Origin: a virus
Taxonomy: Duplodnaviria; Heunggongvirae; Uroviricota; Caudoviricetes
IMG/VR virus record: IMGVR_UViG_3300032250_000269
Coordinates: 25,069 to 89,068 of that record
DNA: 64,000 nucleotides
Direction: 5' to 3' (one strand)
Shown: piece after piece, positions 1-64,000 of the stretch
Position numbering within the stretch: position 1 is the first letter of the stretch
Layout of the letters: each line of letters begins with the position of its first letter
Translations under genes and position numbers: made by a program
Notes under the pieces: model-generated
Seen by the model: the letters and a program-made list of their open reading frames with translations, nothing else
The model's database searches: none
What the model was told of the DNA's origin: nothing

Positions 1-1
1 G

Positions 2-163
2 GGTTATAACGTATGTTTATGGCCTGAGACAATTGAGCAAAAAGATATCAATGATATGGTTCTTGCTGATATGACACCACAAAAAATTGTTGACATTATC
101 AATGAGAATACATATAATGGTCTATTGGCTAAGGCAAAATTTACAACTTGGAAGAAAATTTAA
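2..163 (+). CDS. 3' end of a gene that begins upstream of the window (partial; product unknown)
   Basis: Open frame runs from the window edge to TAA at 161-163; next gene starts at 166. Confidence 0.4.
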   Translation, partial: GYNVCLWPETIEQKDINDMVLADMTPQKIVDIINENTYNGLLAKAKFTTWKKI

Positions 164-165
164 TA

Positions 166-314
166 TGGTCAAAGAATTTTTCAGAAATTTTCTATGTCGT
201 ATTGGTTGGCATTTATGGACACCGTGGGATACTCCTAGAGTAATGCCAGATGGCCGCTCACAACAATTTCGTGCATGTAAAAAATGTAATAAACAGCAAA
301 GGCATATATTCTGA
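166..314 (+). CDS. small Cys-rich protein (C-x3-C ... CKKC), possible Zn ribbon
   Basis: ATG overlaps upstream TAA (TAATATG); 49 aa; T4-like early small ORF. Confidence 0.4.
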
Positions 315-475
315 TGAGTGATGAATATCCAAAGTATTACAACGATGGTAATGTAAGAGTTGATGCTGATGGTAAGATATCCTTCAAGAATATGCAAGCT
401 GCACAGGAATATTTCTCTGCACCAGAAAAATATTATGAAAACATTATGAAGGATGATAATGATGACACAAGATGA
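314..475 (+). CDS. hypothetical small acidic protein
   Basis: ATGA start-stop overlap with previous ORF; 53 aa. Confidence 0.35.
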   Translation: MSDEYPKYYNDGNVRVDADGKISFKNMQAAQEYFSAPEKYYENIMKDDNDDTR

Positions 476-605
476 ACTTGACATTTGGGCTAGAGATTTA
501 GCCGAACGAATTAATAATACTCCTAACGGAGAGTTGATGGAATTACTTGCTGAAGTCGATCAATTCACCAAACAATTCAATATCATTTATAATGGAGGTG
601 AATAA
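462..605 (+). CDS. hypothetical small protein
   Basis: 47 aa ORF; stop TAA overlaps next ATG (TAATG). Confidence 0.35.
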   Translation: MTQDELDIWARDLAERINNTPNGELMELLAEVDQFTKQFNIIYNGGE

Positions 606-829
606 TGACTAAACCATATCCAGCATTATGTCGTGACTGTAAATGGTCACGTAAAGAAGATAATCGTGATTGGTATCTTCGTTGTGTCAACCCTGTGATT
701 AATGCCAATGACTCATGGGCTTTATCTAGAGGCACTAATGAATATGGATCAGACACGCAACAAGAACGTTCTAAAAAAGGATGGTTTGCCAAGTGTGGTA
801 TGAAGGGTAAGCTATGGGAACGCAAGTAA
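605..829 (+). CDS. hypothetical protein with CxxC-like pair (CRDCKW...RCVNP)
   Basis: 74 aa ORF, RBS GGAGGTGAATAATG. Confidence 0.45.
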   Translation: MTKPYPALCRDCKWSRKEDNRDWYLRCVNPVINANDSWALSRGTNEYGSDTQQERSKKGWFAKCGMKGKLWERK

Positions 830-954
830 CACATGAAGATGCCATGAGATGGCTTCGTCTAATGAAAGAATGCGCCTACAAACAAGAAGAGCGAGATTTG
901 ATTGATTATATTAAAGAAGTTCTTTGGCGCTATGAAGATATGAGGAATAGATAA
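814..954 (+). CDS. hypothetical small protein
   Basis: 46 aa ORF in a tight overlapping array. Confidence 0.3.
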   Translation: MGTQVTHEDAMRWLRLMKECAYKQEERDLIDYIKEVLWRYEDMRNR

Positions 955-1115
955 TGGGTAAGTGGAGTATCAAAGCAAAAGATTTTCGTCAATGGGTTAT
1001 CGATGCTGATGATGAGCATCTACAGGATTTTATTGATGAAATTGAGCGTGACATTATCAGCCTTGAACAGGATGATTTTTTTGGAACTGAAGGTTTGAAC
1101 AAGAGGTTTTCGTAA
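954..1115 (+). CDS. hypothetical small acidic protein
   Basis: 53 aa ORF; TAATG overlap on both ends. Confidence 0.35.
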   Translation: MGKWSIKAKDFRQWVIDADDEHLQDFIDEIERDIISLEQDDFFGTEGLNKRFS

Positions 1116-1197
1116 TGAGTAAAGTTGTATCGATGATCAAAGCGACTGATACTGGTCGTCGCTCTATAAAGCAAATGTTTGAAGAGGATAGTTTTGA

Positions 1198-2061
1198 ATG
1201 AGACAATATCATGATGCTTTGAGACAGATTTATCAAGATGGTATTGATCGTGGTGATCGTACCGGTGTTGGTACTCGTAGTCTATTCGGTCTACAGATGC
1301 GTTTTGACCTACAGGAAGGCTTCCCTGCTGTAACTACAAAGAAGCTTGCATGGAAGGCTGTTGTCAGCGAATTGCTTTGGTTCCTAGAAGGTTCAGATGA
1401 TGAGCGTAGACTTGCTGAAATCCATTATGGTAAGCCACGTGAAGAGCTAATCGGAAAGACTACAATATGGACTGCTAATGCTGATGCACAGGGTAAAGCA
1501 CTAGGTTATAGCAATACAGATGATCTTAAGCTTCTCGGACCTGTATATGGAGCGCAATGGCGTTGCTGGATTGATCCAGATGGAAATACTATTGACCAGA
1601 TTGAAAATTTGATTAATGGTATTAAGAATGATCCTAATGGTCGCCGTCATATTCTATCTGCATGGAATGTAGGTGAAATTGATGTTATGGCTCTACCACC
1701 TTGTCATTGTTTTGCACAGTTTTTTGTACATAATGGTAAGCTAAGCTGTCAAATGTATCAGCGTTCTGCTGATATGTTCCTTGGTGTACCTTTCAATATT
1801 GCCAGTTATGCATTACTTACTCATATGATCGCACAAGTGTGTGATCTGGATGTTGGTGAGTTGATCATGACTTTTGGTGATGCACATATATACAAGAACC
1901 ACTTTGAACAGGTGAAGACCCAACTTGAAAGAGAACCTTACAAGTTGCCAACACTTTGGTTGAATCCAAATATTGACAATATCGATTATTTTGATATGGA
2001 ACATATTGCGTTAAATAATTATGTTAGCCATGATACTATCAAAGCACCAATGGCTGTATGA
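1198..2061 (+). CDS. td: thymidylate synthase (ThyA/T4 Td type)
   Basis: Catalytic-Cys motif LPPCHCFAQF, DRTGVGT, YQRSADMFLGVPFNIASY (Asn of dUMP specificity), C-terminal KAPMAV; 287 aa. Confidence 0.9.
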   Translation: MRQYHDALRQIYQDGIDRGDRTGVGTRSLFGLQMRFDLQEGFPAVTTKKLAWKAVVSELLWFLEGSDDERRLAEIHYGKPREELIGKTTIWTANADAQGKALGYSNTDDLKLLGPVYGAQWRCWIDPDGNTIDQIENLINGIKNDPNGRRHILSAWNVGEIDVMALPPCHCFAQFFVHNGKLSCQMYQRSADMFLGVPFNIASYALLTHMIAQVCDLDVGELIMTFGDAHIYKNHFEQVKTQLEREPYKLPTLWLNPNIDNIDYFDMEHIALNNYVSHDTIKAPMAV

Positions 2062-2522
2062 TTGTTCTCGTGGTTGCCAGAGATATCTTTGGTCTTATTG
2101 GTAAAGATAACAAGCTTCCATGGCATTGTAAGGAAGACCTTCAGCGTTTTAAAAAAATCACAATGGGGAAAAGGATTGTGATGGGGAGGAAAACGTTTGA
2201 AAGTCTTCCTAAAATGCTACCGGGCAGACAACATATTGTTTTAACAAAAAATAAGGATTTTAAACATGAGGGTGTTGAAGTTTTTCATAGCATTGATGAT
2301 TTACTTACTGCCTATAAGGGCAAAGAAGATTTGTACGTCATCGGTGGAGCCGAAATATACAATCAATTCATAGATAAGTTTGATGTTATCGAAATGACTG
2401 TTATCATTGGAAATTATGAAGGCGATACATATTTTCCTGATATTCCAGTTCCAACTTATATGGAAATTGTGGAAGAAAGCAGTCAATATATGTTTTTGAG
2501 AATTCATAGGATTGATATATAA
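2058..2522 (+). CDS. frd: dihydrofolate reductase
   Basis: N-terminal MIVLVVA..GLIG..LPW and GKRIVMGRKTFESLP motifs; ATGA overlap with td. Confidence 0.9.
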   Translation: MIVLVVARDIFGLIGKDNKLPWHCKEDLQRFKKITMGKRIVMGRKTFESLPKMLPGRQHIVLTKNKDFKHEGVEVFHSIDDLLTAYKGKEDLYVIGGAEIYNQFIDKFDVIEMTVIIGNYEGDTYFPDIPVPTYMEIVEESSQYMFLRIHRIDI

Positions 2523-2891
2523 ATGGCTAAAGAACTATTATTCTCTATCACTGCCAATGACTGTGATTGGTCTTACACTCGTGGTACTGGTAAAGGCGGT
2601 CAGAAGAAAAACAAGACTTCATCTGCCGTACACTGTATGCATCGCCCTTCAGGCGCACATGGCTATAGTGAAGCTTCTCGCTCTCAGTTGGATAACAAGA
2701 GAGAAGCTTTTCGCAAGATGGCCGAAACAAAAGAATTCCAGAAATGGCATAAGATCGAAGCGGCAAGGCGCATGGGTACACTTGCCACTATCGAAGACAA
2801 TGTTAATCGTGAGATGAATAACATCACGGTTGAAATCAAAGACGAAAAAGGTCGCTGGACTAAAGTGGACAGGGACTATCCTTTAGAATAA
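2523..2891 (+). CDS. RF-1-domain GGQ protein, ArfB-like peptidyl-tRNA hydrolase
   Basis: GTGKGGQKKNKTSSAVH matches ArfB/YaeJ GAGGQHVNKTSTAIH; 122 aa. Confidence 0.7.
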   Translation: MAKELLFSITANDCDWSYTRGTGKGGQKKNKTSSAVHCMHRPSGAHGYSEASRSQLDNKREAFRKMAETKEFQKWHKIEAARRMGTLATIEDNVNREMNNITVEIKDEKGRWTKVDRDYPLE

Positions 2892-2919
2892 TCAAACAAA
2901 GAATAAGAGGCAATAATAA

Positions 2920-4728
2920 ATGACAACAGAAACCTATCTAGGTATTACTATCGATAAGAGTAGAGATGAACTTTTTGATGAGCTTGGAATAAAGCGTCTC
3001 AAAGAATCTTATATGAAAGATGATGAGACTTCACCGCAAGAACGTTTTGCCTTTGTATCAAAGGCATTCTCATCAAATCCAGAACACGCACAACGCCTCT
3101 ATGATTATGCCAGTAAACATTGGTTGTCATATGCTACCCCAATTCTATCATTTGGTCGTACAACTAATGGTATGCCAATTAGTTGCTTTCTTAACTATAT
3201 CGAAGATACTGCTGAAGGTCTAGTTAAGAATTATGAAGAAACCAGCCGCTTGTCTATGATGGGCGGTGGTGTTGGTATTGGATTTGGTATTCGTTCCGCT
3301 GGTAGCAAGTCAACTGGTGTTATGCCTCACCTTAAGACATATGATTCGGGTTCCATGGCATATCGTCAGGGCCGCACTCGTCGTGGTTCATATGCAACAT
3401 ATCTTAACATTAGTCACCCTGATATTCAGATGTATCTTGAGATGCGTAAGCCTACAGGTGATCCCAATATTCGTTGTTTAAATCTTCACCATGCTGTAAA
3501 TATTACAGATGACTTCATGGAAATCATCGAACGTTGTATGATTGATCCAGAGGCAAATGATGATTGGCATCTTCGTGATCCTCATACTGGTGAAATTCGT
3601 GATACTGTTTCTGCAAAGCATTTGTGGCAGTCATTACTTGAAATACGTATGCAAACAGGCGAACCCTATATTCATTATATTGATACTTCAAATCGTCTTA
3701 TGAAGGATTTTCAAAAGAAAAAGGGTCTACGTATCAATCAGAGCAATCTTTGCAGTGAAATTATTCTTCCAACAGATAAAGATCGCACTGCTGTTTGTTG
3801 CTTGTCTTCATTGAATTTAGAGTATTCTGATGAGTGGAGTAAGCCTGATATCATCGATCAATTTATTCGTGACGTAGCTGAAATGCTTGACAATGTTCTT
3901 CAATATTTTATTGATAATGCTGATCGTAAGGTTGCTCGTGCTATCTATTCTGCTAGTCAAGAACGTTCTATTGGTATTGGTGCTCTAGGTTTCCATGCTT
4001 ATCTACAGAAGAAGAATGTTGCATTTGAAAGTGCTGTTGCTAAAGCAATCAACATCAAAATTTTCAAATCAATAAATACTGCTCTAGAAAAGGCCAATCT
4101 TGAATTAGGCGCAGAACGTGGTGAAGCACCTGATGCTGTTGGTACTGGTCGTCGTTTCTCAAATTCAATGGCGATTGCTCCTAATGCATCCTCATCATTG
4201 ATTATGGGCAACACTTCTGCTTCTATTGAACCAATGCCAGCAAATGCATATCGTCAAGATACTTTGTCTGGTGCTTATTTGAATAAAAATAAGTATCTCG
4301 ACAAGATTATTCTTAAGGAAGCAGAAAACCAAAAGAATAATTGGTATGATGACGTTTGGTCAAGCATCATTGCAAATGATGGTTCTGTTCAACATTTGAA
4401 TTGGCTTGACGATCATACAAAATCAGTATATAAAACTGCAATGGAAATTGATCAACGTTGGATCATTGAACTTGCTGCTGATAGACAGCAATTTATTGAC
4501 CAAGCACAATCTCTTAATGTATTTTTTAGACCAACTTCTAACATTAAGTACCTACATGCGGTACACTTCCTTGCTTGGAAGCGTGGTCTTAAGACACTTT
4601 ATTACTGCCGCTCAGAAAAGATTGGCAAGGCAGATAAGGTCTCAAAGAAAATTGAACGTGAAGTCATTAAAGAAATCGATATGCAAAGCCTAGTAGACGG
4701 CGAAACATGTATTATGTGTGAAGGTTAA
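2920..4728 (+). CDS. nrdA: ribonucleotide reductase class Ia large subunit
   Basis: 602 aa; NLCSEI active-site motif, C-terminal Cys pair (CIMCEG); sits in a td-frd-nrd block. Confidence 0.9.
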   Translation: MTTETYLGITIDKSRDELFDELGIKRLKESYMKDDETSPQERFAFVSKAFSSNPEHAQRLYDYASKHWLSYATPILSFGRTTNGMPISCFLNYIEDTAEGLVKNYEETSRLSMMGGGVGIGFGIRSAGSKSTGVMPHLKTYDSGSMAYRQGRTRRGSYATYLNISHPDIQMYLEMRKPTGDPNIRCLNLHHAVNITDDFMEIIERCMIDPEANDDWHLRDPHTGEIRDTVSAKHLWQSLLEIRMQTGEPYIHYIDTSNRLMKDFQKKKGLRINQSNLCSEIILPTDKDRTAVCCLSSLNLEYSDEWSKPDIIDQFIRDVAEMLDNVLQYFIDNADRKVARAIYSASQERSIGIGALGFHAYLQKKNVAFESAVAKAINIKIFKSINTALEKANLELGAERGEAPDAVGTGRRFSNSMAIAPNASSSLIMGNTSASIEPMPANAYRQDTLSGAYLNKNKYLDKIILKEAENQKNNWYDDVWSSIIANDGSVQHLNWLDDHTKSVYKTAMEIDQRWIIELAADRQQFIDQAQSLNVFFRPTSNIKYLHAVHFLAWKRGLKTLYYCRSEKIGKADKVSKKIEREVIKEIDMQSLVDGETCIMCEG

Positions 4729-4731
4729 AAA

Positions 4732-4965
4732 ATGAAAGCAATTATTTACTCAAAGCCTGATTGTTCGTTTTGCGTTAAGGCAAAGGATTTTATGTTTGGC
4801 GCAGGAATCGAATATTCTGAGTACACTGTAGGCAAAGATATTATGTGGGAAACAGTACAAGCACGTGCAAAGACTGATGTTACAACTGTTCCGCAAATTT
4901 GGATCGATGGTCAGTATGTCGGGGGATATACTGAACTGGTTAAATGGTATACGGAGAACCTATAA
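4732..4965 (+). CDS. glutaredoxin-like redoxin (RNR electron donor)
   Basis: 77 aa, CSFC active site near N-terminus (KPDCSFCVKAK), lies between nrdA and nrdB. Confidence 0.75.
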   Translation: MKAIIYSKPDCSFCVKAKDFMFGAGIEYSEYTVGKDIMWETVQARAKTDVTTVPQIWIDGQYVGGYTELVKWYTENL

Positions 4966-5954
4966 TGGTAAAGAAAAACAAAGAACTTTCTATAACAGAT
5001 ACAAGGTCTTACTTCAAACCTTTTAATTATGCTTGGGCTTATGATGCTTGGTTAAAACACGAACAAAGTCACTGGTTGCACCTAGAGGTGCCGATGCTTG
5101 AAGACCTTCAGGATTGGAAGAAGTTTCTCACCGATGAAGAAAAGTATTTTCTTACAAATATTTTTCGCTTTTTTACACAAGGCGACATTGACGTTGCAGA
5201 CGGTTATGTAACAAACTATCTTCCTTATTTTCGTCAACCAGAAGTGCGTATGATGCTATTAGGATTTGCAGCACGTGAAGCACTTCATATTGCTGCTTAT
5301 TCACACCTGATCGAAACACTTGGTATGCCTGAAGCAACATATTCAGAGTTTCTTGAATATGAAGCAATGAAAGATAAGCACGATTATATTACAGAGTTGG
5401 CTTCTGCTAACGGAGATAAGCAAACAATTGCTGCTAATATTGCTGCATTCTCAGCCTTCACTGAAGGTATGCAGTTATTCTCTTCATTCATCATGCTATT
5501 GAACTTTCCTCGTCACGGTCGTATGAAGGGTATGGGTCAGATTGTCACATGGTCAATCGTTGATGAAACAATTCATGCCGAATCAATGATCAAGGTTTTC
5601 CGTACATACGTACAAGAGAACAACGAGATTTGGAATGATGATCTTAAGGCACGTATATATACTATTGCTGAAAAAATGGTAGAACTTGAAGATAAGTTCA
5701 TCGACCTTTCATTCAGTATGGGTCCAATGAAGGACTTAACTTCTGATGAAGTAAAGAAGTATATTCGTTATATTGCTGATCGTCGTTTGATTTCTCTTGG
5801 TCTAAAGGGAATCTTCAAGGTGAAGAGAAATCCTCTTCCATGGGTTGAAGGTATGATCAATGCTCCTACTCATACAAACTTCTTTGAGAACCGCTCTACA
5901 GATTATGCCAAGGGTGCTCTCACTGGTAGTTGGGAAGATGTGTGGGCTTCATAA
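4965..5954 (+). CDS. nrdB: ribonucleotide reductase class Ia small subunit
   Basis: Di-iron ligand motifs FTEGMQLFSSF, EAIHAESM-like (ETIHAESM); start chosen at TAATG overlap (track ORF starts 4944). Confidence 0.88.
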   Translation: MVKKNKELSITDTRSYFKPFNYAWAYDAWLKHEQSHWLHLEVPMLEDLQDWKKFLTDEEKYFLTNIFRFFTQGDIDVADGYVTNYLPYFRQPEVRMMLLGFAAREALHIAAYSHLIETLGMPEATYSEFLEYEAMKDKHDYITELASANGDKQTIAANIAAFSAFTEGMQLFSSFIMLLNFPRHGRMKGMGQIVTWSIVDETIHAESMIKVFRTYVQENNEIWNDDLKARIYTIAEKMVELEDKFIDLSFSMGPMKDLTSDEVKKYIRYIADRRLISLGLKGIFKVKRNPLPWVEGMINAPTHTNFFENRSTDYAKGALTGSWEDVWAS

Positions 5955-5966
5955 AAGGAATAAATA

Positions 5967-6146
5967 ATGTATATTACGTTAGATAATGATAGATGGGAAG
6001 ACTTAGGTAAAAGATATTTTGTTATAGAGTGGAAACGTAGAACAAATTCGACTGCTGTTGATCTTGTTCTTGAAGACGAGTGTGGAAATATTATTCGTCG
6101 TACAGAACCTCTGTCTTATATTATTGAGGAACGCTCAAATGATTGA
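5967..6146 (+). CDS. hypothetical small protein
   Basis: 59 aa, RBS AAAAGGAA. Confidence 0.35.
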   Translation: MYITLDNDRWEDLGKRYFVIEWKRRTNSTAVDLVLEDECGNIIRRTEPLSYIIEERSND

Positions 6147-6315
6147 GCCTTATGCTACTGTAGATGATGCTGTTGATGACATGGCAAATCAATACTGGAA
6201 AAATATTACTGTTTCCATGATTAATAGAGATATTGATTTGCTGTATGATTCTGCAATTTCGCTAAAAGCACTGGAAGAAGCCAGAATATCCGTTAAAAAT
6301 AAACTAAAAAAATAA
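6139..6315 (+). CDS. hypothetical small protein
   Basis: 58 aa, ATGA overlap. Confidence 0.35.
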   Translation: MIEPYATVDDAVDDMANQYWKNITVSMINRDIDLLYDSAISLKALEEARISVKNKLKK

Positions 6316-6326
6316 AGGAAACTAAA

Positions 6327-6473
6327 ATGAAGTGGTACGATTGTGGAAGCTGCTTATCAGAATTTCGTGTTGTGTCTGAAAGTGATGAACCAATTGAATA
6401 TTGCCCATTTTGTGGTTCTGTGATAGAAGATAAAGAAGACGAAGACGAAGAAGGCTATGATTACAATGAATAA
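6327..6473 (+). CDS. small Zn-ribbon protein (CGSC...CPFCG)
   Basis: 48 aa, two CxxC pairs, acidic tail. Confidence 0.4.
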   Translation: MKWYDCGSCLSEFRVVSESDEPIEYCPFCGSVIEDKEDEDEEGYDYNE

Positions 6474-6487
6474 ATAATACTCCTAAT

Positions 6488-6922
6488 GTGGAGTATTATA
6501 TGTGGTTATACAGAAATGAAGAAATAAATGAACTGCCAGAGGGGTGTGAAGCATTTGTTTACTTGATCACCAACAAAACAAATGGTATGATGTATGTTGG
6601 TAAGAAATTAGCAAAGTTTAAGGTCACAAAAGCACCACTTAAAGGCAAAACAAAGAAAAGACGTTCTACAAAAGAAAGTGATTGGCGAGAATATTGGGGT
6701 TCTAGTGATAGACTGAAATCCGATGTAGAAAAACTTGGAGAAGAAAATTTTACAAGAGAAATCTTGCATTTCTGTCCAAGTCGTGGTATTGCTAGTTATT
6801 TAGAAGCAAGAGAACAATTTGAGCGTAAAGTATTAGAAACCGATGATTACTATAATGGTATTATAAACGTAAGAATTGGTGGATCAAATATTTTAAAAGA
6901 GTACTTAAAAACTATAAGATAA
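6488..6922 (+). CDS. GIY-YIG homing endonuclease-like protein
   Basis: VYLITNKTNGMMYVGKK GIY-YIG motif; free-standing between metabolic genes. Confidence 0.7.
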   Translation: MEYYMWLYRNEEINELPEGCEAFVYLITNKTNGMMYVGKKLAKFKVTKAPLKGKTKKRRSTKESDWREYWGSSDRLKSDVEKLGEENFTREILHFCPSRGIASYLEAREQFERKVLETDDYYNGIINVRIGGSNILKEYLKTIR

Positions 6923-6936
6923 AGGGATTATATGAG

Positions 6937-7323
6937 TTGTCACAGATACTGGAACACAAGCATCTAATTGTACGAGCAGAACTATCCAATCCTCCAAAGT
7001 GCGCTGAAGCTATTCAGGATTGGATGAAAACTCTTGTAGATAAGATTAACATGAAAATTCTCATGGGACCGTATGCCGTATATTCGGATATGGTTGGTAA
7101 TAGAGGACTAACAGCCGTAACAATCATTGAGACGAGTCATTTGGCAATCCACGTCTGGGATGAAGTAGACCCTGCACTTATGCAGCTTGATGTATATACG
7201 TGCTCTACTTTAAACATTGAAGATGTATTTAGTGCGATTGAAGAATTTCAGCCAGTGAAAGTAGAATATAAGTATATCGATAGAGAGAATAGTATATTTG
7301 TTCTTGACAAGAAGATAAATTGA
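6937..7323 (+). CDS. pyruvoyl-dependent decarboxylase of the AdoMetDC (SpeH/SpeD class 1) family
   Basis: HLIVRAEL and GLTAVTIIETSHLAIHVWDE / LDVYTC align to SpeH ESHLTIHTWPE / IDLFTC; apparent TTG start after AAAGGGA. Confidence 0.7.
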   Translation: MSQILEHKHLIVRAELSNPPKCAEAIQDWMKTLVDKINMKILMGPYAVYSDMVGNRGLTAVTIIETSHLAIHVWDEVDPALMQLDVYTCSTLNIEDVFSAIEEFQPVKVEYKYIDRENSIFVLDKKIN

Positions 7324-7328
7324 GTGTA

Positions 7329-7373
7329 TATACCCTGTAAGGTATAAAATAAAAATATACCTTACAGGGTATA
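7329..7373. repeat. perfect 18-bp inverted repeat with 9-nt spacer (operator or hairpin)
   Basis: TATACCCTGTAAGGTATA aaataaaaa TATACCTTACAGGGTATA between the AdoMetDC-like gene and the basic-protein gene. Confidence 0.8.
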
Positions 7374-7409
7374 ACAGTAGTAATGTTAATATGAAAGGTG
7401 ATGTTAATT

Positions 7410-7679
7410 ATGGGTAAGAAGAGAATTCGTAGTAAGAAGGTATCAGGCGGTGAACGCCGTTCTATCGGTCGCTGGGTAATCAACGCTGTTCGTCGTGACA
7501 AGTCAGAATTTGATAAGGCACTAGATAAGCTTGCTGCTTGGAAGGCCGGTAAGAATCCTTGGATTACTATTGCTGGCCCATCGTCTAATCAGCGTTTCAT
7601 TAGAGTACGTGCAAATATTCTCTATGGAAACCCAAAGACTGCTATGGCAAATATCTACGGTAATAAGACTGAAGAATGA
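7410..7679 (+). CDS. small highly basic protein (possible nucleic-acid binding)
   Basis: Lys/Arg-rich 89 aa; downstream of an 18-bp perfect inverted repeat. Confidence 0.5.
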   Translation: MGKKRIRSKKVSGGERRSIGRWVINAVRRDKSEFDKALDKLAAWKAGKNPWITIAGPSSNQRFIRVRANILYGNPKTAMANIYGNKTEE

Positions 7680-7990
7680 TATACATTGTTGATATCGACC
7701 AAACCATTTGTACTACCGAAAAGAAAAATGGTAAATGGGATTATGAAAACTCAACTCCCATATATAATAGAATAGATCATATAAATCAACTATATGATCT
7801 AGGTCACACGATTATCTATTGGACTTCAAGAGGAAACTCTACCGGTATTGATTGGTCAGAGCTTACAAAGAACCAATTAGATGGTTGGGGATGTAAATAT
7901 CATGAAGTTAAACTCGGAAAACCTGAATACGATGTATGGGTTGACGATAAAGCTTATAATGATGAACAATTTTTTGATGAGTATCTATGA
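7676..7990 (+). CDS. HAD-superfamily phosphatase-like protein (DxDxT motif IVDIDQT)
   Basis: N-terminal DIDQT motif; 104 aa; first gene of the sugar cassette. Confidence 0.45.
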   Translation: MIYIVDIDQTICTTEKKNGKWDYENSTPIYNRIDHINQLYDLGHTIIYWTSRGNSTGIDWSELTKNQLDGWGCKYHEVKLGKPEYDVWVDDKAYNDEQFFDEYL

Positions 7991-8946
7991 AAAAAGCGAT
8001 TATTACTGGTGCGGCTGGATTTATTGGCCGTGTTCTTCAGCTAAAACTGAAAGAAGCTGGTTATTATGTTTATGCTATTGATAAAAGACATGATGACGTA
8101 TCGTCTGATGAATATTATCAAATAAACTATTCTTTAATCGCAAACTATGAATACATTAACATTCATGATATCGATGTTATTTTTCATCTTGGCGCAAACA
8201 GCCTACTTGGTCCTTCAGTGACCGATCCCTTGACATATTATCAAAATAATGTTGGTAATATGTCAGAAATGCTAAACAATCTAGTAAAACAAAAGTGGAA
8301 GGGCGTTTTTATATTCGCCTCTTCTGCTGCAACTTATGGTGATCTTAATACTTCATCTCTTCTTGATGAGAATATGGCAGGAAATGCTATAAATCCATAT
8401 GGATCAACTAAAGTTGTTGGTGAGATGATGCTTAAAGAAACGTGTGAAGCATACGGTTTCAAGGCATACTCCATGCGATTTTTTAATGTCGCTGGTTCCT
8501 ATAAAAATGTTGGTCAAGATTTAAATCAACCACACATTTTAACCAAAATGTCCTTATCCTCTCTACAAAACGATACATTTTATATCAACGGAAACACGTA
8601 CAATACATATGATGGTACGTGTGTTCGTGACTATATTCATGTGTCTGATGTTTGTGATGCATTGATGGCCGCAGAAACGTCACTATACACTATGCCAGAA
8701 GGTCACTATGATGCCTTTAATGTTTGTACTGGTAATGCAGTATCAAACAAACAGTTGGCTGAGAAGTTTATTGAAAATTATCCTTTACAATATGACTTCA
8801 AAGAAATTCGACTTGGCGATCCGGGATATTTGATTGGAAATCCAAGTAAGTTATCTTCTATATGGAAGACCGGCCCACAATATCAAATTGATGATATTAT
8901 CAAAACACATTATAACTATGCATTATATGCAAATGAAAGGAAGTAA
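7987..8946 (+). CDS. NAD-dependent sugar epimerase/dehydratase (SDR; HldD-like heptose epimerase candidate)
   Basis: N-terminal AIITGAAGFIGRVL Rossmann motif; 319 aa. Confidence 0.72.
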   Translation: MKKAIITGAAGFIGRVLQLKLKEAGYYVYAIDKRHDDVSSDEYYQINYSLIANYEYINIHDIDVIFHLGANSLLGPSVTDPLTYYQNNVGNMSEMLNNLVKQKWKGVFIFASSAATYGDLNTSSLLDENMAGNAINPYGSTKVVGEMMLKETCEAYGFKAYSMRFFNVAGSYKNVGQDLNQPHILTKMSLSSLQNDTFYINGNTYNTYDGTCVRDYIHVSDVCDALMAAETSLYTMPEGHYDAFNVCTGNAVSNKQLAEKFIENYPLQYDFKEIRLGDPGYLIGNPSKLSSIWKTGPQYQIDDIIKTHYNYALYANERK

Positions 8947-8949
8947 ATT

Positions 8950-9948
8950 ATGAGTGTTATTTGGGAACGTAATGAAATGAATCAGAATTCTCAAGGTGGT
9001 ACTGAGAGAATGATGGAAGGCGTTCTTTCTCGTCTTAAACCAGAATATCATGAAAAGTTTCAGATTATTCCTTCACGTGTTCGTGAACTATATGATGATC
9101 GTATTCGTATATATTGGCTACATGATTTGCCATGGGACAATGAAACAAATCATCTAGCAGATGAAAATAGTCGTGATCGTTTTCATAAGATTGTTTATTG
9201 CGGTAATTGGCAAATGAATATGTATCAAAATATGCTTAATATTCCTCAAAACCAAAAGAGTTGTGTTATTGATACTGCCATCACTCCATTTGATGAGATA
9301 CAAAAGGGCGATCCAAAAGAAGAAATTCGCCTCATCTATACAAGCACTCCACAACGTGGTCTTAGTATTTTGGTCCCCGTTTTTGAAAAGCTGTGTGAAA
9401 AGTATGATAACATTGTACTTGATGTTTTTTCTAGTTATAGAATATATGGTTGGGAACAAGCAGATTATCAGTTTGAAAGTCTTTTTCAAAGATGCCGTGA
9501 TCATCCTAAGATTAATTATTATGGTTTCGCTCCAAATGATGTTGTACGTAAACATATGGCTAAGGCACATATTTTTGCATATCCTTCAATTTGGCCAGAG
9601 TGTAATAGTCAGTCTTTGATTGAAGCTATGTCTGCTGGTGCGATATGCGTCCATCCTAACTATGCTGGTCTTAGTGACACATCAGGCTCTATAACAATTC
9701 AATATCATTGGGATAATGATTTAAATACCCATGCAAATATTTTTTATTCTGTTCTTGACGGAACGATTCAAAAGATGTATAATGCTGATATGATACCATA
9801 TCTAAATTTCCAGAAAAATTATGCCGATTATCGTTATAATTGGGATAAGATTGGTTTTCAATGGAATTCTCTGTGTGAGAATCTACTAGCTCAGTATGAA
9901 GGTAAGAGCTTTGCTGTTTCCAAGCCAAGCTTTATCTACAGAACATAA
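8950..9948 (+). CDS. glycosyltransferase, GT-B fold (GT4-like)
   Basis: C-terminal QSLIEAMSAGAICV resembles the GT1/GT4 E-x7-E sugar-donor motif. Confidence 0.55.
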   Translation: MSVIWERNEMNQNSQGGTERMMEGVLSRLKPEYHEKFQIIPSRVRELYDDRIRIYWLHDLPWDNETNHLADENSRDRFHKIVYCGNWQMNMYQNMLNIPQNQKSCVIDTAITPFDEIQKGDPKEEIRLIYTSTPQRGLSILVPVFEKLCEKYDNIVLDVFSSYRIYGWEQADYQFESLFQRCRDHPKINYYGFAPNDVVRKHMAKAHIFAYPSIWPECNSQSLIEAMSAGAICVHPNYAGLSDTSGSITIQYHWDNDLNTHANIFYSVLDGTIQKMYNADMIPYLNFQKNYADYRYNWDKIGFQWNSLCENLLAQYEGKSFAVSKPSFIYRT

Positions 9949-9959
9949 AGAGACATTTT

Positions 9960-10901
9960 ATGATACTTGCAAAAGCACCACTTCGTGTTAGTTTTTTTGG
10001 TGGGGGTAGTGATATCCCCACCCATTTTTTAAAGTGGGGCGGTTCTACTATCTCCATGGCTATTGACAAATACGTCTATGTTGTTGTTATGCCAACTCCT
10101 CATAATTATATAAAGGTATCATATTCAAAGCAAGAATGTGTCACAAATGTTGATGATTTGCAGAATGATATTATAAAAAACACATTGAAGTTTTTTGGTA
10201 TTAAATCTAATATAGAAATAAACACATTTGCTGATATCCCAACCGTAGGAACAGGTCTTGCCGGTTCTTCTGCATTTACTTGTGCTTTAGTAAAGGCATT
10301 AAGTGCGTTTGTTGGTAATGAATATCATGATTCATATGATATAGCAAAAATTGCATGTCATATTGAGATTAATATGTGCGGTTGGAATATTGGTATGCAA
10401 GATCAATATGCTGCTGCTTTTGGCGGAATGAACTATATTCAATATTCTGATAAAAACATTCTTGTTCATAAAATGAATGTCAATCAAATTGATGAATATA
10501 TGTTGTTGATTCCAACCAATATTCAAAGACATTCTTCAAAAGTCCTTGACAATGTTAATTTTTCAGATAAAGCTTCTTGTATATGGAGTCTATCTGATAT
10601 AGCTGATGATGAATATAAAAATATTCCTTCTTTATGTCAATATGGAAAATTGTTAGAGAAATCTTGGGACTTGAAAAAGCAGATGGATTCTGGTATATCC
10701 AATCCAGAGATTGATGCCATGTATGATAAGTGCATGAACCACGGTGCTGTTGGTGCCAAATTGCTTGGCGCTGGTGGTGGTGGATATATGCTAGCTCTAA
10801 CAGAAGATCGTGCTAAAATCAAAGAAGCATTTTCTGATCGTGTGTGTCTAAATGTTTCTGTTTCACATGAAGGAACCAAAATTGTATATAGAGAGCCTTG
10901 A
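9960..10901 (+). CDS. hddA: GHMP sugar kinase, D-glycero-D-manno-heptose 7-phosphate kinase-like (HddA family)
   Basis: APLRVSFFGGGSDIP N-terminus and GxGSSAA, GAGGGG GHMP motifs. Confidence 0.72.
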   Translation: MILAKAPLRVSFFGGGSDIPTHFLKWGGSTISMAIDKYVYVVVMPTPHNYIKVSYSKQECVTNVDDLQNDIIKNTLKFFGIKSNIEINTFADIPTVGTGLAGSSAFTCALVKALSAFVGNEYHDSYDIAKIACHIEINMCGWNIGMQDQYAAAFGGMNYIQYSDKNILVHKMNVNQIDEYMLLIPTNIQRHSSKVLDNVNFSDKASCIWSLSDIADDEYKNIPSLCQYGKLLEKSWDLKKQMDSGISNPEIDAMYDKCMNHGAVGAKLLGAGGGGYMLALTEDRAKIKEAFSDRVCLNVSVSHEGTKIVYREP

Positions 10902-11448
10902 ACTAATTCGTAACACGCATACTGCAACAGTTCAGTATGGTTTTGAATCTATTAACCAAAAGCAATTTCAAGAAGCGGCAGATTGCATTGTCAATGCCAT
11001 TTATAATGGAAAGACAATCTTTACGGTTGGTAATGGCGCTTCTGCCGCAATCGCACAGCATTGGGCATGTGACTATACCAAAGGGTGCCGTCCTTATGGA
11101 AATCCTCGTGTTATCTCATTATCAACCAACATTCCGTTGATGACTGCGATTTCCAATGATATTTCATACGATGAAGTATATGCTTATCAGGTAAATGCTC
11201 TTGGTGATTGGGAAGATGTACTCATCACAATTTCTTCTAGCGGAAACTCACCAAACGTGGTAAGAGCCATTGAAGCAGCAAAGAAAAGAAACATGAAGAC
11301 CATCGCATTGACAGGTTTTCAGGGCGGCAAGTCAAGAGAACTTGCTGACTACCCCATTCATGTTGATGTTCAAGAGTATGAGGCTGCTGAAGATGTTCAT
11401 CAGGCGATTATGCATATGATTGCCAAATATATTAGGGTTGTTCTCTAA
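10852..11448 (+). CDS. gmhA: phosphoheptose (sedoheptulose-7-P) isomerase, SIS domain
   Basis: TVGNGASAAIAQHWACDY and ISSSGNS SIS motifs; start uncertain (10852 or 10867, overlaps hddA end). Confidence 0.8.
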   Translation: MFLFHMKEPKLYIESLELIRNTHTATVQYGFESINQKQFQEAADCIVNAIYNGKTIFTVGNGASAAIAQHWACDYTKGCRPYGNPRVISLSTNIPLMTAISNDISYDEVYAYQVNALGDWEDVLITISSSGNSPNVVRAIEAAKKRNMKTIALTGFQGGKSRELADYPIHVDVQEYEAAEDVHQAIMHMIAKYIRVVL

Positions 11449-11449
11449 A

Positions 11450-12562
11450 ATGATTAAGACTGCGAAGAAAAAAGCTACTCCTCGTACCACAAAGTTTGCT
11501 GATCAACGTTGGATGGGTTCTGAACCTGAAGAGAACGTTTCTATCACTGATGGCTCTGATATGCGCTATCATAATGCTTTGTATTGGTATGGTTATTACT
11601 ACGACACTGATCAAGCAAAAGATTGGCTTCTTGAATATATGAAGAAGAATAGCTATGATGCAAGTATCATAGCTAGTGTCAAAACTGCCCCTGCATCCCG
11701 TACACCTACTACAATTGGCTGGATGGCCAAGTTGATGATGCGTGGTTGGATTCTTCCTGAAAAGTCCATGCAATTTTTCAATAGTCGCATTCAAGAAAAT
11801 GCTTCGTTTGGTAAGCGTGAAAAGAAGGAAGACGATTCTCCAAAGGTTGTTGTCAACATCCAAGAAAAGATTGCTGTTAAGGCTCGTGAGCTTCGTGCAA
11901 AGCTTGACGAACATATTGATGCATTCGTTTTTGATGGTTTGGATAACAATTTTTCACTTTACAGTTTTCTACAGACAGAAAGTCCAACTCCTGTTGGAAT
12001 CAATCTGATTGTGTCTTACGTCAATTCTTTGTACCAAGATTTGGTAAATAAGGAAGGATATGAAGACATTCCTGCTGCCAAGTACAAGTCATGGCTTAAG
12101 TTTCATAAGGCTCTTGTAGACGATGCAGAGCGTTTTCATTCGAACATGAAGATCACTCGACAGGTTCGTAAGCCACGTGCTATCAAGATCAAGCCAGCCG
12201 CTAAGCTGGTTGAAAAGATGAAGTACAAGAAGGAAGATACTGAGCAAAAGCTAGTTAGTATCAATCCTGTTGACATTATTAAGGCTCAAACTTTGTGGGT
12301 GTATAATACTAAATATAGACAGCTATCAGTGTATCATGCCATTGATGAAGGCGGTCTATCAGTTAAGGGTACTACCATCACACAGTTTGATGAGAAAAAG
12401 TCTGTGACAAAGCGTTTACGCAAGCCACAAGAAGTACTACCCGAATTGCTTGCTGCTGGTAAAATTGCTCTTAGAACGTTTATGGAACGTATTAAGACGA
12501 ATTCAACGGTACCAACTGGTCGCATTAACGAAGAAGTAGTACTATTGAGGATAATGAAATGA
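11450..12562 (+). CDS. hypothetical protein
   Basis: 370 aa ORF starting right after gmhA stop; no motif recognised. Confidence 0.5.
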   Translation: MIKTAKKKATPRTTKFADQRWMGSEPEENVSITDGSDMRYHNALYWYGYYYDTDQAKDWLLEYMKKNSYDASIIASVKTAPASRTPTTIGWMAKLMMRGWILPEKSMQFFNSRIQENASFGKREKKEDDSPKVVVNIQEKIAVKARELRAKLDEHIDAFVFDGLDNNFSLYSFLQTESPTPVGINLIVSYVNSLYQDLVNKEGYEDIPAAKYKSWLKFHKALVDDAERFHSNMKITRQVRKPRAIKIKPAAKLVEKMKYKKEDTEQKLVSINPVDIIKAQTLWVYNTKYRQLSVYHAIDEGGLSVKGTTITQFDEKKSVTKRLRKPQEVLPELLAAGKIALRTFMERIKTNSTVPTGRINEEVVLLRIMK

Positions 12563-12921
12563 CAGATAACGTAGTAATGTTTCCAAAGGCTAAGAAAGAT
12601 ACTCCCCTTCACACAAGAGAGGAAGTTGAAGCAAAAGTTTCTGCTGCTAGAAAGGAACATGTAGAATATATTATTGATGAGACGTTATCGTTTGTTTTTA
12701 GCCGTTGCTATGAAGAAGGCTTCAATATGAACAATGATAATTGTTTTAAAACTACTGGAATGCTAGTAGAATCAATGAGAGCCGCATTATATAATACTGT
12801 TGGATTGCATCATCCTCTTCATAGCATTGCGGAAGAACTTTTTTCTAGTGATGAAGAAGCACTTGAACAAACTGAAAATATTATATCGAAAAGTCTTGAC
12901 GAGGAAGACTTAGAAGACTAA
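12559..12921 (+). CDS. hypothetical acidic protein
   Basis: 120 aa, ATGA overlap. Confidence 0.5.
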   Translation: MTDNVVMFPKAKKDTPLHTREEVEAKVSAARKEHVEYIIDETLSFVFSRCYEEGFNMNNDNCFKTTGMLVESMRAALYNTVGLHHPLHSIAEELFSSDEEALEQTENIISKSLDEEDLED

Positions 12922-12950
12922 ATACATGATGAACTATAAGGTATGATAAA

Positions 12951-13808
12951 GTGTTATTGATCGATTTATCTCAAACAATGATTTCTACGTTCATGGCAAC
13001 GATTGGAAATCATACTAACATTCCTGTAGAAGAAGACCTTCTACGACATATGGTGTTGAATGCTATTCGCAGTTACAATGTCAAGTTCCGTAAAGAATAC
13101 GGTCAAATGATTATTGCATGTGATGATCGCCGTTCTTGGCGTAAGGAGCTATTTCCTTATTACAAGGCAAATCGCCATAAGGATCGTGAAGAATCAGAAA
13201 TCGACTGGAACACCGTATTTGAAATCCTCAACAAAGTTCGTGACGAACTCAAAGAATATTTCCCCTACAAAGTAATCCACATCGACAGAGCAGAAGCTGA
13301 TGATATCATTGGTACGCTGGTTCATGAGAACGGCGACACCCTTGAAAAGATCATGATCGTTTCTGGTGATAAAGACTTTCGTCAACTGCAAACGTATACT
13401 AACGTAAAGCAGTACGATCCAACTCGCAAAAAATATCTAGAAGAACGTGATCCTGATCGATATCTACGTGAACATATCTTGCGTGGCGACAGAGGCGATG
13501 GTGTGCCTAACTTCCTTTCACAAGATGATTGTTTTGTGGTTGGAGCTAGACAAAAGCAGCTAAGGGACGCAAAGATTGATCTATGGGTTAATCAGAAGCC
13601 TGAAGAATTTTGTGATGAAGTAATGCTGAAGCGTTACAATCGAAATAAGCAAATGGTTGATTTGTCTTTGATTCCAGATGATATAAAGGAATCAATCAAG
13701 CAATCGTATACCACTCAACAAGAAATGAAAAAGAACAGAAATGTTCTATTCAACTATTTTATACAACACAAACTCAAGAATCTCATTGAAAATATTGATG
13801 AATTTTAA
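12951..13808 (+). CDS. rnh: RNase H / flap endonuclease (T4 Rnh-like 5'-3' exonuclease)
   Basis: LIDLSQ...IIACDDRRSWRKELFPYYKANR...ADDIIGTL matches T4 RNase H; apparent GTG start. Confidence 0.8.
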   Translation: MLLIDLSQTMISTFMATIGNHTNIPVEEDLLRHMVLNAIRSYNVKFRKEYGQMIIACDDRRSWRKELFPYYKANRHKDREESEIDWNTVFEILNKVRDELKEYFPYKVIHIDRAEADDIIGTLVHENGDTLEKIMIVSGDKDFRQLQTYTNVKQYDPTRKKYLEERDPDRYLREHILRGDRGDGVPNFLSQDDCFVVGARQKQLRDAKIDLWVNQKPEEFCDEVMLKRYNRNKQMVDLSLIPDDIKESIKQSYTTQQEMKKNRNVLFNYFIQHKLKNLIENIDEF

Positions 13809-13820
13809 TAGGAAAAAATA

Positions 13821-14234
13821 ATGGCACGTAAATCAATTGCATGGATTTTAAGCTTTACATCAAAGCTTCCAACTGAAGAAGAACAAATTAAATGTTTACA
13901 AGCAAACGATAATTTTGCTATCAGAACAATTTTGGCAGGAGCGTTTGATCCTAGAATTAAGTGGCTTCTTCCTGAAGGTGATGCACCATATACTCCATGT
14001 GAGTATCCAAATATGGAAAATTCACTATACATTGAAGCAAGACGTTTGTATCTTTTTGTCGAAGGTGGTAATAATGGCTTGACACCTCTAAAAAGAGAAT
14101 CTATGTTTATTGAACTCTTGCAAACGGTTTGCCCTGATGATGCAAAACTTCTTATTGCCGTAAAGGATAAGAAGCTGCCATTTGAAGGTCTATCAGCAAA
14201 GACTGTACTAAAAGCATTTCCTAACCTTTTTTAA
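13821..14234 (+). CDS. hypothetical protein
   Basis: 137 aa ORF. Confidence 0.5.
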   Translation: MARKSIAWILSFTSKLPTEEEQIKCLQANDNFAIRTILAGAFDPRIKWLLPEGDAPYTPCEYPNMENSLYIEARRLYLFVEGGNNGLTPLKRESMFIELLQTVCPDDAKLLIAVKDKKLPFEGLSAKTVLKAFPNLF

Positions 14235-14257
14235 ACACTACCCGGAGCCTTTAATAA

Positions 14258-14428
14258 ATGAGTAAGAAGTTTTCACGCAACACAAGTTTTGATGATTTCC
14301 ATGAAGATGATCATTATGAAAATGGATATCACGATAGTTTGAAAGAACGTAGGAAGCTTAAGAGAATGAAAAATGCATTGAAGTCACGCAATGTAGATTA
14401 TCTCTTAGACCTTGATGAAGAATTTTAA
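14258..14428 (+). CDS. hypothetical small protein
   Basis: 56 aa, not in the >=60 aa track. Confidence 0.4.
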   Translation: MSKKFSRNTSFDDFHEDDHYENGYHDSLKERRKLKRMKNALKSRNVDYLLDLDEEF

Positions 14429-14430
14429 GA

Positions 14431-14739
14431 ATGCCATTATACTCTGTATATAATATAGAAACTGGCGAGCCAGAAGAAGATTTCTGGGGATCATGGGATT
14501 CTCTTCAAACATATCTTGAAGAGAATCCTCATCTAAAACAAACACTAACTGCGCCAGCGTTCATTTCTGGCGTATCAGGTGTCACTCATAAAAATGATGG
14601 TGGTTTCAACGACATGCTCTCACGCATTGCCGATGCTAACCCGCACTCCCCGCTTGCACAAACACATGGCAATAAGGGCATTAGAGAATCCAAAACTAGA
14701 GCGGCTGTAAACAAAGCAAGAGAAAAACAGCCTTTTTAG
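14431..14739 (+). CDS. hypothetical protein
   Basis: 102 aa ORF. Confidence 0.5.
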   Translation: MPLYSVYNIETGEPEEDFWGSWDSLQTYLEENPHLKQTLTAPAFISGVSGVTHKNDGGFNDMLSRIADANPHSPLAQTHGNKGIRESKTRAAVNKAREKQPF

Positions 14740-14788
14740 ACGTATACATTATGCTTCAGTGATAACAACAACAACACTAGGAGCTACC

Positions 14789-15547
14789 ATGGTAGACAGA
14801 AGTACTCAGCGTTTAACTAAAAGACAACAAAGACTAGCTGAAAAGGGAGCATCAGTTAAACTTGTTCCAAGTATTAAGCAACAACACTTTGAACTAAAAG
14901 ATATTTTTCCTATAACTGACAATCAAGTGAAAACATTTGATGCCTACAATATGGGAAAGAATCTCTTCTTGCATGGTTGTGCTGGTACTGGTAAAACATT
15001 TATATCTATGTTTCTTGCACTTAATGAAATTATGAACGGAAAATCTCCACGAAAAAAACTTGTGATTATTCGTAATACTCAATCATCAAAAGATCAAGGA
15101 TTTTTACCCGGAAACGTTAAAGAAAAAGGCGAAGTTTTTGAAGCAGCTTATAGAGCAATATGCTGTGAATTGTTCCACCGTGATGATGCTTATGAAATCC
15201 TTAAACAAAAGGGTATTATTGAATTTCATACCACATCATATCTTCGTGGTACTACCATTGAAAATGCAATAATTCTGGTTGACGAAGTTCAAAACCAACG
15301 TTATGTTGAGCTAAGAACAGTCTTGACAAGAACCGGCGATCATAGTAGAATCATTCTTTGTGGCGATACGAAGCAGGATGATCTATCTTCGACTCGTTAC
15401 AATGAAGTATCTGGACTTAAGGATATGATGAGAGTGTTTGAACGTATGGGTCTTATGTCTACCGTTCAATTCACTATTGATGATATTGTGCGTTCTGGAT
15501 TTGTTAAGTCATTCATCATTGCTGAGAATGAACTAGGACTATATTAA
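14789..15547 (+). CDS. phoH: PhoH-like ATPase
   Basis: LHGCAGTGKTF Walker A and DEVQN motif; start placed at ATG after AGGAG. Confidence 0.85.
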   Translation: MVDRSTQRLTKRQQRLAEKGASVKLVPSIKQQHFELKDIFPITDNQVKTFDAYNMGKNLFLHGCAGTGKTFISMFLALNEIMNGKSPRKKLVIIRNTQSSKDQGFLPGNVKEKGEVFEAAYRAICCELFHRDDAYEILKQKGIIEFHTTSYLRGTTIENAIILVDEVQNQRYVELRTVLTRTGDHSRIILCGDTKQDDLSSTRYNEVSGLKDMMRVFERMGLMSTVQFTIDDIVRSGFVKSFIIAENELGLY

Positions 15548-15562
15548 TATAGGATTTTTGTT

Positions 15563-15940
15563 ATGATCGAAATTGAAGCTACTGAAATTTCTGTTGATGA
15601 TAGTGGGGAGGAAGACTTTGATCTTCCTTCCTACGGTGAATATGGCAAGATCATTGTTGAGGTGCTAGGTAAGATTGATTCTCCTTTCCATCCATATTGG
15701 CAGTGGGAAATTGATCGTTATACATATGAAGGCTCTGCTTTCTGGATCAATGAAGGCATGGGTATGGATTACTTCATCAACGATTATATTCGTGAAGATA
15801 TTCCCGGTGCTGGTATTTGGACAATCGATGATATCAAGGGTACCTATTTCAAGGGTGAATGGGGCTTTACTGATGATGATGAAGAATGGGAATGGAGTGA
15901 CATTCGTCCTGCAACCCAAGATGAAATTAATGAAATTTAA
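15563..15940 (+). CDS. hypothetical acidic protein (Trp/Glu/Asp-rich)
   Basis: 125 aa ORF. Confidence 0.5.
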   Translation: MIEIEATEISVDDSGEEDFDLPSYGEYGKIIVEVLGKIDSPFHPYWQWEIDRYTYEGSAFWINEGMGMDYFINDYIREDIPGAGIWTIDDIKGTYFKGEWGFTDDDEEWEWSDIRPATQDEINEI

Positions 15941-15954
15941 AACAGGAGTAAATT

Positions 15955-16152
15955 ATGAAAAAACTTAATGGATGCGTACCTTTCAATAAAGAAATTGATT
16001 TTGTTGGTAAGTTTGTATTGACTTATTATGACAGAGAAAATCATAGTAATAGCAAATTAGATTCTATTATTGAAGAAGGACATTTAATTTTTGATAAAAT
16101 TTATGAAAATTGTTGTGCTAAGTATGAAGAATTAATTGAAGATTATGAATAA
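15955..16152 (+). CDS. hypothetical small protein
   Basis: 65 aa. Confidence 0.4.
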   Translation: MKKLNGCVPFNKEIDFVGKFVLTYYDRENHSNSKLDSIIEEGHLIFDKIYENCCAKYEELIEDYE

Positions 16153-16178
16153 TTTTCATATGTTATAAGGAATGAAAA

Positions 16179-16361
16179 ATGGATAGAATTGAATTTATAC
16201 AGCGTTTTATTATTCAACACGCAACTGATGAAAAATTTGATGAACTAAATGGACAAAACACATTGATATGTCGTGCAATGGATTGGTGGGATTTGATCGA
16301 AGATAGAATTGAAAAGCCAGTAGTAGACCCAACAAATCTGTGGGACTATAACGACAAGTAA
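16179..16361 (+). CDS. hypothetical small protein
   Basis: 60 aa. Confidence 0.4.
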   Translation: MDRIEFIQRFIIQHATDEKFDELNGQNTLICRAMDWWDLIEDRIEKPVVDPTNLWDYNDK

Positions 16362-17029
16362 TGTTTGATCTTGATCTAATAGAACTTCCAAAACTATTAC
16401 AGATTAATGGGCCGAAGAGATACTATCAAATCCCTAGCGGTAAGAAGTATCCATCTGTAACCACGATTCTTAGCGCCATGTCAGATAAGTCTGGCCTAGA
16501 CAATTGGCGTAAAAGAGTTGGTGAGGAAGAAGCCAATCGAAAACTTGTTCAGGCTTCTGCACGTGGTACAGCGGTCCATGCAATCTGTGAAAAGTATGTG
16601 TTGAATCAACCTGTCGATATGACGGGTGAAATGCCTCTAACAACTCGTTGTTATAATCAGCTAAAAAACTTTGTAAAAAATAACGTCAACAACATTCGAA
16701 GTTCTGAAGGCCAGTTATATTCAGACACTCTAAAGACTGCTGGTTCTGTCGATTTGGTGGCAGATTATCGTAACATGCCAGCTATCATCGACTTCAAAAC
16801 ATCCGAAAAAGAAAAGAAAGAAGAATGGATTGAGAATTATTTTCTTCAAACATCCATGTACTCTTATATGCTTTGGGAAAGAACAGGATTGTTGTATCCC
16901 AATATCGTCATCGCAATTGGTGTAGACGAACGTACAGAAGCACAAATCTTTGTCCGTAAGGCTAAGGACTATCTACCAAAGGCAAAGAAAATGTGCATCG
17001 AATATCATGAAAGGTTTGAAAATGACTGA
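16361..17029 (+). CDS. PD-(D/E)XK nuclease (RecB/Cas4-like fold)
   Basis: DLVADY...IIDFKTSEK motif pattern. Confidence 0.6.
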   Translation: MFDLDLIELPKLLQINGPKRYYQIPSGKKYPSVTTILSAMSDKSGLDNWRKRVGEEEANRKLVQASARGTAVHAICEKYVLNQPVDMTGEMPLTTRCYNQLKNFVKNNVNNIRSSEGQLYSDTLKTAGSVDLVADYRNMPAIIDFKTSEKEKKEEWIENYFLQTSMYSYMLWERTGLLYPNIVIAIGVDERTEAQIFVRKAKDYLPKAKKMCIEYHERFEND

Positions 17030-17432
17030 TATTAATCTAAACAAATATGCAGATTTTACATTCGAACTAGCATCATTAGCTAGCAAGGATTTGGAAACAT
17101 TGATTGAACGTCTTCGTGATCTTGATGAACACGAGACTGTTAATGTTGCCCTATTAATCACAGGTGCTTTTGGACTTGGCAGTGAAGGTGGTGAGTTTCA
17201 GGAAATTGTGAAGAAGATTCTTTTTCAGGGTAAGCCACTGAATGATGAAAACATCTTTCATATGAAGCGTGAGCTTGGTGACATTGCTTGGTATTGGGTA
17301 AATGCTTGTAATGCTTTGGCAATTGATCCAAACGAAGTTCTTGCTGAGAATATCGAGAAACTAAAAGCACGTTATCCCGGTGGAGATTTTGATGCTTACT
17401 ATAGTGAAAACCGTAAGGAAGGCGATTTATGA
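17022..17432 (+). CDS. mazG: MazG-like nucleoside triphosphate pyrophosphohydrolase
   Basis: EGGEFQE and ELGDIAWY MazG motifs; ATG at 17022 overlaps upstream stop. Confidence 0.8.
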   Translation: MTDINLNKYADFTFELASLASKDLETLIERLRDLDEHETVNVALLITGAFGLGSEGGEFQEIVKKILFQGKPLNDENIFHMKRELGDIAWYWVNACNALAIDPNEVLAENIEKLKARYPGGDFDAYYSENRKEGDL

Positions 17433-17956
17433 TCAATAAGAAGCCCGTTCAAATCGAACGTGGCATGAGGGGCAATCATAAGAATTATGATGAAGAGGAA
17501 AAAAACATCTATGATCCTCTAGCCAAAGAGGCGATGATTGCGACCCTAAACAGAGCATTTACTCGCCTGCATCATATTGAAAACCCAAATCCACATGGGA
17601 TTGACGTTCTTTCAATTAATGAAGACGGTAAGGTTTCTGCTTGTTGGGAACTAGAAGTTCGTCATGGCAACTGGCAGGGCGATAAGCCATTCCCTTTCAA
17701 GAAGGTGAATTGCATCGAACGCAAGGATCATCAATGGCGCAGAGACCAACAATTCTTAGATAATATTCCATATGAGATGGCAGACAAGTACAAGGTTTTC
17801 TATGTTCAAATGAACAAGGAATGTACTAGAGCGGCTATTATCAATGGTAACACTGTTCTCAAGTATCCATTGAAATCATGGGACAATCGTAAGCAATTTG
17901 GTGAATTTGTCAGACAGGTTCCGATTGAAGAAGCAATTCAGATAAAATTGGGTTGA
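17429..17956 (+). CDS. hypothetical protein (possible restriction-endonuclease-like fold)
   Basis: 175 aa; GIDVL...ELEVRHG pattern is only suggestive. Confidence 0.5.
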   Translation: MINKKPVQIERGMRGNHKNYDEEEKNIYDPLAKEAMIATLNRAFTRLHHIENPNPHGIDVLSINEDGKVSACWELEVRHGNWQGDKPFPFKKVNCIERKDHQWRRDQQFLDNIPYEMADKYKVFYVQMNKECTRAAIINGNTVLKYPLKSWDNRKQFGEFVRQVPIEEAIQIKLG

Positions 17957-18004
17957 CATTAAAACCGAATCATTTTATATCTCTTTCATCAAGACGAAAG
18001 GGAA
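17953..18004 (+). promoter_or_regulatory. consensus early promoter plus conserved leader
   Basis: TTGACA-N17-TATATC with CGAATC spacer box, then TTCATCAAGACGAAAGGGAA. Confidence 0.6.
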
Positions 18005-18009
18005 ATGAA

Positions 18010-18165
18010 ATGACCGTAAACGATCTTATCAACGCTCTTCAGGCAAACATCGATAACTACAAGGCAATCATTAATGATCCTAACAGCGATGTTGATCATG
18101 TTGAACGTCTCAAGCGTGTAGTCGTTCGTTATGAAGCAGACATTCTTGAACTGAAAGGTGAGTAA
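18010..18165 (+). CDS. hypothetical small protein
   Basis: 51 aa; ATG sits at the conserved leader motif (GACGAAAGGGAA-ATG). Confidence 0.45.
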   Translation: MTVNDLINALQANIDNYKAIINDPNSDVDHVERLKRVVVRYEADILELKGE

Positions 18166-18166
18166 G

Positions 18167-18358
18167 ATGGAATATCAAACTTTCAATGCTCCTGTCGAAC
18201 CTAAGTGGCCTGATTATGGTTGCAACATCTATAAGGATGGTGTCTTTATTGAAGGTCGCATCTATCCTAACTATAGCGGTAATGCTATGATGGATGAGGT
18301 CAAAGACCTTAAGAGTTTTACCTTCCCTCCCTCTGAGGGTTATGAAGTAAGGTGGTGA
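18167..18358 (+). CDS. hypothetical small protein
   Basis: 63 aa, RBS AAAGGTGAG. Confidence 0.45.
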   Translation: MEYQTFNAPVEPKWPDYGCNIYKDGVFIEGRIYPNYSGNAMMDEVKDLKSFTFPPSEGYEVRW

Positions 18359-18360
18359 AT

Positions 18361-18801
18361 ATGAAAAAAGGCGAACTTCTTGGAAATGTTCTTGTTCTAG
18401 CAACCAATGCACATGCAGGACAGTTTGATCGTGGTGGCAAGCCATATATCCTTCATCCTCTTAAGGTTATGCATTATCTCAAGAGTGATGATGAGGAACT
18501 TCAGTGTATGGCACTACTTCATGATGTGGTAGAAGATACTAAGACTACTTGGCATGATCTAGTTGCTATTGGATGCACAGAACGTGTTATCAATGGTGTA
18601 AAGGCTCTTACCAAGATGCCCGGTGAAAGCTATGATCAATACAAGGATCGTGTTTTTGCGAATGAAGATGCGATGAAGGTAAAGATGGCTGATCTTCGCC
18701 ACAACACAGACATTCGCAGACTCAAGGGAGTTACGGAAAAAGATATGATCCGTATGGAAAAATACAACCGCTTCTATATCGAACTTCAAGCCAAAGTCTA
18801 A
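18361..18801 (+). CDS. HD-domain phosphohydrolase (RelA/SpoT-type (p)ppGpp hydrolase-like)
   Basis: HPLKVMHYL...ALLHDVVEDT HD motif. Confidence 0.7.
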   Translation: MKKGELLGNVLVLATNAHAGQFDRGGKPYILHPLKVMHYLKSDDEELQCMALLHDVVEDTKTTWHDLVAIGCTERVINGVKALTKMPGESYDQYKDRVFANEDAMKVKMADLRHNTDIRRLKGVTEKDMIRMEKYNRFYIELQAKV

Positions 18802-18805
18802 AGAA

Positions 18806-18838
18806 AATCCCTCAGAGAAATCTGGGGGATTTTTTTTA
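18806..18838 (+). terminator. rho-independent terminator
   Basis: CCCTCAGAGAAATCTGGGGG hairpin plus T8. Confidence 0.7.
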
Positions 18839-18848
18839 TCTTTTTTTG

Positions 18849-18905
18849 TTGACACGAATCACGAATCATTATATATTCTCTTCATCAAGACGAGAAAGGG
18901 ACTTC
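18849..18905 (+). promoter_or_regulatory. consensus early promoter plus conserved leader
   Basis: TTGACA CGAATCACGAATCATTA TATATT ... TTCATCAAGACGAGAAAGGGAC. Confidence 0.65.
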
Positions 18906-18907
18906 AA

Positions 18908-19267
18908 ATGGCTTACATGAACCAAGAAACCAAGAAGGCAATTGCTCCGGTTGTGAAGAACATTCTTAAGAAGTATGGCCTTAAGGGCACTCTTGGTGTC
19001 CGTCATTACAGCACTCTGGTTCTCAACATTACTGAAGGCAAGATTAACTTTCTTGAAGGTCAGGACCGGAATTACACCAGCGTCAATCCTTACTGGTTTC
19101 ATGAACACTTTGATGGTGTTGCCAAGGATTGTCTGACTGAAATCATCACCGCCATGAACAACGGCAACTGGAATAACAGCCGCATTGAGGTTGATTTTTT
19201 TGATATTGGTTGGTATATTGATGTGAACATTGGTAAGTGGGGCAAGCCCTACAAGTATGCAGCATAA
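18908..19267 (+). CDS. hypothetical protein
   Basis: 119 aa, driven by the consensus promoter and leader. Confidence 0.55.
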   Translation: MAYMNQETKKAIAPVVKNILKKYGLKGTLGVRHYSTLVLNITEGKINFLEGQDRNYTSVNPYWFHEHFDGVAKDCLTEIITAMNNGNWNNSRIEVDFFDIGWYIDVNIGKWGKPYKYAA

Positions 19268-19278
19268 GGAGATTTGAT

Positions 19279-19497
19279 ATGGCATATGCAATTCGTAGTG
19301 ATAATGGCCGGGTGTTTTTGAGTGTTGGCAATTCGGATGCTAAACATCTTATGGATATATTGCCGGGTCATTTTCAACAAAAAACTTTTACTAATACCGG
19401 CAAGAAGACAGTATTTGTGGTTGACTGTGATTGTCAAATCACTTATGGTAATGCAACAATCTGTTTTAAAGAAAAAGATTATTTTTTCCCAATGTAA
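19279..19497 (+). CDS. hypothetical small protein
   Basis: 72 aa; RBS AAGGAGATTTGAT-ATG. Confidence 0.45.
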   Translation: MAYAIRSDNGRVFLSVGNSDAKHLMDILPGHFQQKTFTNTGKKTVFVVDCDCQITYGNATICFKEKDYFFPM

Positions 19498-19508
19498 AGG
19501 ATTTTGAA

Positions 19509-19814
19509 ATGAGTCGTGGTAAGTATAGTCCAGCACTTAGCCGTAAGGATGCAGATCGTCCTTACAGTGCATATTGCTACAATGCTGATAAGCAAATTCC
19601 TCCTGAAACATGGGCGGAAGGCGAATATGATCATCGTACACATTTTGCCAACTATGATGAAAATGGCTATGATAGATATGGATATAGTGCCTTTTTAGAA
19701 GATGGTACATTCATTGGTCTTGGTCAGGGAATTGATCGTTGGGGATACACTGAAGATGAATATCTTACAATGAGCTATGAAGAATTTGAAGATATTTGTT
19801 TGAGTGGTGGATGA
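19509..19814 (+). CDS. hypothetical protein (Tyr/Asp/Glu-rich)
   Basis: 101 aa. Confidence 0.5.
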   Translation: MSRGKYSPALSRKDADRPYSAYCYNADKQIPPETWAEGEYDHRTHFANYDENGYDRYGYSAFLEDGTFIGLGQGIDRWGYTEDEYLTMSYEEFEDICLSGG

Positions 19815-19830
19815 AAGGAAAAATTAATTG

Positions 19831-19885
19831 TTGACATAGAATCGGCATAGTGTATACTCTCTTCATCAAGAACGGAGATTACACT
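19831..19885 (+). promoter_or_regulatory. consensus early promoter plus leader
   Basis: TTGACA-N16/17-TATACT then TTCATCAAGAACGGAGA. Confidence 0.6.
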
Positions 19886-20536
19886 ATGTCGATTTTTCTT
19901 AATTCTGATCAGATTCGCAAGATTGCTGAAGACAACGCAGTTTCCTACAATGTTGCTAACCTTTATGCTGAATATGTCGCAAAGGCTAAGAAGAAGAATG
20001 TAGTCTTGAACATGGGTCGTAACACTCTTCGTGACAGTACCCAACAGAAGACTTACAACGCTGAAAACAAGTTCATGTCTAAGTATGGTCGTGGCGGGTA
20101 TTTCTCTACTGTAGAAGAAGCTCAGAAGTTCGCTGACAAGGTGTTTGCTTCGAAGGTGTGGGAAAAGCACAAGACCAATCGGGTTAGCCGCACCTCTCCC
20201 CGTATCGAATATTCCAGCAAGATGACACGTTATAGCGGTATGGCTTATAGCAATCACATTTCGCTTGGTCGTACTGGTATGAACGTTTACATCCTCCTTC
20301 ATGAACTGGCTCATACCAATGGCCATCGTCATCATGACTCGTCTTTCCGCAAGTGCCTTGTTGCCTTTGTCGCTAAGTTCATGGGTAAGGAAGCCGGTGA
20401 ACTTCTTAAGAAGGAATTCAAGGATGCTGGTCTTAAGATGACTATTCCTAGTGCTAAGCCTGTGAAGGAATTTAAGGATTGGTATGCATTCTATAAGAGG
20501 GCTGAAGTTGCTCGCTACGCACGAAACAATTCTTAA
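19886..20536 (+). CDS. putative HExxH zinc metallopeptidase-like protein
   Basis: ILLHELAHTNGHRHH; driven by the consensus promoter. Confidence 0.5.
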   Translation: MSIFLNSDQIRKIAEDNAVSYNVANLYAEYVAKAKKKNVVLNMGRNTLRDSTQQKTYNAENKFMSKYGRGGYFSTVEEAQKFADKVFASKVWEKHKTNRVSRTSPRIEYSSKMTRYSGMAYSNHISLGRTGMNVYILLHELAHTNGHRHHDSSFRKCLVAFVAKFMGKEAGELLKKEFKDAGLKMTIPSAKPVKEFKDWYAFYKRAEVARYARNNS

Positions 20537-20545
20537 AATAATTTG

Positions 20546-20604
20546 TTGACACGAATCAACGAATCGATTATTGTCCTTTCATAGAAAGAGAAAAGGAATT
20601 CAAA
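20546..20604 (+). promoter_or_regulatory. consensus early promoter plus leader variant
   Basis: TTGACA CGAATCAACGAATCGAT TATTGT. Confidence 0.55.
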
Positions 20605-20943
20605 ATGCAAGTTATGGTTATTCATACTGATCGTGAAACCAACAAGCAGGAAGTTGTTGCTACTGTTGAGTTTGATGGTAACAACCCGATCAACGCTATG
20701 GATTATGCTTATCGTTGGACCAACAATATTGATGGTTCGTGGTCGCAGGGTGAAGATATCGTGATTGATGGTCATCTTTATGAGAACCCTGATTTCAATC
20801 CTAATGTCAAGGTTCTTGCTCCTCTTCCTAATCATCTTGGTCGCACTTATGGAATTCGTTCTACTTCTGTTGGCGATATCATGATTATCAATGGTGAAGC
20901 TTACAGGGTTGCTTCGTTTGGTTTCGAGAAGGTGGAGGGTTAA
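20605..20943 (+). CDS. hypothetical protein
   Basis: 112 aa; consensus promoter upstream. Confidence 0.5.
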   Translation: MQVMVIHTDRETNKQEVVATVEFDGNNPINAMDYAYRWTNNIDGSWSQGEDIVIDGHLYENPDFNPNVKVLAPLPNHLGRTYGIRSTSVGDIMIINGEAYRVASFGFEKVEG

Positions 20944-20944
20944 G

Positions 20945-21277
20945 ATGGATATCGAAAAGCTTGTTGCAGAATACGGTGCTATCAATCTTCGATTTTTTAT
21001 TCCAATGCGTAGAATGCATTCTTTGCATGGGTTTGGTATTCCTATGGCATTTACAAGCAGTGACGATCCTTATGACACTACAGAATGTGTAATTGATGAG
21101 GATCGCTACAAGGTTGCTGATGGGTACAAGATTACCTTTCGTGCCATCGATGAAAATTATGGTTATAAACACTGGTATCAGATGGACTTCAATAACATCT
21201 ATAGGCGTAAAAAAGAAATTCGTGTCTATGTTCTTGTAGATGAAGATAACAAGTATGAGAAAGTAGAGGTTAAGTAA
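20945..21277 (+). CDS. hypothetical protein
   Basis: 110 aa. Confidence 0.5.
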   Translation: MDIEKLVAEYGAINLRFFIPMRRMHSLHGFGIPMAFTSSDDPYDTTECVIDEDRYKVADGYKITFRAIDENYGYKHWYQMDFNNIYRRKKEIRVYVLVDEDNKYEKVEVK

Positions 21278-21278
21278 T

Positions 21279-21668
21279 ATGCCATGTGTTAGTGATTATA
21301 TGGAGCCTACTGGTAAGGAGCGTAAGCTTCAACAGACTGCACAGCTTCTAGAGTATGCACTATTTGAGCTTAACCTTCCTATTCCTAGTAAGGTTAAGAC
21401 TGCTTCTAGTAACATCTATTGTCATTTAGATTTGGTTCCTGATCTTTGTGAACTTATTACCAACATGAATGATCTTCAGCGTGATCGTGTAGTTTACAAT
21501 GCCTATAACAAACAGTCACGTGAACTGGCTCATTGGTGGGAGAATCATCAGGAAGCTGATCGTAAGCGTATTGCTGCTGATATGGAAAAGGCTGATCGAC
21601 AATCTTTGATTGAAAGCGCCAAGTCCAAGTTGACTGATGCTGAACGTAAGGCACTTGGTCTTGGGTAA
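21279..21668 (+). CDS. hypothetical protein
   Basis: 129 aa. Confidence 0.5.
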   Translation: MPCVSDYMEPTGKERKLQQTAQLLEYALFELNLPIPSKVKTASSNIYCHLDLVPDLCELITNMNDLQRDRVVYNAYNKQSRELAHWWENHQEADRKRIAADMEKADRQSLIESAKSKLTDAERKALGLG

Positions 21669-21714
21669 GCGTTCAGATTTCGAGAGAGTTGAAAGAGACT
21701 ATTATCCCAGCCCA

Positions 21715-22185
21715 ATGAAGGCAGTACTGCCGTTGCTACCACACTTGGCAAGGGGAACACACTTCATTGAGCCTTGTGCTGGTGATGGTCGTCTTATTGA
21801 TCATCTAGAGGCACATGGGCATAGATGTACAAGTGCTTCTGATATTGAACCTATACCACCCATGACAAGGATTGGTGACGCAACCACCATGAAGTACAAT
21901 CATAGTGGCCACCAGTACTTTATTACCAATCCACCATGGGATAGAAAGATTCTTCATCCTATCATTGAAAATCTCAGCAATCAGTTGCCTACATGGCTTT
22001 TGTTTGATGCTGATTGGATGCACACAAAGCAAGCAACACCCTACTTGACACGACTCGAAAAGGTCGTTAGTATCGGTAGGGTAAAGTGGATTGAAGATAG
22101 CAAGTCTGTCGGTAAGGATAACTGTTGTTGGTATCTGTTCTGGCATAAGAATGATATTCAGACACAATTTTTTGGAAGAACGTAA
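21715..22185 (+). CDS. DNA N6-adenine (or N4-cytosine) methyltransferase, small
   Basis: Motif I FIEPCAGDGRL then motif IV NPPW; about 156 aa from internal ATG. Confidence 0.65.
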   Translation: MKAVLPLLPHLARGTHFIEPCAGDGRLIDHLEAHGHRCTSASDIEPIPPMTRIGDATTMKYNHSGHQYFITNPPWDRKILHPIIENLSNQLPTWLLFDADWMHTKQATPYLTRLEKVVSIGRVKWIEDSKSVGKDNCCWYLFWHKNDIQTQFFGRT

Positions 22186-22186
22186 T

Positions 22187-22399
22187 ATGAAGTTTTGGCT
22201 GGTACTAATGATCTTTAATTTGAACGGCCATTTTCTTTATAAGAAAGAAATTCCTTTTAAAACTCGTGTAGAATGTGTGCAAGCTGCTGGTCAAAAAGCA
22301 AAGAAATTTGTAAACAAATCGGTTGCAGTCTCGTCGTTTTGTGTTACTGATAATCATCATAGAGGGATTTCTGTTGATCCGGGAATTCCTCTAGACTAA
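22187..22399 (+). CDS. small secreted/membrane protein
   Basis: Hydrophobic N-terminus MKFWLVLMIF. Confidence 0.4.
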   Translation: MKFWLVLMIFNLNGHFLYKKEIPFKTRVECVQAAGQKAKKFVNKSVAVSSFCVTDNHHRGISVDPGIPLD

Positions 22400-22410
22400 G
22401 GATTAAACAA

Positions 22411-22614
22411 ATGCTGAATTTTATCAAATGGTTTGGTACTCTGTGTATAATTTTAGCCGCATTTTCTAGATCGGCTAATTATCATACATTTGACATGGTA
22501 CTATCTATTATCGGTGCTTCTATATGGGCATACGCTGCGGTACGTGTAAAGGATAAAGCACTTCTGGTAGTGAATGTTTTTATTCTTATCATTCTTATTT
22601 TTGGACTTTTATAA
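22411..22614 (+). CDS. small membrane protein (two TM)
   Basis: 67 aa hydrophobic. Confidence 0.45.
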   Translation: MLNFIKWFGTLCIILAAFSRSANYHTFDMVLSIIGASIWAYAAVRVKDKALLVVNVFILIILIFGLL

Positions 22615-22626
22615 AAGGATTTTGTT

Positions 22627-22995
22627 ATGTGGTATGATCAGACTGACATTAAGGAAATGGAAGGCAAGACCTTCACTCGTGTGTATGAACTTGATAATGA
22701 TACTTTGGTCTTTGAAAACGAAGATTATCGTTACACTTTCTATCACTCGCAGGACTGTTGTGAGTACGTGTATATCGAAAGTATCGTTGGTGATCTTGAC
22801 GATCTTGTTGGTTCACCTCTGCTTCTTTCTGAGGAAGTTAGCAGTGATGAAGGTCCACTTAATGAATATGAAGAATCATACACTTGGACGTTCTACAAGT
22901 TTGCGACAATCAAGGGCTATGTAGACGTTCGCTGGTATGGTATTTCCAATGGTTATTATTCTGAGAGCGTACAGCTTAGAAGAGAAAATGCGTGA
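22627..22995 (+). CDS. hypothetical acidic protein
   Basis: 122 aa. Confidence 0.5.
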   Translation: MWYDQTDIKEMEGKTFTRVYELDNDTLVFENEDYRYTFYHSQDCCEYVYIESIVGDLDDLVGSPLLLSEEVSSDEGPLNEYEESYTWTFYKFATIKGYVDVRWYGISNGYYSESVQLRRENA

Positions 22996-23210
22996 TCAAT
23001 CCTCGTATCAAGGAAATTGGTGAGCAGGTTGGCTTGTATATGGAACCCCACTATCAAGGTGGGTTTCCAAACGAGCAACTTATTTCAGCTTTGCAATTTG
23101 CAGACTTGATTGTACGTGATTGTCTTGATATAATGCAAAACTGTGATGGCGATCTGGATTTTGCTATCTGGTTGTTGAAAGATAGGTTTGGTGTTGACAC
23201 CCCTTCCTGA
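22992..23210 (+). CDS. hypothetical small protein
   Basis: 72 aa. Confidence 0.45.
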   Translation: MINPRIKEIGEQVGLYMEPHYQGGFPNEQLISALQFADLIVRDCLDIMQNCDGDLDFAIWLLKDRFGVDTPS

Positions 23211-23247
23211 ATGATATAGAATAATTCTATCAACAAAGGAAAAAATT

Positions 23248-24435
23248 ATGAACTACAAATTCCCTATCATTACGAATATCAGCGACGTACTTCCTGCTAT
23301 TGAAGGTAGGGATGAGTTCGTTGTGGCTGTCAAGGAAGGCTATACTGTCATCAACTACAATGTGATGATGGCTGATACGTTTCCTGCTATTCACAGCGAT
23401 TTCTTGGACGCTGGTTGGCATGAAGATGTAAATGCAGCACTTCGTCGTGAATGTCGTGGTATCATCTTTGATACTGCTACTGGCAACATCATTCGTCGTC
23501 CGTTCCATAAATTTTTTAATGTATCGGAAAGAGAAGAAACCCAAGTAAATGTGATTGATTTGTCTCGTCCTCATGCTATTCTTGATAAGCTTGACGGGAG
23601 CATGATATGCCCATTTATTGTCAACGGACAAATGATTTGGGGTACCAAGATGGGTGCTACTGATGTGTCAAAGCCTGTTGAGGAGTTTGTGAAGAACAAT
23701 CCTGAGTATATTCGCTTTGCTGAAGAAGCGATTGCAAATGAATGGACTCCTATCTTTGAATGGTGCTCACGAAAGCAGCGTATTGTTCTAGATTATTTTG
23801 AAGATCAATTGGTTCTCACTGCTATGCGCCACCTTAACACTGGTTCGTATGCCCTTCATGATAATCTGGTAGAATTGGGTAAGGCATTCGAAATTCCTGT
23901 AGTTCGTGCATTCGAACCGCAGACTGATATGAAGGCATTCATCGAATACGTTCGTGATCTAGAAGACCTTGAAGGTTATGTGGTTCGTTTTGGCGATGGT
24001 CATATGATCAAGCTGAAGTGTGATTGGTATGTCCAAATTCATAAGGCTAAGGAAGCTATTCTACAGGATCGCAACATTGTTGAGTTGATCCTTGACGAAA
24101 AGCTGGACGATATCAAGGCACATCTCCCTGCTGAAGATCGTGATCGTCTGTCTCAGTTTGAAAATGACTTCAATGTTGAAGTGGCTTGTAGGTGTATTGA
24201 GATTGAAAGCATTCTGAAGAACATTGAGGCTGATGGTGTTGATCGCAAGACGTTTGCTCTTGAAATTGCTCCTAAGTTTGATAATTTTCTTCGTGCATCA
24301 GTATTTACCTGTTGGGATGATAAGTCCAAGGTATATAATACTGTACGCAACACAATTCGCAACAATCTTGGTCGTACAGTCAAGTACGAAGCAATTCGTG
24401 ATGTTTGGTTTCCGGGGGTAGTTTTCAATGGTTAA
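23248..24435 (+). CDS. rnlA: RNA ligase (T4 Rnl1-like nucleotidyltransferase)
   Basis: Motif I LDKLDGSM (KxDG) and size (395 aa) similar to T4 RNA ligase 1. Confidence 0.65.
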   Translation: MNYKFPIITNISDVLPAIEGRDEFVVAVKEGYTVINYNVMMADTFPAIHSDFLDAGWHEDVNAALRRECRGIIFDTATGNIIRRPFHKFFNVSEREETQVNVIDLSRPHAILDKLDGSMICPFIVNGQMIWGTKMGATDVSKPVEEFVKNNPEYIRFAEEAIANEWTPIFEWCSRKQRIVLDYFEDQLVLTAMRHLNTGSYALHDNLVELGKAFEIPVVRAFEPQTDMKAFIEYVRDLEDLEGYVVRFGDGHMIKLKCDWYVQIHKAKEAILQDRNIVELILDEKLDDIKAHLPAEDRDRLSQFENDFNVEVACRCIEIESILKNIEADGVDRKTFALEIAPKFDNFLRASVFTCWDDKSKVYNTVRNTIRNNLGRTVKYEAIRDVWFPGVVFNG

Positions 24436-24622
24436 CAAGTCTGACTTTATTGGTATTCTAGTCCTGCATTGGATGGTTTTTGCACTTGCATTCCTTGGAT
24501 TTGCAGCATATATGGATGTTAGAAATATGAATAACAAACTTCAATATGTGCAGTATTTCCAAGAGTCTATAACCAGCCATGATCTTCAAGATATCATGTG
24601 TAACGGGAGTCCAGTAGGATGA
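24428..24622 (+). CDS. small membrane protein
   Basis: 64 aa, hydrophobic segment. Confidence 0.4.
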   Translation: MVNKSDFIGILVLHWMVFALAFLGFAAYMDVRNMNNKLQYVQYFQESITSHDLQDIMCNGSPVG

Positions 24623-24804
24623 CATTTGAACAATGGTTTGATAAAGAATACCCTGAGTCAGATTTTGCAACCCATATGATTATCATTCGTCTTTCATTGA
24701 AAGAAGTTGCTCAGAAGGCATGGACCACTGCTTGGGAAGACGGCCACAGTGCTGGTGTTTCTGCACAAGCCGGTTGGCAAGATTATTTGGATAATTACGA
24801 ATGA
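24619..24804 (+). CDS. hypothetical small protein
   Basis: 61 aa. Confidence 0.4.
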   Translation: MTFEQWFDKEYPESDFATHMIIIRLSLKEVAQKAWTTAWEDGHSAGVSAQAGWQDYLDNYE

Positions 24805-25067
24805 GTCTCGAAAAATCAATCTATGAAGCATGGGATAATGCTTTGCAAAATGGATATGAAGAATGGCTGTTGGAAGCTAGCACTATTGACATAGCCGTTG
24901 ATATGATGGATTGTGATGGTGATATTGAGTTGTATTCAAATGGAATGATTGATGTTGTTGTTGGTCATATCGACACTCTTCAATTAAATTATCGAAGGGA
25001 AGTTTATGGTAATTTTCCAGAAGATTATATGAAATTAGGTCTTTATAGGAAAAATAAAAATGGCTAA
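24801..25067 (+). CDS. hypothetical protein
   Basis: 88 aa. Confidence 0.4.
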   Translation: MSLEKSIYEAWDNALQNGYEEWLLEASTIDIAVDMMDCDGDIELYSNGMIDVVVGHIDTLQLNYRREVYGNFPEDYMKLGLYRKNKNG

Positions 25068-25290
25068 GTTTATTCTTGCTAAAGATGATGAAAATCAGGG
25101 TCCATATCAATGGACCAATGTCAATCGCCGTGACTATTTCGGTTGGGAGGGTGCATGGGCAGAATCATTTGCCTCTGAAGAATGGGCTATTTTTGCTGCT
25201 GAACAACGCACAAAAGAAGGTTGGATTGTTGACTGCTATCATAACGTAGGGTATACGGTGAATAGCAATTATGGAGAAGATAATGCGTAA
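25060..25290 (+). CDS. hypothetical protein
   Basis: 76 aa. Confidence 0.4.
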   Translation: MAKFILAKDDENQGPYQWTNVNRRDYFGWEGAWAESFASEEWAIFAAEQRTKEGWIVDCYHNVGYTVNSNYGEDNA

Positions 25291-25768
25291 GTGTACAATT
25301 CTTGTTGGTGTTCCTGCTTCTGGCAAGTCAACATGGCTTAAAAATAATTATGAAAATATGGAGTTTGGTTCGATTGTTGCATCAACCGACAATATTATTG
25401 AAGAATTGGCTGATATGTTTGGATTTACATACAATGATGTTTTTTCAGAAACTATCAGGTTTGCTGATATGGTTATGAACAACAATTTGATTGTAGCAGC
25501 AGAAGATGGTGTAGATATTTACGTTGATCGTACTAATCTTTCTCAAAAGTCTCGTCGTCATTTTATTAAAACTCTCAAGCCATATGGGTATACTTTTGAT
25601 GATGTGGTTTTTGAAACTCCTGAAAAGGATGAATGGAAACGCCGTTTGAATTCTCGTTGTGGAAAGTCTATTCCAAATGATGTTATTGATAGGATGGTGA
25701 ATAGCTACGAAATTCCTTTGGAAAACGAAGGGTTTGAAAAAATCACTTTTATTGAAAATAATGTTTGA
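25283..25768 (+). CDS. P-loop kinase (polynucleotide-kinase-like kinase domain)
   Basis: Walker A GVPASGKST; about 161 aa. Confidence 0.6.
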   Translation: MRKCTILVGVPASGKSTWLKNNYENMEFGSIVASTDNIIEELADMFGFTYNDVFSETIRFADMVMNNNLIVAAEDGVDIYVDRTNLSQKSRRHFIKTLKPYGYTFDDVVFETPEKDEWKRRLNSRCGKSIPNDVIDRMVNSYEIPLENEGFEKITFIENNV

Positions 25769-25821
25769 CACGAATCGTTAATAGTTTTATATTGTGTTCA
25801 ACAAGACGAAAGGAACACAAT
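25765..25821 (+). promoter_or_regulatory. consensus early promoter plus conserved leader
   Basis: TTGACA CGAATCGTT.. TATATT then GTTCAACAAGACGAAAGGAAC. Confidence 0.65.
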
Positions 25822-26130
25822 ATGACTATCAACACTGGCTACAAGTTCTACTCTGATCCCGGTCATGGTTGGTTGGCAGTGTCTTTCAAGAACTTCTTTG
25901 CCGTTGGTGCAAAGCTTGAAGACGTTTCCAACTTCTCGTATGCACGTGGCAAGACGCTGTATCTTGAAGAAGATTGTGATGCTGGTGTCTTCATCAAGGC
26001 TTTTCGTGAGAAGATGGGTACTGATCCTATTTTCTTTGAGAAGTTTCATGAACGCACCGCCATTCGTTCGTATCAGCCGTTGTTTTTTGTCGGCACTCGT
26101 GAAAAGATTGCCGCTGGTGAAGCTGTCTAA
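25822..26130 (+). CDS. hypothetical protein
   Basis: Consensus promoter and leader upstream. Confidence 0.5.
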   Translation: MTINTGYKFYSDPGHGWLAVSFKNFFAVGAKLEDVSNFSYARGKTLYLEEDCDAGVFIKAFREKMGTDPIFFEKFHERTAIRSYQPLFFVGTREKIAAGEAV

Positions 26131-26141
26131 GGAGATTTGAT

Positions 26142-26354
26142 ATGGATACTACTGCACGTTGGGATGAAAATGTCCTCATGGTCCGCTGGTATGGTAGCTC
26201 GACCGAAGATGAAGCTGCATATCTTTTCATTAAGAATGGTACATATCGTCTAGAACTTGATGGGTATGAAGAAACTTTTTTTAAGACATATCCAACCAAG
26301 CCTACTGCTGAAGAAGCTCTTATGTCAGTACTTAAGTGGCAAAGCGGTTATTAA
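26142..26354 (+). CDS. hypothetical small protein
   Basis: Same AAGGAGATTTGAT-ATG junction as 19279. Confidence 0.45.
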   Translation: MDTTARWDENVLMVRWYGSSTEDEAAYLFIKNGTYRLELDGYEETFFKTYPTKPTAEEALMSVLKWQSGY

Positions 26355-26365
26355 GGAATTTTATC

Positions 26366-26581
26366 ATGATTACTGAAACTGGCGATTACCTAACTCGGGA
26401 TGGTACCAAAGTGACTATTCATGAGATTCGTCTAGGCACTTCCACGTTCGAAGCAAAGGGTAGTGTTTGGAAAATGTTTCGTGGAAAACTTCGTCCACGT
26501 GGCTTTAATATTTGGAAAACTGATGGACAACACATGGCTGTTGGTGTACATCGTCTAGACATTGTTGAAAGGATTTTTTAA
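26366..26581 (+). CDS. hypothetical small protein
   Basis: 71 aa. Confidence 0.45.
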   Translation: MITETGDYLTRDGTKVTIHEIRLGTSTFEAKGSVWKMFRGKLRPRGFNIWKTDGQHMAVGVHRLDIVERIF

Positions 26582-27036
26582 TGCGTGTTTCTGTTGAATA
26601 TAGCCAATACTGTACTCATGATTATCACTCGGGTGAAAAGTATGGTGATTGGGAAAAGCAGTACGATTCCAGTGTAACTGGTGTTCGTGTTCTTCGTGAA
26701 GATGAAGAGTCTGGTTATAGCAGCGAGACTTTTCTTCTCCCTGATGATGCTACTACTGCCTATGTTGTTTATATGATTTATAGCAGTGGTGATAGCTTTG
26801 GTCGTTCTGATGGTGAAATCGATATCCTTCACTGCACTGCAAGTTCCGATAAGGCACATGCTCTTGCAAAGATGGTGACTGACAACCCGAATGAATATTC
26901 GATCAAGTTCACTGATGATTTTGATCGTGAAGTCAGCATCTACAACCGTGGTGCTGGATATTTTGAACGTATTGAATATGTTGAGGTGCTTTCGTTTGAT
27001 CTAAACGGTAGTCCTCGTCGTTATCGTGTAAACTAA
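26581..27036 (+). CDS. hypothetical protein
   Basis: 151 aa. Confidence 0.5.
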   Translation: MRVSVEYSQYCTHDYHSGEKYGDWEKQYDSSVTGVRVLREDEESGYSSETFLLPDDATTAYVVYMIYSSGDSFGRSDGEIDILHCTASSDKAHALAKMVTDNPNEYSIKFTDDFDREVSIYNRGAGYFERIEYVEVLSFDLNGSPRRYRVN

Positions 27037-27051
27037 GAAAGGAAATATATT

Positions 27052-27567
27052 ATGACACATTTTGTTGGACTCGTTATTGCTGATACCGTAGAAGAGATTG
27101 CTTCTCTCCTTGCTCCTTATGATGAAAATATGGATGTAGAATCGTACTTTGAACCTGTAGAGGTTGAGGGTATGGTTGAATATGCCAAGGAAAAGAAAGT
27201 AGAATTTACCAATCCTATCGATCTGGTAGAGTGGTGGGATGGCAAACCCGGTGTTATCAATGAAGCTGGTGAAATCGGCTATATGAGCACCTACAACCCC
27301 GATTCGAAGTGGGATTGGTATGTTGTTGGTGGTCGTTGGGATGATGTTGTCGTAGGCAATCGTTGCCTTGCTGAAGATGTTGAAAGCACCTTTGAGCCTT
27401 TGGGTTACATTCCTTCTGTGATCGTTGATGCTGATGGTTGGCATCAGGCAAAGGAATGGGGTTGGTTTGGTTCATCTAGCCCTGTAGAAGGTAATGAGAA
27501 CATCGTTCGTGAGAAGCTTGCTCAGCACAAGGGTAAGAATGTTTTCATCGTAGATTTCCACATCTAA
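27052..27567 (+). CDS. hypothetical acidic protein
   Basis: 171 aa. Confidence 0.5.
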   Translation: MTHFVGLVIADTVEEIASLLAPYDENMDVESYFEPVEVEGMVEYAKEKKVEFTNPIDLVEWWDGKPGVINEAGEIGYMSTYNPDSKWDWYVVGGRWDDVVVGNRCLAEDVESTFEPLGYIPSVIVDADGWHQAKEWGWFGSSSPVEGNENIVREKLAQHKGKNVFIVDFHI

Positions 27568-27585
27568 AAAATAATCAAAAAATGT

Positions 27586-27646
27586 TTGACAGTCCTTTCC
27601 GACTCATGTAGAAGAAATTCAACAGAGACGGAAAGGACTTTTTTTA
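27586..27646 (+). promoter_or_regulatory. promoter embedded in a terminator-type hairpin
   Basis: TTGACA then stem GTCCTTTCCG...CGGAAAGGAC plus T7; -10-like TAGAAG lies in the loop. Confidence 0.5.
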
Positions 27647-27960
27647 TGACCAAGCTCATCGCAATCAAGGAAGAAAGCAACTTCAAGCAGCAGTACAAGA
27701 TCGTGTCTGCTTCGAACCGGAACTTCACCTATGGCCGCATTCGCTTCGAACCGTTTGGTCCTCATGGTGCTGGTTGGAATGTTCGTTGCAGCGAAAATGA
27801 TGAAGACCTTGAACGTCTGGTTCGTGCCAAGTTCTTTCAGAATGGTCGTCGTTTTCCTATGAAGAAGGCTTTCGATCTTTTTGTTGAAGCGCAGGAAGAA
27901 CTGGAAATCGAATACAAGGCTGATCGTAATTCTTGGGAACGTTCGATGGAAATGGCATAA
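27646..27960 (+). CDS. hypothetical protein
   Basis: 104 aa; promoter overlaps a terminator hairpin. Confidence 0.5.
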   Translation: MTKLIAIKEESNFKQQYKIVSASNRNFTYGRIRFEPFGPHGAGWNVRCSENDEDLERLVRAKFFQNGRRFPMKKAFDLFVEAQEELEIEYKADRNSWERSMEMA

Positions 27961-27966
27961 TAGCTG

Positions 27967-28023
27967 TTGACACGAATCACGAATCATTATATATTCTCTT
28001 CATCAAGACGAAAGGAACTTCAC
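27967..28023 (+). promoter_or_regulatory. consensus early promoter plus conserved leader (near-identical copy of 18849)
   Basis: TTGACACGAATCACGAATCATTATATATTCTCTTCATCAAGACGAAAGGAAC. Confidence 0.65.
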
Positions 28024-28377
28024 ATGGGCGTTTATCAGTACACACTTCGCAAGGAAACCAAGACCGTTGATGGCATGAAGATTGGCCGTTATGGTTATGC
28101 TTACAAGCACTCTTATTTCCGCCACTACAATCAGGATCGCTATGCTACCATGTACAACCGTCTGGTTGGCAGTGTTGAAGCAGCGGCTGATCGTGCTTTT
28201 GAAGCCAATGCTGATCTGGAATACGCTGCCATTGGTGAATGGAAGTATGCCAATGAAGGTGAAGGTCTGACTGTCATCAAGGTCAAGAATGCTTCTTTCG
28301 CTGATGATACCGCCAAGCATGAAGTGGTCGGTTATCTGAAGAAGGAAGGCCGCAAGTTCAAGTTCGTGAGGGCGTAA
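28024..28377 (+). CDS. hypothetical protein
   Basis: 117 aa; consensus promoter and leader. Confidence 0.5.
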   Translation: MGVYQYTLRKETKTVDGMKIGRYGYAYKHSYFRHYNQDRYATMYNRLVGSVEAAADRAFEANADLEYAAIGEWKYANEGEGLTVIKVKNASFADDTAKHEVVGYLKKEGRKFKFVRA

Positions 28378-28874
28378 TGAAAATTTATGTTGATGACATT
28401 ATTCCTCAGTGGAAAGTCACCAAGGCTAAGAAACTGATCAAGAAATCTCTTCCTTATCTGAAGAAGGAATTTTGCTTTCCTAAGAATGTTGAAATTCGAC
28501 TTCAGGAAAGAGCACCAGATGAAGATAAAAAGCTTACTCTTGGTGAAGTTGTGAAGTTTACGAATGGTAATTATGCTTGCATTCTAAACCTGAATAATGA
28601 TGGTTATAGTTTGATAGAAACCCTTTCTCATGAATTCACACATATTGAGCAGATGTGGCAATGTCGTTTAGCTAAGTCAGCACATTGTTATCATTGGATG
28701 GAAAATGATAAGACTATCAGAAGGGTTGACAAGGCAACCAGTTTTGAAGAATATCGAAATTATCCTTGGGAGATTGAAGCACGTAAGCGTGGGCGTGATT
28801 TCAAAAATAAGTACCGTGCAGTGATTGATCCCACTATCAAGGATCGTGTTAAGAAGTTTTTTGGTTTCATTTGA
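28377..28874 (+). CDS. hypothetical protein with HExxH motif (SHEFTHIEQ)
   Basis: 165 aa. Confidence 0.45.
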   Translation: MKIYVDDIIPQWKVTKAKKLIKKSLPYLKKEFCFPKNVEIRLQERAPDEDKKLTLGEVVKFTNGNYACILNLNNDGYSLIETLSHEFTHIEQMWQCRLAKSAHCYHWMENDKTIRRVDKATSFEEYRNYPWEIEARKRGRDFKNKYRAVIDPTIKDRVKKFFGFI

Positions 28875-28887
28875 AAGGAAATATATT

Positions 28888-29481
28888 ATGGGTACTCGTC
28901 ATCTTATTGCTGTACAAAAGAATAATTCGTATAAGGTCGCTCAGTATGGACAGTGGGATGGTTATCTCTCTGGTCAGGGTGATAGCATTCTAAAGTTCTT
29001 CCACGAAAACGATCTTGAAGTTTTTCGTACCAAGATTGATAATTGCTTCTTTGGAACTGAAGAGCAAATCAATGAAGCATTTGCTGCATACAGCACTGAT
29101 GGTTGGATGACTTTTGAACAGTCCAAGGCTTTTAAGGAATCGCAGTTTGGTCATCTCAGTCGTGATACTGGTTCTGATATTCTTGATATCATCATGAAGT
29201 CTGATGGTCCTCTTATGATGACCGACAACATCGATTTCGCTAAGGATTCACTGTTCTGCGAGTATGCTTACGTGATCGATCTTAATCGCAATGTTCTTGA
29301 AGTTTATGAGGGTTTTAACGAGGAACCGATTGAACCCGGTCAGCGTTTCTATTCTGAAGAAAATAAAGATGGGTATTACCCCGTCAAGCTTGTGAAGGAA
29401 TACAGCCTGTTCGATCTTCCCGAAAACTTCGATGAACTTGAAAAGGAACTTAATCCTGAAGAGGGCGAGGAAGAAGAGTAA
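28888..29481 (+). CDS. hypothetical acidic protein
   Basis: 197 aa. Confidence 0.5.
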   Translation: MGTRHLIAVQKNNSYKVAQYGQWDGYLSGQGDSILKFFHENDLEVFRTKIDNCFFGTEEQINEAFAAYSTDGWMTFEQSKAFKESQFGHLSRDTGSDILDIIMKSDGPLMMTDNIDFAKDSLFCEYAYVIDLNRNVLEVYEGFNEEPIEPGQRFYSEENKDGYYPVKLVKEYSLFDLPENFDELEKELNPEEGEEEE

Positions 29482-29498
29482 AAAACTAAAAAAAGTTC

Positions 29499-29581
29499 TT
29501 GACCCGAATTACGAATCATTTTATATAAGGTTCATCAAGAGGGCATGGTGCTTCTCTGATAGTGAAAAAAGGAATTATATT
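29499..29581 (+). promoter_or_regulatory. promoter (TTGACC) with long leader
   Basis: TTGACC CGAATTACGAATCATTT TATATA then GTTCATCAAGAGGG... 60-nt leader. Confidence 0.55.
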
Positions 29582-30544
29582 ATGGCACATGAGTTGGAAA
29601 TGGTAAACGGTCAGGCTTGTCACGCTTACGTTGGTGAAACTCCTTGGCACGGCCTCGGCGTTAAGGTTTCTAATGACCTTACTCCTGAACAGATGCTTCA
29701 GGCTGCTGGTCTCGATTGGTCGGTTGAGAAGGTTCCTGCCTTCGCTAACATCAATGGTGAACAGGTTGGTATTGGCCGTTCGGCTCTCGTTCGTAACACT
29801 GATGGAAACATTCTTGATGTGGTTTCGGATGACTGGAACCCCTGCCAGAACACCGAAGCTTTCGAATTCTTCAATGACTTCGTTGCTGCTGGTGACATGG
29901 AAATGCACACTGCTGGTTCGCTGAAGGACGGTAAGATCGTCTGGGCACTTGCTAAGGTCAAGGACAGCTTCGAACTGTTCAACGGTCGTGATCAGGTTGA
30001 TGCTTATCTGCACTTCACCAATCCTCACCAGTATGGTCAGTCGATTGACGTTCGTTTCACTCCGATCCGTGTTGTGTGCAACAACACTCTTACTCTCTCG
30101 CTCAACATGAAGAGCAAGAACATGGTCAAGATCAGCCATGCTCGTGAGTTTGACGGTGACATGGTGAAGGAAGCTCTTGGTGTTGCCAAGGAAAAGCTCG
30201 ACAAGTACAAGGAAATGGCTCAGTACCTGTCGCAGAAGCGTTTCAATGATGAGAACATCGTTGACTACTTCAAGCGTGTCTTCCCTGTGATCACCAACAA
30301 GCCTGAAGCGAAGAAGGAACTGTCGCTGAACGCTCGTACCGCTCTTGAAGCTCTTCACACTCAGCCCGGTGCGGAACTTGGTGAAGGTACTTGGTGGAGT
30401 GCGTTTAATTCCGTAACCTACATGACCGATCACGTTATGGGTCGTACCACTGATAGCCGCCTTCACAGCGCATGGTACGGTGTGAACAAGACCCTGAAGA
30501 CCAAGGCTCTTCAGACCGCTGTTGAGATGGCTGATGCAGCCTAA
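29582..30544 (+). CDS. hypothetical protein (possibly DUF932-like phage/plasmid protein)
   Basis: 320 aa; consensus promoter with unusually long leader; family call is from memory only. Confidence 0.5.
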   Translation: MAHELEMVNGQACHAYVGETPWHGLGVKVSNDLTPEQMLQAAGLDWSVEKVPAFANINGEQVGIGRSALVRNTDGNILDVVSDDWNPCQNTEAFEFFNDFVAAGDMEMHTAGSLKDGKIVWALAKVKDSFELFNGRDQVDAYLHFTNPHQYGQSIDVRFTPIRVVCNNTLTLSLNMKSKNMVKISHAREFDGDMVKEALGVAKEKLDKYKEMAQYLSQKRFNDENIVDYFKRVFPVITNKPEAKKELSLNARTALEALHTQPGAELGEGTWWSAFNSVTYMTDHVMGRTTDSRLHSAWYGVNKTLKTKALQTAVEMADAA

Positions 30545-30740
30545 TCAACTGACTGACAAGGAAGTGGTGGAGTTGCTTAAGGGCAACTCCACCCTAAACA
30601 AAGCCCGTCAGATTTTCTCTTCATACTCTGCTATGATCGAAAATGATCAGCATCAGAGAAAGCCTATGGGGCCAATCGAAATGCGTAGGCTGGAATTTGA
30701 AGCAGTCCAAAAGATCAAGGAAATTTTTGATGACAACTGA
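30534..30740 (+). CDS. hypothetical small protein
   Basis: 68 aa. Confidence 0.4.
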   Translation: MQPNQLTDKEVVELLKGNSTLNKARQIFSSYSAMIENDQHQRKPMGPIEMRRLEFEAVQKIKEIFDDN

Positions 30741-30939
30741 AGAAGTTAAAACTCTGGTTAGAGCTTACGAAAACCGTATGGCAACATTCTGGAAATATAA
30801 CGGAATGCTTGAATATCAGGATCGTGAGATTAGCTACTCTCAGGCAAAAAAGTCAGATGAATATCAAGCTGCTGTTGACAAGGCCCGTCAAGACCTATAT
30901 GACGCTATTGAAGCACTGGAATCGCAAAGGGCAATGTAA
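30730..30939 (+). CDS. hypothetical small protein
   Basis: 69 aa. Confidence 0.4.
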   Translation: MTTEEVKTLVRAYENRMATFWKYNGMLEYQDREISYSQAKKSDEYQAAVDKARQDLYDAIEALESQRAM

Positions 30940-31172
30940 TGTTGGCACTAGAAAAACTTGATAATCCCGGTTTGATTAAGGAACTCAAAAAGTGGAAAGA
31001 CGTTGAGTTTCGTATTGATAATTCTGGTAAACATATCAAGTTTCATCTTACTGTAAACAATAAATCACGGTTTGTTCTTTTTTCAAAGACCATCAGTGAT
31101 TGGCGAGGAAAGCACCGTCAAGTTTCTGATGTGCGTAAGACCCTGATTGAACTTGGCGCTGAAAAAAAGTAA
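30939..31172 (+). CDS. hypothetical small basic protein
   Basis: 77 aa. Confidence 0.4.
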   Translation: MLALEKLDNPGLIKELKKWKDVEFRIDNSGKHIKFHLTVNNKSRFVLFSKTISDWRGKHRQVSDVRKTLIELGAEKK

Positions 31173-31183
31173 AGGAAAATATT

Positions 31184-31402
31184 ATGTCTGAAACTAAGTA
31201 TGTAACTGTTAATTTTCCCTTCTTGGGAATTCTCACTCTCATCTTCATCACTCTCAAGCTCACTCATTTCATTAATTGGTCTTGGTGGTGGGTACTTGCT
31301 CCTATGTGGGTGCCTGTTGCTTTCTTCCTATTTGTTCTACTTATGATTATGATTGGTGTTGCTCTTGGCGGAAAGCTTACTGTTAGGAAGCGCAAGCCAT
31401 GA
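31184..31402 (+). CDS. small membrane protein
   Basis: Two hydrophobic helices. Confidence 0.45.
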   Translation: MSETKYVTVNFPFLGILTLIFITLKLTHFINWSWWWVLAPMWVPVAFFLFVLLMIMIGVALGGKLTVRKRKP

Positions 31403-31611
31403 AGATACCTATGAAATACGCACTGCTGCCGTTGGGTGCATTTGGTGCGTTCTTTCTAATACCCAAACTTTTCCAGTTTCTGATTAATTCACACACAGAT
31501 ACTGGAATTGTGCTTGCTATTACCGTTGTGTGTGTTATTGCTAGTGTTCTTATTGGCTTTATCAATAAGATGATTAACCATGTTGAAAAGGAAAATGATA
31601 ATGAAGTTTAA
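31399..31611 (+). CDS. small membrane protein
   Basis: Two hydrophobic helices. Confidence 0.45.
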   Translation: MKIPMKYALLPLGAFGAFFLIPKLFQFLINSHTDTGIVLAITVVCVIASVLIGFINKMINHVEKENDNEV

Positions 31612-32431
31612 GAATATTGTTCTAATTGCTGCCTCTGCTCTTTCGCTTGCTGCTTGTTCTCAAGTAGAACCCGGCCATGTTGGTATCCGTGTTGATCAGT
31701 ATGGTTCAAGTGCGGGTGTTTCTCAAACAGCACTTCCAGTTGGTACGTATTACACTGGTCCCGGCACCACCATCTATGAGTATCCTGTATTCACTCAGAC
31801 ATATACATGGACTATCAACAAGGAAGAGGGCAGCGAAAAGAACGAAGAATTTTCGTTTGCTGATAAGAGCGGTCTAACCCTTACTGGTGACGTAGCTGTT
31901 AGCTATCATGTCGATGCTACTAAGGCTCCTATTCTTTTCCAGAAGTATCGTATGGATATGGACGCAATCGTTTCTGGACCAATGCGTGTGGCTATTCGTG
32001 ATGCTATCACAAACAATGCTTCAAACATGACTGTCGAGGAAATCTATGGTCCTCGTAAGGCAGAACTGATTGCAAAGGCACAAGCTGACGTTCAGAAGTT
32101 CTTTACACCATTTGGTCTTAATGTAGAGAAGCTTTATTGGGCTTCACCAGTGCGTGTTCCTGATACGGTAATGCGCCAGATCAATGCGAAGATTGCTAAT
32201 GAACAGCAAGCTCTAGCTGCACAGGCTGCTGTTGCTACTGCTGAAGCAAACGCACGTGCACGTATCGCAAAGGCAGAGGGTGAAGCAAAGGCTACTCAGA
32301 TCGAAGCTGAAGCACTTCGCACCAACCCTGCTATTCTTCAGCAGAAGTGGATTGATAAGTGGTCAGGTAATCTTCCTACTTATATGGCAGGAAATGGCAA
32401 TGGGATCATGATGACCATTCCTACTAAGTAA
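31601..32431 (+). CDS. SPFH/band-7 (prohibitin/HflKC-like) lipoprotein
   Basis: Signal peptide plus lipobox LAAC; C-terminal Ala/Glu-rich coiled coil typical of SPFH proteins. Confidence 0.6.
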   Translation: MKFKNIVLIAASALSLAACSQVEPGHVGIRVDQYGSSAGVSQTALPVGTYYTGPGTTIYEYPVFTQTYTWTINKEEGSEKNEEFSFADKSGLTLTGDVAVSYHVDATKAPILFQKYRMDMDAIVSGPMRVAIRDAITNNASNMTVEEIYGPRKAELIAKAQADVQKFFTPFGLNVEKLYWASPVRVPDTVMRQINAKIANEQQALAAQAAVATAEANARARIAKAEGEAKATQIEAEALRTNPAILQQKWIDKWSGNLPTYMAGNGNGIMMTIPTK

Positions 32432-33020
32432 CTTTTTTCCAGTGGAATCCTTTATGTCTTCCACCATTTATACAAGCTCTAGAAATTTTTGATACTGAAC
32501 CATTAATTTCTTCTGCTGCTGCGCTGAGACTTTCATATATTATGTTAGTCTCAGCGCAGATTACCCTTTTCTTTAAAGAATCTATACTTTTACCTTTATT
32601 AGATTTATTTCTTTCTACTAAATCTGGTCTAGGTTTTAGTTTTCTTCCGGTTCTTCTGATATTAGATTCAGAAATCCAAGGGGCTTTAAATGTTTTACCA
32701 AACATAGGATGCATTTCTTTTGGTTTACCTAATAGCCAATGATTTTCAATCATAGGACCATTACAGACATTTACTAATTTTGAGCCGTTATTTCTATACT
32801 CTTCTATTAGTTTTATTTCTAATTCTTCTGCTTCACGTTTTGTAAGATTTTTTGAAATAATTTTGACACCAAAACCTCCATGTTTAGCAACTTTGTTGTT
32901 CCAATGTTTGTTTCTATTGAATTTATCTTTAGCTCGTTTTGGTCTTCCTTCACCAATATAAAATATTTCTTCTGTTTCTATTATATAATGTGCATATACA
33001 ACAAAGTTTTTGTCTTCCAT
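32424..33020 (-). CDS. GIY-YIG homing endonuclease
   Basis: VVYAHYIIETEEIFYIGEG GIY-YIG motif; only minus-strand gene in its neighbourhood. Confidence 0.7.
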   Translation of the reverse strand: MEDKNFVVYAHYIIETEEIFYIGEGRPKRAKDKFNRNKHWNNKVAKHGGFGVKIISKNLTKREAEELEIKLIEEYRNNGSKLVNVCNGPMIENHWLLGKPKEMHPMFGKTFKAPWISESNIRRTGRKLKPRPDLVERNKSNKGKSIDSLKKRVICAETNIIYESLSAAAEEINGSVSKISRACINGGRHKGFHWKKVT

Positions 33021-33094
33021 AGTAGATTCCTTTCATATCTATTTATGCCGAATTGAAGTGGAATGGGAATGTTCCAATTAAAAAAAGGATTTAT

Positions 33095-33391
33095 ATGAAT
33101 ATTAAAATTAGTCTTCTCACGATTGGGCTACTGATTTCGCTGGCTGGTTGCAAAGAAGTGCCAGCCAGCGAAACACAACAGTCTAATCAAGAACAGTCAA
33201 GTCAACCGACTGAAGAAACTGCTCCAAATCCAAACAATCCAGATAGTTATGGTGTCGTAAAGATTTGTGGTGATGGTACCAATGTTTACCTTTTTCAAGG
33301 TGGTAACTATAGTGGACAATATGCAATCTGGAATGATAGTCAGTGGGAACCATTAGCCGCTGGAACAACTCCTGATACGGTTTGTCAGTAA
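33095..33391 (+). CDS. small lipoprotein
   Basis: MNIKISLLTIGLLISLAGC signal with lipobox. Confidence 0.5.
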   Translation: MNIKISLLTIGLLISLAGCKEVPASETQQSNQEQSSQPTEETAPNPNNPDSYGVVKICGDGTNVYLFQGGNYSGQYAIWNDSQWEPLAAGTTPDTVCQ

Positions 33392-33395
33392 AGAA

Positions 33396-33428
33396 AAGGG
33401 GGGGAGAAATCCTCCCTTTTTTTATTTT
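33396..33428 (+). terminator. probable terminator
   Basis: GGGGGGAGAAATCCTCCC short GC stem plus T-rich run. Confidence 0.5.
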
Positions 33429-33459
33429 GATAAATACTACAAACCTAACGGAGAACTCC

Positions 33460-34329
33460 ATGCTAACCACTAACTTCAAAGATTTTATGGATAATGTTAT
33501 TGTTGAAAATCTGCACCCCGAACTTCAAAATGTGATTCATGGTGGTGCCAGCAATAAAGCCAAACAAACACAATTAGCCAAAAAGATTAAAGACCTTACA
33601 TCACGTGGTGAAACCACAGGCATTGAAGGTAATATGCCTAAAGGTTCTTCACGTGCATATTTACAACATGCAGAGCCTGAAAACATCATTGTAGATAAGA
33701 AGATTGTGCCTATGAAGGTTGGTACAAAGGTTGTCATTAGATCGGTTCTAGACAAATATCACGATCATAAAAAGCATGATGGTCTTCATCTTGGCGCAAT
33801 GCAAAATCAAGCTGAAGGTGGCGATCACTGGACAAACAATAATTATCGTGTTTTGACACATACTGGAAACGGTCATTTTAAAACAAATACAGAGCAAGGA
33901 ATTTTTCCTCCACTCATTGATCATGATGACAGGGATCATCAGTGGACTAAAGTTGGTCATGCTCGTGACGTTAAGGCCGCAGATTGGAAACGTCTTACAA
34001 AAACAAAAGAACTTCCAAAAGGAATAACACATAAAGATTTTTATCAAACACTAAATCGTTTTCATAATAGAAATCTTGGTAAGCATTGGAATAGAAGCAC
34101 AAGTGAAGAAGAGCATATGGACAGAGTTGAACAACATCCTTTGGTCCAAAAGTTTATTGATTATCATTCAAACACAGGACACTCTCCCGCTGATTACATT
34201 CAACAAAAGAACCTTGGTGTATGGAAACATCCCGTAACAGGTGAAGAACATATCGTTGCTCGTGATCACGGTTTCAACAATGAAGTTGAAGGCGCATATA
34301 GAGATGCTAGAAGAAATATGTATAGATAA
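33460..34329 (+). CDS. His-rich protein with CTS-like N-terminus
   Basis: N-terminus MLTTNFKDFMDNVIVE resembles the T4 capsid-targeting sequence. Confidence 0.5.
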   Translation: MLTTNFKDFMDNVIVENLHPELQNVIHGGASNKAKQTQLAKKIKDLTSRGETTGIEGNMPKGSSRAYLQHAEPENIIVDKKIVPMKVGTKVVIRSVLDKYHDHKKHDGLHLGAMQNQAEGGDHWTNNNYRVLTHTGNGHFKTNTEQGIFPPLIDHDDRDHQWTKVGHARDVKAADWKRLTKTKELPKGITHKDFYQTLNRFHNRNLGKHWNRSTSEEEHMDRVEQHPLVQKFIDYHSNTGHSPADYIQQKNLGVWKHPVTGEEHIVARDHGFNNEVEGAYRDARRNMYR

Positions 34330-34369
34330 ATACATTTGAATACAATACTTACATCAAAAGGGAAAAAAT

Positions 34370-36181
34370 ATGTTTTCATTTAAACAATTTATTAGAGATT
34401 TAACAGAGTCAAAGTATGAAGATGATGATTATGAAAGTGATTATCTTGATCCTGCTGGTCCCGGTGCACTATATGCTCATTTTGCTAGTCTAGATGAACT
34501 TGATCCAGAAATCAGGGATCATATGCTTAGCAACACTGGTAAGCAAAATATTAAAGAAAGTGCTGAAGCACCACACAAAGTTCTTCAGAAAAAAATGTCT
34601 GAACCAGCCGCTAATCCAGAAGCACAGTCAGATGTTGATAATCAAGTAAAATCAGCACTTAAAAGACACGTTCAAGCATATGGTCGTGAAATTGGTGCTC
34701 CATTAAACCGTTCACAGTCTACAGAAGCGGGAAGAAAAGCCGTAGAAGACCACTATAAGAAATCACCAGAAGAACAAGCCGTAGCATTGCAAGCTGCTGC
34801 ATCAAGAATTGGTCATGTTGCTTATGGTGATAAAAATATGTCACCAAAAGAAGTAGCTGATCGTCTTGCTGGTGGTAATAAGAAAACCGATACTGTTATC
34901 AACAATCCTATCGCAAAGTATAAGGGAAAGCTTACTAGCTCTGTGTCTAGTTATGGTGGTGCTCCCGGTGCATATACTCACTTTGGAGATTCTTCAGGTA
35001 GCTCACAACACCATGTGATAACTTGTCCACATGGTACAACTGGATGTATGGTTGGACAATCTCTTGCTGCTGGGATTGGACACAATTCAAGAATAGGTAG
35101 GGTTGGCCCTTCATGTCTTGCTAAGTCTGGTGGATATGGTTTCAAATCAACTCGTAAAAAAGTTCAAATTAATTCACACATTCGTTCTGGTGGTGATGGT
35201 GGTACTGGTGGTCCAAGCACTGTTGCTGATCATGCTATTCTTACTGCATATAGATTGGCAACAGAAGCAGCCAAAGCAAAGAAGTCAGGTGCAATTCATG
35301 CTGTAAGAACACAAACAACTGATCAACGAGGCGAGGACATTCGTGCTATTGCTAATGAAACTGCTAAGCACGTACCTTCTGTAAGAAGTAATACCGTTTT
35401 GTTTGGCTATTCAAAAAATCCTAAAGAAGTTTTGGATGCTGCAAGAGCAACAAAAAACAGTGGAAATGTTCCAGAACATATTGTGCATAGCCATCCCGGA
35501 CCAGCATATCATCAAGACCGTCAAGGCAATTTAAATCTCAACACAGAGAATATTCGTGCTCTTAAAAACCTTCGTGCTGCACATAAAGCTGCAACTCAAG
35601 AGGGGTTGAACATTAGCGATTATGTTGTTACTGGTGGTAATTCTCTTGATAGCAACGGTGATGCTATTGCAGGAACTGTGCATCGTCAGCCAAAAAGTAA
35701 TGCTAAACCAGAAGAAAAGCAAAGATTTAATAATTTAGATTCTTCTGTTAAAACTGTTCGTTATTGGGATTTACACCACAGCGGTGAGTTGCAACCGGGT
35801 GAACCAGAATCACATCATGATAAAAAAACCGGAACTGGTCATACTACAATTGAACAAGGCGGTAAGCGTCTTAAAGTCAAGTATTATGATCGTAAAGCAA
35901 ATCCCGGTGCCACTGAAACTGGCAGAACTGTGTATAGCCAAAGACATGATGCTCGTTATTCTGATGCAGAAACTAATGCACCACACGCAAATGTCACTGC
36001 TCCTGTAGCTTCTACAAGTAATGAAGCAACACATTCTAGTCAAACTAACTCTATGTTCCATCAAATGCACGTATCATACGATATGCATGGTAACAAGATG
36101 CGCCACAGTCAAGCTGGTATGCTTCACGATGCTCATCCTGATCTTATGCAAAAAGCAGGATACGTATATCCAGATAAGTAA
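34370..36181 (+). CDS. large His/Gly-rich protein with CTS-like N-terminus (candidate packaged/injected protein)
   Basis: MFSFKQFIRDLTE N-terminus; 603 aa. Confidence 0.55.
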   Translation: MFSFKQFIRDLTESKYEDDDYESDYLDPAGPGALYAHFASLDELDPEIRDHMLSNTGKQNIKESAEAPHKVLQKKMSEPAANPEAQSDVDNQVKSALKRHVQAYGREIGAPLNRSQSTEAGRKAVEDHYKKSPEEQAVALQAAASRIGHVAYGDKNMSPKEVADRLAGGNKKTDTVINNPIAKYKGKLTSSVSSYGGAPGAYTHFGDSSGSSQHHVITCPHGTTGCMVGQSLAAGIGHNSRIGRVGPSCLAKSGGYGFKSTRKKVQINSHIRSGGDGGTGGPSTVADHAILTAYRLATEAAKAKKSGAIHAVRTQTTDQRGEDIRAIANETAKHVPSVRSNTVLFGYSKNPKEVLDAARATKNSGNVPEHIVHSHPGPAYHQDRQGNLNLNTENIRALKNLRAAHKAATQEGLNISDYVVTGGNSLDSNGDAIAGTVHRQPKSNAKPEEKQRFNNLDSSVKTVRYWDLHHSGELQPGEPESHHDKKTGTGHTTIEQGGKRLKVKYYDRKANPGATETGRTVYSQRHDARYSDAETNAPHANVTAPVASTSNEATHSSQTNSMFHQMHVSYDMHGNKMRHSQAGMLHDAHPDLMQKAGYVYPDK

Positions 36182-36191
36182 GGACTAATAA

Positions 36192-38372
36192 ATGTTAACT
36201 TTTATCAACTATATGTTAATGATCGAAGCCAAGGTAGATGATTTGGTGACGAAGCACCCTGAACACGCAGAAGCAATTCGTGCATACAATGCTGCTGATC
36301 CTACACCTACCAAGAAGTTTTTGCCTTGGTTAGTAAAGCAACATATTGCTGGTAATGTTACGCCTAATGATGCTAGACTTGGTTCTACACTACAAAATTT
36401 TGATAAAGTAAAACACCAACTTGATAACAAAGATCATAGCGGTTATCATTATAATGATCTTGCTAATAAGGTTGGTGATCGTGTCAAAGCAAAGTTAGAA
36501 GCAGACGCAAAAAAGAATGCTGTAGAGACTATCCATAAAGAACCAAGCGGTATAACAGCACAACATATCAAAACCAAAGAAGCTTCACAAGACCTTTATG
36601 GTGGCGGCGCTGAACGTGGTGGTAAGAAAGGATGTGCTCGTGGTACTTCATGGTGTGTTTCTGCACGTTCTGAAGGAAACTTGTTTGATCGTTATGGTCA
36701 TATGTATACCATACACGATCCAAACGATGATAATGCACCTTATGCCGTACATCCATTCAATCGTGGCGGTATCATAACGTCAAGACATAATGATGGTGAT
36801 AAATCATACAAACTAGTATTAGAACAAAAGCCACATTTAAAAAATGCTGTTAATGCTATTATTGATCATTCCGCAAAACATATTGATGAAATGATGACAG
36901 GCGAAGAAGCTCGTAATGCTATTAATCATCCAAATATAACACCAGAGCATATCGATAAGGCATTAAATCATCCTTATGATAATGGTGTTCGTGAAAAGGC
37001 CGCTGCTCATCCGAATGCAAGTCCTGCAAACATTGAAAAGGCTTTGAAGGCTAATCAGCCAGCCACTGTGCAAGAAGCAGCAATTAGAAACCCAAATGCT
37101 ACTCATGCACAAATTCAAAACGCACTAGAAAATGGAGACAGTGGATTAATCATTTCTGCAATCAGTAATCCAAATCTATCATCAAGTCATATTGATCATG
37201 TTTTGAAAAATGGTTCTAAGCTTCAGAAAATTAAGGCGATGCAACATCCAAATGTAACATCAGAGCATATCACCAAAGCACTAAATGATCCAGAAGCGTC
37301 TGTCCGTTATGCTGCTATAAATCATCCAAATGCAACCGCAGAACACATTACCAAAGCATTAGATGATCCAGATGATAATGTGCGTTATGAAATTATGAGG
37401 TCTGGACACAAAAATATGACACCAGAGCATATCACCAAAGCACTAGATGATACTGATGCTGGTGTGCGTAGGGTTGCTTTGAAAAACTCATTAGTTACAC
37501 CAGAACATATCACCAAAGCACTAGATGATACTGATGCTGGTGTGCGTAGGATTGCTATAGAACATCATAAAATAATACCAGAACATATCACCAAAGCACT
37601 AGATGATACTGATGCTGGTGTGCGTAGGATTGCTATAGAACATCATAAAATAATACCAGATCATATTACCAAAGCATTGAAAAGTGCAGACGCTGATGTT
37701 CGTGAGATTGCTATAAAAAATCGTAATGCAACACCAGAGCATATCACACAAGCATTAGATGATCCTGACACATATGTTCGTGAATCTGCTATAAAAAATC
37801 GTAATGCAACACCAGATCACATCACCAAAGCACTAAATGACAAAAATGTTAATGTACGTGCTGTCGCTGCGTATCGCTCAAATGCAACAGAAGATCATAT
37901 TACTAAAGCATTAAATGATGAACACCCACAAGTTCGTAGGGCTGCTATAGAAAATCGAAATGCAACACCAAAGCATATTAATAAGGCATTAGATGATAAA
38001 AACTTTAATGTTCGTTTTGCTGCTATTGATAATCGAAATGCAACACCAGATCACATCACCAAAGCACTAAATGATAAAGATAATAATGTTCGTCGTGCTG
38101 CTATAAGACATCCAAATGCAAACACCGAGCATATTACCAAAGCATTGGATGATTCTAACAACTATGTTCGTGAAGCTGCTTTAGAACATCCAAATGTAAC
38201 ACCAGATCATATCACCAAAGCATTGGACGATCCTGATGAATATGTTCGTGGAATTGCTATAGAACATCCTAAAGCAACCGCAGAACACATTAAAAAAGCA
38301 TTAAATGATCCAGATTATGATGTTAGATTAACCGCACAGGTCAAAGCTGATGCTATACGTCCAAGACAATAA
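36192..38372 (+). CDS. large protein: novel N-terminal domain plus about 19 HEAT-like (PBS-lyase type) repeats
   Basis: Tandem 31-aa units HITKALDDxDxxVRxxAIxHPNATPE; N-terminus MLTFINYMLMIEAK. Confidence 0.6.
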   Translation: MLTFINYMLMIEAKVDDLVTKHPEHAEAIRAYNAADPTPTKKFLPWLVKQHIAGNVTPNDARLGSTLQNFDKVKHQLDNKDHSGYHYNDLANKVGDRVKAKLEADAKKNAVETIHKEPSGITAQHIKTKEASQDLYGGGAERGGKKGCARGTSWCVSARSEGNLFDRYGHMYTIHDPNDDNAPYAVHPFNRGGIITSRHNDGDKSYKLVLEQKPHLKNAVNAIIDHSAKHIDEMMTGEEARNAINHPNITPEHIDKALNHPYDNGVREKAAAHPNASPANIEKALKANQPATVQEAAIRNPNATHAQIQNALENGDSGLIISAISNPNLSSSHIDHVLKNGSKLQKIKAMQHPNVTSEHITKALNDPEASVRYAAINHPNATAEHITKALDDPDDNVRYEIMRSGHKNMTPEHITKALDDTDAGVRRVALKNSLVTPEHITKALDDTDAGVRRIAIEHHKIIPEHITKALDDTDAGVRRIAIEHHKIIPDHITKALKSADADVREIAIKNRNATPEHITQALDDPDTYVRESAIKNRNATPDHITKALNDKNVNVRAVAAYRSNATEDHITKALNDEHPQVRRAAIENRNATPKHINKALDDKNFNVRFAAIDNRNATPDHITKALNDKDNNVRRAAIRHPNANTEHITKALDDSNNYVREAALEHPNVTPDHITKALDDPDEYVRGIAIEHPKATAEHIKKALNDPDYDVRLTAQVKADAIRPRQ
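37438..37716 (+). repeat. three near-identical tandem 93-bp DNA repeats inside the HEAT-repeat gene
   Basis: Repeated unit ...CCAGAACATATCACCAAAGCACTAGATGATACTGATGCTGGTGTGCGTAGGATTGCTATAGAACATCATAAAATAATA. Confidence 0.8.
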
Positions 38373-38390
38373 ACAAGTAAGGTTTAATAA

Positions 38391-40028
38391 ATGTTAACTT
38401 TTATCAACTATATGTTAATGATCGAAGCCAAGGTAGATGACTTGGCAGCAAAGCACCCTGAACATGCAGAAGCGATTCGTGCTTATCATGCTGCTGATCC
38501 ATCACCAACCAAGAAGTTCCTACCTTGGTTAGTAAAGCAACATATTGCTGGTAATGTAACTCCTAATGATGTAAGACTTGGCTCTACTTTACAACACTTC
38601 GACAAAGTAAAGCATCAACTTGATAACAAAGATCATAGTGGTTATCATTATAATGATCTTGCTAATGCTGTTGGTGATCGTGTCAAAGCTAAACTTGAAG
38701 CTGATGCAAAAAAGAATTCTGTAGAAACCATTCACAAAGAACCAAGCGGTATAACAGCACAACAAATCAAGACCAAAGAAGCATCACAAGACCTTTATGG
38801 AGGTGGAGAAGCTCGTGGTGGTAAGAAAGGTTGTGCACGTGGTACAAACTGGTGCGTTTCTGCTCGTCCCTCTTCTCATGGTGATGGAAATCTTTTTGGA
38901 CATTATGGTCATATGTATACTATACATGATTCAAATGATGAAAATGCACCATATGCTGTGCATCCTTTTTATTATGGTGGTCCGACAATCACTTCTAGAC
39001 ATAATGATGGAGACAAACCACATACACAAGTATTGGCACAGAAACCACACTTAAAAAAAGCTGTGAATGCTATTCTAAATCATTCTGCAAAACATATCGA
39101 TTCATTAATTAATTCAGATGATGATGATGAAGTTTATCATGCCATTAGCCATCCACGTGCGACACCAGAGCATATTGATAAAGCATTAAGTCATACCGAT
39201 TCTGATGTTCGTAATACTGCTGCTAGTCATCCCAATGCATCTCCTGCAAATATTCAAAAGGCTATGAAAGGCAGTGCTTCCATGCAAGAAGAAGCAATCA
39301 AAAATCCAAATGCTACTCATGCTCAAATTCAAAATGCATTGGAGAATGGTCATGGTGGTTTAGTTCGTGCTGCTATTGATAATCCAAATCTATCATCAAG
39401 CCATATTCATCATATTTTGGATCATGGTTCTGAAATACACCGTATCGTAGCTTTAAATCATGCTAATGCAACGGAAGATCATATTACTAAGGCATTAGAT
39501 GATGTTAATACAAGTGTTCGTTTTGCTGCTTTAAACCATCCAAAAGTCACACCTGATCATATTACTAAAGCATTGAGTAATGATGATCCAGAGGTTCGTG
39601 CTGCTGCTATACGTCATCAAAATGCAACACCAGATCATATCACAAAGGCATTGAATGACGATGATCCAGATGTTCGTGCTGCTGCTATACGTCATCAAAA
39701 TGCTACACCTGATCATATTACTAAAGCATTAGATGATCCCATTCGTGTAGTTCGTCTATCTGCTATAAATCATCCAAATGCAACACCAGAGCATATTACT
39801 AAAGCACTAAATGATTCTCACCCATATGTTCGTGCTGCTGCTATAAATCATCCAAATGCAACACCAGATCATATCACTAAAGCACTAAATGATCCTGATT
39901 TTCAAGTTCGCAAAGCCGCTATTAAAAACCCAAATCGTACACCAGAGCATATTGCTAAAGCATTGAATGACGATGATGGAATAGTTCGTGATGCTGCTGA
40001 CGTTGCTCGTATCCAACAAAATCGATGA
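38391..40028 (+). CDS. paralog of the preceding HEAT-repeat protein
   Basis: Near-identical N-terminal domain, divergent repeat number. Confidence 0.6.
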   Translation: MLTFINYMLMIEAKVDDLAAKHPEHAEAIRAYHAADPSPTKKFLPWLVKQHIAGNVTPNDVRLGSTLQHFDKVKHQLDNKDHSGYHYNDLANAVGDRVKAKLEADAKKNSVETIHKEPSGITAQQIKTKEASQDLYGGGEARGGKKGCARGTNWCVSARPSSHGDGNLFGHYGHMYTIHDSNDENAPYAVHPFYYGGPTITSRHNDGDKPHTQVLAQKPHLKKAVNAILNHSAKHIDSLINSDDDDEVYHAISHPRATPEHIDKALSHTDSDVRNTAASHPNASPANIQKAMKGSASMQEEAIKNPNATHAQIQNALENGHGGLVRAAIDNPNLSSSHIHHILDHGSEIHRIVALNHANATEDHITKALDDVNTSVRFAALNHPKVTPDHITKALSNDDPEVRAAAIRHQNATPDHITKALNDDDPDVRAAAIRHQNATPDHITKALDDPIRVVRLSAINHPNATPEHITKALNDSHPYVRAAAINHPNATPDHITKALNDPDFQVRKAAIKNPNRTPEHIAKALNDDDGIVRDAADVARIQQNR

Positions 40029-40109
40029 TAAATAAGTATATAATAATAAAAGCACAACATAAAAACTGGTGGGGGGTGGCATTTTTTAGTGTTGCTCCCC
40101 ATTTTTTAC

Positions 40110-40139
40110 TTGACAAAGCACGAATCACTTGATATAATC
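40110..40139 (+). promoter_or_regulatory. perfect sigma70-type promoter TTGACA-17-TATAAT
   Basis: TTGACAAAGCACGAATCACTTGATATAAT. Confidence 0.65.
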
Positions 40140-40188
40140 CGTATGTCGGCATGAAATATTACTATAAACATAATATAAAGGAACTTAC

Positions 40189-40395
40189 ATGCAACAAGAA
40201 AACAAGAAGAGAAATGCAATGTATGCTTTACCATGTAAGTTCAATGAAGAAGATTATGAAGAAATATTCTTTATAACATTCAATACAAAAAATGAAAGAG
40301 AAGCATTAAGATTAGCTAGCTGTGTATGTGGTAAAGACTCAAACAAAAGTTTAGTCATTATAACAGAAGATGGTGAATATTACGATTGTAGTTGA
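40189..40395 (+). CDS. hypothetical small protein
   Basis: 68 aa; consensus promoter upstream, hairpin terminator downstream. Confidence 0.4.
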   Translation: MQQENKKRNAMYALPCKFNEEDYEEIFFITFNTKNEREALRLASCVCGKDSNKSLVIITEDGEYYDCS

Positions 40396-40396
40396 C

Positions 40397-40450
40397 TGAC
40401 TGATATATCATGCATAAAAGGCTATTACGACTGATATATCAGTCATTTTA
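40397..40450 (+). terminator. hairpin terminator (14-bp stem, 21-nt loop, TTTT)
   Basis: TGACTGATATATCA...TGATATATCAGTCA then TTTTA. Confidence 0.55.
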
Positions 40451-40462
40451 TAGGAGAGCAAT

Positions 40463-40684
40463 ATGAGAGATAAAGCTTTTCGTAGAGAAGCTGAAAAGCG
40501 TAAAAAAGAATGGGCAAAAAAGACCTTTACACATGAATATTGGAATGGTATGTCTGATGTTCAAGTTGGAATACGTGCTCACTCTCCAAAAAAGTGTTCC
40601 TGCTTGATGTGTGGTAATCCAAGAAAACATTGGAAACAAAAGACCATACAGGAAAAAAAGCATTTAGGGGTTGACATTTTCTAA
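40463..40684 (+). CDS. small basic Cys/His protein (possible Zn-binding)
   Basis: CSCLMCGNPRKH. Confidence 0.4.
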   Translation: MRDKAFRREAEKRKKEWAKKTFTHEYWNGMSDVQVGIRAHSPKKCSCLMCGNPRKHWKQKTIQEKKHLGVDIF

Positions 40685-40755
40685 ACAATCCCTATATACA
40701 AGAAATCACTCAGATAGACTGTGTGATATATTTTAACACAAAGGAGTTTTGTGGA

Positions 40756-41856
40756 ATGGACAAAGAATTTGATCTACTAGTTTTCATTGGGCGTTTTCAG
40801 CCCTTTCATACTCAACATAAACACGTAATTGATATTGCTCTTCAGAAAGCTAATAAGGTTCTTATTCTTATTGGTTCTTCTGGGAAAGCACGTACTATTC
40901 GCAATCCGTTCACTTTTGATGAACGTTGCGATATGATTCACAAATCATTTCTTGACTATGATCTTGATGCATCAAATGATGTAGATGGATGTGTAGCAAC
41001 TTCTCGTCTTATCATCAAGCCTCTCTATGACAAGACTTACAATGATGCTGCTTGGATCAAGCAAGTACAGGATATTGTCAAGGATACTACACTTCGTATT
41101 ATGAATCCAAGTGGTTTCATGGCCTCTGGATTGAATGATGCTAAGGTTGGTTTGATTGGTGCCAGTAAGGACAACACTAGCTACTATCTGAAGCTTTTTC
41201 CTCAATGGGGTTCTGTCAATGTACCTATCAATACGATGATGCATTCGACAGCAATTCGTGATGGTTTCTTTTCTGGTAAGATGAAGCGTCATGAATTGAT
41301 CACAAATGAACTTACTACACCTGTTGCAAATTTCATGTTTAATGAGTTTGCTCATACTGATGAGTTTTCTCAGCTTCAGCGTGAACTCGATCATGTGAAA
41401 AAGTATAAGGAAGCATGGAAAGCTGCACCTTATGCCGTAAAGCATATCACAGTAGATGCTATTGTTGAACAGAGCGGTCATATTCTGGTTGTAAAGCGTA
41501 GAAGCGAACCGGGTAAGGGTCTATGGGCTTTGCCGGGTGGTCATCTAGAAGAATTTGAAACTCTTGAAGATGGTGTTATTCGTGAGCTACGTGAAGAAAC
41601 CAAGATTAAGGTTCCTGATCCTGTTCTTCGTGGTTCGATTCAAAAGACGCATATGTTTGATGATCCACATCGTTCAAATATTGGTCGTGTAATCACTTTT
41701 GCTGCACACATTAAGCTTAATGATGATACCAAGCTTCCAAAGGTAAAGGGTGCTGATGATGCAGAAAAGGCGATATGGTTGCCAATCACTGATGTGAAGG
41801 AAGATATGCTTTTTGATGATCATTATCACATCATTAGTTATTTCTTGGGTCTTTGA
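40756..41856 (+). CDS. natV: bifunctional NMN adenylyltransferase / Nudix hydrolase (NadM-Nudix, KVP40 NatV-like)
   Basis: GRFQPFHTQH (HxGH) nucleotidyltransferase motif; Nudix box GGHLEEFETLEDGVIRELREETKI. Confidence 0.8.
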   Translation: MDKEFDLLVFIGRFQPFHTQHKHVIDIALQKANKVLILIGSSGKARTIRNPFTFDERCDMIHKSFLDYDLDASNDVDGCVATSRLIIKPLYDKTYNDAAWIKQVQDIVKDTTLRIMNPSGFMASGLNDAKVGLIGASKDNTSYYLKLFPQWGSVNVPINTMMHSTAIRDGFFSGKMKRHELITNELTTPVANFMFNEFAHTDEFSQLQRELDHVKKYKEAWKAAPYAVKHITVDAIVEQSGHILVVKRRSEPGKGLWALPGGHLEEFETLEDGVIRELREETKIKVPDPVLRGSIQKTHMFDDPHRSNIGRVITFAAHIKLNDDTKLPKVKGADDAEKAIWLPITDVKEDMLFDDHYHIISYFLGL

Positions 41857-41945
41857 ATAAAGACTTGACAAATTTTTGATTTATCGTAAACGTAAAAATG
41901 GCAAGGGATAGACTCAAGCCAAAAAACAAATAGAGGAGTTCTATT

Positions 41946-43316
41946 ATGAAAAATATTATTCTAAATTCAGATAGTTACAAGTACAGTCAGTTCAATCAAT
42001 ACCCGGAAGGGACTGAGTACATCTACAGCTACATCGAAAGTCGTGGTGGTAAGTATGATGAGACTGTGTTCTTTGGTCTTCAGGCATTCATCAAGGAATA
42101 CTTGACAAAGCCTATCGATTATTATGATATTGATGAAGCAGCCGCCATTATTGGTGCACATGGAGAACCTTTCAACTATAAAGGTTGGGAATACATCGTT
42201 CGTGAACATGGTGGTTATCTTCCTGTGAAGATCACGGCTGTTCCTGAAGGTCTTGTTATTCCCACTCGTAATGTGCTGGCAACTATTGTTAACACTGATC
42301 CTAAGTGTTACTGGTTGACTAGCTTCCTAGAAACTGCACTGCTTCGTGCTATTTGGTATCCTACCACAGTGGCTACTAACAGTCGTGAAATTAAGAAGGT
42401 TATTCTTGATGCTCTTGAGCGTACCGGTACTCCTGAAGATATTGCTTTTAAGCTTCATGACTTTGGCGCTCGTGGAGTCAGTAGTCTCGAAAGTGCAGGA
42501 ATTGGTGGTGCTGCCCACTTGGTCAACTTCATGGGTACTGACACTGTTGAGGCTTTGCTTTATGCTCGTCGTTATTATGGTGCTGATATGGCCGGGTTCT
42601 CAGTTCCTGCAATGGAGCACTCAACTGTAACTAGCTGGGGTCGTGAACGTGAGGTTGATTCATACCGCAATATGGTAAAGAAGAATGGCAAACCCGGTGG
42701 TATTGTATCTGCTGTTAGTGATAGCTATGATATCTTCAATGCATGTAAGCTTTGGGGTACTGAGCTAAAGCAGGATGTTCTTGATTCAGGTGCAACTCTT
42801 GTAGTTCGTCCTGATTCTGGTAAGCCTGATGAAGTTGTTCTTGGTTGTCTTGTGGTGCTTGATAAGTACTTTGGTCACACTATCAATAACAAGGGATACA
42901 AGGTATTGAATAACGTTCGTGTCCTTCAAGGTGATGGTATTACGATTGATTCAATCAAGGAAATCCTTGCTCTTATTATTGCTAATGGCTATAGTGCAGA
43001 TAATCTTGTATTCGGTCAAGGTGGTGCATTGCTTCAGATTGTCAATCGTGATGATCAGAAGTTTGCTATGAAGTGTTCTGCTGCTTTTGTTAATGGTAAG
43101 TGGGTTGATGTATTCAAAGACCCTATTACTGACAAGGGTAAGCAGAGTAAGAAGGGTAAGCTCAAGTTGGTCAAAGATGTAGATCATTATATTACTATCA
43201 ACAGCCACGATAAAATGTTCGAAATCCTTCACGATGAGATGGAAGTTGTATTCGAAAATGGTGTACTTCTTCGTGACATGAGCTTTGATGAAGTTAGAAA
43301 AAATGCAAATATGTAA
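41946..43316 (+). CDS. nadV: nicotinamide phosphoribosyltransferase (NadV/Nampt)
   Basis: N-terminus NSDSYKYSQ and size typical of Nampt; adjacent to NMNAT. Confidence 0.85.
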   Translation: MKNIILNSDSYKYSQFNQYPEGTEYIYSYIESRGGKYDETVFFGLQAFIKEYLTKPIDYYDIDEAAAIIGAHGEPFNYKGWEYIVREHGGYLPVKITAVPEGLVIPTRNVLATIVNTDPKCYWLTSFLETALLRAIWYPTTVATNSREIKKVILDALERTGTPEDIAFKLHDFGARGVSSLESAGIGGAAHLVNFMGTDTVEALLYARRYYGADMAGFSVPAMEHSTVTSWGREREVDSYRNMVKKNGKPGGIVSAVSDSYDIFNACKLWGTELKQDVLDSGATLVVRPDSGKPDEVVLGCLVVLDKYFGHTINNKGYKVLNNVRVLQGDGITIDSIKEILALIIANGYSADNLVFGQGGALLQIVNRDDQKFAMKCSAAFVNGKWVDVFKDPITDKGKQSKKGKLKLVKDVDHYITINSHDKMFEILHDEMEVVFENGVLLRDMSFDEVRKNANM

Positions 43317-43389
43317 AAAAAGTGTTGACAGATGCATTTTTTTCTCATATTTACGACTCAACTTGTATAAATAACTATGTAAGAAATAA

Positions 43390-43578
43390 TTTGCATTAAA
43401 GGAAAAATCGTGCAACTCACCTATCAACCCATTATACAAGATATGAAGCCAGCCTGTTCATTAGAACATGGCCGCTTTGCGTCTGTCAATAATGGCGTAT
43501 GGACAGGCAAGATGTAACCGGAGCACGACACAGGTATAAGTTGTCAAGCCCCGGTCTAAAAAACCGGGGCTTTTTTTA
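43390..43578 (+). ncRNA. candidate small RNA with its own terminator
   Basis: ORF-free 150 nt between promoter-like TTGACA (43325) and strong hairpin AGCCCCGGT...ACCGGGGCT plus T7. Confidence 0.35.
43547..43578 (+). terminator. rho-independent terminator
   Basis: AGCCCCGGT-CTAAAAA-ACCGGGGCT plus T7. Confidence 0.75.
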
Positions 43579-43583
43579 TAGGG

Positions 43584-43640
43584 TTGACACAGTTTGCGAA
43601 TCAGTTTATAAGAGACTTCATAAAGAGAAGGAAATTAGAA
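43584..43640 (+). promoter_or_regulatory. consensus promoter
   Basis: TTGACA CAGTTTGCGAATCAGTT TATAAG. Confidence 0.55.
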
Positions 43641-43853
43641 ATGGATTCGATTGCTCTTAAGTATGATTATCGCCATGGTGGTCCTTATGACCGTGGTTCG
43701 GCTGATGCTTATTATCGTCGTCCTTATAGTCCTCACTATTATGTTGGTTGTACCTATGATAGTGAAAAGATTACGGACTTGACAGAAGATGAGCTTATGG
43801 AGTATCAAGCTGGTTATAGCGATCAGAATAATTCTGGGGATTTTAAAGATTAA
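43641..43853 (+). CDS. hypothetical small protein (Tyr-rich)
   Basis: 70 aa; consensus promoter upstream. Confidence 0.4.
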   Translation: MDSIALKYDYRHGGPYDRGSADAYYRRPYSPHYYVGCTYDSEKITDLTEDELMEYQAGYSDQNNSGDFKD

Positions 43854-43915
43854 GGAGACCAATTTATTGGTCTGTCACGGCTGGTGAAAAACACTGTAAG
43901 ACCGATGAGATTAAT

Positions 43916-43992
43916 GGGGGTATAGCCCAACAGGCAGAGGCAGGAGACTTAAAATCTCTTCAGTGCGAGTTCGAATCTCGCTATCCCTACCA
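43916..43992 (+). tRNA. tRNA, class I length; anticodon loop CTTAAAA gives apparent UAA anticodon (Leu-type) with A73
   Basis: 7-bp acceptor GGGGGTA/TATCCCT, T-arm GCGAG-TTCGAAT-CTCGC, CCA encoded. Confidence 0.6.
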
Positions 43993-44093
43993 AAGTTTAA
44001 GTTTTTCCGTTGGGTTCGATTCCCAAGGTATATAGATGGTCTTCGTCAAGGTTCGACTCCTTGATATATCGAATAAGCATGGTGGTGGATTAT

Positions 44094-44167
44094 GCCCCTA
44101 TAGTTAAATGGTATAACAGTTGCCTTGTAAGCATCAATCCACAGTTCGATTCTGTGTGGGGGCACCA
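44094..44167 (+). tRNA. tRNA-Thr (UGU) probable
   Basis: Acceptor GCCCCTA/TGGGGGC, T-loop TTCGATT, loop CTTGTAA. Confidence 0.6.
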
Positions 44168-44190
44168 GAGTAAAAGATATTTAAAGTTTT

Positions 44191-44266
44191 GGGGATATAG
44201 CTCAGTTGGGAGAGCAGTAGCTTTGCAAGCTTCAGGTCAGGAGTTCGAACCTCCTTATCTCCACCA
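44191..44266 (+). tRNA. tRNA-Ala (UGC)
   Basis: G3:U70 wobble pair, loop TTTGCAA, T-arm GGAGTTCGAACCTCC. Confidence 0.7.
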
Positions 44267-44337
44267 AGTTAGAGGTTGACATTCAATAAGCACGGAGGTA
44301 CTGTAATTGAATGTTGGCTTCGACATAATAAATTGTA

Positions 44338-44411
44338 GCGGGAGGGAGGTCTGGTATCTCACTGGTTTCATAAGCCATTAGAAGCGGTTCGAATCCGTCT
44401 CTCCGCAACCA
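44338..44411 (+). tRNA. tRNA-like (CAU loop?), structure uncertain
   Basis: T-arm GCGGTTCGAATCCGT and CCA end, but acceptor pairing is poor. Confidence 0.3.
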
Positions 44412-44513
44412 TTTATTGCTCTTTGACATTGTTAGAAAAAAAGTAATTTTACTTTAAAGATCAATTGCGGCTTCGGTCTATATATTGACGCCATTTATGG
44501 TAGTTATTTTACG

Positions 44514-44589
44514 TCTGGGAGAGGGCAAATGGCGAGCCGCTGCGTTTGGGGCGCAGAGACAGTGATTTCGAATATCACCTTCCAGACCA
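44514..44589 (+). tRNA. tRNA-Pro (UGG) probable
   Basis: Acceptor TCTGGGA/TTCCAGA, anticodon arm CTGCG-TTTGGGG-CGCAG, T-loop TTCGAAT. Confidence 0.6.
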
Positions 44590-44659
44590 TTTAGTTTTCT
44601 TGCTTTCTTTAAAAAGCAAGTGGTGGATGCTCGTATCCTAGTGATACGGCCCTAAATAT

Positions 44660-44735
44660 GGTGTCGGTAGTTCAGTGGTAGAACGGAGGCTTGTGGTGCC
44701 TCATGTCGTGGGTTCGATCCCCATCCTTCACCCCA
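44660..44735 (+). tRNA. tRNA-His (GUG) with G-1
   Basis: Anticodon arm GAGGC-TTGTGGT-GCCTC, C73 then CCA; 2 acceptor mismatches. Confidence 0.6.
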
Positions 44736-44736
44736 T

Positions 44737-44814
44737 GTCGGTGTAGCTTAGCCCGGTCTAAAGCAACGGTCTCCAAAACCGTGATCGTGAGTTCGAATCT
44801 CACCACCTTCGCCA
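44737..44814 (+). tRNA. tRNA-Trp (CCA)
   Basis: Anticodon arm ACGGT-CTCCAAA-ACCGT; T-arm GTGAG-TTCGAAT-CTCAC; 1 nt after tRNA-His. Confidence 0.6.
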
Positions 44815-44834
44815 TTTTAAACAATAGGTGATTT

Positions 44835-45272
44835 ATGATTGAAGAAGCACGGAAAGCAATATTGGCATCAAGTCAAAATTCTTCTGTTTATATCGGTGCT
44901 GATAGTATCCGTTATAAGAAAAATGGTAAGTGGTTTGCGAAGTATTCAACAGTGATTGTCCTTCACATGGATTCTAAGCATGGTTGTAGGTTGTTCAGTA
45001 AAAGCATTGATTTGCCAGACTATGGAAACTTAAAGCAACGCTTACTTACAGAAGTTGGATATGCTATCGAAGCAGCTACAGAGATTATTGATGCAGTTGG
45101 TGATCGTCATTTGGAAATCCACATTGACGTTAATCCAAATCCTAATCATAAGTCATCTGTTGCAATCAAGGAAGCCTTGGGTTATGTTAAGGGTTCTCTT
45201 GGTATAGATGCTATTCCAAAGCCACATGGTTGGGCTGCTACACATGCTGCTGATCATATAGCTAATAACTAA
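44835..45272 (+). CDS. hypothetical protein (possibly RNase-H-like fold)
   Basis: 145 aa. Confidence 0.45.
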   Translation: MIEEARKAILASSQNSSVYIGADSIRYKKNGKWFAKYSTVIVLHMDSKHGCRLFSKSIDLPDYGNLKQRLLTEVGYAIEAATEIIDAVGDRHLEIHIDVNPNPNHKSSVAIKEALGYVKGSLGIDAIPKPHGWAATHAADHIANN

Positions 45273-45280
45273 TTTTTTTG

Positions 45281-45335
45281 TTGACACTCCATTCCTTATG
45301 ATTTATAACCCATCTCATAAGGAATGGAGATTGAA
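45281..45335 (+). promoter_or_regulatory. promoter embedded in a hairpin
   Basis: TTGACA then 15-bp stem CTCCATTCCTTATGA...TCATAAGGAATGGAG with TATAAC in the loop. Confidence 0.5.
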
Positions 45336-45713
45336 ATGACTAAGCGTATTATAAATGTTTCGGTTGGTACTCCTGCTATTCGTATGGATCGTGGTAATAA
45401 TCCAAAGCCATATATTACTGATCGTGTATCAATTTATCCTGACGGCACTTCTATTGAGAGCCTAATCGACACGTTGAACAAGATTCAGGAAAAGTATGGT
45501 AATGATTATACCAACTTGAATATTGATAGCGAACGAGATTGTGGTTGTTATCACGATTGTACATGTTCGCCATCATATTATGTTTGGGGAAATCGCCTTG
45601 AAAGTGATCTTGAATACGACTATCGTATCAACGAAGAAAACTCACGCAAAGCTGAACAGGAAAAGCGTGATCGCAAGGCTTATGAAGAACTAAAGAAAAA
45701 GTTTGGTGATTGA
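45336..45713 (+). CDS. hypothetical protein
   Basis: Promoter embedded in a hairpin upstream. Confidence 0.45.
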   Translation: MTKRIINVSVGTPAIRMDRGNNPKPYITDRVSIYPDGTSIESLIDTLNKIQEKYGNDYTNLNIDSERDCGCYHDCTCSPSYYVWGNRLESDLEYDYRINEENSRKAEQEKRDRKAYEELKKKFGD

Positions 45714-45714
45714 C

Positions 45715-45903
45715 ATGCAAGATATTCTACCTAACATTTATCAGACTATCGTGACCAACTTTGGTCTTACAAAGTATACTGGTGATGATGTTGATCAGGC
45801 TATTCTGATTGCTGAACGCTGTGGATATGAATGTCACGTTCTCAAGGATGGTGCTCTGATTGGTGAATATTCTCCCATCTCTGGATGGAAGAAGTGTCGA
45901 TGA
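45715..45903 (+). CDS. hypothetical small protein
   Basis: 62 aa. Confidence 0.4.
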   Translation: MQDILPNIYQTIVTNFGLTKYTGDDVDQAILIAERCGYECHVLKDGALIGEYSPISGWKKCR

Positions 45904-46064
45904 ATATATTTGTGGTACAGCATGATCCTGATATGACCACAAACAGTAGACCATACAAGTTGTCTTATCATAAGACACGTGAAGGCGCTGAAAAATTCAT
46001 TGATGGTCATAAGTCAAATGATTGGGAATATTGGGAAATTATCCAAGTTCCATTAAAAGATTAA
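45900..46064 (+). CDS. hypothetical small protein
   Basis: 54 aa. Confidence 0.35.
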   Translation: MNIFVVQHDPDMTTNSRPYKLSYHKTREGAEKFIDGHKSNDWEYWEIIQVPLKD

Positions 46065-46069
46065 TTAGT

Positions 46070-46144
46070 GCCTGATTAACTCAGCGGTAGAGTGCTGCTT
46101 TTACACGGCAGATGCCAGTGGTTCGACCCCACTATCAGGTACCA
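46070..46144 (+). tRNA. tRNA-Val (UAC)
   Basis: Acceptor GCCTGAT/ATCAGGT, loop TTTACAC, CCA encoded. Confidence 0.65.
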
Positions 46145-46625
46145 ATTTTTTTAACCTGTATCTTTTACGATACTCACTTCTTTTAGAATTCTTTTTGTTT
46201 CTACCACAAAAAGTTTCTGTTTGTGAATGACAATTAGGACAAAGAAGTCTGAGATTTGATGGAAAGTTGTTATCAGAATTTCCATCGATATGATCTACAT
46301 GAAGAGATATAGGTTTTGATTGCCATTCGGATATACCACATTCAGTGCATTGATATCCGTACTCATTTGTTAAGTATGTTTTAAGAGTTGGTGCTTGATC
46401 AACCAAACCTTGTTCAATAAGAGGTTTAGTTACAAACTCTACCTTATATTTACCTTGACAACTGTTAGAACAATACTTACCATAAGAAGATTTTGAATCG
46501 TATGTGAATTCTATTTTGCAATATAGACAAGTGGAAGTTTTTTTCATATTATTCTCCTTAGACCCTCTATTTATACATAGAGAGTCTTTAAGAAAATTAG
46601 TTGTTGACATAGTGATGCGAATCAC
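46101..46625 (-). CDS. HNH homing endonuclease
   Basis: HVDHIDGN...NLRLLCPNCH HNH motif; its 3' end is antisense to tRNA-Val. Confidence 0.7.
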   Translation of the reverse strand: MIRITMSTTNFLKDSLCINRGSKENNMKKTSTCLYCKIEFTYDSKSSYGKYCSNSCQGKYKVEFVTKPLIEQGLVDQAPTLKTYLTNEYGYQCTECGISEWQSKPISLHVDHIDGNSDNNFPSNLRLLCPNCHSQTETFCGRNKKNSKRSEYRKRYRLKKLVPDSGVEPLASAV

Positions 46626-46640
46626 TTATAAAGGCTTCAA
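46604..46640 (+). promoter_or_regulatory. consensus promoter reading into a tRNA/ncRNA stretch
   Basis: TTGACA TAGTGATGCGAATCACT TATAAA GGCTTCAACAAA. Confidence 0.55.
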
Positions 46641-46667
46641 CAAATATATTCAAAGTTTATAAAGTTT

Positions 46668-46751
46668 TGGTCTGTGGGGGAATGGTAGACCCAACTGCCT
46701 GTTAAGCAGTCGCTTATGCAATTGCAGGTTCGAGTCCTGCCAGATCAGCCA
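46668..46751 (+). tRNA. class II-length tRNA (apparent GUU loop CTGTTAA; identity uncertain)
   Basis: Acceptor TGGTCTG/CAGATCA, T-arm GCAGG-TTCGAGT-CCTGC, 13-nt variable region. Confidence 0.5.
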
Positions 46752-47059
46752 AATTTAGTGAGTGTTATAGATAGAATGCACTATGTGTAAACTGGCCGGT
46801 TGTAACATAGTAAAGGATGACGGTTTGAGTACGCAACATGAAAACCATCTGCTCTCTATCAATGTTAACGGACCCAAAGAACGTAAGTTCACAAGCAGAG
46901 GCGCTGATAAATTCTGCATAATGCTGTCAATGTTGTGGTGACAGGCTCACTAATTCAAGTTTACTCCGCAAGTGTAGTGCACTGTAAGACGGAAGATAGA
47001 TGGGTTGGTATTAAGACCTTTGCGGTGGGGAATCCAACATAAACCGCTTTAGATTTTAT
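46752..47059 (+). ncRNA. about 300-nt ORF-free structured spacer between two tRNAs (candidate stable RNA)
   Basis: No ORF; bounded by a tRNA 3' end and the tRNA-Asp 5' end. Confidence 0.3.
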
Positions 47060-47133
47060 GGTCCTGTTTCCGTCAGGGAAGGACACCGGCTGTCTACCGG
47101 TGAAGGCGGGTTCGAGTCCCGTCAGGATCGCCA
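47060..47133 (+). tRNA. tRNA-Asp (GUC) probable
   Basis: Acceptor GGTCCTG/CAGGATC, loop CTGTCTA, T-arm GCGGG-TTCGAGT-CCCGT. Confidence 0.55.
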
Positions 47134-47277
47134 TATTATGTACAGTAGGATCGATACTGACTGTACAAAGAAAATGCTTGACTCAGCAGTATAGCGAGTC
47201 TACACATGTAAACCATGGTAAAGCAAGTGTATGAAGCGGGGTAAGAATCCTCAGACTATGGCACGGAATTTTTATGT

Positions 47278-47353
47278 GGCGCAGAACGCTAATTGGCGGG
47301 CGGATTGTTTTTCAAGCAATTGTAAGCGGGTTCGAATCCCGTCTGCGCTACCA
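47278..47353 (+). tRNA. tRNA-Glu (UUC)
   Basis: Acceptor GGCGCAG/CTGCGCT, arm ATTGT-TTTTCAA-GCAAT, T-loop TTCGAAT. Confidence 0.6.
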
Positions 47354-47368
47354 TTTTTTTTTATATGA

Positions 47369-47461
47369 GGGTGTGTTGTAGATATGGCGTGTTCTGCCCC
47401 GGACTGTAAATCCGGTCCCATGTGGTAAACAATGTAGGTTCGACTCCTACCACACCCACCA
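47369..47461 (+). tRNA. tRNA-Tyr (GUA), class II
   Basis: Acceptor GGGTGTG/CACACCC, arm CCGGA-CTGTAAA-TCCGG, long variable arm, T-arm GTAGG-TTCGACT-CCTAC. Confidence 0.65.
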
Positions 47462-47564
47462 GTTTATGTGCAGTAAAATCCCCTGTTGTGGGTTGGGAGC
47501 TATTAGGGCTTTTTTTGGTTGGTTTGATTCCATCACTGCACACCAGTTTGAGAGGATATATTAT

Positions 47565-48057
47565 GTTGAAATATGTTAAGGGTGATCTTATTGGACTAGC
47601 ACTTGATGGTGAGTTTGATGTTATCGTCCATGGTTGTAATTGTTTCAACACAATGGGTCGTGGTATTGCATATACTATTGCAAAAAGGTTTCCTCAATCA
47701 TATGAAGCTGATACGAAAACCATCAAGGGTGATTATAACAAGCTTGGTAATTATACGAAGGCAACAGGGTTTACAAAAACCAATCCTGTAGAAAACTTTC
47801 AGATCATCAATGCATATACTCAGTACGGTTGTGATGCTCGTAAGAGTGTTGATGTTTTTGAGTATGTCGCATTTGATATGATCTTACAGAAGCTTGTAAA
47901 TGAATTTCCCAAGGCTAGATTTGGTCTTCCTTTGATTGGAATGGGACTAGCTGGTGGTGACAAGACAGTAATTATGAAGAAGATTGAGGAGTTTGCAAAA
48001 ACTATTTCAAATTCTGGTGGATCAGTAACCATGGTAGAATTTTCAATGTCTATGTAA
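47565..48057 (+). CDS. macro-domain protein (ADP-ribose binding / de-ADP-ribosylation)
   Basis: GDLIGLALDGEFDVIVHGCNCFNTMGRGIA resembles the macro GDIT...AIVNAAN...GGGV core; start at internal ATG after tRNA-Tyr. Confidence 0.6.
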
Positions 48058-48065
48058 AATAGTTG

Positions 48066-48122
48066 TTGACGGATGTTTCGAATCTTGGTACAAGAGTGCA
48101 TCAAGACGAAAGGAACTTTCTA
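48066..48122 (+). promoter_or_regulatory. promoter (TTGACG) plus conserved leader
   Basis: TTGACG ...CGAATC... then GCATCAAGACGAAAGGAAC. Confidence 0.55.
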
Positions 48123-48353
48123 ATGTCTACTGAACTCAAGGGTGTTACTGGTCGTACTGGTAAAGTTTCGATGCTTAGCTTTTTTGGCGGTAAGGAAGAC
48201 GGAAGGTGCGTTCAAATGACTTTCAGGAAGCCTGATGAAGAAAAGTGCAGCAGCCGGTACTGGTATCTGCAACTGACTAAAGAAGAAGCACTGGAAATGG
48301 CGGTTGCGCTGGTCCAGTTTGCTAATGGAACTAGAGAAGAAGTTTTTGACTGA
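48123..48353 (+). CDS. hypothetical small protein
   Basis: Consensus promoter and leader upstream. Confidence 0.45.
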   Translation: MSTELKGVTGRTGKVSMLSFFGGKEDGRCVQMTFRKPDEEKCSSRYWYLQLTKEEALEMAVALVQFANGTREEVFD

Positions 48354-48370
48354 TTAATGTAAAATAGTTG

Positions 48371-48418
48371 TTGACATAAAGACAACGAATCGCTATAATC
48401 AGTTCAACAAAAAGTTAA
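48371..48418 (+). promoter_or_regulatory. consensus promoter driving the large non-coding region
   Basis: TTGACA TAAAGACAACGAATCGC TATAAT CAGTTCAACAAA. Confidence 0.6.
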
Positions 48419-49622
48419 ATGGCGGTGTAGCGTCATTAGGGTAAGGTCGGGTAACTGATCCCAAAGCAAGTTCTCCTACAGAATTGCGCCAGAAATGGTC
48501 CATCTATGCAAGCCTGAACAAACCCGAAAGGGTCCGTCAGTAGAATGGCGGTAGGCAGTAAGTAGTGGTCGAAGGTCCGAAAGGATAGGTTACAGAGCCA
48601 AATCGGTGAGTAATTAAACGGGGTGGTACCTGTGCCAAGGCATACCAACACTATGATTGCTGAATGTTAACAGGTAGTTATTAAGTCTGACCCTGCAAGG
48701 AAAGGCAAGATAGCAGTCACAAAGTTAAAGGGATGACCGGAGACTTGAATGATCGTTGAGTAGTTCGCAAGACGAAAGACAGGAGGTGTGCAGTATTTTG
48801 TATCCCAAAAGGATATGAAGCAGCAGTAGCAGCACATCTTGGTAGGTTAACCTTTGCGGGTAGCTCATTGGTAGAGCAAATGTCTCTTAAACATTAGGTA
48901 GTGGGTTCGATTCCCATGTCGCATATCATAACGATATAAAACGCAAAGACTGCTACGGTACTATGTGAAAGGTGCTTAATACCACACTCGAAAGGGAATG
49001 TGGTTCATGGAGGTTCGCAAGACTGAAGTGATTGTTCGGATTGAAGACGTAAGGGCTTAGCGGCTCCTAACTGCTCTAAAGGTAGGCGGAAGATTGAGGG
49101 ACGAATAGCATAGTGCGACAGGTCACAAGCCAGACCTTAAAAAAGGCAGCACTGGAAGGTACTAGATGACCGTAAAAGGCTCTAGTGGATAACGGGTTAA
49201 CGATCCTCGCAAGGGACTCGGTACGGCTCAAAGACTTCCACATGAAGCAGTAATCTCATGCTTCGTAAATAAGACTGTTTAGATGAGCACATTATACATT
49301 AGAAGGTTTTTTTATCTCCTTACTTTTAATGCATGTGGTTCGGAGACACTTATAGTGTGTTCTTCTAAACAGTTTTGGTGAACACATAGGTTCCTGTCAG
49401 TGTTGTGAGGACAGGGTAATACATCAACACTATCCCTGTGTGTTCATCTAAACTGTTTTAGACTTGTTTCGCTATTACTGCATTTTACGGTTGCAAACGT
49501 CAAAAGTAGTTTAGTGTAAGGCAGCATTCCGCCCGACAATAACCCTCTACGTGACGATAGGGTGGCGGTATGGGTTTCGAAGTCCCATTGCTATATTGCA
49601 GTAATAGCGTAACAAGTTTAAT
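48419..49622 (+). ncRNA. about 1.2 kb ORF-free, highly structured transcribed region (candidate large ornate ncRNA(s); one tRNA-like unit embedded at 48854-48925)
   Basis: Begins right after consensus promoter 48371-48418; no ORF >= 60 aa on + strand; several CGAAAG/GCAAG tetraloop-like hairpins; nested long inverted repeats at 49276-49470. Confidence 0.45.
48854..48925 (+). tRNA. tRNA-Lys-like (CUU loop CTCTTAA), acceptor pairing imperfect
   Basis: D-arm GCTCATTGGTAGAGC, arm AATGT-CTCTTAA-ACATT, T-arm GTGGG-TTCGATT-CCCAT; embedded at the end of a 450-nt non-coding stretch. Confidence 0.4.
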
Positions 49623-49697
49623 GCCAGTATAGCTCAGCGGTAGAGTAGGGGACTCATATTCCCTTGGTCGCTAGTTCGATCCTAGCTACTGGCACCA
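49623..49697 (+). tRNA. tRNA with CAU anticodon (Met or Ile-lysidine)
   Basis: Acceptor GCCAGTA/TACTGGC, loop CTCATAT, T-loop TTCGATC. Confidence 0.65.
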
Positions 49698-49761
49698 ATT
49701 TATGGGCTGACGGTCTAGAACCCGTTGAGCATCGAAAGATGTAGTCAGTCCACCATATTAT

Positions 49762-49837
49762 GCCCCTGTAGCTCAGTTGGTAGAGCACTTGATTGAAGAT
49801 CAGGGTGTCAGCGGTTCAATTCCGTTTGGGGGCACCA
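49762..49837 (+). tRNA. tRNA-Phe (GAA)
   Basis: Arm CTTGA-TTGAAGA-TCAGG, T-arm AGCGG-TTCAATT-CCGTT, acceptor ends TGGGGGC-A-CCA. Confidence 0.65.
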
Positions 49838-49971
49838 AAGTTTGGGTCTAAATAGAGTAAATAGGGAACCTATTGAATGTCGAACTGCTGGTAAAACCGT
49901 TAAATGTCACCTATGACATGCAGGACACAAGACCCAATTCATTTAATAATTAACTTGACGAGGAAAACATA

Positions 49972-50535
49972 ATGAATAATAATTTACCATATCATCTAGG
50001 TGGCCATGAAAATCATACTCATATTGATGAAGGCGCTCTTGATTTCTTGATTGAACGTTATGACGCTAAGTCATTTCTTGATGTTGGTTGTGGTCCCGGT
50101 GGGATGGTCGATCTAGCTATTGAAAAAGGCTTGATTGCCCATGGTGTTGATGGTGATTTTACCGTAGTTCGCAAGAACGCTCAGAATATTACTATTCATG
50201 ATTATGTTACAGGCCCTGTAACGCTTGATAGAAATTATGACATAGGATGGTCTTGTGAATTTCTAGAGCATGTTGAAGAAGTCTATATGGCTAATTATAT
50301 GGATACCTTCAAGTATTGTAAGGCTATTGCGGTTACACATGCTTTTCCTAATCAACCCGGTCATCATCATGTGAATTTGAAGAACCCAGAATATTGGATT
50401 GAAAAGTTTTCTCTTTTTGGTTTTTCACAAGATATTGAAGCAACAAAGATAATTCGTGAAAAGTCAACAATGGGTAATGAATACATTCGTGTAAGTGGTC
50501 TTGTATTCACAAACACAAATTATAATAAAGCATAA
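49972..50535 (+). CDS. class I SAM-dependent methyltransferase
   Basis: Motif I LDVGCGPGGM; inside the tRNA island. Confidence 0.7.
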   Translation: MNNNLPYHLGGHENHTHIDEGALDFLIERYDAKSFLDVGCGPGGMVDLAIEKGLIAHGVDGDFTVVRKNAQNITIHDYVTGPVTLDRNYDIGWSCEFLEHVEEVYMANYMDTFKYCKAIAVTHAFPNQPGHHHVNLKNPEYWIEKFSLFGFSQDIEATKIIREKSTMGNEYIRVSGLVFTNTNYNKA

Positions 50536-50536
50536 T

Positions 50537-50655
50537 AAGCAGTACACTGTCCTGACCGTGAGGAAGGAAACTCGCAACGCTGAAAAATACCTAACGGTAA
50601 TGTCTTTGACAGTGCGAAAAGTTGGTACAAGACTGCGGGACCAACAGTGTACTAT
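50537..50655 (+). ncRNA. about 120-nt structured leader immediately upstream of tRNA-Ile
   Basis: Long-range inverted repeat GCAGTACACTGTCCTGACC...GGGACCAACAGTGTACTATGC. Confidence 0.3.
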
Positions 50656-50730
50656 GCACCATTAGCTCAGTAGTAGAGCATTCGCCTGATAAGCGAAAGG
50701 TGACAGGGGCGGTACCTGTATGGTGCACCA
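50656..50730 (+). tRNA. tRNA-Ile (GAU) with atypical T-loop
   Basis: Acceptor GCACCAT/ATGGTGC, arm TTCGC-CTGATAA-GCGAA; T-loop GGCGGTA lacks TTC. Confidence 0.55.
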
Positions 50731-50788
50731 TTTATTAAAACTCTGTATGGGCGGTCGAATAAAAGACTAGTAAAATCTATACATATCA

Positions 50789-50865
50789 TGGCCGTGTAGC
50801 CCAACTGGAAGAGGCGTCTGGTTTAGGTCCAGAATGTTGGGAGTTCGAATCTCTCCACGGCTACC
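50789..50865 (+). tRNA. class I-length tRNA with apparent UAG anticodon (Leu-type), A73
   Basis: Acceptor GGCCGTG/CACGGCT, arm TCTGG-TTTAGGT-CCAGA. Confidence 0.55.
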
Positions 50866-50870
50866 ATTTA

Positions 50871-50948
50871 TACTCCCATAGCTCAACTGGAATAGAGCAC
50901 TTGATTACGAATCAAGAGGTTACGGGTTCGAATCCTGTTGGGAGTACC
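50871..50948 (+). tRNA. tRNA-Arg (ACG)
   Basis: Acceptor ACTCCCA/TGGGAGT, arm CTTGA-TTACGAA-TCAAG, T-loop TTCGAAT. Confidence 0.65.
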
Positions 50949-51022
50949 AAAAATATATATTACATTTTCATTACATTGTTTCATTTTTATTATAAATAAT
51001 AAGACATGAAAGGAGATGTTCA

Positions 51023-51148
51023 ATGTATGTAACATATATAATTCTAGGTATTATCATAGGTCTTGGTGTATGCTCAGTATTTGCTCTTAGCGAATATAGT
51101 GCATCAAAAAAACTTAAATGTGTTTTAAATATACCTCAACATAGTTGA
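51023..51148 (+). CDS. small hydrophobic peptide (41 aa)
   Basis: RBS AAAGGAG; single TM. Confidence 0.3.
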   Translation: MYVTYIILGIIIGLGVCSVFALSEYSASKKLKCVLNIPQHS

Positions 51149-51209
51149 ATGCTGTCATAGGTAGCAGTCTTTATAAATAGTAAGAAAACTATTTCAATAA
51201 GGATTGAAA

Positions 51210-51914
51210 ATGAAATCATATACAGAATTTTTAGAAGAATCACTTATCAAGCAACTTACTCTGAAGTATCATAATAGGCTTAATCCAAAGATTTGGAAAG
51301 GTGATCAACTTAGAGATGGATTTGCTGAAAAACTCGTTGAAAAAGCATATGAATTTGCTTCTTACTCAGGAGTTTCTAAAGGTCGTATCAAAGATATCGT
51401 CATCACAGGCGGTAATGTCAACTACAACTATACGAAGTTCTCAGATATCGATGTTCACTTGATGTGTGATGTAAGTGGTTTAGACAGCGACAAGCTTTAT
51501 GAAAAAAAAGTGTCATGGACAGCCAGTCATAAGAATTTGAAGGTTGCAGGGTATCCAATAGAGTTTTATGCTGCTAATGACAAAGATCATTTTCCAAATG
51601 GACAGGGTGTTTATTCTATTCTTGAAAACAAATGGTTGATTGTTCCAAAGCATCTTGATCATGTGGATGTTTTGCGTGATCCAAAGGTGATTGACAAAAT
51701 CAACTATTATGTTAAGTATATCAGAACACTGTTAAAGAGCGGTACAGAAGCAGAAATTAAGGCTTTTAAAGACAAGCTACATACAATGCGTGGTTCTGGA
51801 TTGCATCATGGTGGTGAATTTTCGGTTGAGAATGTTGTCTATAAAGACCTTCGAAATCGTGGATTGTTAGATAAATTAAATGCAAAAATTCATCATAAAG
51901 GTGAAGAAGTTTAA
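51210..51914 (+). CDS. Pol-beta-fold nucleotidyltransferase with CTS-like N-terminus
   Basis: GGNVNYNYTKFSDIDVHL (G[GS]..DhD) plus later acidic residue; N-terminus MKSYTEFLEESL resembles T4 MKTYQEFIAEA. Confidence 0.6.
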   Translation: MKSYTEFLEESLIKQLTLKYHNRLNPKIWKGDQLRDGFAEKLVEKAYEFASYSGVSKGRIKDIVITGGNVNYNYTKFSDIDVHLMCDVSGLDSDKLYEKKVSWTASHKNLKVAGYPIEFYAANDKDHFPNGQGVYSILENKWLIVPKHLDHVDVLRDPKVIDKINYYVKYIRTLLKSGTEAEIKAFKDKLHTMRGSGLHHGGEFSVENVVYKDLRNRGLLDKLNAKIHHKGEEV

Positions 51915-51919
51915 AGTTT

Positions 51920-51991
51920 GCGGGTAAGCATAAGGTATGCAGCCGGTCTTCCAAACCGTGCATGGAGTGAGTTCGATTCTCATTATCCGCT
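51920..51991 (+). tRNA. tRNA-Gly (UCC) probable; no encoded CCA
   Basis: Acceptor GCGGGTA/TATCCGC, loop CTTCCAA, T-arm TGAG-TTCGATT-CTCA. Confidence 0.5.
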
Positions 51992-52059
51992 CATAGAGTT
52001 CCAGAAAATTATAAATAGGTAGTAAGTAAAACCTAATATAATTTTCTGGAACTATAAAC

Positions 52060-52707
52060 ATGAAGTACACCATATATCAAATAATCAATACTATCAATAG
52101 CAAGATTTATATTGGAAAACATCAAACTAATGATATTGATGATGGATATATGGGTTCTGGTAAAAATTTAAAACGAGCCATAAAAAAATATGGTATTGAA
52201 AATTTTGTAAAAGAAGTTCTTTATGTATTTGACTCTGAAGAAGATATGAATTATAAAGAAGCTGAATTAGTAACTGAAGAATTTTGCTTACGTGAAGACA
52301 CATACAATATATGTGTTGGTGGTCATGGTGGGTTTAGTCATATCAACTTAGATGAAAACTTTAGAAAAAATAAAAATAAAAAGGCCAGACGAGTAACTGA
52401 TAGTATTTTAAAAATAAAATACGGTGTTAAAAATCCATCTCAAATAGATTTTGTCAAACAAAAACTTTCTATAAAAATGAAAGAAAGATGGCGTGATGGT
52501 AAAATATCTTTACCGCCAACACCTTTTTTAGGAAAATCTCATTCATTAGAAACTAAGAAAAAAATGAGTGAATCTAAAAAAGGAAAATTTACTGGTGAAA
52601 AAAATTCACAATATGGTACAATGTGGATAACCAATGGAAATATAAATAAAAAAGTAAAGTGTGATGATATCATCCCTGATGGATGGTATAAAGGAAGATT
52701 AAAATAA
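52060..52707 (+). CDS. GIY-YIG homing endonuclease (Seg-like)
   Basis: YQIINTINSKIYIGKH...GYMGSG; C-terminal NUMOD-like basic repeats. Confidence 0.7.
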   Translation: MKYTIYQIINTINSKIYIGKHQTNDIDDGYMGSGKNLKRAIKKYGIENFVKEVLYVFDSEEDMNYKEAELVTEEFCLREDTYNICVGGHGGFSHINLDENFRKNKNKKARRVTDSILKIKYGVKNPSQIDFVKQKLSIKMKERWRDGKISLPPTPFLGKSHSLETKKKMSESKKGKFTGEKNSQYGTMWITNGNINKKVKCDDIIPDGWYKGRLK

Positions 52708-52809
52708 TAGTTTGATATGAATACAATGCGCTTAGTCGCTGTCGCAATGTCATACAACATTCGTACCAATACGTGCGGTACAGTATTTTTTTTTTTGTGA
52801 GATGATTAT

Positions 52810-54063
52810 ATGCTAAAGAATGCTTATATCTTATACCATAATTCACCAAAATCTATCGAATATTTACAAGATTGTATAGATTCATGTAATCAATTCCCTA
52901 ACATTCTTGCAATTCCTTTTGCTGGTCCAAGCGGAACAAATTGTGTGGATTCTTGTAATGAGTTTGGTATTCATATTATTCCTCATTATCTAAATCAAAT
53001 GAGTGCTAGACAAAAAGAATTCAATAATTCTTTCTCTTGCAGTATCGGTCATTATCGTATTTGGAGAGAAATTGTAAAGACTAATGAACCGGCTGTTGTT
53101 CTTGAGCATGATGCAGTTGTCAAGCAAGACTTTACAACTCTAGAACCAGTTGATGGCGAAATTCTATGGCTTGGTCCACGTATTCTTAATATGGATGACT
53201 ATACCTATCCTGTTGGATGGGAAAACAAGTATGTAGAAGTTGATCGTTGGGAAGGCACACATGCCTATGCAATCACTCCAAAAACTGCACAAATTCTCCT
53301 TGATTATGTACAAGAATATGGTATCAATGATTCGATTGATGGCCAGCTTGGCATGAGAAATATGTTTGATATGCGTATGAGGGCTGCTGATCCACCACCA
53401 GTAGTAGCTGTTGTTTCTGGTGATCGACAGTCAACAATTGAGCTAAGTGGTAGTGCTGCTTCGTGGAATGCATATAATACAGAAGGATTTCTTGCTGGAT
53501 TGAAGTCTGGATTACAACCACCTCCTGTTCGTCAGTTATATTTTACTGATAATAGTTTTATGAAACACACTGGTGTTTTGGATGCTATTTTTAAGGATAA
53601 TGGTTTTTACGAAAACCATCCATTGAAGGTTCTTGTTCTTGGTGGAAAAGAAGGTATGTCAACTCTATGGCTAAGCAATAAGTTGCTTCGTCATGATGAC
53701 AGTCAGTTATTTTGTGCTGGTGGTTTTGACAATAAAAACTGGCAAATTTTCAATTTTAACACATACTTCAGTAAGTATTACTACAAGCTAAATTCAATTA
53801 ATTGTAATGATGTTACTGATCTTTTGGTTGCAAGTTGTGCTGATCCTGATATTGAGTTTGATGTTGTGTACGTAGATTGTAACACAAATACCAAGGATAC
53901 TGTATTTGATGGAATCGCTTCTATCAAGATGTTGAGAGGTGATGGTATTATTATTTTTAATAACTATGATAATCCAACCGTAAAGGCTGGTGTTGATATT
54001 ATTGAAAATGCATCGGGTGTGATTTCACTTTACAAGGGTGATATTGCAGTATTTCAATATTGA
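52810..54063 (+). CDS. GT25-family glycosyltransferase (LPS/LOS beta-glycosyltransferase-like) with extra C-terminal domain
   Basis: N-terminal ILYHNSP...SIGHYRIWREIV...VVLEHDAV resembles the GT25 (Lic2B/LgtB) core. Confidence 0.55.
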   Translation: MLKNAYILYHNSPKSIEYLQDCIDSCNQFPNILAIPFAGPSGTNCVDSCNEFGIHIIPHYLNQMSARQKEFNNSFSCSIGHYRIWREIVKTNEPAVVLEHDAVVKQDFTTLEPVDGEILWLGPRILNMDDYTYPVGWENKYVEVDRWEGTHAYAITPKTAQILLDYVQEYGINDSIDGQLGMRNMFDMRMRAADPPPVVAVVSGDRQSTIELSGSAASWNAYNTEGFLAGLKSGLQPPPVRQLYFTDNSFMKHTGVLDAIFKDNGFYENHPLKVLVLGGKEGMSTLWLSNKLLRHDDSQLFCAGGFDNKNWQIFNFNTYFSKYYYKLNSINCNDVTDLLVASCADPDIEFDVVYVDCNTNTKDTVFDGIASIKMLRGDGIIIFNNYDNPTVKAGVDIIENASGVISLYKGDIAVFQY

Positions 54064-54070
54064 CAGGTGT

Positions 54071-54144
54071 TGCCCTGTCGTCTAAAGGTAGGACAGGTGG
54101 TTTTGATCCATCTAATTGGGGTTCGAATCCCTGCGGGGCATCCA
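54071..54144 (+). tRNA. tRNA-Gln (UUG)
   Basis: Acceptor TGCCCTG/CGGGGCA, arm GGTGG-TTTTGAT-CCATC, T-loop TTCGAAT. Confidence 0.6.
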
Positions 54145-54171
54145 AAATAAACTTTATAATGGAGAATGATT

Positions 54172-54519
54172 ATGTCTAAGACTATTACTGATGTTGTTGC
54201 CGAGAAGATTGCTGAAATTTCACCAGCAGTTAATGATAAGGTTATCGATGCTCTTGTAGCTCGTGAACTTGATAAGCGTTCAGATGCTATTCTAGCAGGA
54301 CTAGATAAGCTTAATTCTCTGAAGAATGATCTTAAGAAGATCAAGCCTGATGTTGGTGGTTACTTCGATGAAGATGGTAACGAGACCAAGCCAATGCAGT
54401 ATAGCAAGGCAAAGTTTGAAGAGCTTAAGAAGGGCAAGGAACAGATTGATAAGGTGCAGAAGGCGCTTGATCTTGCAATTGACAAGGGCGATATGTCAAA
54501 GCTGTATGATTTGAAGTAA
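54172..54519 (+). CDS. hypothetical coiled-coil protein
   Basis: 115 aa. Confidence 0.45.
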   Translation: MSKTITDVVAEKIAEISPAVNDKVIDALVARELDKRSDAILAGLDKLNSLKNDLKKIKPDVGGYFDEDGNETKPMQYSKAKFEELKKGKEQIDKVQKALDLAIDKGDMSKLYDLK

Positions 54520-54520
54520 T

Positions 54521-54877
54521 ATGAATACGGAAGAGATGTTCCAAGAGGTTGAGCGTAGAGTAACGGATAGTCTTTTGGAACATCTTATTCCAAAGGCTAT
54601 AAACAAACACGCCAAATCAAAAACACACTTTCATAATTGTGACTGTAACTATTGTCACATGAAGAAAGAAGCCACACGCAATATTGCTCATGTAGTCTTT
54701 CCAAAAGATTGTGAGCGTCCCATAATCAATAATGGTATTGTTACTGCTATTGATCCTGTTACATTTGATCCAATAGTGATTGGTGGAGAATGTGAACCAT
54801 GGGAAGTCAAAGACATATTGCGTAAAAATTTACGTGAACATTATCGTAACAAATTGAAGGAATTATATGATGAGTGA
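54521..54877 (+). CDS. hypothetical protein (Cys/His cluster HNCDCNYCH)
   Basis: 118 aa. Confidence 0.45.
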   Translation: MNTEEMFQEVERRVTDSLLEHLIPKAINKHAKSKTHFHNCDCNYCHMKKEATRNIAHVVFPKDCERPIINNGIVTAIDPVTFDPIVIGGECEPWEVKDILRKNLREHYRNKLKELYDE

Positions 54878-55106
54878 TAACATTTCTGCAAATCAACTAC
54901 TACAGTACATTGAACGTATTGAACGTATCGAAGAAGAACTTGATGGTATCAAGGGTGATCGTAAGGACGTATATGCTGAAGCAAAGGCAGTAGGGTTTGA
55001 TACTAAGGCAATGCGTAAGATTGTACGTATTCGCAAGCTTGATCCTACACAACGTCAAATGGAAGAGGCGATAGAAGAAACCTATCGCACTGCACTAGGT
55101 CTCTGA
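54867..55106 (+). CDS. hypothetical small protein
   Basis: 79 aa; strong hairpin terminator follows. Confidence 0.45.
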   Translation: MMSDNISANQLLQYIERIERIEEELDGIKGDRKDVYAEAKAVGFDTKAMRKIVRIRKLDPTQRQMEEAIEETYRTALGL

Positions 55107-55111
55107 TATTT

Positions 55112-55147
55112 GTTCAACCCCTGCCTAAAAAACAGGGGTTGAACTTT
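55112..55147 (+). terminator. hairpin terminator
   Basis: GTTCAACCCCTG-CCTAAAAAA-CAGGGGTTGAAC perfect 12-bp stem, weak T tract. Confidence 0.6.
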
Positions 55148-55176
55148 AATAAATATACTAAAAGAAAGGAAACAAA

Positions 55177-55818
55177 ATGAAAACTTTTAGTGCATTTATT
55201 TCAGAAAATCGTGAAAACAACACACGTAAGACACAGGTTGCCACAACTGGTGGCACCTATAAAAAAACAGGCGAATTCCTTAAGGATAAGCTTGCTCCTA
55301 AGTCAAAGATCATCAGTATTGGTGCTGGTTTAGATCAGACACGTGAAGGTCTTCATGTAGGGCTTGGCGAAAATCATGGTCATACTATTCATGATCATGA
55401 ACCACACCCTGAAGGACGTAAGGTTAAGCCAGAATACACAGATGCATCACGCATTCCAAAGAATGGATATCATGCTGCTGTATCACATAACGTTTTGAAT
55501 GTTGTCGAGCCACATGTACGTGAACACGTAATGCATTCTATCTTCAATTCCGTTAAGGAAGGTGGTCATGCTGTTATTGGCACACGTAAATGGAGTGGCG
55601 ATATCAACACAAACAAGAACTTTGAAAAGGGTGATGAACCTAAATCAATGTGGGTCAAGAGAGGAAATACCACATCATATCAAAAAGGATATGATGGTAA
55701 TGAACTGAAGGACTATGTTGAAGATTATGCAAAGCGCAATGGTCATAAGGTTGAAGTTAAAAATTTAAACGGTATTGCAAAAAGTGGTGTTCACGTAAAA
55801 ATTATAAAAAAGGGTTGA
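55177..55818 (+). CDS. His-rich protein with CTS-like N-terminus
   Basis: MKTFSAFISE N-terminus; 213 aa. Confidence 0.5.
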   Translation: MKTFSAFISENRENNTRKTQVATTGGTYKKTGEFLKDKLAPKSKIISIGAGLDQTREGLHVGLGENHGHTIHDHEPHPEGRKVKPEYTDASRIPKNGYHAAVSHNVLNVVEPHVREHVMHSIFNSVKEGGHAVIGTRKWSGDINTNKNFEKGDEPKSMWVKRGNTTSYQKGYDGNELKDYVEDYAKRNGHKVEVKNLNGIAKSGVHVKIIKKG

Positions 55819-55869
55819 CACCCACCTCAGAATCGCATATTAAGAGTTCATACAGCGATGGAGGAAAGT
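55815..55869 (+). promoter_or_regulatory. consensus promoter
   Basis: TTGACA CCCACCTCAGAATCGCA TATTAA GAGTTCATACA. Confidence 0.5.
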
Positions 55870-56010
55870 ATGAAGACACGTAATCCGATTGCCCGCTCTC
55901 TTCGTAGCGCACATCTTAAACCTAAGATTGTTCGTGCAAAGAAGGGCAAAGGTTCTTACCGCCGTAAGAAAAAAGTTACGGCGGTTGACTTTCTTCAGCG
56001 AATCGCTTAA
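55870..56010 (+). CDS. small basic peptide, possibly ArfA-like ribosome-rescue factor
   Basis: 46 aa; KKGKGSYRRKKK resembles the E. coli ArfA KGKGSYMRKGK segment (recalled, not searched). Confidence 0.4.
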   Translation: MKTRNPIARSLRSAHLKPKIVRAKKGKGSYRRKKKVTAVDFLQRIA

Positions 56011-56040
56011 AAGAATTTTGAGACAAACGGAGATTATATT

Positions 56041-56373
56041 ATGACTGATTGTTATTGGTATAGGCGAGGAAAATATCAGCAACTTGCTGAAGCTCTTCAA
56101 ACCCGAATTCCCGTGGATGGTGAAGTTCCAAATAAGGATGAAAATCCTAAGCTTGAAGAGTATCGTAAGGTTGCTAATCAGTACTACGACCTTTTCAATA
56201 ATGGTCTTCATAATCAGCCTTATCACTTTAAACGCCGTTTTGGTGTTACTGTGGTAGAAGCTCGTTCTATACTTCGTGTTGGCGGAATTCTTGAATGTGA
56301 TATTCTTCGCACGATTGAATCAAGCGTTGACAACTTTATTCTTGAAGCTGCACGTGAACAGGGATTGATCTAA
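56041..56373 (+). CDS. hypothetical protein
   Basis: 110 aa. Confidence 0.45.
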   Translation: MTDCYWYRRGKYQQLAEALQTRIPVDGEVPNKDENPKLEEYRKVANQYYDLFNNGLHNQPYHFKRRFGVTVVEARSILRVGGILECDILRTIESSVDNFILEAAREQGLI

Positions 56374-56654
56374 TGGAAATTATTAGCCCTCGTGATCAGT
56401 ACGGATGGATTACGGCAATCATTGAAGGTCGATGGGTTCAAGCAAAGGTTTATGACTTACCTTCTTATTATGGCGTTTATGATGGTCGTGTGTCAAAGAT
56501 TTCTATTGGTAAGCCACGTTATCGTGATCCTACTCAAAACTTTTTTGAACAGATGTGTTATAATTATGACCGTGGTTTGGATTTTGATGAAGCACCTGAA
56601 GGACTGGTTCAAAAGATTGTAGCAGAGTTGGAAAAGCTTCCTCCTCTTGATTAA
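56373..56654 (+). CDS. hypothetical protein
   Basis: 93 aa. Confidence 0.45.
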   Translation: MEIISPRDQYGWITAIIEGRWVQAKVYDLPSYYGVYDGRVSKISIGKPRYRDPTQNFFEQMCYNYDRGLDFDEAPEGLVQKIVAELEKLPPLD

Positions 56655-56673
56655 AAATAAAACAAAATAAGTG

Positions 56674-56730
56674 TTGACATAAAGCTATCGAATCGTTATA
56701 AAGAGTTCAACAAAGCAAATGGAGATTGAC
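56674..56730 (+). promoter_or_regulatory. consensus promoter
   Basis: TTGACA TAAAGCTATCGAATCGT TATAAA GAGTTCAACAAAGC. Confidence 0.6.
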
Positions 56731-56952
56731 ATGAGCCGTACTCGTCGTAATGGTTGGACCGCTGTCACTGGTTCTGATGTAGATAATCGTGGTATCAAGC
56801 ATCATGCTACCAATGATTGGTTTTCTAAGAAGAATGCCTGTCGTGGTACTTCTGATGATAGCTGGGATGAATATTGGGGTCGTGATAAGAGCACTGTGAA
56901 GAAGATCACTCGTCGTGCCACACGCCGTCATCTCAATTCAGACTGTTTTTGA
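56731..56952 (+). CDS. hypothetical small basic protein
   Basis: Consensus promoter upstream. Confidence 0.45.
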   Translation: MSRTRRNGWTAVTGSDVDNRGIKHHATNDWFSKKNACRGTSDDSWDEYWGRDKSTVKKITRRATRRHLNSDCF

Positions 56953-56960
56953 TAATTAAT

Positions 56961-57037
56961 GGACATGTAGCTCAGTAGGTAGAGCAGGGGACTCTTAATC
57001 CCAAGGTCGATGGGTTCAAATCCCTCCATGTCCACCA
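56961..57037 (+). tRNA. tRNA-Lys-like (CUU loop CTCTTAA)
   Basis: Acceptor GGACATG/CATGTCC, T-arm ATGGG-TTCAAAT-CCCTC, CCA. Confidence 0.55.
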
Positions 57038-57170
57038 GTTTGCGGTAAGACTAACACCAACTTATTATTCTATGCATTATCCTGAGTGTTAGAGTGGGTA
57101 TGATTAGGAATAATAAGCCCAAAGTAAGGCGTACCGGAATGCGTCGGAAAAGGTGCCGCAATTTAGTTTT

Positions 57171-57247
57171 GGCCCCATGGTGTAAATAGTAGAGCATACG
57201 AGTCTCTCAAATTCGTGATCCGGGTTCGCATCCCGGTGGGGCCACCA
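57171..57247 (+). tRNA. tRNA-Glu (CUC) probable
   Basis: Acceptor GGCCCCA/TGGGGCC, arm CGAGT-CTCTCAA-ATTCG, T-arm CCGGG-TTCGCAT-CCCGG. Confidence 0.55.
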
Positions 57248-57253
57248 CAAATT

Positions 57254-57329
57254 GGACCATTAGCTCAGTAGGTAGAGCAAGGGGCTTTTAACCTCTGTGT
57301 CGTTGGTTCGAACCCAACATGGTCCACCA
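57254..57329 (+). tRNA. tRNA-Lys (UUU)
   Basis: Acceptor GGACCAT/ATGGTCC, loop CTTTTAA, T-arm GTTGG-TTCGAAC-CCAAC. Confidence 0.6.
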
Positions 57330-57350
57330 TTTTTATAAAGGATATATATT

Positions 57351-57530
57351 ATGAAGTATGTTATTGTTGCTATTCTTGCTATTTCTCTTGCTGCTTGTGG
57401 TAAGATGGATCAGATGCAAGCACATTATACCGGATATTCAAAGATTTGTGTTGACCATGTTCAGTACATTCAGTTTACATCTGGTGCTGCTGTTCAAGTA
57501 GATACAGACGGTAAGCCTGTAGGTTGTTAA
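57351..57530 (+). CDS. small lipoprotein (59 aa)
   Basis: MKYVIVAILAISLAAC signal with lipobox; below track size cut-off. Confidence 0.4.
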   Translation: MKYVIVAILAISLAACGKMDQMQAHYTGYSKICVDHVQYIQFTSGAAVQVDTDGKPVGC

Positions 57531-57552
57531 ATTATAAGGAAACATAAAATAT

Positions 57553-57723
57553 ATGACATGTAGAACTCAGACATTACTTAGCCTTATTGAACGACGAAAT
57601 TCATGTTGGGCAATGGCTAAAGTTTTCTTAGAAAATGAGGATGCTCATGGCATACATGATATGGGTGTAGAAATACAAGCTCTTGATAGAGCAATTAAAG
57701 AAATTGAAAAGATTACATTTTAA
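57553..57723 (+). CDS. hypothetical small protein
   Basis: 56 aa. Confidence 0.35.
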   Translation: MTCRTQTLLSLIERRNSCWAMAKVFLENEDAHGIHDMGVEIQALDRAIKEIEKITF

Positions 57724-57729
57724 GTTAAT

Positions 57730-57805
57730 GCTCCTGTAGCTCAACGGTTAGAGCAGTCGCCTCATAAGCGATTGGTTGTAGGTTCGAATCCTACCGGGAG
57801 CACCA
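57730..57805 (+). tRNA. tRNA with CAU anticodon (candidate tRNA-Ile2/lysidine substrate), directly upstream of tilS
   Basis: Acceptor GCTCCTG/CGGGAGC, arm GTCGC-CTCATAA-GCGAT, T-arm GTAGG-TTCGAAT-CCTAC. Confidence 0.65.
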
Positions 57806-57823
57806 TTTTTAGGATAGAAGATC

Positions 57824-58477
57824 ATGGCTTCTTGGAGAACTATTAGAAAAGATATTGAAAATACTTCTAATAGATATCTGGTTTGTGTGTCTGGTGGTGT
57901 TGATTCTGTTTTTCTTCTTGATTTTCTATTCCGTTGCAATGTGTATATTGAGATTGCTCATTTCAATCATCACATTCGAGAAGATTCTGATAAGGATCAA
58001 GAACTTGTTGTTGGTCTTGCTAGATCAAAAAATTGTGTTATTTGGACAGGCGAATCTCATTCATTGAATTCAGATTCAAATGAACTTGATGCAAGAACAC
58101 AACGATGGGATGTTATTGAATCTATTGCTCGTCATAGAAACTTTACACATATTATCACGGCACATCATGCAGATGATCAGATTGAGAATGTGTTGATTAG
58201 ACTGATGAGAGGCGATCCACATAACAGTCTGGCTATGCAAAAGGCAACTGAAGTAAATGGTTTCATTCGATATAAGCCTTTGCTAAATGTGACTAAGGCT
58301 GAAATTGTTGAACAAGCCGAAAAAAGACAGTTGACATGGAACGAAGATAGTACTAATGTCGATGAAGAATACGATAGAAACTTTGTTAGACATTCATTGC
58401 TACCAATGATGGCAACAAGAACTAACATTTATCAATCTATTCTTACAGGTGTTGAAAAGACACAAAATAGTTTTTAA
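57824..58477 (+). CDS. tilS: tRNA(Ile)-lysidine synthetase-like PP-loop ATPase (TilS N-terminal domain)
   Basis: LVCVSGGVDSVFLL PP-loop (SGGxDS) and AHFNHHIR; lies directly after a CAU-anticodon tRNA. Confidence 0.7.
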   Translation: MASWRTIRKDIENTSNRYLVCVSGGVDSVFLLDFLFRCNVYIEIAHFNHHIREDSDKDQELVVGLARSKNCVIWTGESHSLNSDSNELDARTQRWDVIESIARHRNFTHIITAHHADDQIENVLIRLMRGDPHNSLAMQKATEVNGFIRYKPLLNVTKAEIVEQAEKRQLTWNEDSTNVDEEYDRNFVRHSLLPMMATRTNIYQSILTGVEKTQNSF

Positions 58478-58522
58478 TGTCTGATTAAGTTCAGACTACA
58501 GCCGATACTGAGAGTCATTTAT

Positions 58523-58598
58523 GGACCGGTAACTCAGTAGGTAGAGTGTGGGACTTTTAATCCTAAAGTCGTGAGTTCGAACCTCACCCGGTCCACCA
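58523..58598 (+). tRNA. tRNA-Lys-like (UUU loop CTTTTAA)
   Basis: Acceptor GGACCGG/CCGGTCC, T-arm GTGAG-TTCGAAC-CTCAC. Confidence 0.55.
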
Positions 58599-58609
58599 TT
58601 ATTCGTCAC

Positions 58610-58662
58610 ATGTGGCCAAATATGGCCAATTATAGGTATTAACTCGTCATATTTGGCCACAT
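58610..58662. repeat. 15-bp inverted repeat (hairpin) just 3' of a tRNA
   Basis: ATGTGGCCAAATATG ... CATATTTGGCCACAT, 23-nt loop. Confidence 0.7.
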
Positions 58663-58940
58663 ACGGACATTTAATTATGGTAGAATATTATTGTCACAAT
58701 GATAACAAGATGAAGAATTTCAGCGACACAAAGCTAAAGAGACTTCTTTTACTTGCTAAATACCGTGGCGGTAGTAAAAGTCTATACCATTATTACTACT
58801 ATCTAGTATTTGAAGGTTTGGTTACATGGACATTAGGAACCGCTTTCATTACTAAAGATGGTGAAGAATTGCTTGAAGAATTATTGGAACGTGGGCAGTG
58901 TGGCAATTGCAGCGGTTTGCTAAACCGTACAACCCGTTAA
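58653..58940 (+). CDS. doubtful ORF
   Basis: TTG start inside a 15-bp hairpin; 3' end overlaps tRNA-Ser(GCU). Confidence 0.2.
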   Translation: MATYGHLIMVEYYCHNDNKMKNFSDTKLKRLLLLAKYRGGSKSLYHYYYYLVFEGLVTWTLGTAFITKDGEELLEELLERGQCGNCSGLLNRTTR

Positions 58941-58976
58941 AAGGTTGGCAGGGTTCGACTCCCTGACGTTCCGCCA
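58886..58976 (+). tRNA. tRNA-Ser (GCU), class II
   Basis: Perfect 7-bp acceptor GGAACGT/ACGTTCC, loop TTGCTAA, variable-arm hairpin AACCCGTTAAAAGGTT, T-arm CAGGG-TTCGACT-CCCTG, G73 then CCA. Confidence 0.65.
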
Positions 58977-59066
58977 GATGTTAGTGCCCATGTTTTACCG
59001 AGTGGGAAATTACACCTGAGTTGGAAGAGGGATGCATACCTCGTTAGAACCTTCATCGGTATCCAT

Positions 59067-59144
59067 GGCACTGTAGCCCAACTGGCAGAGGCATCACCCT
59101 CAAAATGTGAAAAGGTGTGAGTTCGAATCTCACCAGTGCTACCA
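59067..59144 (+). tRNA. class I-length tRNA with apparent CAA anticodon (Leu-type), A73
   Basis: Acceptor GGCACTG/CAGTGCT, loop CTCAAAA, T-arm GTGAG-TTCGAAT-CTCAC. Confidence 0.5.
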
Positions 59145-59153
59145 TATAAATAA

Positions 59154-59231
59154 GGGTCGGTGGCGGAGTGGTCCATCGCACAGGACTGCAAATCCTGAAA
59201 GCCGTGGGTTCGAATCCCACCCGGTCCTCCA
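59154..59231 (+). tRNA. tRNA-Cys (GCA)
   Basis: Arm CAGGA-CTGCAAA-TCCTG, T-arm GTGGG-TTCGAAT-CCCAC, acceptor GGGTCGG/CCGGTCC. Confidence 0.6.
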
Positions 59232-59246
59232 TTAAACGGAAAACAG

Positions 59247-59996
59247 ATGACAAAATATAAAACAATTTTCATCAGTGATGTGCATTTGGGTACGAAAGAT
59301 TGTAAGGCTGATTACCTTGACAATTTCCTCAAAAACAATAGCTGTGAAACTTTATATCTTGTTGGTGACATTATTGATGCTTGGAAAATACAGCAAAATA
59401 AAATGAAATGGAAACAATCACATACAGATGTTATCCGTAGAATTTTAAAGCTTGCAAAAAAAGGCACTCAAGTCATATATGTTGCTGGTAATCATGATGA
59501 ATTCCTTCGTCCTATGATACCATATGCAGCTAGTTTTGGTAATGTAAAAATATGTAATCAAATAACTCATACTGGCATAGACGGTAAGAAATATCTTGTT
59601 GTTCATGGTGATCTATTTGATGGTATTACGAGACTAGCACCATGGATCAGTTTTCTTGGTGATCGTGCATATGATATTATACTAAACATCAATAGTAGAT
59701 TTAATTGGATGCGTCATAGACTTGGTTTTGGTTACTGGTCATTAAGCAAATGGTTGAAACATAGAGTTAAAAAAGCCATTGATTTTATTTTTATGTTTGA
59801 AAAAACCATAACAGCCTATGCTAAAAAGCGTGGGTTTGATGGCGTTATCTGTGGACATATCCATCACGCAGAGATAAAGACTATAGATGATATTATCTAC
59901 ATGAATGATGGTGATTGGGTAGAATCGTTAACTTCTCTTGTTGAACATCATGATGGAACATGGGAAATTATAACATGGAAAGAAATAAAAATATAA
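59247..59996 (+). CDS. calcineurin-like metallophosphoesterase (LpxH-like)
   Basis: ISDVHLG...GDIIDAW...GNHDE motifs. Confidence 0.65.
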   Translation: MTKYKTIFISDVHLGTKDCKADYLDNFLKNNSCETLYLVGDIIDAWKIQQNKMKWKQSHTDVIRRILKLAKKGTQVIYVAGNHDEFLRPMIPYAASFGNVKICNQITHTGIDGKKYLVVHGDLFDGITRLAPWISFLGDRAYDIILNINSRFNWMRHRLGFGYWSLSKWLKHRVKKAIDFIFMFEKTITAYAKKRGFDGVICGHIHHAEIKTIDDIIYMNDGDWVESLTSLVEHHDGTWEIITWKEIKI

Positions 59997-59999
59997 AAT

Positions 60000-60173
60000 A
60001 TGGATGTTTTTGATACCCCACATTTTAAAAAGTCTTTCTGGGAATGGTTCGATGCTCTACCAAAACAGGAACGTAAAAAGTTTCAGGAATATCCTGCTGA
60101 TATGGCAGAGCTAAACTTTTATAACAGAGTGTACAAAAATTTGGTTGACAAAGTTGATTCGTCCCTATATTAA
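60000..60173 (+). CDS. hypothetical small protein
   Basis: 57 aa. Confidence 0.3.
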   Translation: MDVFDTPHFKKSFWEWFDALPKQERKKFQEYPADMAELNFYNRVYKNLVDKVDSSLY

Positions 60174-60175
60174 CA
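60145..60175 (+). promoter_or_regulatory. promoter-like TTGACA-N16-TATATT upstream of helicase
   Basis: TTGACAAAGTTGATTCGTCCCTATATT. Confidence 0.45.
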
Positions 60176-60203
60176 ATAGGACAGACAATCAAAGGAATAT
60201 ATT

Positions 60204-61721
60204 ATGACATTCAAGCCTTCACCTCTTCAGGAAGCAATTTTTGCAGCGGTAACTGATCGTACTCTTGGTTCTATCATTGTTGATGCCAAGGCGGGTTCTG
60301 GTAAGACTACTACAATTATTGAAGCTGCTAAGCGTATGTCTGGTGACATTTTTCTTGGCGCATTCAATAAGAAGATGGCAGATGAACTTTTCCTTCGCTG
60401 TAAGGGTATGTTCAATGTCAAGGCTGCTACATTCCACTCTGCTGGATATCAGGCTATTCGTAAGGTCATGCCAAACATTGGTAGCCCTACAAATGGTAAA
60501 GTGTTTGGTATCGTCAAGCAACTGAATGATCTTACTCATCAGGATGATGATTTCGATAAGCAAGCTTTTGAGATTTCTCGTATTGTGTCTATGGCTAAGC
60601 AGCGTGGTATCGGTGCAATCATTCCAGACACTATCGATGTTTGGAATTACATGATCTTGACGTTTGGTCTTGATGAAAAGCTTCCTGAACGTTTTGATGA
60701 ACCTTCTGAGATGATCTATCTCATTAAGTTCTGTCAGGAAGTTTTGAACTACGATTTCAACAACTCTGAAGACATCGATTTTGATGACATGATCTATCTG
60801 CCACTCAAGATGAATCTTGAAATGCCGCAGTATGATTGGGTTATGATTGATGAGGCACAGGACACAAATCCTTCTCGTCGTGAACTTGCCAAGCGTATGT
60901 TGAAGCCTAATGGTCGTATGTTGGCTGTTGGTGATCCGCATCAGGCAATCTATGGTTTTACTGGTGCTGATAATGATGCACTAGATCAAATTCGTGACCA
61001 GTTTAATGCTATCACTCTTCCTTTGTCGGTGACATATCGTTGCCCTAAGAAGGTGGTTGCATTGGCACAGACTTACGTTTCTGGTATTGAAGCTCATGAG
61101 AGCGCCCCTGAAGGTGAACTTGATAGCATTCTGTACTACAACCTACCTGATATGGTAAAGCCGGGAGAAGTCATTCTTTCACGCTATAACAAGTATCTGG
61201 TTAATCTCTGTTTCAAGTTTATTCGTCAGGGTAAGGCTGCAAAGATTGAAGGTCGTGAGATTGGTGCTAATCTGATTTCTCTTGCTAAGAAGTGGCGTAC
61301 CAAGGACTTCGAAACACTCAAGATGCATATTCGTGAATGGACAAAGAAGGAAATTGATCGTGCCAAAAAGAAGGGCGTAGAACGTACTGACTTCATCTCT
61401 GATCGTGCAGAAACTCTTACTGTTCTGATTGAACGTGCACAGGAACTCAAGCTTAAGGACAAGGATGCTCTTATTGAAATGATCGAAGGTCTTTTTGTTG
61501 ACGATTTGAATGGACACAAGAACAAGATTTTGCTATGCTCTGTTCACCGTGCAAAAGGTCTTGAGTGGGATACCGTCTATATGCTTGGTCGTAATGAAAT
61601 TATGGGCAAGCAATGCAAAATGGATTGGCAGACTGATCAGGAAAGAAATCTTGTGTACGTAGGTGTAACTCGTGCCAAGAAGCGTTATGTTGACGTTACT
61701 CAGGTACCAAAGAAGGTTTGA
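60204..61721 (+). CDS. SF1 DNA helicase (UvrD/Dda-like)
   Basis: Walker A AKAGSGKTTT; motif II MIDEAQDTNP. Confidence 0.75.
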   Translation: MTFKPSPLQEAIFAAVTDRTLGSIIVDAKAGSGKTTTIIEAAKRMSGDIFLGAFNKKMADELFLRCKGMFNVKAATFHSAGYQAIRKVMPNIGSPTNGKVFGIVKQLNDLTHQDDDFDKQAFEISRIVSMAKQRGIGAIIPDTIDVWNYMILTFGLDEKLPERFDEPSEMIYLIKFCQEVLNYDFNNSEDIDFDDMIYLPLKMNLEMPQYDWVMIDEAQDTNPSRRELAKRMLKPNGRMLAVGDPHQAIYGFTGADNDALDQIRDQFNAITLPLSVTYRCPKKVVALAQTYVSGIEAHESAPEGELDSILYYNLPDMVKPGEVILSRYNKYLVNLCFKFIRQGKAAKIEGREIGANLISLAKKWRTKDFETLKMHIREWTKKEIDRAKKKGVERTDFISDRAETLTVLIERAQELKLKDKDALIEMIEGLFVDDLNGHKNKILLCSVHRAKGLEWDTVYMLGRNEIMGKQCKMDWQTDQERNLVYVGVTRAKKRYVDVTQVPKKV

Positions 61722-61725
61722 TATT

Positions 61726-61851
61726 ATGGTTGTACATGTTATTGGTGGTGCTATTCTTTTTCTACTTTTTCTTTGGGGATATAATAGTATCCCTGATGAA
61801 GACCCAAAGAATGTTGCTGCTCGTAAGAGCTATGGCAAGGTAGGAGATTAA
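61726..61851 (+). CDS. small membrane peptide
   Basis: 41 aa hydrophobic. Confidence 0.3.
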   Translation: MVVHVIGGAILFLLFLWGYNSIPDEDPKNVAARKSYGKVGD

Positions 61852-61853
61852 TT

Positions 61854-62099
61854 ATGTTTTGGATTTGGTTGATTGGTTGTATTATTTTTGGTTCAATCGC
61901 AGCTTATTTTATGGGAAAGACTGACCCATATGAATATGAAGATGCAATTTTTGGCATAATTGTTGTAATTGTTTTGTGGCCAGCGGTTTTGGCACTTGCT
62001 ATGATTATTGCTCCTTTTGCCGTACCATTCATTCTTGGAGTGAGAGCAAAGAATAAACGTGAAGCAGCAAAAAAGGCTGAAAAGCTTAAGAATAAATAA
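61854..62099 (+). CDS. small membrane protein
   Basis: Two TM plus basic tail. Confidence 0.45.
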   Translation: MFWIWLIGCIIFGSIAAYFMGKTDPYEYEDAIFGIIVVIVLWPAVLALAMIIAPFAVPFILGVRAKNKREAAKKAEKLKNK

Positions 62100-62106
62100 A
62101 GTTAAT

Positions 62107-62200
62107 GGAAGGTTTACCCGATGGCTGGCAACGGGAGCGGTCTTGAAAACCGTCGAGCGTGATGAGCGCCTTGAGAGTTCGATCCTCTCACCTTCCGCCA
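62107..62200 (+). tRNA. tRNA-Ser (UGA), class II
   Basis: Acceptor GGAAGGT/ACCTTCC, arm GCGGT-CTTGAAA-ACCGT, long variable arm, T-arm GAGAG-TTCGATC-CTCTC, G73 then CCA. Confidence 0.65.
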
Positions 62201-62220
62201 AAATTTAAATAAAAAATGTA

Positions 62221-62276
62221 TTGACACTCCCCTTCGAATCGTTCATAGAGAATGCATTCGAGGGGGAGTTTTTTTA
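62221..62276 (+). promoter_or_regulatory. promoter embedded in a terminator-type hairpin
   Basis: TTGACA then stem CTCCCCTTCGAAT...ATTCGAGGGGAG plus T7; CATAGA in the loop. Confidence 0.5.
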
Positions 62277-62608
62277 TGGCTTTTGCACCGCACACCAACA
62301 CTGATGTTCATAACAGCAAGAACTACAGCAAGCAGTTTCCTTTGCTTCTTGGTTCTTTTTTTGAAAAGGAATCTAATGTTCTTTTCGAGTATGCTGTTCG
62401 TCCTGATGAAGGTATCGACTTTGCAGAAGATTGCCCACACATCGTGTATGTCACCAGCAAGATTGATGGTGTCGATCATGGTTTTCGTTATGCCAAGGTT
62501 CTGAAGACTGTGGCATGGATTGCTGTTGATGAAGATGCTGATGGTAATCCTGTTTATGAAAAGTGGGATATCAAGCAGCATAGGTTCTACGATACTTCAT
62601 GGGTATAA
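62277..62608 (+). CDS. hypothetical protein
   Basis: Promoter embedded in a terminator hairpin upstream. Confidence 0.45.
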
Positions 62609-62634
62609 ATATATAAAACCCATTGGAGTATTAT

Positions 62635-63333
62635 ATGAAAACATTTCGACAATTTAGAGAAGAACTTGTTAAGCAAGCTGGTACACAACTTGGTTCAAAC
62701 GAAGGTGGTGTACACGTAGATTCTGATACTGGTAAGAAGTATTATGTGAAGCACTATGATAACCCCGATCAGGGTAAGGTAGAAGCTCTCACTGGCAAGA
62801 TTTATCAGCACATGGGCATCAACACTCTCAACCCAGAGAGACATGGTGAAAGTGGCATTAAAACCGCTTGGAATGAGCATGTAAAGACAGAGAGACCATC
62901 ATTCTATGATAATCCCAGCAAAAAACATGCTGGTCAAATTGGTAAGATGTATCATGCTGCTATTCTAACAAAGAATTGGGATATTGCAGGACTTGATCAC
63001 GATAATATCGTACATAACCATAAGACAGGCAATCTACATGCTATTGATCATGGTGGAGCATTCCACTTCAGAGCACAAGGTGGACCAAAGGAATATGGTC
63101 CAGATATCTCAGAAAAAGAATCATTAAGAAATCCAAATAATGCTTCTGGTCATATTTTCAACAGTGCTTTTGAAAAACACCCTGAAGCAGAACATGAAGG
63201 TTTAAAGGCTGTTAAGAATATGGATGATGATCATATCCATCATCTGTTCAAAACTTCTGGACTTTCTAACTGGAAAGAGTTACACACCAATTTCATGAAG
63301 CGTAAACAGGCGTTGATTGATTCGTACAAATAA
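62635..63333 (+). CDS. His-rich protein with CTS-like N-terminus
   Basis: MKTFRQFREEL N-terminus. Confidence 0.5.
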   Translation: MKTFRQFREELVKQAGTQLGSNEGGVHVDSDTGKKYYVKHYDNPDQGKVEALTGKIYQHMGINTLNPERHGESGIKTAWNEHVKTERPSFYDNPSKKHAGQIGKMYHAAILTKNWDIAGLDHDNIVHNHKTGNLHAIDHGGAFHFRAQGGPKEYGPDISEKESLRNPNNASGHIFNSAFEKHPEAEHEGLKAVKNMDDDHIHHLFKTSGLSNWKELHTNFMKRKQALIDSYK

Positions 63334-63351
63334 GTGAAAGGTAATTATATT

Positions 63352-63756
63352 ATGTGGCTAATGCAAAATGATGGTTTTATTAGTGCTGTCCGAGATTGGA
63401 ATGATCCTACTGGACAGAGCCTTGTTATTCGTGCTCGTATGCGTGAGCACCTAGAAAATCAGTTTCCTGTTGCTCAATTGGAGGCATGGAAGCTTCTAAA
63501 TAATGAAGAAGGCGCTCGTATTATTCAAAAGTTTCTTTCTGGTGATGATCGTCCTATTATTGTGACAGATTGGCCTGATGATATCAAGTATTTCTGTCAA
63601 GCTATTATTACTGGTCCCGGTATGATGATCAATATTCCGAGACTTTCTTTTGAAATGGTTCGTGTTGATGCATATCCTAGTGTATTAGAAAAATATGGTG
63701 CGGTGCAACATAATGCATATTGGGATGCTATGGCATTGCGTGTGCTTTTTAACTAA
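63352..63756 (+). CDS. hypothetical protein
   Basis: 134 aa. Confidence 0.5.
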   Translation: MWLMQNDGFISAVRDWNDPTGQSLVIRARMREHLENQFPVAQLEAWKLLNNEEGARIIQKFLSGDDRPIIVTDWPDDIKYFCQAIITGPGMMINIPRLSFEMVRVDAYPSVLEKYGAVQHNAYWDAMALRVLFN

Positions 63757-63774
63757 TTTTTTGGAGTATAAGTA

Positions 63775-63993
63775 ATGACGGAATATTATCTGTTTCATAT
63801 TGACAATTGCAGATATATGTTCCAAAATGCAGATGATATTTTTGATTTCATGATCGGTTGTATCGATGATTTCACTGATGATCTTGAAAAAGAATATGGA
63901 ACACTTGTAGAATATGAAATTGATAGGTTTGAAGATAACGTATCATATTTTACAAATTCTACCAATACTATAAAAATTGTCAATATGTTTTAA
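63775..63993 (+). CDS. hypothetical small acidic protein
   Basis: 72 aa. Confidence 0.45.
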   Translation: MTEYYLFHIDNCRYMFQNADDIFDFMIGCIDDFTDDLEKEYGTLVEYEIDRFEDNVSYFTNSTNTIKIVNMF

Positions 63994-64000
63994 CTATGGA

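Follow-up and report, generated by a model that had tools for sequence, protein, structure and literature searches.

Repeated sigma70-type promoters of a T4-like phage carry a spacer box matching the methylated GcrA site

The 64-kb stretch of DNA analyzed here (hereafter, the window), from a T4-like phage found in lake metagenomes, contains about 20 sigma70-type promoter modules, all on the plus strand, and a GANTC box recurs in their spacers that matches the methylated site of the alphaproteobacterial regulator GcrA. The sequences suggest, but do not prove, that the phage uses these sites to plug its early genes into the epigenetic switch of its host. We assign a probability of roughly 0.45 to this explanation as a whole, in which immediate-early cassettes are transcribed by host polymerase and their box is read by GcrA. 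The GANTC box in these promoters is new; the cassette architecture is of a known kind.

Each module consists of TGTTGACA, a 17-nt spacer, TATAww, and then TTC-A(+1)-WCAAGA, preceded by AT-rich DNA (Table 1). The −35 is the consensus hexamer, while no more than about half of the copies end the −10 in T; the TATA part of the TATA(A/T)T described in an earlier note on this DNA therefore stands and its closing T does not, and the element is probably of the TAnAw type, in which the final T is dispensable. Our analysis confirmed that the repeated module exists at an abundance far above chance, although several of the figures given earlier needed correction. The count of at least 15 promoters holds for the whole window, whereas the interval 17953–29581 holds nine. 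Likewise, P18849 and P27967, reported as identical over 50 nt, share 47 identical nt upstream of unrelated genes. Identical modules also recur in different contigs. The modules precede early genes, tRNAs, and the giant non-coding RNA GOLLD, and the earlier proposal of sigma70-type promoters of an early-gene regulon is supported. They are best explained as immediate-early promoters for the host housekeeping RNA polymerase, their early timing being predicted. Promoter status is least certain for P62221; in this module and P27586 the box lies within a hairpin arm and may be present for that reason.

Table 1. Promoter modules and other features of the window; promoter coordinates begin at the first base of the −35, and +1 positions are predicted
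Feature	Coordinates	Strand	Description
P17953	17953..18009	+	TTGACA, box B CGAATCA, TATATC; +1 17988; leader ATCAAGACGAAAGGG; ATG 18010
Intrinsic terminator hairpin and T-run (PeSL-type stem-loop)	18799..18838	+	Immediately 5' of P18849
P18849	18849..18907	+	Boxes A and B (CGAATCACGAATCA), TATATT; +1 18884; ATG 18908
P19831	19831..19885	+	16-nt spacer, AGAATCG box, TATACT; +1 19865; ATG 19886
P20546	20546..20604	+	Boxes A and B (CGAATCAACGAATCG), TATTGT; +1 20581; ATG 20605
Early-region DNA methyltransferase gene	21637..22185	+	Motif order EPCAGDG then NPPW
P23194, box-less	23194..23247	+	TAGAAT; 5' of Rnl1-type RNA ligase gene
P25765	25765..25821	+	Box A only (CGAATCG), TATATT; +1 25800; ATG 25822
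P27586	27586..27645	+	CGACTCA box at position B; 15-nt inverted repeat (27591-27605 / 27625-27639) encloses −10 and start site
P27967	27967..28023	+	Boxes A and B, full leader TTCATCAAGACGAAAGGAAC; +1 28002; ATG 28024
P29499	29499..29581	+	Box A degenerate (CGAATT), box B intact; leader ~48 nt to DUF932 gene
P40110	40110..40188	+	CGAATCA, TATAAT; just 3' of strong terminator hairpin
P43584	43584..43640	+	Box B, TATAAG; just 3' of strong terminator hairpin
Box-less promoter	45281..45335	+	−10 and start site inside perfect 15-nt inverted repeat (45287-45301 / 45315-45329)
P46604	46604..46667	+	Box B, TATAAA; +1 46639, 29 nt 5' of tRNA-Asn
P48066	48066..48122	+	CGAATCT, TACAAG, full leader; ATG 48123
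P48371	48371..49262	+	Box B CGAATCG, TATAAT; +1 near 48406; then ORF-free stretch ending in full-length Rfam GOLLD RNA match (48783-49262) with embedded tRNA-Lys
GapR-family nucleoid-associated protein gene	54867..55106	+	Host-lineage clue, outside promoters
P55815	55815..55869	+	AGAATCG, TATTAA
P55985	55985..56040	+	TTGACT, CGAATCG, TAAAAG; hairpin abuts −35
P56674	56674..56730	+	CGAATCG, TATAAA
Promoter-like site	60145..60203	+	Box reversed (TGATTCG), 15-nt spacer; 5' of UvrD-type helicase gene
P62221, promoter-like	62221..62275	+	CGAATCG, CATAGA; within 14-nt inverted repeat and T-run after tRNA-Ser

The plus strand of the window holds 30 copies of CGAATC versus 10.7 expected, with 16 in promoter spacers, 12 in tRNA genes, and 2 elsewhere. 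GANTC follows within 20 nt at 22 of 92 plus-strand TTGAC sites, compared with 3.7 ± 1.9 (maximum 12) at random positions, and at 1 of 81 on the minus strand. Its offsets cluster at +7 and at +14 to +16, and the box thus has two positions, rather than generally lying 5–9 nt downstream of the −35 as previously described. Box A abuts TTGACA (G at offset +7 from the first T) and is centered near −26. Box B begins 7–9 nt past the −35 hexamer and occupies approximately −22 to −16, its center falling between −17 and −21 from the predicted start (mode −18/−19). All four central bases are seen (GAATC, GACTC, GAGTC, GATTC), and the orientation is reversed once. The flanks read C-GAATC-R, or YGATTCG on the opposite strand; YGAKTCK is matched by 20 of the 22 spacer GANTC sites, 19 in one orientation, versus only 36 of 121 GANTC sites elsewhere (Fisher p = 7e-8). 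Among the modules, those with the box do not tend to have a weaker −10 than those without it.

Comparison with related phages revealed that GANTC persists in orthologous promoters even though the remaining spacer sequence has diverged. At 60%–90% protein identity, GANTC is retained and neighboring bases are altered; the central base itself changes, with GAATC or GAGTC at the same place in orthologs of P17953 and GACTC at P27586. The box also turns over between positions A and B in orthologs of P27967 and P29499, the latter showing the reverse of the state found here (box A intact, box B lost). Since the box is kept amid a diverging spacer and moves between two positions, these comparisons support the view that it behaves as a selected cis-element. 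The claim that the modules conserve more information than sigma70 recognition needs is supported as well. Some orthologs of P19831 lack the box and carry TATAAT instead. Moreover, only one sub-lineage within the family carries the box, whereas the remainder of the module is more widely shared. Sister phages L001, L003, L031, L044, L084, L108, L123, and most of L008 retain the complete module, leader included, but have no GANTC in it, and the box is therefore likely dispensable for promoter function. TTGAC-GANTC enrichment was absent from the two Rhizobiales phages examined (RHph_I1_18 and phiM12), and promoter spacers of the negative control Melnitz, a T4-like phage of the betaproteobacterium OM43, lack GANTC.

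GcrA, an alphaproteobacterial factor carried on sigma70, activates promoters with a CcrM-methylated spacer site (PMC4647560, PMC5887438, PMC9976885). Its consensus, TGATTCG or more broadly YGAKTCK (PMC4647560), has the reverse complement CGAATCA in its stricter form, and published sites lie in the spacer, centered at −20 ± 1 and −30 ± 2 (Haakonsen 2015, PMC4647560; Wu 2018, PMC5887438; Wu 2023, PMC9976885). The phage box matches the methylated site over 7 positions, as well as in position and orientation. As in Caulobacter GcrA promoters (PMC4647560, PMC5887438, PMC9976885), GANTC with YGAKTCG flanks sits between the −35 and −10 of a TTGACA-type promoter, centered near −20 and sometimes with a second site nearer the −35, and both orientation and hexamer (CGAATC) are those of the PcsM-derived scaffold used for cryo-EM of the GcrA-RNA polymerase complex, TTGACA-CCCGGG-CGm6AATC-CCTGC-TATAAT (PMC9976885). 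The Caulobacter promoters are the host's own, however, whereas these belong to a phage, lack downstream (+5 to +30) sites, and are ones for which we infer methylation, GcrA binding, and the host. Two features count against the match: box A falls between the two published windows, outside −30 ± 2 and on another helix face, and many copies of box B, indeed most, lie 1–2 bp nearer the −10 than the site in the cryo-EM structure does.

The host is probably an alphaproteobacterium, as suggested by the presence of a GapR gene, although that gene could have been gained horizontally. The GapR homolog (Pfam 2.3e-29, above the NCBIfam cut-off) has 115 matches among phage records, nearly all in phages of Alphaproteobacteria, and all 12 of its matches in reference genomes are alphaproteobacterial. 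The phage promoter, gTTGAC-N17-tTATAT, also agrees with the S. meliloti sigma70 consensus, CTTGAC-N17-CTATAT (PMC2873474). The phage itself belongs to the T4 superfamily: T4 RNase H, SegE, Rnl1, Td, Frd, and NrdAB are encoded within the window, and relatives encode RegA and gp44/62.

We propose that packaged phage DNA, if methylated, would present GcrA sites ~18–19 nt upstream of the start, that GcrA-loaded host holoenzyme would be captured preferentially by box-bearing promoters, and that GcrA might aid open-complex formation where the phage −10 is imperfect. A host reader is favored because only host or injected factors would be available to immediate-early promoters at time zero. Genes of the gcrA or ccrM type (PF07750, PF01555) were found in neither the ORFs of the window, the 10 kb upstream, the ~7.5 kb downstream, nor the flanks of relatives. 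The sole methyltransferase found is of a class other than the ccrM type, with a specificity unassigned by sequence; it received no Pfam, NCBIfam, or PDB assignment, and its orthologs were found only in contigs with box-bearing promoters. Engagement of the host GcrA/CcrM cell-cycle module would parallel phiCbK-like Caulobacter phages (Gill 2012, PMC3556154), but those carry a GcrA homolog with no promoter sites described, whereas here we find candidate sites and no GcrA gene.

Because the box matches a host site, the earlier suggestion of a phage-specific regulator site is not supported as stated, although it leaves room for a reader encoded by the phage. An operator for a phage-encoded or virion-injected repressor or co-activator, acting independently of GANTC methylation and GcrA, is the strongest of the alternative readings of the box but an unlikely one. 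Restriction of the box to one sub-lineage fits a lineage-specific phage factor. Tandem 7-bp direct repeats (ACGAATC ACGAATC) in the strongest module copies and small HTH or sigma70_r4-like proteins encoded by relatives also favor an operator, and a T4-like phage would be expected to have early shut-off factors (PMC2988021). However, no candidate protein was found, and the element is 7 bp long, monomer-sized, single in most promoters, and placed at two positions. Four central bases and one reversed orientation mark it as GANTC and not as an arbitrary operator, and under an operator reading the exact 7-position YGAKTCG match would have to be coincidental, at odds of ~1 in 2000 if the 7-mer were random.

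It is less probable still that the box is a core-promoter element contacted by RNA polymerase, or a sequence serving spacer geometry, that tunes strength without an accessory reader. In E. coli polymerase, the beta' zipper is known to contact a "Z-element" in the spacer, and box B lies just 5' of where an extended −10 would be. T4 early promoters also carry extra consensus regions, thought to optimize polymerase contacts (PMC2988021). Yet the same heptamer is also used in position A, which is 7 bp away and on another helical face, promoters swap A for B, a variable central base is unexpected in a direct contact site, and sister phages that share the −35, −10, and start block manage without it. 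Very strong promoters with consensus elements and extra conserved regions, used by host polymerase at time zero of infection by a T4-type phage, are otherwise a close parallel (Hinton 2010, PMC2988021), but the modules here lack a TGn extended −10, have TTGACA instead of the T4-type −35 hexamer, and would carry their extra information as a discrete methylation-site motif. T4 middle promoters similarly have an accessory element, located in the −35/−10 interval or around −30, whose reader is bound to sigma70, but their MotA box (TGCTT) replaces the −35, whereas the modules have a perfect TTGACA and no TGCTT. Least probable, and largely refuted by orthologs that keep GANTC as its neighbors change, is a purely historical conservation in which the box hitch-hikes on modules recently copied by PeSL-type recombination or gene conversion: the 47-nt identity before unrelated genes, the identical modules in different contigs, and the insertions and deletions bounded by modules favor it, but promoters of the tRNA region share only blocks in otherwise unrelated spacers, and the flank preference is highly non-random.

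In layout, the modules appear to behave like the PeSL promoter/terminator cassettes of T4-type phages (defined in Comeau 2014, PMC4122927), scattered through a hyperplastic early region. Both occur as many conserved copies that combine AT-rich DNA, a sigma70-like −35/N17/−10, a ribosome-binding site, and the start codon; in both, some copies have a terminator stem-loop directly 5', and copies mark the edges of the gene insertions, deletions, and replacements that distinguish related phages (Arbiol 2010, PMC2839356; Comeau 2014, PMC4122927). Differences are that only about one-fourth of the phage copies have an upstream stem-loop, with three wrapped by a hairpin, and that published descriptions include neither a conserved spacer box nor a start-site block; the likeness here derives from module layout and indel borders, recombination being only putative. 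At P27586, terminator and promoter appear to overlap, since the 3' arm of the repeat is the ribosome-binding site and is followed by a T-run. This known type of architecture had been overlooked in the first reading of the sequence.

The remaining conserved element lies around the start site. Nearly every copy has an A exactly 7 nt past the −10 hexamer, and conservation at this point matches that of the −35. In the motif previously described as a transcribed leader, the initial TTC is upstream of this predicted +1. The 20-mer occurs with up to three mismatches in four copies (17985, 25797, 27999, 48097) versus 0 expected, and its first half, TTCAWCAAGA, is exact in six; the eight promoters reported earlier were an overcount, and the gap to the ATG is 5–6 nt rather than 6–8. 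The copy at 18849 has a 1-nt insertion. Leaders of protein genes are mostly 21–25 nt long, purine-rich, and end in GAAAGGA, and at this predicted length they show no excess of structure over shuffled sequence. The 3' half, AAAGGA, is the ordinary ribosome-binding site of the phage, as at internal genes. The predicted start falls within the 5' half, and because the same block precedes tRNA-Asn and the GOLLD RNA, it is not a translation signal. The proposed translation or RNA-stability element thus survives as a ribosome-binding site in its 3' half only, and the leader is best described as a predicted start-site block joined to that site.

A further idea, improbable in our view, concerns the leader alone and could hold whatever the box does: the conserved 5' end, AUCAAGACGAAAGGAAC, would be the target of a post-transcriptional regulator of early messages (a RegA-type repressor or RegB-like nuclease), beyond a start optimized for initiation and escape plus a ribosome-binding site. 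Distant relatives lacking the box, whether through loss or from the outset, have an identical 18–20-nt leader, and one relative, L002, encodes a clear T4 RegA homolog adjoining a gp62 homolog. The presence of the start block before RNA genes and of the 3' half at internal genes both argue against such a target. T4 RegA sites, furthermore, overlap the start codon, and the motif that overlaps it here is a different one, GGAAATATATTATG.

We identified approximately 20 copies of a single promoter module on the + strand (17800-29700 was read and the whole window scanned), all sharing a common layout: an AT-rich upstream stretch, TGTTGACA, a 17-nt spacer, TATAww, three variable bases and TTC-A-WCAAGA. 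At protein-coding genes this start block is followed by (C)GAAAGGAAC, with the ATG located 5-6 nt further on. The repetition exceeds chance. The earlier note, which placed at least 15 near-identical promoters between 17953 and 29581, was right that the module is repeated, but only nine copies lie within that interval; the figure of ~20 applies to the whole window, with the additional modules found at 40-62 kb among tRNA genes. The hexamer CGAATC occurs 30 times on the + strand of the window versus 10.7 expected, with 16 copies in promoter spacers, 12 in tRNA genes and two elsewhere. Within 20 nt after TTGAC, GANTC is found at 22 of 92 + strand sites (random anchors, 3.7 +/- 1.9) and at 1 of 81 - strand sites. 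Rather than the single position 5-9 nt downstream of the -35 element proposed previously, the boxes form two offset clusters, one at +7 that abuts the -35 hexamer (box A) and one at +14 to +16 (box B). A link between the box and the tRNA T-arm sequence GGTTCGAATCC was discarded, as the hexamer alone is in common.

The core of each module (named hereafter by the window position at which its -35 element starts) consists of sigma70-type hexamers, TTGAC[A/C/G/T] and TAnAww, separated by 17 nt, or by 16 and 15 nt in one copy each; only about half of the copies have the final T of the -10 element. None of the modules has TG ahead of the second hexamer, and they are thus not of the extended -10 (TGn) type. 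Assignment to the MotA-box class of middle promoters was likewise dropped, given an intact -35 element with perfect TTGACA and the absence of TGCTT. Alignment on the -10 element of 32 non-redundant modules from the window and its relatives yielded three information peaks of similar height: TGTTGACA, TATA and TTC-ATCAAGA. The A of TTCA falls exactly 7 nt past the -10 hexamer in nearly all copies; this canonical distance and the pyrimidine-purine pair at -1/+1 make it the probable transcription start.

Counted from this position, the 5' UTRs are predicted to span 21-25 nt, and their folding is no more stable than that of shuffled sequence. The conserved 20-mer before the ATG, referred to as the leader, occurs four times with <=3 mismatches and is never found in shuffles, but it begins 3 nt upstream of the probable +1. 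Its proposed role as a translation or RNA-stability element holds in part: its 3' portion, AAAGGA, is a standard ribosome-binding site that is also seen before operon-internal genes. The start block, by comparison, also precedes RNA genes, namely tRNA-Asn (P46604, 29 nt upstream) and the GOLLD RNA, which argues that the block is a promoter or initiation element and not a translation signal. It resembles the start regions of T7 A1 (ATCGAGAGGG) and T5 N25 (TTCATAAA), and we interpret it as a start optimised for initiation and escape, joined at a fixed distance to a standard ribosome-binding site. The leader is mostly ordinary, comprising a start-site block and a ribosome-binding site, while its deep conservation would still be compatible with RegA or another post-transcriptional reader.

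In their general nature these modules appear to be of a known kind, the immediate-early promoters of the promoter-early stem-loop (PeSL) type found in T4-like phages. Related phages from IMG/VR and metagenomes have modules in common with the window and encode proteins 60-94% identical to its own; since the flanks of these relatives encode a clear T4 RegA homolog (PF01818, 6.5e-46; 9994-10389, - strand, in contig L002) next to homologs of gp44 and gp62 with clamp-loader domains, the lineage belongs to the T4-superfamily myoviruses. Elsewhere, relatives encode a Tad3 anti-Thoeris domain, a small sigma70_r4/HTH protein and a protein combining CHASE2 with a nucleotide cyclase. Homologs of T4 RNase H, SegE-type endonucleases, Rnl1-type RNA ligase, Td, Frd and NrdA/B are carried in the window itself, along with an NAD-salvage pair; this pair, Td, Frd and NrdA/B serve nucleotide metabolism. 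A PeSL combines an AT-rich region, in some cases a stem-loop, with a sigma70-like early promoter, a ribosome-binding site and a start codon; such cassettes concentrate in hyperplastic regions and have been implicated in modular gene shuffling (PMC4122927). The consensus of T4 early promoters extends beyond the sigma70 elements (PMC2988021). The phage modules fit the PeSL description in the changes of gene content at their edges and, for some copies only, in an upstream hairpin. P18849, P40110, P43584 and P55985 are each immediately preceded by a strong terminator hairpin and P46604 by a weaker one, and at P27586, P45281 and P62221 a hairpin encloses the promoter; the remaining copies have neither type. 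The 3' arm of the enclosing repeats contains the ribosome-binding site, and a T-run follows at P27586 and P62221. Read-through transcripts would fold a terminator or a hairpin that sequesters the ribosome-binding site, and transcripts begun inside the repeat would not. Around position 6164 of the related contig L001, the same promoter-enclosing hairpin is present with different arm sequences, a compensatory change. When the window is compared with the related contigs L006, L007 and L009, gene content switches at module boundaries, as expected of a hyperplastic region; the block 18361-19811, for example, is absent from L007 and L009.

Judged by its sequence, the spacer box is a GANTC site under selection, with flanks optimal for GcrA and a location roughly like that of GcrA sites. 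GcrA, a cofactor bound to sigma70, activates promoters bearing GANTC sites methylated by CcrM (PMC4647560), and its preferred site in Caulobacter is TGATTCG, or more broadly YGAKTCK (Haakonsen et al., PMC4647560). The phage box, C-GAATC-A/G, reads YGATTCG on the opposite strand. YGAKTCK is matched by 20 of the 22 spacer GANTC sites, 19 of them in one orientation, versus 36 of 121 elsewhere in the window (p = 7e-8). Upstream GcrA sites lie in the -35/-10 spacer with centres at -20 +/- 1 and -30 +/- 2 (Wu et al., PMC5887438, PMC9976885), and the scaffold of the solved GcrA complex reads TTGACA-CCCGGG-CGm6AATC-CCTGC-TATAAT (PMC9976885). The layout of the phage modules, TTGACA-N7/8-CGAATC-N4/3-TATAww, has the hexamer and its orientation as in this scaffold, 1-2 bp nearer the -10 element. 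Measured from the predicted start sites, the centre of box B ranges from -17 to -21, most often -18/-19. An alphaproteobacterial LexA box (GAAC-N7-GAAC) was rejected as the identity of the box for its wrong spacing and an IHF site for want of a match. CtrA boxes (TTAA-N7-TTAA) are not enriched (4 versus 3.5 expected), and avoidance of GANTC in coding DNA is mild (89 versus 110, z = -2.9).

We put the probability that the box operates through GcrA and CcrM at roughly 0.45, a tentative reading against which several observations count. With its centre at approximately -26 from the predicted starts, box A falls between, and outside, both published GcrA windows. Presence of a box is not associated with a weaker -10 element (p = 0.52). 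Searches of the window ORFs, of the flanks and of the relatives yielded no gcrA or ccrM-type gene (PF07750, PF01555). Finally, TTGAC-GANTC is not enriched in Rhizobium phage RHph_I1_18 (50 kb) or Sinorhizobium phage phiM12 (41 kb), the hosts of which bear GcrA, so the arrangement is not general to alphaproteobacterial phages. Downstream GcrA-type sites (+5 to +30 from predicted starts) are absent from the phage modules. A single promoter-like site, TTGACAgagatcaaacCGAATCaTATATCtct, is found at 36101 of phiM12 and is very similar to P17953. A main rival reading, the box as the operator of a phage-encoded protein, is rather unlikely.

A sister group of relatives (L001, L003, L031, L044, L084, L108, L123 and most of L008) retains the -35 and -10 elements and an identical leader with no GANTC in the spacer, which indicates that the box is an add-on of one sub-lineage and not a requirement of the module. 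A metagenome scan with the leader returned 96 matches, ~90% of them due to chance, and the few true modules lacked the box. The box as a direct polymerase contact or a DNA-geometry element, in a module found both with and without it, is quite unlikely. An early methyltransferase (phrog_799; no Pfam, NCBIfam or PDB sequence assignment) has orthologs in the box-bearing sub-lineage, and the syntenic stretch of the box-poor L008 is without it. In this small sample, such co-occurrence is only a hint that the phage's own methylase and the boxes may form one system.

Comparison among relatives favours GANTC over CGAATC as the unit under selection. The orthologs of P17953 carry GAATC, GAATC, GAATC and GAGTC in otherwise divergent spacers; P27586 has CGACTCA, the reverse complement of which, TGAGTCG, likewise ranks high among GcrA sites; P60145 carries TGATTCG, oppositely oriented; and at P29499 and P27967 box A is swapped for box B between relatives. 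Simple hitch-hiking of the box is thus improbable.

Recruitment of GcrA would call for an alphaproteobacterial host, which is likely on the indirect evidence of protein matches, promoter consensus and comparison with another phage. The window encodes a nucleoid protein of the GapR family (DUF2312; Pfam PF10073, 2.3e-29; above the NCBIfam NF010247 cut-off), described as an alphaproteobacterial protein; GcrA and CcrM are also alphaproteobacterial. Searching cultured phages with GapR by tblastn gave 115 matches, almost all in phages of Rhizobium, Agrobacterium, Ruegeria, Caulobacter, Brevundimonas and the like, and in a set of species-representative genomes 12 of 12 matches were alphaproteobacterial. 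The gene is identical in two further assemblies, L028 and L029. For other window proteins, some of the best matches are in Sinorhizobium, Rhizobium and roseobacter phages; there are also matches in Melnitz, a phage of the betaproteobacterial OM43, whose promoter spacers are free of GANTC. The consensus of the window promoters, gTTGAC-N17-tTATAT, agrees with that of S. meliloti sigma70, CTTGAC-N17-CTATAT, both being without the E. coli-type final T. A search of reference genomes with a phage-specific protein gave no match, and ribonucleotide reductase matches were uninformative for taxonomy.

Repeated early promoter cassettes are already known in T4-like phages; what is new here is a motif that matches the optimal site of a host cell-cycle factor. 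A full-text literature search turned up no publication that connects GANTC sites with phage early promoters, and one phage link to GcrA in the literature is that of phage-encoded GcrA homologs. Should the GcrA reading hold, the phage would exploit the CcrM/GcrA epigenetic module to compete successfully for polymerase and perhaps also to set the timing of its early genes. The boxes would also provide a sequence-only predictor of alphaproteobacterial hosts for an uncultured freshwater phage lineage, and the ~20 natural variants (A, B, both, none, all four central bases) would allow the effects of GcrA position and flanks to be compared. A further-reaching and unlikely extension is an epigenetic timer made up of the early promoters. 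Full methylation of the GANTC boxes in packaged DNA, whether by host CcrM or by the conserved early methyltransferase that accompanies the boxes, would let GcrA-loaded host polymerase fire the early promoters at once. Replication would then generate hemi- or unmethylated boxes, the cofactor would be lost, and early transcription would cease with no dedicated repressor; the tRNA genes and GOLLD RNA would be under the same switch. If true, a phage would for the first time have been shown to tie its temporal programme to a methylation reader of the host cell cycle.

The GOLLD match is full-length (Table), with a tRNA-Lys gene embedded in it, and 48351-49971 contains no + strand ORF. P48371, a box-bearing consensus promoter ~380 nt upstream of the match, probably drives a GOLLD transcript of ~850 nt from near 48406. 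GOLLD is a giant RNA of unknown function, and its link to P48371 would make its expression experimentally approachable.

Table. Window features with coordinates.
Feature	Positions	Strand	Remarks
Stand-alone HD-domain protein	18352-18801		Resembles RelA/SpoT hydrolase domain
Early methyltransferase	21637-22185		phrog_799
Promoter-like TTGACA-CGACTCG-N10-TAGTAT	22045-22073		With box A; inside methyltransferase gene
Promoter-enclosing inverted repeats, 14-15 nt	27591-27639, 45287-45329, 62226-62269		Arms flank -10 and predicted start
HEAT/LRV-type repeat proteins	36192-38372, 38391-40028		Adjacent; 726 and 545 aa
NAD-salvage pair, NAMPT + NMNAT-Nudix	41946-43316 / 40723-41856		As in KVP40-like and roseobacter phages
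P48371	48371-48406
GOLLD RNA	48783-49262	+	Full-length Rfam RF02032, 172 bits, gathering score 150, E = 1.5e-46
tRNA-Lys	48853-48927		Embedded in GOLLD match
GapR-family protein gene	54867-55106	+	Among tRNA genes
Helicase	60204-61721		Identical in L028
GGAnnTATATTATG motif, exact	27041, 28877, 29571, 57340
GGAnnTATATTATG motif, one mismatch	8939, 41935, 54859, 63341

The window is gene-dense, with nearly all genes on the + strand, ~39% G+C and 28 tRNA genes. No close cultured relative was found by megablast of the region, blastn of one module or tblastn of a HEAT-repeat protein; neither of the two large repeat proteins, unusual for a phage early region, has a tblastn match in cultured phages. 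A second translation-start motif, GGAnnTATATTATG, occurs eight times versus 0.53 expected and overlaps the start codons of internal and promoter-distal genes, making it a candidate operator for a RegA-type translational repressor of this lineage. The EcoRII/Dcm-type site CCWGG is very strongly avoided, being wholly absent from the window (CCAGG, 0 versus 21.5 expected; CCTGG, 0 versus 30.5) compared with 36 +/- 4 occurrences in synonymous-codon shuffles of 74 genes (z = -9); GATC is not avoided. The helicase gene recurs near the end of a 192,694-bp scaffold (L028; ENA ERZ28593858 scaffold_13) that is probably the near-complete phage genome; within the 19 kb of this scaffold that were read, dTDP-sugar genes (RmlA/RmlC/epimerase-like) lie downstream of the helicase gene.

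Follow-up and report, generated by a model that had tools for sequence, protein, structure and literature searches.

Putative internal head proteins of an uncultured T4-superfamily phage share a T4-like capsid-targeting tag and include predicted enzymes and HEAT-repeat proteins

Introduction

In the 64,000-nucleotide stretch of DNA analysed here (the window), seven genes of a T4-superfamily phage probably specify internal head proteins that are loaded into the head by a short N-terminal tag and injected. The capsid-targeting sequence (CTS) of phage T4 is the textbook route for loading phage heads, and its known natural cargo consists of three small restriction inhibitors, the enzyme Alt being loaded by another propeptide. 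The window has T4-superfamily gene content, and the phage is known from metagenomes only. This paper describes the tag, its pattern of conservation and the promoter motif that precedes the tagged genes, together with the domains of the encoded proteins and the kinship of these domains to virion proteins of other phages. Given the close match to the T4 address peptide, the cargo enzymes and repeat proteins are probably injected together with the DNA.

Results

Seven genes with a T4-like N-terminus

The seven open reading frames, referred to below by their start positions, lie on the plus strand and have exactly the N-termini quoted in the original prediction:

33460..34329, plus strand: 289-aa protein, basic and His-rich, no fold assigned, tag MLTTNFKDFMDNVIVE
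34370..36181, plus strand: 603-aa protein, function unassigned, tag MFSFKQFIRDLTE, three invariant Cys
36192..38372, plus strand: 726-aa HEAT/LRV-repeat protein, tag MLTFINYMLMIE, N-domain and 18 repeats of 26 aa
38391..40028, plus strand: 545-aa tandem paralogue of the 36192 protein, same tag and N-domain, 11 repeats
51210..51914, plus strand: 234-aa putative Pol-beta-type nucleotidyltransferase (NTase), tag MKSYTEFLEE
55177..55818, plus strand: 213-aa class-I methyltransferase-like protein, tag MKTFSAFISE
62635..63333, plus strand: 232-aa putative protein-kinase-like protein, tag MKTFRQFREE

The 33460 frame opens upstream at a TTG (33382); a GGAG precedes the ATG at 33460 by 6 nt, and this ATG coincides with the starts of the orthologues. 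When ~146 crude gene calls in the window were scored against the T4 CTS (MKTYQEFIAE), 55177 and 51210 both scored 15, 62635 scored 12 and 34370 scored 10, and no further gene among these calls scored above 10. The HEAT pair (36192 and 38391) scored 7, which equals background, and 33460, with its two-residue offset, was not among the top scorers. A strict tag pattern, M[KLIFRQ][TSKRN][FYL]xx[FY][ILVMF]x[ED], applied to the six frames of the window, matched 3 of 3026 Met codons, all three of which are candidate gene starts, and a relaxed motif matched 26 of 798 open reading frames from the window and related loci, always on the coding strand. The outlier scores and strict-pattern matches make the tags of 51210, 55177 and 62635 significant on their own, whereas the predicted T4 likeness of the tags of 33460, 34370, 36192 and 38391 is convincing only because their orthologues carry canonical tags.

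All seven tags have Phe or Tyr at the equivalents of T4 positions 4 and 7, the F..F core of 33460 being shifted by two residues. The tag ends in L-E-E in 51210, in I-S-E in 55177 and in I-V-E (at residue 16) in 33460; in 34370 only L-T-E at residues 11-13 fits the (L/I)-x-E site, position 10 being occupied by Asp, which in T4 stops processing, not targeting. The HEAT pair ends in M-I-E, which is L-L-E in orthologues. The tagged proteins have pI values of 6.6-9.6 versus a median of 5.7 and His contents of 4.7-8.6% versus 2.3%, and are the most His-rich in the window; the proposed His-rich group thus holds as a matter of composition, but two of its members had gone unrecognised as kinase-like and methyltransferase-like. 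The original prediction had named occurrence of the tag on ordinary cytoplasmic proteins as evidence against it; no replication or metabolism gene of the window or related loci was found to be tagged.

Conservation and modularity of the tag

The tag was maintained in all seven families, across hundreds of orthologues with 27-96% identity. Among 98 tagged orthologues of the kinase-like family, F4 was present in 92%, F or Y at position 7 in 94%, I, L, V or F at position 8 in 84% (Arg in 62635 itself, with tag end R-E-E) and E10 in 89%, while the non-key positions and the synonymous codons varied. The conserved positions are those functionally defined in T4 IPIII, where mutagenesis showed that residues 4 and 7 control capsid targeting and residues 8 and 10 processing (PMC9026906). 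Orthologue tags include MLNFKQFINE, MRNFKDYLAE and similar sequences in the 603-aa family, MKRFKEFLAEAFLIE and MKNFKAFLTEVFLFE in the family sharing the HEAT N-domain, and MLSFKEFLQNVIVE and MKSFREFLENIIVE in the 289-aa family; T4 IPI starts with MKTFKEF.

The tag is modular, the same domain being found with and without it. For the 213-aa and 232-aa proteins, the similarity to non-T4 homologues starts only behind the tag, and in distant NTase homologues the tag is absent or the domain is fused into larger proteins. The NTase homologues of T4-like cyanophages have no clear tag, which argues that this domain is not intrinsically a head protein. Moreover, Acb1 (anti-CBASS; Pfam E 5e-29) and ADP-ribosyltransferases of relatives bear the same tag. 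Contig CAZIWB010000010.1 (201.5 kb) encodes an orthologue of the kinase-like protein (62% identity) and two ADP-ribosyltransferases, all three of them tagged, as well as T4-type gp20-gp21-gp22-gp23 with 32-39% identity to T4; it is through this relative that the window phage is linked to gp21 and gp22, its own copies of which would lie outside the window.

Late-promoter motifs

Candidate regulatory elements were located as follows:

33391..33423, plus strand: terminator-like hairpin closing the upstream unit, directly before a late motif
33430..33436, plus strand: late-promoter core gATAAATA (NATAAATA type), 30 nt before ATG 33460
34326..34332, plus strand: late-promoter core gATAAATA, 44 nt before ATG 34370
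40068..40138, plus strand: terminator-like hairpin (40068-40103), then a perfect sigma-70 promoter TTGACA-17-TATAAT (40110-40138)
51173..51179, plus strand: late-promoter core tATAAATA, 37 nt before ATG 51210
55149..55155, plus strand: late-promoter core aATAAATA, 28 nt before ATG 55177
62605..62611, plus strand: late-promoter core tATAAATA, 30 nt before ATG 62635

The T4 late consensus is TATAAATA, of which the first base is variable (PMC1524935, PMC2984593). The NATAAATA motif was found 28-44 nt upstream of five of the seven tagged genes, and the other two (36192 and 38391) belong to the insulated unit of 33460 and 34370, with gaps of 10 and 18 nt to the gene before. This block, 33460-40028, is bounded by a terminator and late motif on one side and by a terminator and sigma-70 promoter on the other, the latter pair marking where the late unit ends and the next early gene starts. 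ATAAATA occurs 20-55 nt upstream of 9 of 111 plus-strand genes, five of which are tagged (hypergeometric P 1.9e-5); only this placement is informative, as the total in the window (17, with 21 expected) is not above chance. A relative has this motif in front of gp22 and gp23 as well. The arrangement suggests that the tagged genes may be expressed late, in a gp55-type manner.

Domains of the tagged proteins

The 62635 protein is a putative member of the protein-kinase-like superfamily, as judged from its bilobal fold and catalytic residues: K39, D116, N124 and D138 are invariant (42 sequences), and its AF2 model (pLDDT 92.4, residues 1-7 disordered) retrieved CtkA (E 8.6e-6) and also mTOR/PI3K, RIO, CK1 and NleH1 in a Foldseek search of the PDB. 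The kinase-like domain also occurs within 1200-2250-aa proteins with a C-terminal ADP-ribosyltransferase, giants whose packaging is a prediction, and within a protein annotated as HK97-type portal protein.

For 51210, the assignment as NTase was borne out, its GG...SDIDVHL motif being invariant across the family. The segment ITGGNVNYNYTKFSDIDVHL fits hG[GS]-x9-13-Dh[DE]h, and G67, D79, D81 and a third carboxylate, E118, are invariant. The protein matched phrog_36119 (E 4.6e-54) and, below the cutoff, Pfam NTP_transf_2 (E 0.042), and a search for a PDB match found none; motifs and sub-threshold profile matches point to the Pol-beta superfamily.

The mature part of 55177 begins near NNTRKTQVATTGGTY. 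The protein itself gave no match in Pfam, NCBIfam or the PDB, and is considered methyltransferase-like from its motifs and from sub-threshold profile matches of its homologues: the GxGxG motif I position reads IISIGAGLD in 55177 and LDYGAGLG in homologues, and those of MJing1 and CRP-3 matched Methyltransf_23 below the gathering score (E 6.5e-5 and 1e-3). Such a domain is found within the Myrna tape-measure protein gp97 and within Roseobacter CRP-3 gp36, which lies between portal and coat; in MJing1 it directly follows the portal.

The predicted HEAT repeats of 36192 and 38391 were recovered with Pfam HEAT (E 2.9e-37 and 1.1e-20, respectively), and HEAT_2 and LRV matched as well, so that the assignment stands with the nuance that the repeats are 26-residue HEAT/LRV-like units, 18 and 11 in number. 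The preceding N-domain (~230 aa) is conserved, with invariant YGGG, T-x-WC, H and HP, and has no known fold. It aligned with gp279 of PA5oct, an unrelated jumbo phage (hhalign probability 97%), which is annotated as a virion protein by mass spectrometry.

Discussion

The proposed capsid targeting is supported computationally by the conserved positions, the late motifs, the modularity of the tag, the virion-associated homologous domains, and the tagged Acb1 and ADP-ribosyltransferases. From these we infer packaging, cleavage and injection of the tagged proteins, and all of their targets. Each protein would be synthesised late from a gp55-type NATAAATA promoter, and its first 10-16 residues would act as a T4-type CTS, with aromatic residues 4 and 7, that docks it onto the scaffolding core during prohead assembly. 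A gp21-type prohead protease would then cut off the tag after the hydrophobic-x-Glu site, and the mature basic protein would remain in the head with the DNA and be ejected with the genome into the next host cell, so that it would act before any phage gene expression. The predicted cargo comprises three enzyme-like proteins (kinase-like, NTase and methyltransferase-like), two solenoid-repeat proteins that share a conserved N-domain and two unassigned proteins; these would probably serve takeover and counter-defence by modifying or binding proteins or nucleic acids of the host.

It is unlikely that the tagged proteins are instead late cytoplasmic enzymes that are not packaged, with an N-terminus that serves as translation-initiation or mRNA element, as degradation or regulatory signal, or as recombination cassette by which genes are shuffled along with their promoter and start. 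In T4-type genomes, shuffling of genes with conserved regulatory cassettes does occur (PMC2839356, PMC4122927). The late motif also lies upstream of two GIY-YIG endonuclease genes, which do not encode head proteins, and T4 Acb1 starts similarly (MMEFKDF); we know of no report of its packaging. This reading is, however, difficult to reconcile with conservation at the amino-acid level, at precisely the targeting and processing positions of T4, in the presence of synonymous variation and of upstream DNA that is unconserved between families outside ATAAATA. Cytoplasmic enzymes would also leave the basic, His-rich composition unexplained, and the fact that unrelated phages have homologous domains in proteins of the virion or head module argues against them.

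Packaging by the tag followed by a function mainly within the head, as DNA-condensing, charge-neutralising or assembly factors with no effector role, is decidedly improbable: the kinase-like and NTase families have invariant catalytic residues, the Acb1 and ADP-ribosyltransferases that are tagged in related phages have known roles in the host cytoplasm, and the repeat-number variation and tandem duplication of the HEAT proteins look like arms-race diversification. Such a function would suit the basic pI and high His content, as well as the 289-aa family, which is highly conserved and nearly universal in the clade (299 matches), as expected for a structural core component; it also has a precedent in the T4 head, where ~1000 copies of basic internal proteins lie within the DNA (PMC3012670). 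Resemblance by chance, or an artefact of gene calling, is conceivable in a genome of ~38% G+C, in which Lys, Phe and Glu codons are common, and would suit the background score of the HEAT pair and the unremarkable 33460, but it is effectively refuted by the strict and relaxed motif counts, the conservation among the 98 orthologues and the persistence of the tag in hundreds of orthologues overall.

Injected, tag-loaded head proteins thus being the preferred interpretation, the chances appear about even that, in a large uncultured T4-like clade, the CTS serves as general label of a modular arsenal loaded in advance (kinase, NTase, methyltransferase, ADP-ribosyltransferases, Acb1), which would provide counter-defence and takeover from DNA entry onwards, before phage transcription. 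The HEAT proteins would then have an undescribed N-domain (invariant Cys/His, no known fold) that an unrelated jumbo phage also has in its virion. If the tags work as in T4, several whole-enzyme classes are carried by a widespread environmental phage clade, and the short tag would be a cheap sequence marker for injected effectors in metagenomes. A pre-packaged Acb1 or kinase would help to explain how a phage withstands defences that are triggered ahead of its own gene expression, and the tags could broaden the T4 protein-delivery toolbox already used in engineering. The cargo classes are new for CTS delivery, itself a known mechanism, but the novelty originally claimed was overstated: CTS-tagged polymorphic internal proteins and an injected enzyme, Alt, were already known. 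Moreover, virion delivery of kinase, NTase and methylase domains had earlier been predicted, as components of polyvalent proteins (PMC5512222). Two ideas that have been treated separately would be joined here, with domains of polyvalent giants delivered singly by a tag.

Comparison with known systems

The closest parallel is provided by the T4 internal proteins, which likewise have a short N-terminal MKT[FY]xEF... with aromatic residues 4 and 7 and a hydrophobic-x-Glu cleavage site, a candidate one in the window proteins, are unrelated proteins with the tag alone in common, are basic, and are encoded in variable regions near a tRNA cluster. They are, however, 8-20 kDa non-enzymatic inhibitors of GmrSD-type restriction, whereas the proteins described here have 213-726 aa with enzyme folds and alpha-solenoids, their mature parts share no sequence similarity with the T4 internal proteins, and several of their tags span 12-16 residues or deviate at position 8 or 10; the window phage itself represents an uncultured branch, distant from T4, within the same superfamily. 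T4 Alt is also an enzyme that enters the prohead core, undergoes trimming by gp21 and, once injected along with the DNA, modifies proteins of the host, and relatives of the window phage do tag ADP-ribosyltransferases; Alt differs in its short propeptide and in its processed C-terminus, and the seven window proteins include no ADP-ribosyltransferase. The giant phages phiKZ, 201phi2-1 and SPN3US have head-internal, ejected proteins with propeptides cut after Glu by a gp21-related protease, but these propeptides usually exceed 100 residues and have no MKTFxxF signature. DarB of P1 is a packaged methylase-helicase that is incorporated by a different pathway.

Polyvalent proteins (Iyer et al. 2017; PMC5512222), whose domains would, by prediction, enter the host along with the incoming DNA, have the same repertoire of protein kinase (in a clade without the C-terminal lobe), Pol-beta NTase, methylase, ADP-ribosyltransferase, GNAT and 2H phosphoesterase domains, and the 213-aa and 232-aa proteins are directly homologous to segments of such giants. 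Polyvalent proteins have at least two effector domains per polypeptide, whereas 51210, 55177 and 62635, at 213-234 aa, each consist of a single domain. The giants combine their domains in one chain of 1000-3000 aa anchored by MuF, portal or tape-measure modules; in the window phage, by contrast, the proteins are separate and small, and each has its own address tag.

Seven gene starts with a probable capsid-targeting tag

The seven open reading frames that the original prediction had singled out were all present at their positions, with N-termini identical to those quoted. They start with a peptide resembling the capsid-targeting sequence (CTS) of T4 internal head proteins and, named by the coordinate of their ATG, are:

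33460, 289-aa protein
34370, 603-aa protein
36192 and 38391, pair of HEAT-repeat proteins
51210, candidate nucleotidyltransferase (NTase)
55177, 213-aa methyltransferase (MTase)-like protein
62635, 232-aa kinase-like protein

About 146 gene starts of the window were scored against the T4 CTS MKTYQEFIAE, and the highest scores were found for 55177 and 51210 (15 each), 62635 (12) and 34370 (10), all other starts scoring 10 or less; the HEAT pair scored at background level (7), and 33460 was also outside the top scorers. The strict tag motif occurred at 3 of the 3026 Met codons in six frames, all three at candidate starts. Because of these scores and this count, the claimed likeness to the CTS stands for three tags on their own significance, whereas the other four are not significant alone and were settled by their orthologues. 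The 603-aa family is rare (about 10 representative clusters), and its members start with MLNFKQFINE, MLGFREYINE, MRNFKDYLAE, MLSFRKYLLE and similar peptides. In the HEAT-protein family, distant members begin with MKRFKEFLAEAFLIE, MKNFKAFLTEVFLFE or MHTFKSFLSLLE, which shows the start of the HEAT pair, MLTFINYMLMIE, to be a diverged 12-residue form of the tag. The 289-aa family (299 matches) has the consensus M-x(2-3)-F-K-D/E-F-[ILM]-x-N-[VIL]-[IV]-V-E followed by an invariant LHPEL, and the unshifted tag MLSFKEFLQNVIVE is found in some members.

Chance as the source of the shared starts is ruled out by the restriction of the strict motif to candidate starts. A DNA-level cassette is ruled out as well, since synonymous codons are used interchangeably at the conserved tag positions (TTT/TTC, GAA/GAG, several Leu and Thr codons) and, between families, the upstream DNA is not conserved beyond the promoter core; what is under selection is thus the tag peptide, not a DNA cassette.

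Position rules and modularity of the tag

In the kinase family the tag was present in 98 of the 120 orthologues listed (54-96% identity), with F at position 4 (92%), F/Y at position 7 (94%), I/L/V/F at position 8 (84%) and E at position 10 (89%), positions 2, 3, 5, 6 and 9 being free to vary. Amber-suppressor mutagenesis of the T4 IPIII CTS has assigned residues 4 and 7 to targeting and 8 and 10 to processing; Asp at position 10 prevents processing but leaves targeting intact, and the prohead protease gp21 cleaves after L/I-x-E (PMC9026906). The four positions that matter in IPIII are hence the four that are conserved in the kinase-family tags, and the tag follows the T4 position rules in hundreds of sequences. 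The T4 record gives MKTFKEFTSTTTPVSTITEA as the start of IPI. Processing may be different or absent in 62635 (R at position 8) and in 34370 (D at position 10, with L-T-E later).

Comparison of orthologues indicates that the tag is modular. The ten orthologues read of the 213-aa protein combine differing tags (MKTFSAFISE, MLSFSQFINEE, MQKFSSYLLNEEE, MLTFKDFLLTEE) with the common mature start NNTRKTQVATTGGTY. NTase relatives above about 40% identity are tagged (MKPFQSFIEE, MLSFTEYLSE, MLSFSQYIEE, MKTFNQF), more distant NTases begin at a conserved LTLxYHxxLNPKLW or form the C-terminal domain of a larger protein, and the homologues in T4-like cyanophages are without a clear tag. The homologue in the cultured Caulobacter phage Cr30 begins with MRKFSQLLED. 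In the AF2 model of the kinase-like protein, pLDDT is 92.4 overall and below 50 at residues 1-7.

Late-promoter motif and a probable insulated unit

The late promoter of T4 is TATAAATA; other T4-like phages conserve its first base poorly, and cyanomyoviruses have NATAAATA (PMC1524935, PMC2984593). The ATAAATA core occurs 17 times in the window, which is not above chance, and 15 of these copies are on the + strand. It lies 28-44 nt 5' of the ATG of 33460, 34370, 51210, 55177 and 62635; among the 111 + strand genes, nine have the core at -55 to -20, and five of these nine are tagged (hypergeometric P 1.9e-5). Untagged genes preceded by the core, in the endonuclease genes by 30-49 nt, are:

6500-6922, SegE-like GIY-YIG homing endonuclease gene
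52060-52707, SegE-like GIY-YIG homing endonuclease gene
43410-43517, small ORF
51023-51148, small ORF

On the 3' side of 34370 come the two HEAT genes, with intergenic gaps of 10 nt and 18 nt. The block from 33460 to the HEAT genes is bordered at its 5' end by the late motif and, before it, a terminator-like hairpin (33391-33423), and at its 3' end by a hairpin (40068-40103), after which comes a perfect TTGACA-17-TATAAT promoter serving the next gene, and it therefore resembles an insulated late unit within an early region. ATAAATA also precedes most tagged genes in related loci and, in the related contig CAZIWB010000010.1, the head genes gp22 (-49) and gp23 (-44).

Identities of the putative cargo

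All seven tagged proteins are basic and rich in His, with pI values of 6.6-9.6 where the window median is 5.7, and the top five window proteins by His content are all tagged. Two members of the 'His-rich' group of the original prediction, 62635 and 55177, are given identities here. Modelling assigns 62635 a protein-kinase-like fold, with the secreted Helicobacter pylori kinase CtkA (E 8.6e-6), mTOR/PI3K, RIO, CK1 and the effector kinase NleH1 as best PDB matches and with K39, D116, N124 and D138 invariant in the family. The ADP-ribosyltransferase (ART) label carried by homologues was rejected for this protein, the ART being a separate C-terminal domain of giant proteins. The proposed Pol-beta NTase identity of 51210 was upheld by sequence comparison (phrog_36119, E 4.6e-54; motif GG-x11-SDIDVH; G67, D79, D81 and E118 invariant in the family; Pfam match sub-threshold). 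The least secure assignment is that of 55177, which looks like a class I methyltransferase from LDYGAGLG and weak Methyltransf_23 matches in its homologues. PDB sequence and profile searches gave no significant match for the NTase, kinase-like and MTase-like proteins.

Pfam, PHROGs, NCBIfam and PADLOC returned nothing usable for 33460, 34370, 55177 and 62635, and no recognisable domain in 33460 and 34370. The 289-aa and 603-aa proteins had no match by tblastn against phages, nor did the 289-aa family in a PDB profile search. Sub-threshold matches were obtained for two members of the 603-aa family (Pfam GP88, E 3.6e-5) and, in the 289-aa family (that of P0254), for one member out of 29 (LPD3, 'large polyvalent protein-associated domain 3', E 0.009).

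The same domains in proteins of other phages

The most informative independent evidence is the occurrence of the cargo domains in other phages. The MTase-like domain lies within the tape-measure protein gp97 of Mycobacterium phage Myrna (1211 aa), within gp36 of Roseobacter phage CRP-3 (1292 aa; encoded between portal and coat, and also containing a cell-wall hydrolase domain) and in a Rhodobacteraceae phage CDS of roughly 3000 aa (about 9.3 kb, across the record origin); in Microcystis phage MJing1 it is encoded immediately 3' of an SU10-type portal gene. The kinase-like domain is found in the middle of 1200-2250-aa proteins with an ART domain at the end, in Escherichia phage ECML-606-1, Pseudomonas phage Dolphis and an IMG/VR contig. 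In BFVD, the structures that match it best belong to segments of phage proteins 770-1480 aa long (TM 0.69-0.80); one of these, A0A6J5S481 (1201 aa, uncultured phage), is annotated as an HK97-type portal protein, and since its segment matches the kinase-like fold at TM 0.69, this protein may join an effector domain directly to part of the head. The HEAT N-domain has a homologue in PA5oct gp279 (hhalign probability 97%, E 1.3e-10), which its record annotates as a structural protein by ESI-MS/MS and whose gene adjoins the large terminase gene.

Tagged effectors and head genes in relatives

In the IMG/VR relatives found with HEAT and MTase queries, tagged genes are clustered. IMGVR_UViG_3300033075_000114 (L011:10248-10715) encodes Acb1, the anti-CBASS 2H phosphodiesterase (Pfam E 5e-29), with the tag MLSYKEYINE and ATAAATA at -33, which suggests that relatives of the window phage carry a pre-packaged anti-CBASS nuclease. 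In this relative, the UvsW helicase gene (L011:2251-4740) is split by an intein with Hint and LAGLIDADG homing endonuclease domains. An ART in an IMG/VR relative has the tag MKSFKDYNKE. Four to five consecutive tagged genes occur in L021:5992-8375, L012:1377-7620 and CAZIWB010000010.1 (L186), and these runs include ARTs (L021:7467-8375; two in L186) and several proteins without a recognisable domain. The kinase-family orthologue P0023 (338 aa, Logan contig) has a GNAT acetyltransferase domain between its tag and its kinase-like domain, which brings it slightly nearer to a polyvalent protein than the single tagged domains are.

In CAZIWB010000010.1, a 201.5-kb MAG contig, a tagged kinase orthologue (MKKFKDFIAEE) adjoins two tagged ARTs (MKKFRDFLE, MIKKFRDFIK), and T4-type gp20, gp21, gp22 and gp23 lie about 10 kb away. 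Through this relative, the freshwater clade is predicted to have T4 head-maturation genes; the link to the window phage runs through the relative only and comes from a genome-contig scan. A gp21 scan of IMG/VR, dominated by cyanophages, matched none of the related contigs, and T4 head proteins had no tblastn match in the window or in loci L001-L005, L011-L028 and L033-L052.

Source phage and gene content

The ENA metagenome scaffold_13 of KRAE22-1 (192,694 bp) is 100% identical to the window except for one 780-nt stretch (54147-54926), in place of which the scaffold has only 100 bases, probably through an indel or a gap in the scaffold. Logan contig L005 holds the whole stretch, which encodes two ORFs of ~117 aa and a GapR-like DNA-binding protein (54867-55106). 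A near-identical-DNA search of the phage collection gave no close DNA relative among deposited phages, only tRNA-sized matches. Judged by gene content, the window belongs to a T4-superfamily phage: it encodes thymidylate synthase, DHFR, NrdA, NrdB, glutaredoxin, T4-type RNA ligase 1, PhoH, MazG, T4-type RNase H, SegE-like GIY-YIG endonucleases and 28 tRNAs. The best matches of the RNase H are in Stenotrophomonas phage DLP6 (53%), Methylophilales phage Melnitz, Sinorhizobium phiM12 and cyanomyoviruses. With few exceptions, the genes lie on the + strand.

Further genes of the window and its continuation

2523-2891, RF-1-domain protein (122 aa, ArfB-like)
7987-11448, sugar-nucleotide genes: epimerase, glycosyltransferase, GHMP kinase, SIS
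40723-43316, NAD salvage pair: NadR-like cytidylyltransferase-NUDIX (377 aa) and nicotinamide phosphoribosyltransferase (456 aa)
43916-62200, 28 tRNA genes mixed with small ORFs; three tRNA-Met, four tRNA-Lys, long-arm Ser, Tyr and Leu
46101-46625, minus strand, HNH endonuclease gene within the tRNA region
52810-54063, Glyco_transf_25-like gene (417 aa)
about 55858-56010, 46-aa ORF, weak ArfA match
L004:12004-14418 (past the window end), sugar-nucleotide genes: NTP_transferase, dTDP-sugar isomerase, dehydratase

The NAD salvage pair lies directly 3' of the late unit, and its promoter is the perfect sigma-70 promoter at 40110-40138. The RF-1-domain protein and the ArfA-matching ORF may be phage-encoded ribosome-rescue factors, and the sugar-nucleotide and Glyco_transf_25-like genes may have a role in DNA or surface glycan modification.

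Discussion

The simplest reading of the sequence evidence, and the one originally put forward, is that the seven proteins belong to the internal head proteins loaded by a CTS. To this reading the analysis adds that the T4 position rules hold for the tag, that Acb1 and ARTs are tagged in relatives and that the clade appears to have head-maturation genes. The tagged proteins would be produced late and dock on the scaffolding core, gp21 would trim the tag, and the proteins would leave the head with the DNA at ejection.

The giant proteins that hold cargo-type domains fit the class of polyvalent proteins of Iyer et al.; packaging and delivery alongside the invading DNA have been predicted for the domains of this class, among them kinases, Pol-beta NTases, GNATs, ARTs, methylases and 2H phosphoesterases (PMC5512222). 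The tagged cargo set seems to mirror this repertoire. The tagged-gene runs of the relatives resemble the hyperplastic ip loci of T-even phages. In the T4 record OL964735.1, Acb1 (gene 57B) adjoins ipI (L032:2501-2959 and 3033-3320), and its start, MMEFKDFSTG, is like that of IPI, MKTFKEFTST, at positions 4 and 7, with Glu absent at 10.

CTS-directed loading, polymorphic internal proteins and an injected enzyme (Alt) are already established, and the literature searched contained no account of CTS-tagged kinase-like, NTase, methyltransferase-like or HEAT-repeat proteins, nor of a tagged Acb1. The claim of novelty therefore holds for the proposed cargo classes, which sit in a distant, uncultured branch, but not for the delivery system, which is the known one of T4.

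Follow-up and report, generated by a model that had tools for sequence, protein, structure and literature searches.

The window (the whole stretch of 64,000 nucleotides of viral DNA that was analyzed) contains 28 co-oriented tRNA genes together with genes for a ribonucleotide reductase, a UvrD-type helicase, and NAMPT, all of which are typical of phage genomes and have their best matches in phages. The ribonucleotide reductase is 55-61% identical to those of assorted phages, and the helicase is 49% identical to that of Brevundimonas siphophages. Searches with megablast, blastn, and tblastn against INPHARED/GenBank phages returned only tRNA-sized matches and a Caulobacter GOLLD/tRNA-Lys segment. 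The locus described here lies within the tRNA island and is very probably a GOLLD RNA with its own promoter, a defective tRNA look-alike inside it, and approximately 360 nt of non-GOLLD hairpin modules after it.

The promoter (48358-48399, plus strand) consists of TTGACA at 48371, a 17-nt spacer, and a TATAAT box that ends at 48399. It matches the consensus at 12 of 12 positions, as the original prediction had stated, and is the sole perfect match in the interval 47500-50600. The -35 box is overlapped from upstream by a conserved motif, TGTAAAATAGTTGTTGAC, of which there is an exact repeat at 48053, and the family to which the promoter belongs, of the form TTGTTGACA...GAATC...TATAAT, occurs at least seven times in the window. 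The closest relative of the locus, L056, which is 87.5% identical to it across the GOLLD RNA, keeps the promoter as TTGACA-17-TATACT. Transcription would start near 48406, and the conserved RNA would begin about 7 nt past the promoter.

Identity and extent of the GOLLD RNA

GOLLD RNA (RF02032) was reportedly described by Weinberg et al. in 2009, and the class is characterized by a discrete large RNA that rises during lytic growth. The original prediction placed a GOLLD- or ROOL-like RNA of more than 1.2 kb at the locus and proposed an Infernal search with the Rfam GOLLD model. This search was positive. RF02032 matches 48783-49262 on the plus strand at 172 bits (gathering score 150; E 1.5e-46), and the match covers model positions 1-416 and is not truncated. 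The margin over the gathering threshold is only 22 bits, although relatives score higher; the full range among relatives is 171-213 bits. This 3' domain, the universally conserved half and the part that the Rfam model covers, is 72-87% identical to the corresponding part of the GOLLDs of L056, L086, L085, L025, and L019, which score 187-213 bits. The ROOL model has no match at its gathering score in the whole window and none at E <= 1 in 48000-50000. ROOL is likewise a large ornate phage RNA found near tRNA islands, and it also forms RNA-only cages, but it is unrelated to the locus RNA in sequence and fold. The Rfam models for tmRNA, RNase P RNA, and group I and group II introns gave no match, which agrees with the earlier failure to recognize a tmRNA or an RNase P RNA here.

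Joined directly to the 3' domain is a variable 5' domain of 374 bases (48409-48782, plus strand), delimited by homologues and covariation. We found at least 22 full-length homologues of it using nhmmer, and in every case an Rfam GOLLD 3' domain follows immediately; this type of 5' domain is common to about a quarter of the fetched GOLLD loci. RNAalifold predicted 86 pairs from 18 sequences, 66 of them with compensatory changes. Of the alignment cells at these positions, 96.4% are paired, as opposed to 31-39% when the partners are slid, and none of 500 shuffles reached the observed value. The hairpin GUCC-GAAA-GGAU at 48575-48586 is invariant in 18 of 18 relatives, and another GNRA-type hairpin, GUU-CGCAA-GAC, is located at 48763-48773. 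The GNRA-like hairpins to which the original prediction had drawn attention are present, and several of them cap covarying stems. An nhmmer profile of the 5' domain had no match in the 5' domain of the GOLLD env-38, the sequence of which was incomplete as searched (813 of 833 nt); GOLLD 5' domains are known to diverge (PMC12286853). The helix numbers of env-38 were dropped for the locus RNA because the env-38 sequence is incomplete and the two 5' domains do not align.

In comparisons with five relatives, the homologous stretch begins at 48409-48420 and runs to 49262-49296. As delimited by sequence comparison, the conserved RNA is approximately 855 nt long (48409-49263), not more than 1.2 kb, and is close to the total length of env-38 (833 nt). 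This interval is kept in many viral contigs and contains compensatory base changes, so that the lack of conservation in homologous phages that would have refuted the original prediction is not seen here. Its relatives come from viral contigs; one of them belongs to a phage in culture, Caulobacter phage CcrKarma, and has a tRNA-Lys in its linker as well. Like other members of the class, the locus RNA combines a full-length 3'-domain match with a separate, variable, structured 5' domain of about 375 nt, has a variable linker after the first hairpin of the 3' domain, is non-coding, and is found in a phage tRNA island. It is an additional copy of an already known class, and Rfam detects it.

We also considered coding potential. 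The earlier observation that no plus-strand open reading frame of at least 60 aa is present holds for the interval between 48354 and 49971, where the longest is 32 aa. On the minus strand, there is a 71-aa open reading frame at 48436-48651, and relatives have stop-free antisense stretches of 49-93 aa, as would be seen if the region were coding on that strand. Almost no credence can be given to this explanation or to one in which the region is just unstructured tRNA spacer. The antisense frame is rejected as a gene on indel phase, since the lengths of 91 of the 111 gaps in the alignment are not divisible by three, and antisense stops are few because the sense strand is purine-rich. The compensatory changes in plus-strand RNA pairs (66 of 86) and the E value of the Rfam GOLLD match argue against both coding and spacer.

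The tRNA-like unit in the linker

The tRNA-like unit that had been predicted inside the RNA was found by both ARAGORN and Rfam at 48853-48927 (plus strand), where it sits in the linker/insertion region J13/15 of the GOLLD model. It is a Lys module with anticodon CUU that scores 53.1 bits against the RF00005 cloverleaf, for which the gathering score is 29, and its D, anticodon, and T arms are intact. Its acceptor stem, UUGCGGG/GUCGCAU, begins with U, is A/U-rich, and has mismatches at U1·U72 and G7·G66; position 73 is A, and no CCA is encoded. With a mismatched acceptor, a U start, and no CCA, the embedded unit would be a poor substrate for RNase P and for aminoacylation.

A tRNA-like unit is found in the linker of 24 of 120 distinct GOLLD loci, and these units differ consistently from the free tRNAs of the same loci. 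A full 7-bp acceptor stem was observed in none of the 24 embedded units but in 469 of 551 free tRNAs (Fisher p = 2e-19), as counted in the ARAGORN register, which could be slightly off for embedded units. Of the 24 embedded units, 2 start with G and 4 encode CCA; the corresponding counts for the 551 free tRNAs are 409 and 350. Among the free tRNAs of loci of the same subfamily, the proportion with an encoded CCA is 172/184 (93%). The anticodons of the embedded units vary among relatives (CUU, UUU, UCU, UAG, GAU, and the stop-reading CUA and UCA), and near-identical embedded bodies can carry different anticodons, such as CTT in L015 and TAG in L097. The embedded 'Leu(TAG)' versions carry a class-I body.

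It is unlikely that the embedded unit is an ordinary, functional tRNA-Lys(CUU) that RNase P and 3' nucleases cut out of the RNA and to which a host enzyme adds CCA, its insertion into GOLLD being merely tolerated. Such a tRNA would be in keeping with the good cloverleaf score and intact arms, with the A73, as in tRNA-Lys, and with the fact that embedded GOLLD units are often termed tRNAs in the literature (PMC12286853). However, it would have to function with two acceptor mismatches, a U start, and no CCA in a subfamily whose free tRNAs nearly always encode one, and not a single embedded unit in our sample has a full acceptor stem. Furthermore, the window already has a canonical tRNA-Lys(CUU) with CCA at 56961-57037, a class-I body is at odds with a Leu identity for the 'Leu(TAG)' versions, and for the pseudo-tRNA inside a mycobacterial GOLLD, a separate transcript was not detected (PMC6582537). 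The embedded units are crippled in features required for maturation and charging, which argues for a role as part of the cage. Most likely, to judge from these sequence features, the unit remains a covalent part of the cage, either mimicking a tRNA or being stored there, and is not released as a working tRNA.

Comparable arrangements exist elsewhere. Caulobacter phiCbK-like phages (CcrKarma, JX100811) and the loci L086, L015, and L025 resemble the locus in that their GOLLD linker holds a tRNA-like unit of the Lys(CUU) type and that they lie in a tRNA cluster, although identity over the P13/14 hairpin and tRNA is only about 67%. The GOLLDs of mycobacterial tRNA arrays (PMC6582537; Morgado 2020 via PMC12990946) are alike in having a J13/15 tRNA-like unit that apparently does not mature, and they fit the idea of 'inhibited storage'. 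They differ in residing in bacterial chromosomes or prophages and in having Phe or pseudo identities. What our analysis adds beyond the mycobacterial cases is a quantitative contrast between embedded and free tRNAs over 120 loci.

Hairpin modules between the GOLLD RNA and tRNA-Met

The tail that follows the GOLLD RNA (49263-49622) is very strongly structured, with a folding energy of -123.5 kcal/mol (z = -8.8) that none of 100 shuffles equaled. On sequence grounds, it is a non-GOLLD chain of three modules, which we designate HA, HB, and HC. The nested inverted repeats noted in the original prediction are present here as three pairings (49271-49296 with 49351-49376, 49367-49390 with 49435-49458, and 49458-49487 with 49592-49621), but they do not count as evidence for GOLLD, as they lie outside it and are absent from L056. 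A 20-nt motif occurs in four copies in alternating orientation, only in the tail. Whole-tail blastn against 119 GOLLD loci found no match, and the sole Rfam matches at E <= 10 were to microRNA hairpins and are attributable to chance. The 15-mer TACGGTTGCAAACGT occurs in 72 loci, and all of these are chance matches except those in L125 and L126.

The first module, HA (49270-49377, plus strand; -38.3 kcal/mol, z = -6.8), is a 'punctuation hairpin' with the lower stem AGACUGUUUAGAUGAGCACA / UGUGUUCUUCUAAACAGUUUU. Within this stem, the core UAGAUGA/UCUUCUA, including its U·U mismatch, is invariant, and the apical part of the hairpin varies. No Rfam family matched this core. We identified 49 distinct instances of HA in 37 fetched loci, all co-oriented with tRNAs (all 602 associated tRNAs share their strand), and 30 of the 49 are located no more than 15 nt upstream of a tRNA. 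In most relatives, HA-type hairpins lie 0-7 nt upstream of the tRNA +1 position. In at least nine relatives, HA follows GOLLD at the same position as in the locus (L015, L019, L025/L085, L097, and L201-L204), and HA-type hairpins are also found upstream of GOLLD (L025, L086, and L204) and between ordinary tRNAs. The flanking stem positions of HA covary, and in an unfiltered sample of the family, 196 of 210 free positions are paired, compared with 160 ± 3.7 when partners are shuffled. The HA family brackets GOLLDs and tRNAs and probably defines their ends. L056 lacks both the tRNA-like unit and HA, indicating that neither is essential to GOLLD.

HA was rejected as an intrinsic terminator. A terminator scan of 47500-50600 found no terminator-like site and hence none between GOLLD and tRNA-Met/tRNA-Phe; the U-run belongs to the stem itself; and in most relatives, a tRNA begins 0-7 nt further on. 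The lower stem is rich in A and U, and just 4 U come after it. On the other hand, the HA slot of L088 is occupied by a canonical terminator, so HA may yet have a role in termination or pausing. In CcrKarma, the annotation shows predicted rho-independent terminators and a tRNA-Cys, and not HA-type hairpins, beginning approximately 200 nt downstream of GOLLD.

The second module, HB (49365-49460, plus strand; -37.5 kcal/mol, z = -4.7), overlaps the 3' arm of HA and is a variant or duplicate of it, with a core of GGUGA/UCAUC in which U-A replaces U·U. A direct repeat (49355-49376 and 49438-49459) is 91% identical between its copies. No homologue of HB was found in any fetched locus. The third module, HC (49456-49622, plus strand), has a 24-bp closing stem, formed by 49458-49483 and 49597-49621, around an interior of approximately 113 nt. 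HC abuts tRNA-Met and is 78.5% identical to positions 8232-8401 of L125 (L126 is identical), which lie in the tRNA island of another phage with no GOLLD alongside; this is the only other phage lineage with HC homologues among the fetched loci. The clamp is almost invariant and the interior has three compensatory pairs; taken by itself, the interior is no more stable than shuffled sequence (z = +0.45). The T-arm-like hairpin of the original prediction, AUGGG-UUUCGAAGU-CCCAU, exists, but it lies outside GOLLD and has a 9-nt loop where the canonical loop has 7 nt; its homologue in L125 is a canonical T arm.

The HC interior is weakly tRNA-shaped; it is called a tRNA only at 70% of the default ARAGORN thresholds, and then with an anticodon loop enlarged by 21-23 nt. 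At default settings ARAGORN was negative, as was its tmRNA mode for HC and the minihelix, and HC was rejected as a tmRNA or true tRNA. It was likewise rejected as a YrlA/Y-RNA-like element, with no support from Rfam and no Ro/TROVE protein among 10 scanned open reading frames; two large HEAT-repeat proteins of the window did not match TROVE.

The original prediction would have the whole of 48371-49622 (1.25 kb) as a single ornate RNA with the inverted repeats and the T-arm-like hairpin as integral parts. There is indeed one promoter and no predicted terminator across this interval, the tail is as highly structured as described above, and in many relatives an HA-type hairpin comes immediately after GOLLD. 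Nonetheless, we regard a single RNA of this length as very unlikely. L056, so similar to the locus across GOLLD, has nothing in common with 49264-49609, and its homology resumes at tRNA-Met(CAU); related modules also occur elsewhere with no adjoining GOLLD, as with HA-type hairpins between ordinary tRNAs and upstream of GOLLD and with HC in L125. It is because L056 lacks the tail and such modules stand apart from GOLLD that we do not consider the tail part of GOLLD. Both the Rfam model and the solved 833-nt env-38 RNA (PMC12286853) end at the equivalent of 49262.

Another explanation, which we consider improbable, is that HA, HB, and HC are DNA-level elements, either MITE-like mobile insertions bounded by terminal inverted repeats or iterons to which a protein binds, for instance at a replication origin or as the sites of a regulator. 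The hairpin arms are conserved more strongly than the interiors, the 20-nt motif alternates in orientation and is confined to the tail, and presence or absence of the modules differs between close relatives, with a direct repeat flanking them here, all of which could be expected of mobile or protein-bound DNA. However, 49 of 49 hairpins are oriented as the tRNA genes are, with not one associated tRNA on the opposite strand, and the G·U and U·U oppositions are tolerated only on the transcribed strand, their complements on the other strand being C·A and A·A. The covariation at flanking stem positions and the fixed spacing of 0-7 nt upstream of the tRNA +1 position also argue against elements that act as DNA.

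HA, HB, and HC would instead be processing-type modules of RNA. An RNase III-type processing hairpin would be a duplex of at least 20 bp between genes of a polycistronic transcript, cut by a double-strand-specific nuclease; long duplexes and an intergenic position were found for HA, HB, and the HC clamp. HA and HB resemble the RNase III R sites of T7 in being long, related hairpins with an internal mismatch between polycistronic genes, and HC resembles rRNA processing stalks in being a long duplex of flanking sequences that encloses an RNA. These are analogies only, and there is no sequence similarity between either system and HA, HB, or HC.

Proposed processing, assembly, and role of the RNA

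As the original prediction had noted, the interval ends directly at tRNA-Met(CAU) (49623-49697, plus strand; ARAGORN and Rfam, 66.5 bits), which would be the next gene of the GOLLD transcription unit. A single transcript would then comprise GOLLD, the tail, tRNA-Met, and tRNA-Phe. It could be processed by RNase P cutting at the 5' end of the tRNA or by a double-strand-specific nuclease cutting in the long stems, a step that we liken to cleavage at T7 RNase III sites and rRNA processing stalks. Either way, GOLLD would be left with a stable 3' hairpin.

Structures of GOLLD cages have been reported (PMC12286853; PMC12990946). They are protein-free dihedral nanocages, a 14-mer for env-38 (PDB 9MEE) and a 12-mer for S. 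agalactiae (9L0R) (PMC12286853; PMC12990946); known GOLLDs have 10, 12, or 14 copies, the number being set by the 5' domain, the part that makes up the 'cap' in the solved structures. In these cages, the GOLLD linker faces the lumen (PMC12286853; PMC12990946). By homology to env-38 and S. agalactiae GOLLD, about 12-14 copies of the locus RNA would come together by themselves, with no protein, as a dihedral nanocage. By homology to the same solved GOLLDs, the 3' domains of the RNA would form the ring and its 5' domains the caps, and linker J13/15 would be directed into the lumen. Our best guess is that the cage has a role in manipulating translation or the tRNA pool late in infection.

The cage structure was solved in 2025, and well-delimited natural variants of GOLLD have some value for questions of its function. 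The locus offers a GOLLD with a clean sigma-70 promoter and what would be a defined 5' end, and together with L056 it makes a natural pair that differs in the linker tRNA-like unit and the 3' hairpins. The crippled embedded units and the hairpin family that brackets GOLLDs and tRNAs bear on what the cage carries and on how it is made. It is conceivable, though doubtful, that the functional cargo in this GOLLD lineage is a permanently immature tRNA mimic and not a stored tRNA, present in 12-14 copies in the lumen, and that the ends of the RNA are set by a previously undescribed family of hairpins, conserved in sequence and with a U·U mismatch, that punctuates tRNA/GOLLD operons of phages. If so, GOLLD would be a multivalent anticodon-presenting device that could decoy or soak up anticodon nucleases, tRNA-modifying enzymes, or ribosomes, and the U·U hairpins would add a new class to the known RNA-processing signals of phages.

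A GOLLD gene within the tRNA island

The original prediction had placed a GOLLD- or ROOL-like RNA of more than 1.2 kb at 48371-49622. All of the features that it described are present (a promoter, the absence of ORFs, hairpins, a tRNA-like unit, inverted repeats and an end at a tRNA with a CAU anticodon), and the longest plus-strand ORF in 48354-49971 is 32 aa. The interval is surrounded by a tRNA island of 28 genes in a single orientation (43916-62200); the window, with a G+C content of 38.7%, also encodes ribonucleotide reductase, NAMPT and a UvrD-type helicase. Two adjacent plus-strand genes that directly precede NAMPT and the tRNA island encode large proteins (36192-38372, 726 aa; 38391-40028, 545 aa) matching HEAT-repeat Pfam families. 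HEAT-repeat proteins are unusual in phages, and tblastn with the 726-aa protein found nothing similar in the phage collection.

In Rfam cmscan, the GOLLD model (RF02032) is matched over its full length, without truncation, at 48783-49262, with a score of 172 bits, exceeding the gathering score of 150, and an E-value of 1.5e-46. The ROOL, tmRNA, RNase P and intron models produced no match. The original prediction had named this comparison with Rfam models as its check, and the outcome supports it. The Rfam GOLLD model spans the conserved 3' half only. In env-38, a GOLLD RNA of solved structure, residues 1-420 form a separate, less conserved 5' domain and residues 421-833 form the 3' domain (PMC12286853).

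A scan of viral contigs for the GOLLD 3'-end pattern revealed at least 119 loci. The closest relative among the matches listed, L056 (on the same contig as L199), aligns with 48409-49263 at 87.5% identity; homology breaks off after 49263 and returns only from 49610, at tRNA-Met. In other relatives, the alignment starts at 48417-48420, ends at 49262-49296 and has 72-79% identity; the GOLLD scores of the 3' domains in these relatives are 187-213 bits. Iterated nhmmer with 48409-48782 as the query recovered at least 22 full-length homologues, each with a GOLLD 3' domain directly downstream. Covariation among relatives, which the original prediction had proposed as a check, is evident in 18 of these homologues: RNAalifold predicts 86 pairs in the 5' domain, 66 of which show compensatory changes, and 96.4% of the cells are in a standard pair, compared with 31-39% when partners are slid by 1-3 columns. 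None of 500 shuffles matched the observed values. Given this conserved, covarying 5' half and the homology boundaries, the GOLLD gene is approximately 855 nt long (48409-49263) and is a further member of the known class; the length of more than 1.2 kb is corrected accordingly. The 48409-48782 profile did not detect the 5' domain of env-38, whose sequence, recovered from a PDF, was incomplete; GOLLD 5' domains are known to diverge, which agrees with this result. Of 111 alignment gaps, 91 have lengths that are not divisible by three, and a 71-aa antisense ORF is therefore excluded as coding.

A perfect-consensus TTGACA-17-TATAAT promoter (48371-48399, plus strand) precedes the gene, and the promoter of L056 aligns to 48355-48411. 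We infer a transcription start near 48406. The promoter belongs to a family (TTGTTGACA...GAATC...TATAAT) with at least seven occurrences in the window, and these recurrent strong promoters probably serve the host polymerase for early phage transcription. Family sites, consisting of TTGTTGACA, a GAATC-containing spacer and a TATAAT-like -10 element, often with the upstream motif TGTAAAATAG, lie on the plus strand at 87, 18846, 19828, 20543, 27964, 46600, 48053 and 48368.

The tRNA-like unit in the GOLLD linker

The tRNA-Lys(CTT) at 48853-48927 lies inside the variable linker (J13/15) of the RF02032 model; in env-38, the linker (residues 497-538) is disordered and points into the lumen of the cage (PMC12286853). 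ARAGORN assigns the unit a good cloverleaf, its acceptor stem (UUGCGGG/GUCGCAU) carries U1·U72 and G7·G66 mismatches, and it has discriminator A73 and no encoded CCA. The other tRNA-Lys(CUU), at 56961-57037, has the canonical form, with CCA encoded.

An embedded unit is present in 24 of 120 distinct GOLLD loci among the matches listed. The 7-bp acceptor stem is fully paired in 0 of these 24 units, compared with 469 of 551 free tRNAs of the same loci (Fisher p = 2e-19). Likewise, G is the first nucleotide in 2/24 versus 409/551, CCA is encoded in 4/24 versus 350/551, and acceptor-stem G+C is 35% versus 65%. The usual first nucleotide of the 24 units is U. Most linkers of this 5'-domain subfamily carry a tRNA-like unit, with CTT, TTT, TCT, TAG, GAT, TTG, CTA or TCA as the anticodon; the stop-reading CTA and TCA units are those of L048 and L022. 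The difference between the units of L015 (CTT) and L097 (TAG, yet with a class-I body) is essentially confined to the anticodon loop. GOLLD-embedded units appear systematically crippled, a side finding that may be new. A pseudo-tRNA that is not expressed has been reported inside a single mycobacterial GOLLD (PMC6582537), and an idea of "inhibited storage" has been put forward (PMC12990946); the contrast of 24 units with free tRNAs broadens both.

The cultured Caulobacter phage CcrKarma (L197) has the same layout, a GOLLD (171.2 bits) with a linker tRNA-Lys, and Caulobacter phages are already included in the published GOLLD alignment. The CcrKarma GOLLD (2546-3032) is unannotated in its GenBank record, and a permuted tmRNA (1719-2037, minus strand; 71.9 bits, Rfam) lies approximately 500 nt upstream of it.

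Hairpins of the 3' tail and neighboring elements

The 360-base tail at 49263-49622 is outside GOLLD. It folds at -123.5 kcal/mol (z = -8.8) into three hairpin modules, HA, HB and HC. The inverted repeats, originally taken as part of the large RNA, are reassigned to this separate tail: L056 lacks HA and HB and has a different 157-nt stem-closed spacer in the same place. In L088, a canonical terminator occupies the HA slot.

HA (49270-49377, plus strand) is a member of a hairpin family that matches no Rfam family. The lower stem has a conserved sequence (AGACUNNUUAGAUGARYRCA ... UGYRUUCUUCUAANNAGUUUU), with an invariant UAGAUGA/UCUUCUA core containing a U·U mismatch, and the apical part is wholly variable. 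Across the fetched loci, the family has 49 distinct members spread over 37 loci, including the window, L015, L019, L025, L085, L086, L097, L120-L125 and L201-L243. These hairpins stand approximately 10 nt after the GOLLD 3' end (L015, L019, L025/L085, L097, L201-L204), ahead of the GOLLD 5' end (L025, L086, L204), or ahead of ordinary tRNAs (L120-L125 and other loci), and in many phage tRNA islands lie 0-7 nt upstream of tRNAs. All 49 share the tRNA orientation (602 tRNAs are on the hairpin strand and none is on the opposite one), and 30 have the start of a tRNA no more than 15 nt downstream. Double changes occur at 10 of 21 stem pairs in a sample chosen by filtering for pairing. When 30 pattern matches were taken without such a filter, 196 of 210 free positions were paired, compared with 160 ± 3.7 (maximum 171) for shuffled partners. 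The G·U pairs and U·U mismatch are compatible with the transcribed strand only. This U·U punctuation hairpin family, also a side finding, may be new, and may represent a new processing or 3'-end-protection signal.

HB (49365-49460, plus strand), a local variant, is built in part from the 3' arm of HA. In HC (49456-49622, plus strand), a 24-bp stem that hardly varies closes off a 113-nt interior, which is tRNA-shaped at relaxed ARAGORN thresholds only, with 21-23 extra bases in the anticodon loop, and alone folds no better than shuffles (z = +0.45). HC has a sole homologue among the fetched loci (78.5% identity); this copy is part of the tRNA island of L125, a phage contig of 360 kb that is identical to L126, and no GOLLD adjoins it.

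Three further elements were observed nearby or in relatives. Between tRNA-Met and tRNA-Phe, a 52-nt element (49704-49755), called by neither ARAGORN nor Rfam, has an 8-bp acceptor-like stem (GGGCUGAC/GUCAGUCC) with G3·U70, followed by A and CCA, and two small hairpins lie within the element. Its conservation in L202 and L204 is 95%, and a single base pair shows a compensatory change (U-A to C-G). G3·U70, A and CCA form an identity set common to tRNA-Ala and tmRNA. A stem-closed spacer of approximately 95 nt (UUGGGUCU ... AGACCCAA; 49842-49937), 3' of tRNA-Phe and before a methyltransferase-like gene, folds weakly better than shuffles (z = -2.2). A conserved element of approximately 130-150 nt, closed by GACCACCU ... 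AGGUGGUC with GUCCGGACGUAA inside, follows the first tRNA 3' of GOLLD in L201, L203, L019, L015 and L097, approximately 90-230 nt past the GOLLD 3' end; it is absent from the window and has no Rfam match in the L019 and L015 scans.

Proposed working of the locus

The locus has a GOLLD gene with its domains and promoter, no predicted terminator before tRNA-Met and tRNA-Phe, a linker unit with a defective acceptor end, and conserved hairpins. Host RNA polymerase would produce a single RNA comprising GOLLD, the tail, tRNA-Met and tRNA-Phe, from which GOLLD could be freed by an RNase P cut at the tRNA or by a double-strand-specific cut in the long stems, presumably keeping a protective 3' hairpin. 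The released RNA would self-assemble into a cage of approximately 12-14 copies, as in env-38 (14-mer) or Streptococcus agalactiae GOLLD (12-mer) (PMC12286853, PMC12990946), and the CCA-less tRNA mimic would be held tethered in the cage lumen. GOLLD is constantly linked with tRNA islands and the anticodon of the mimic varies, both of which point to translation or the tRNA system as the likely sphere of the GOLLD role. Both the U·U hairpin family and the crippled embedded units are worth following up.
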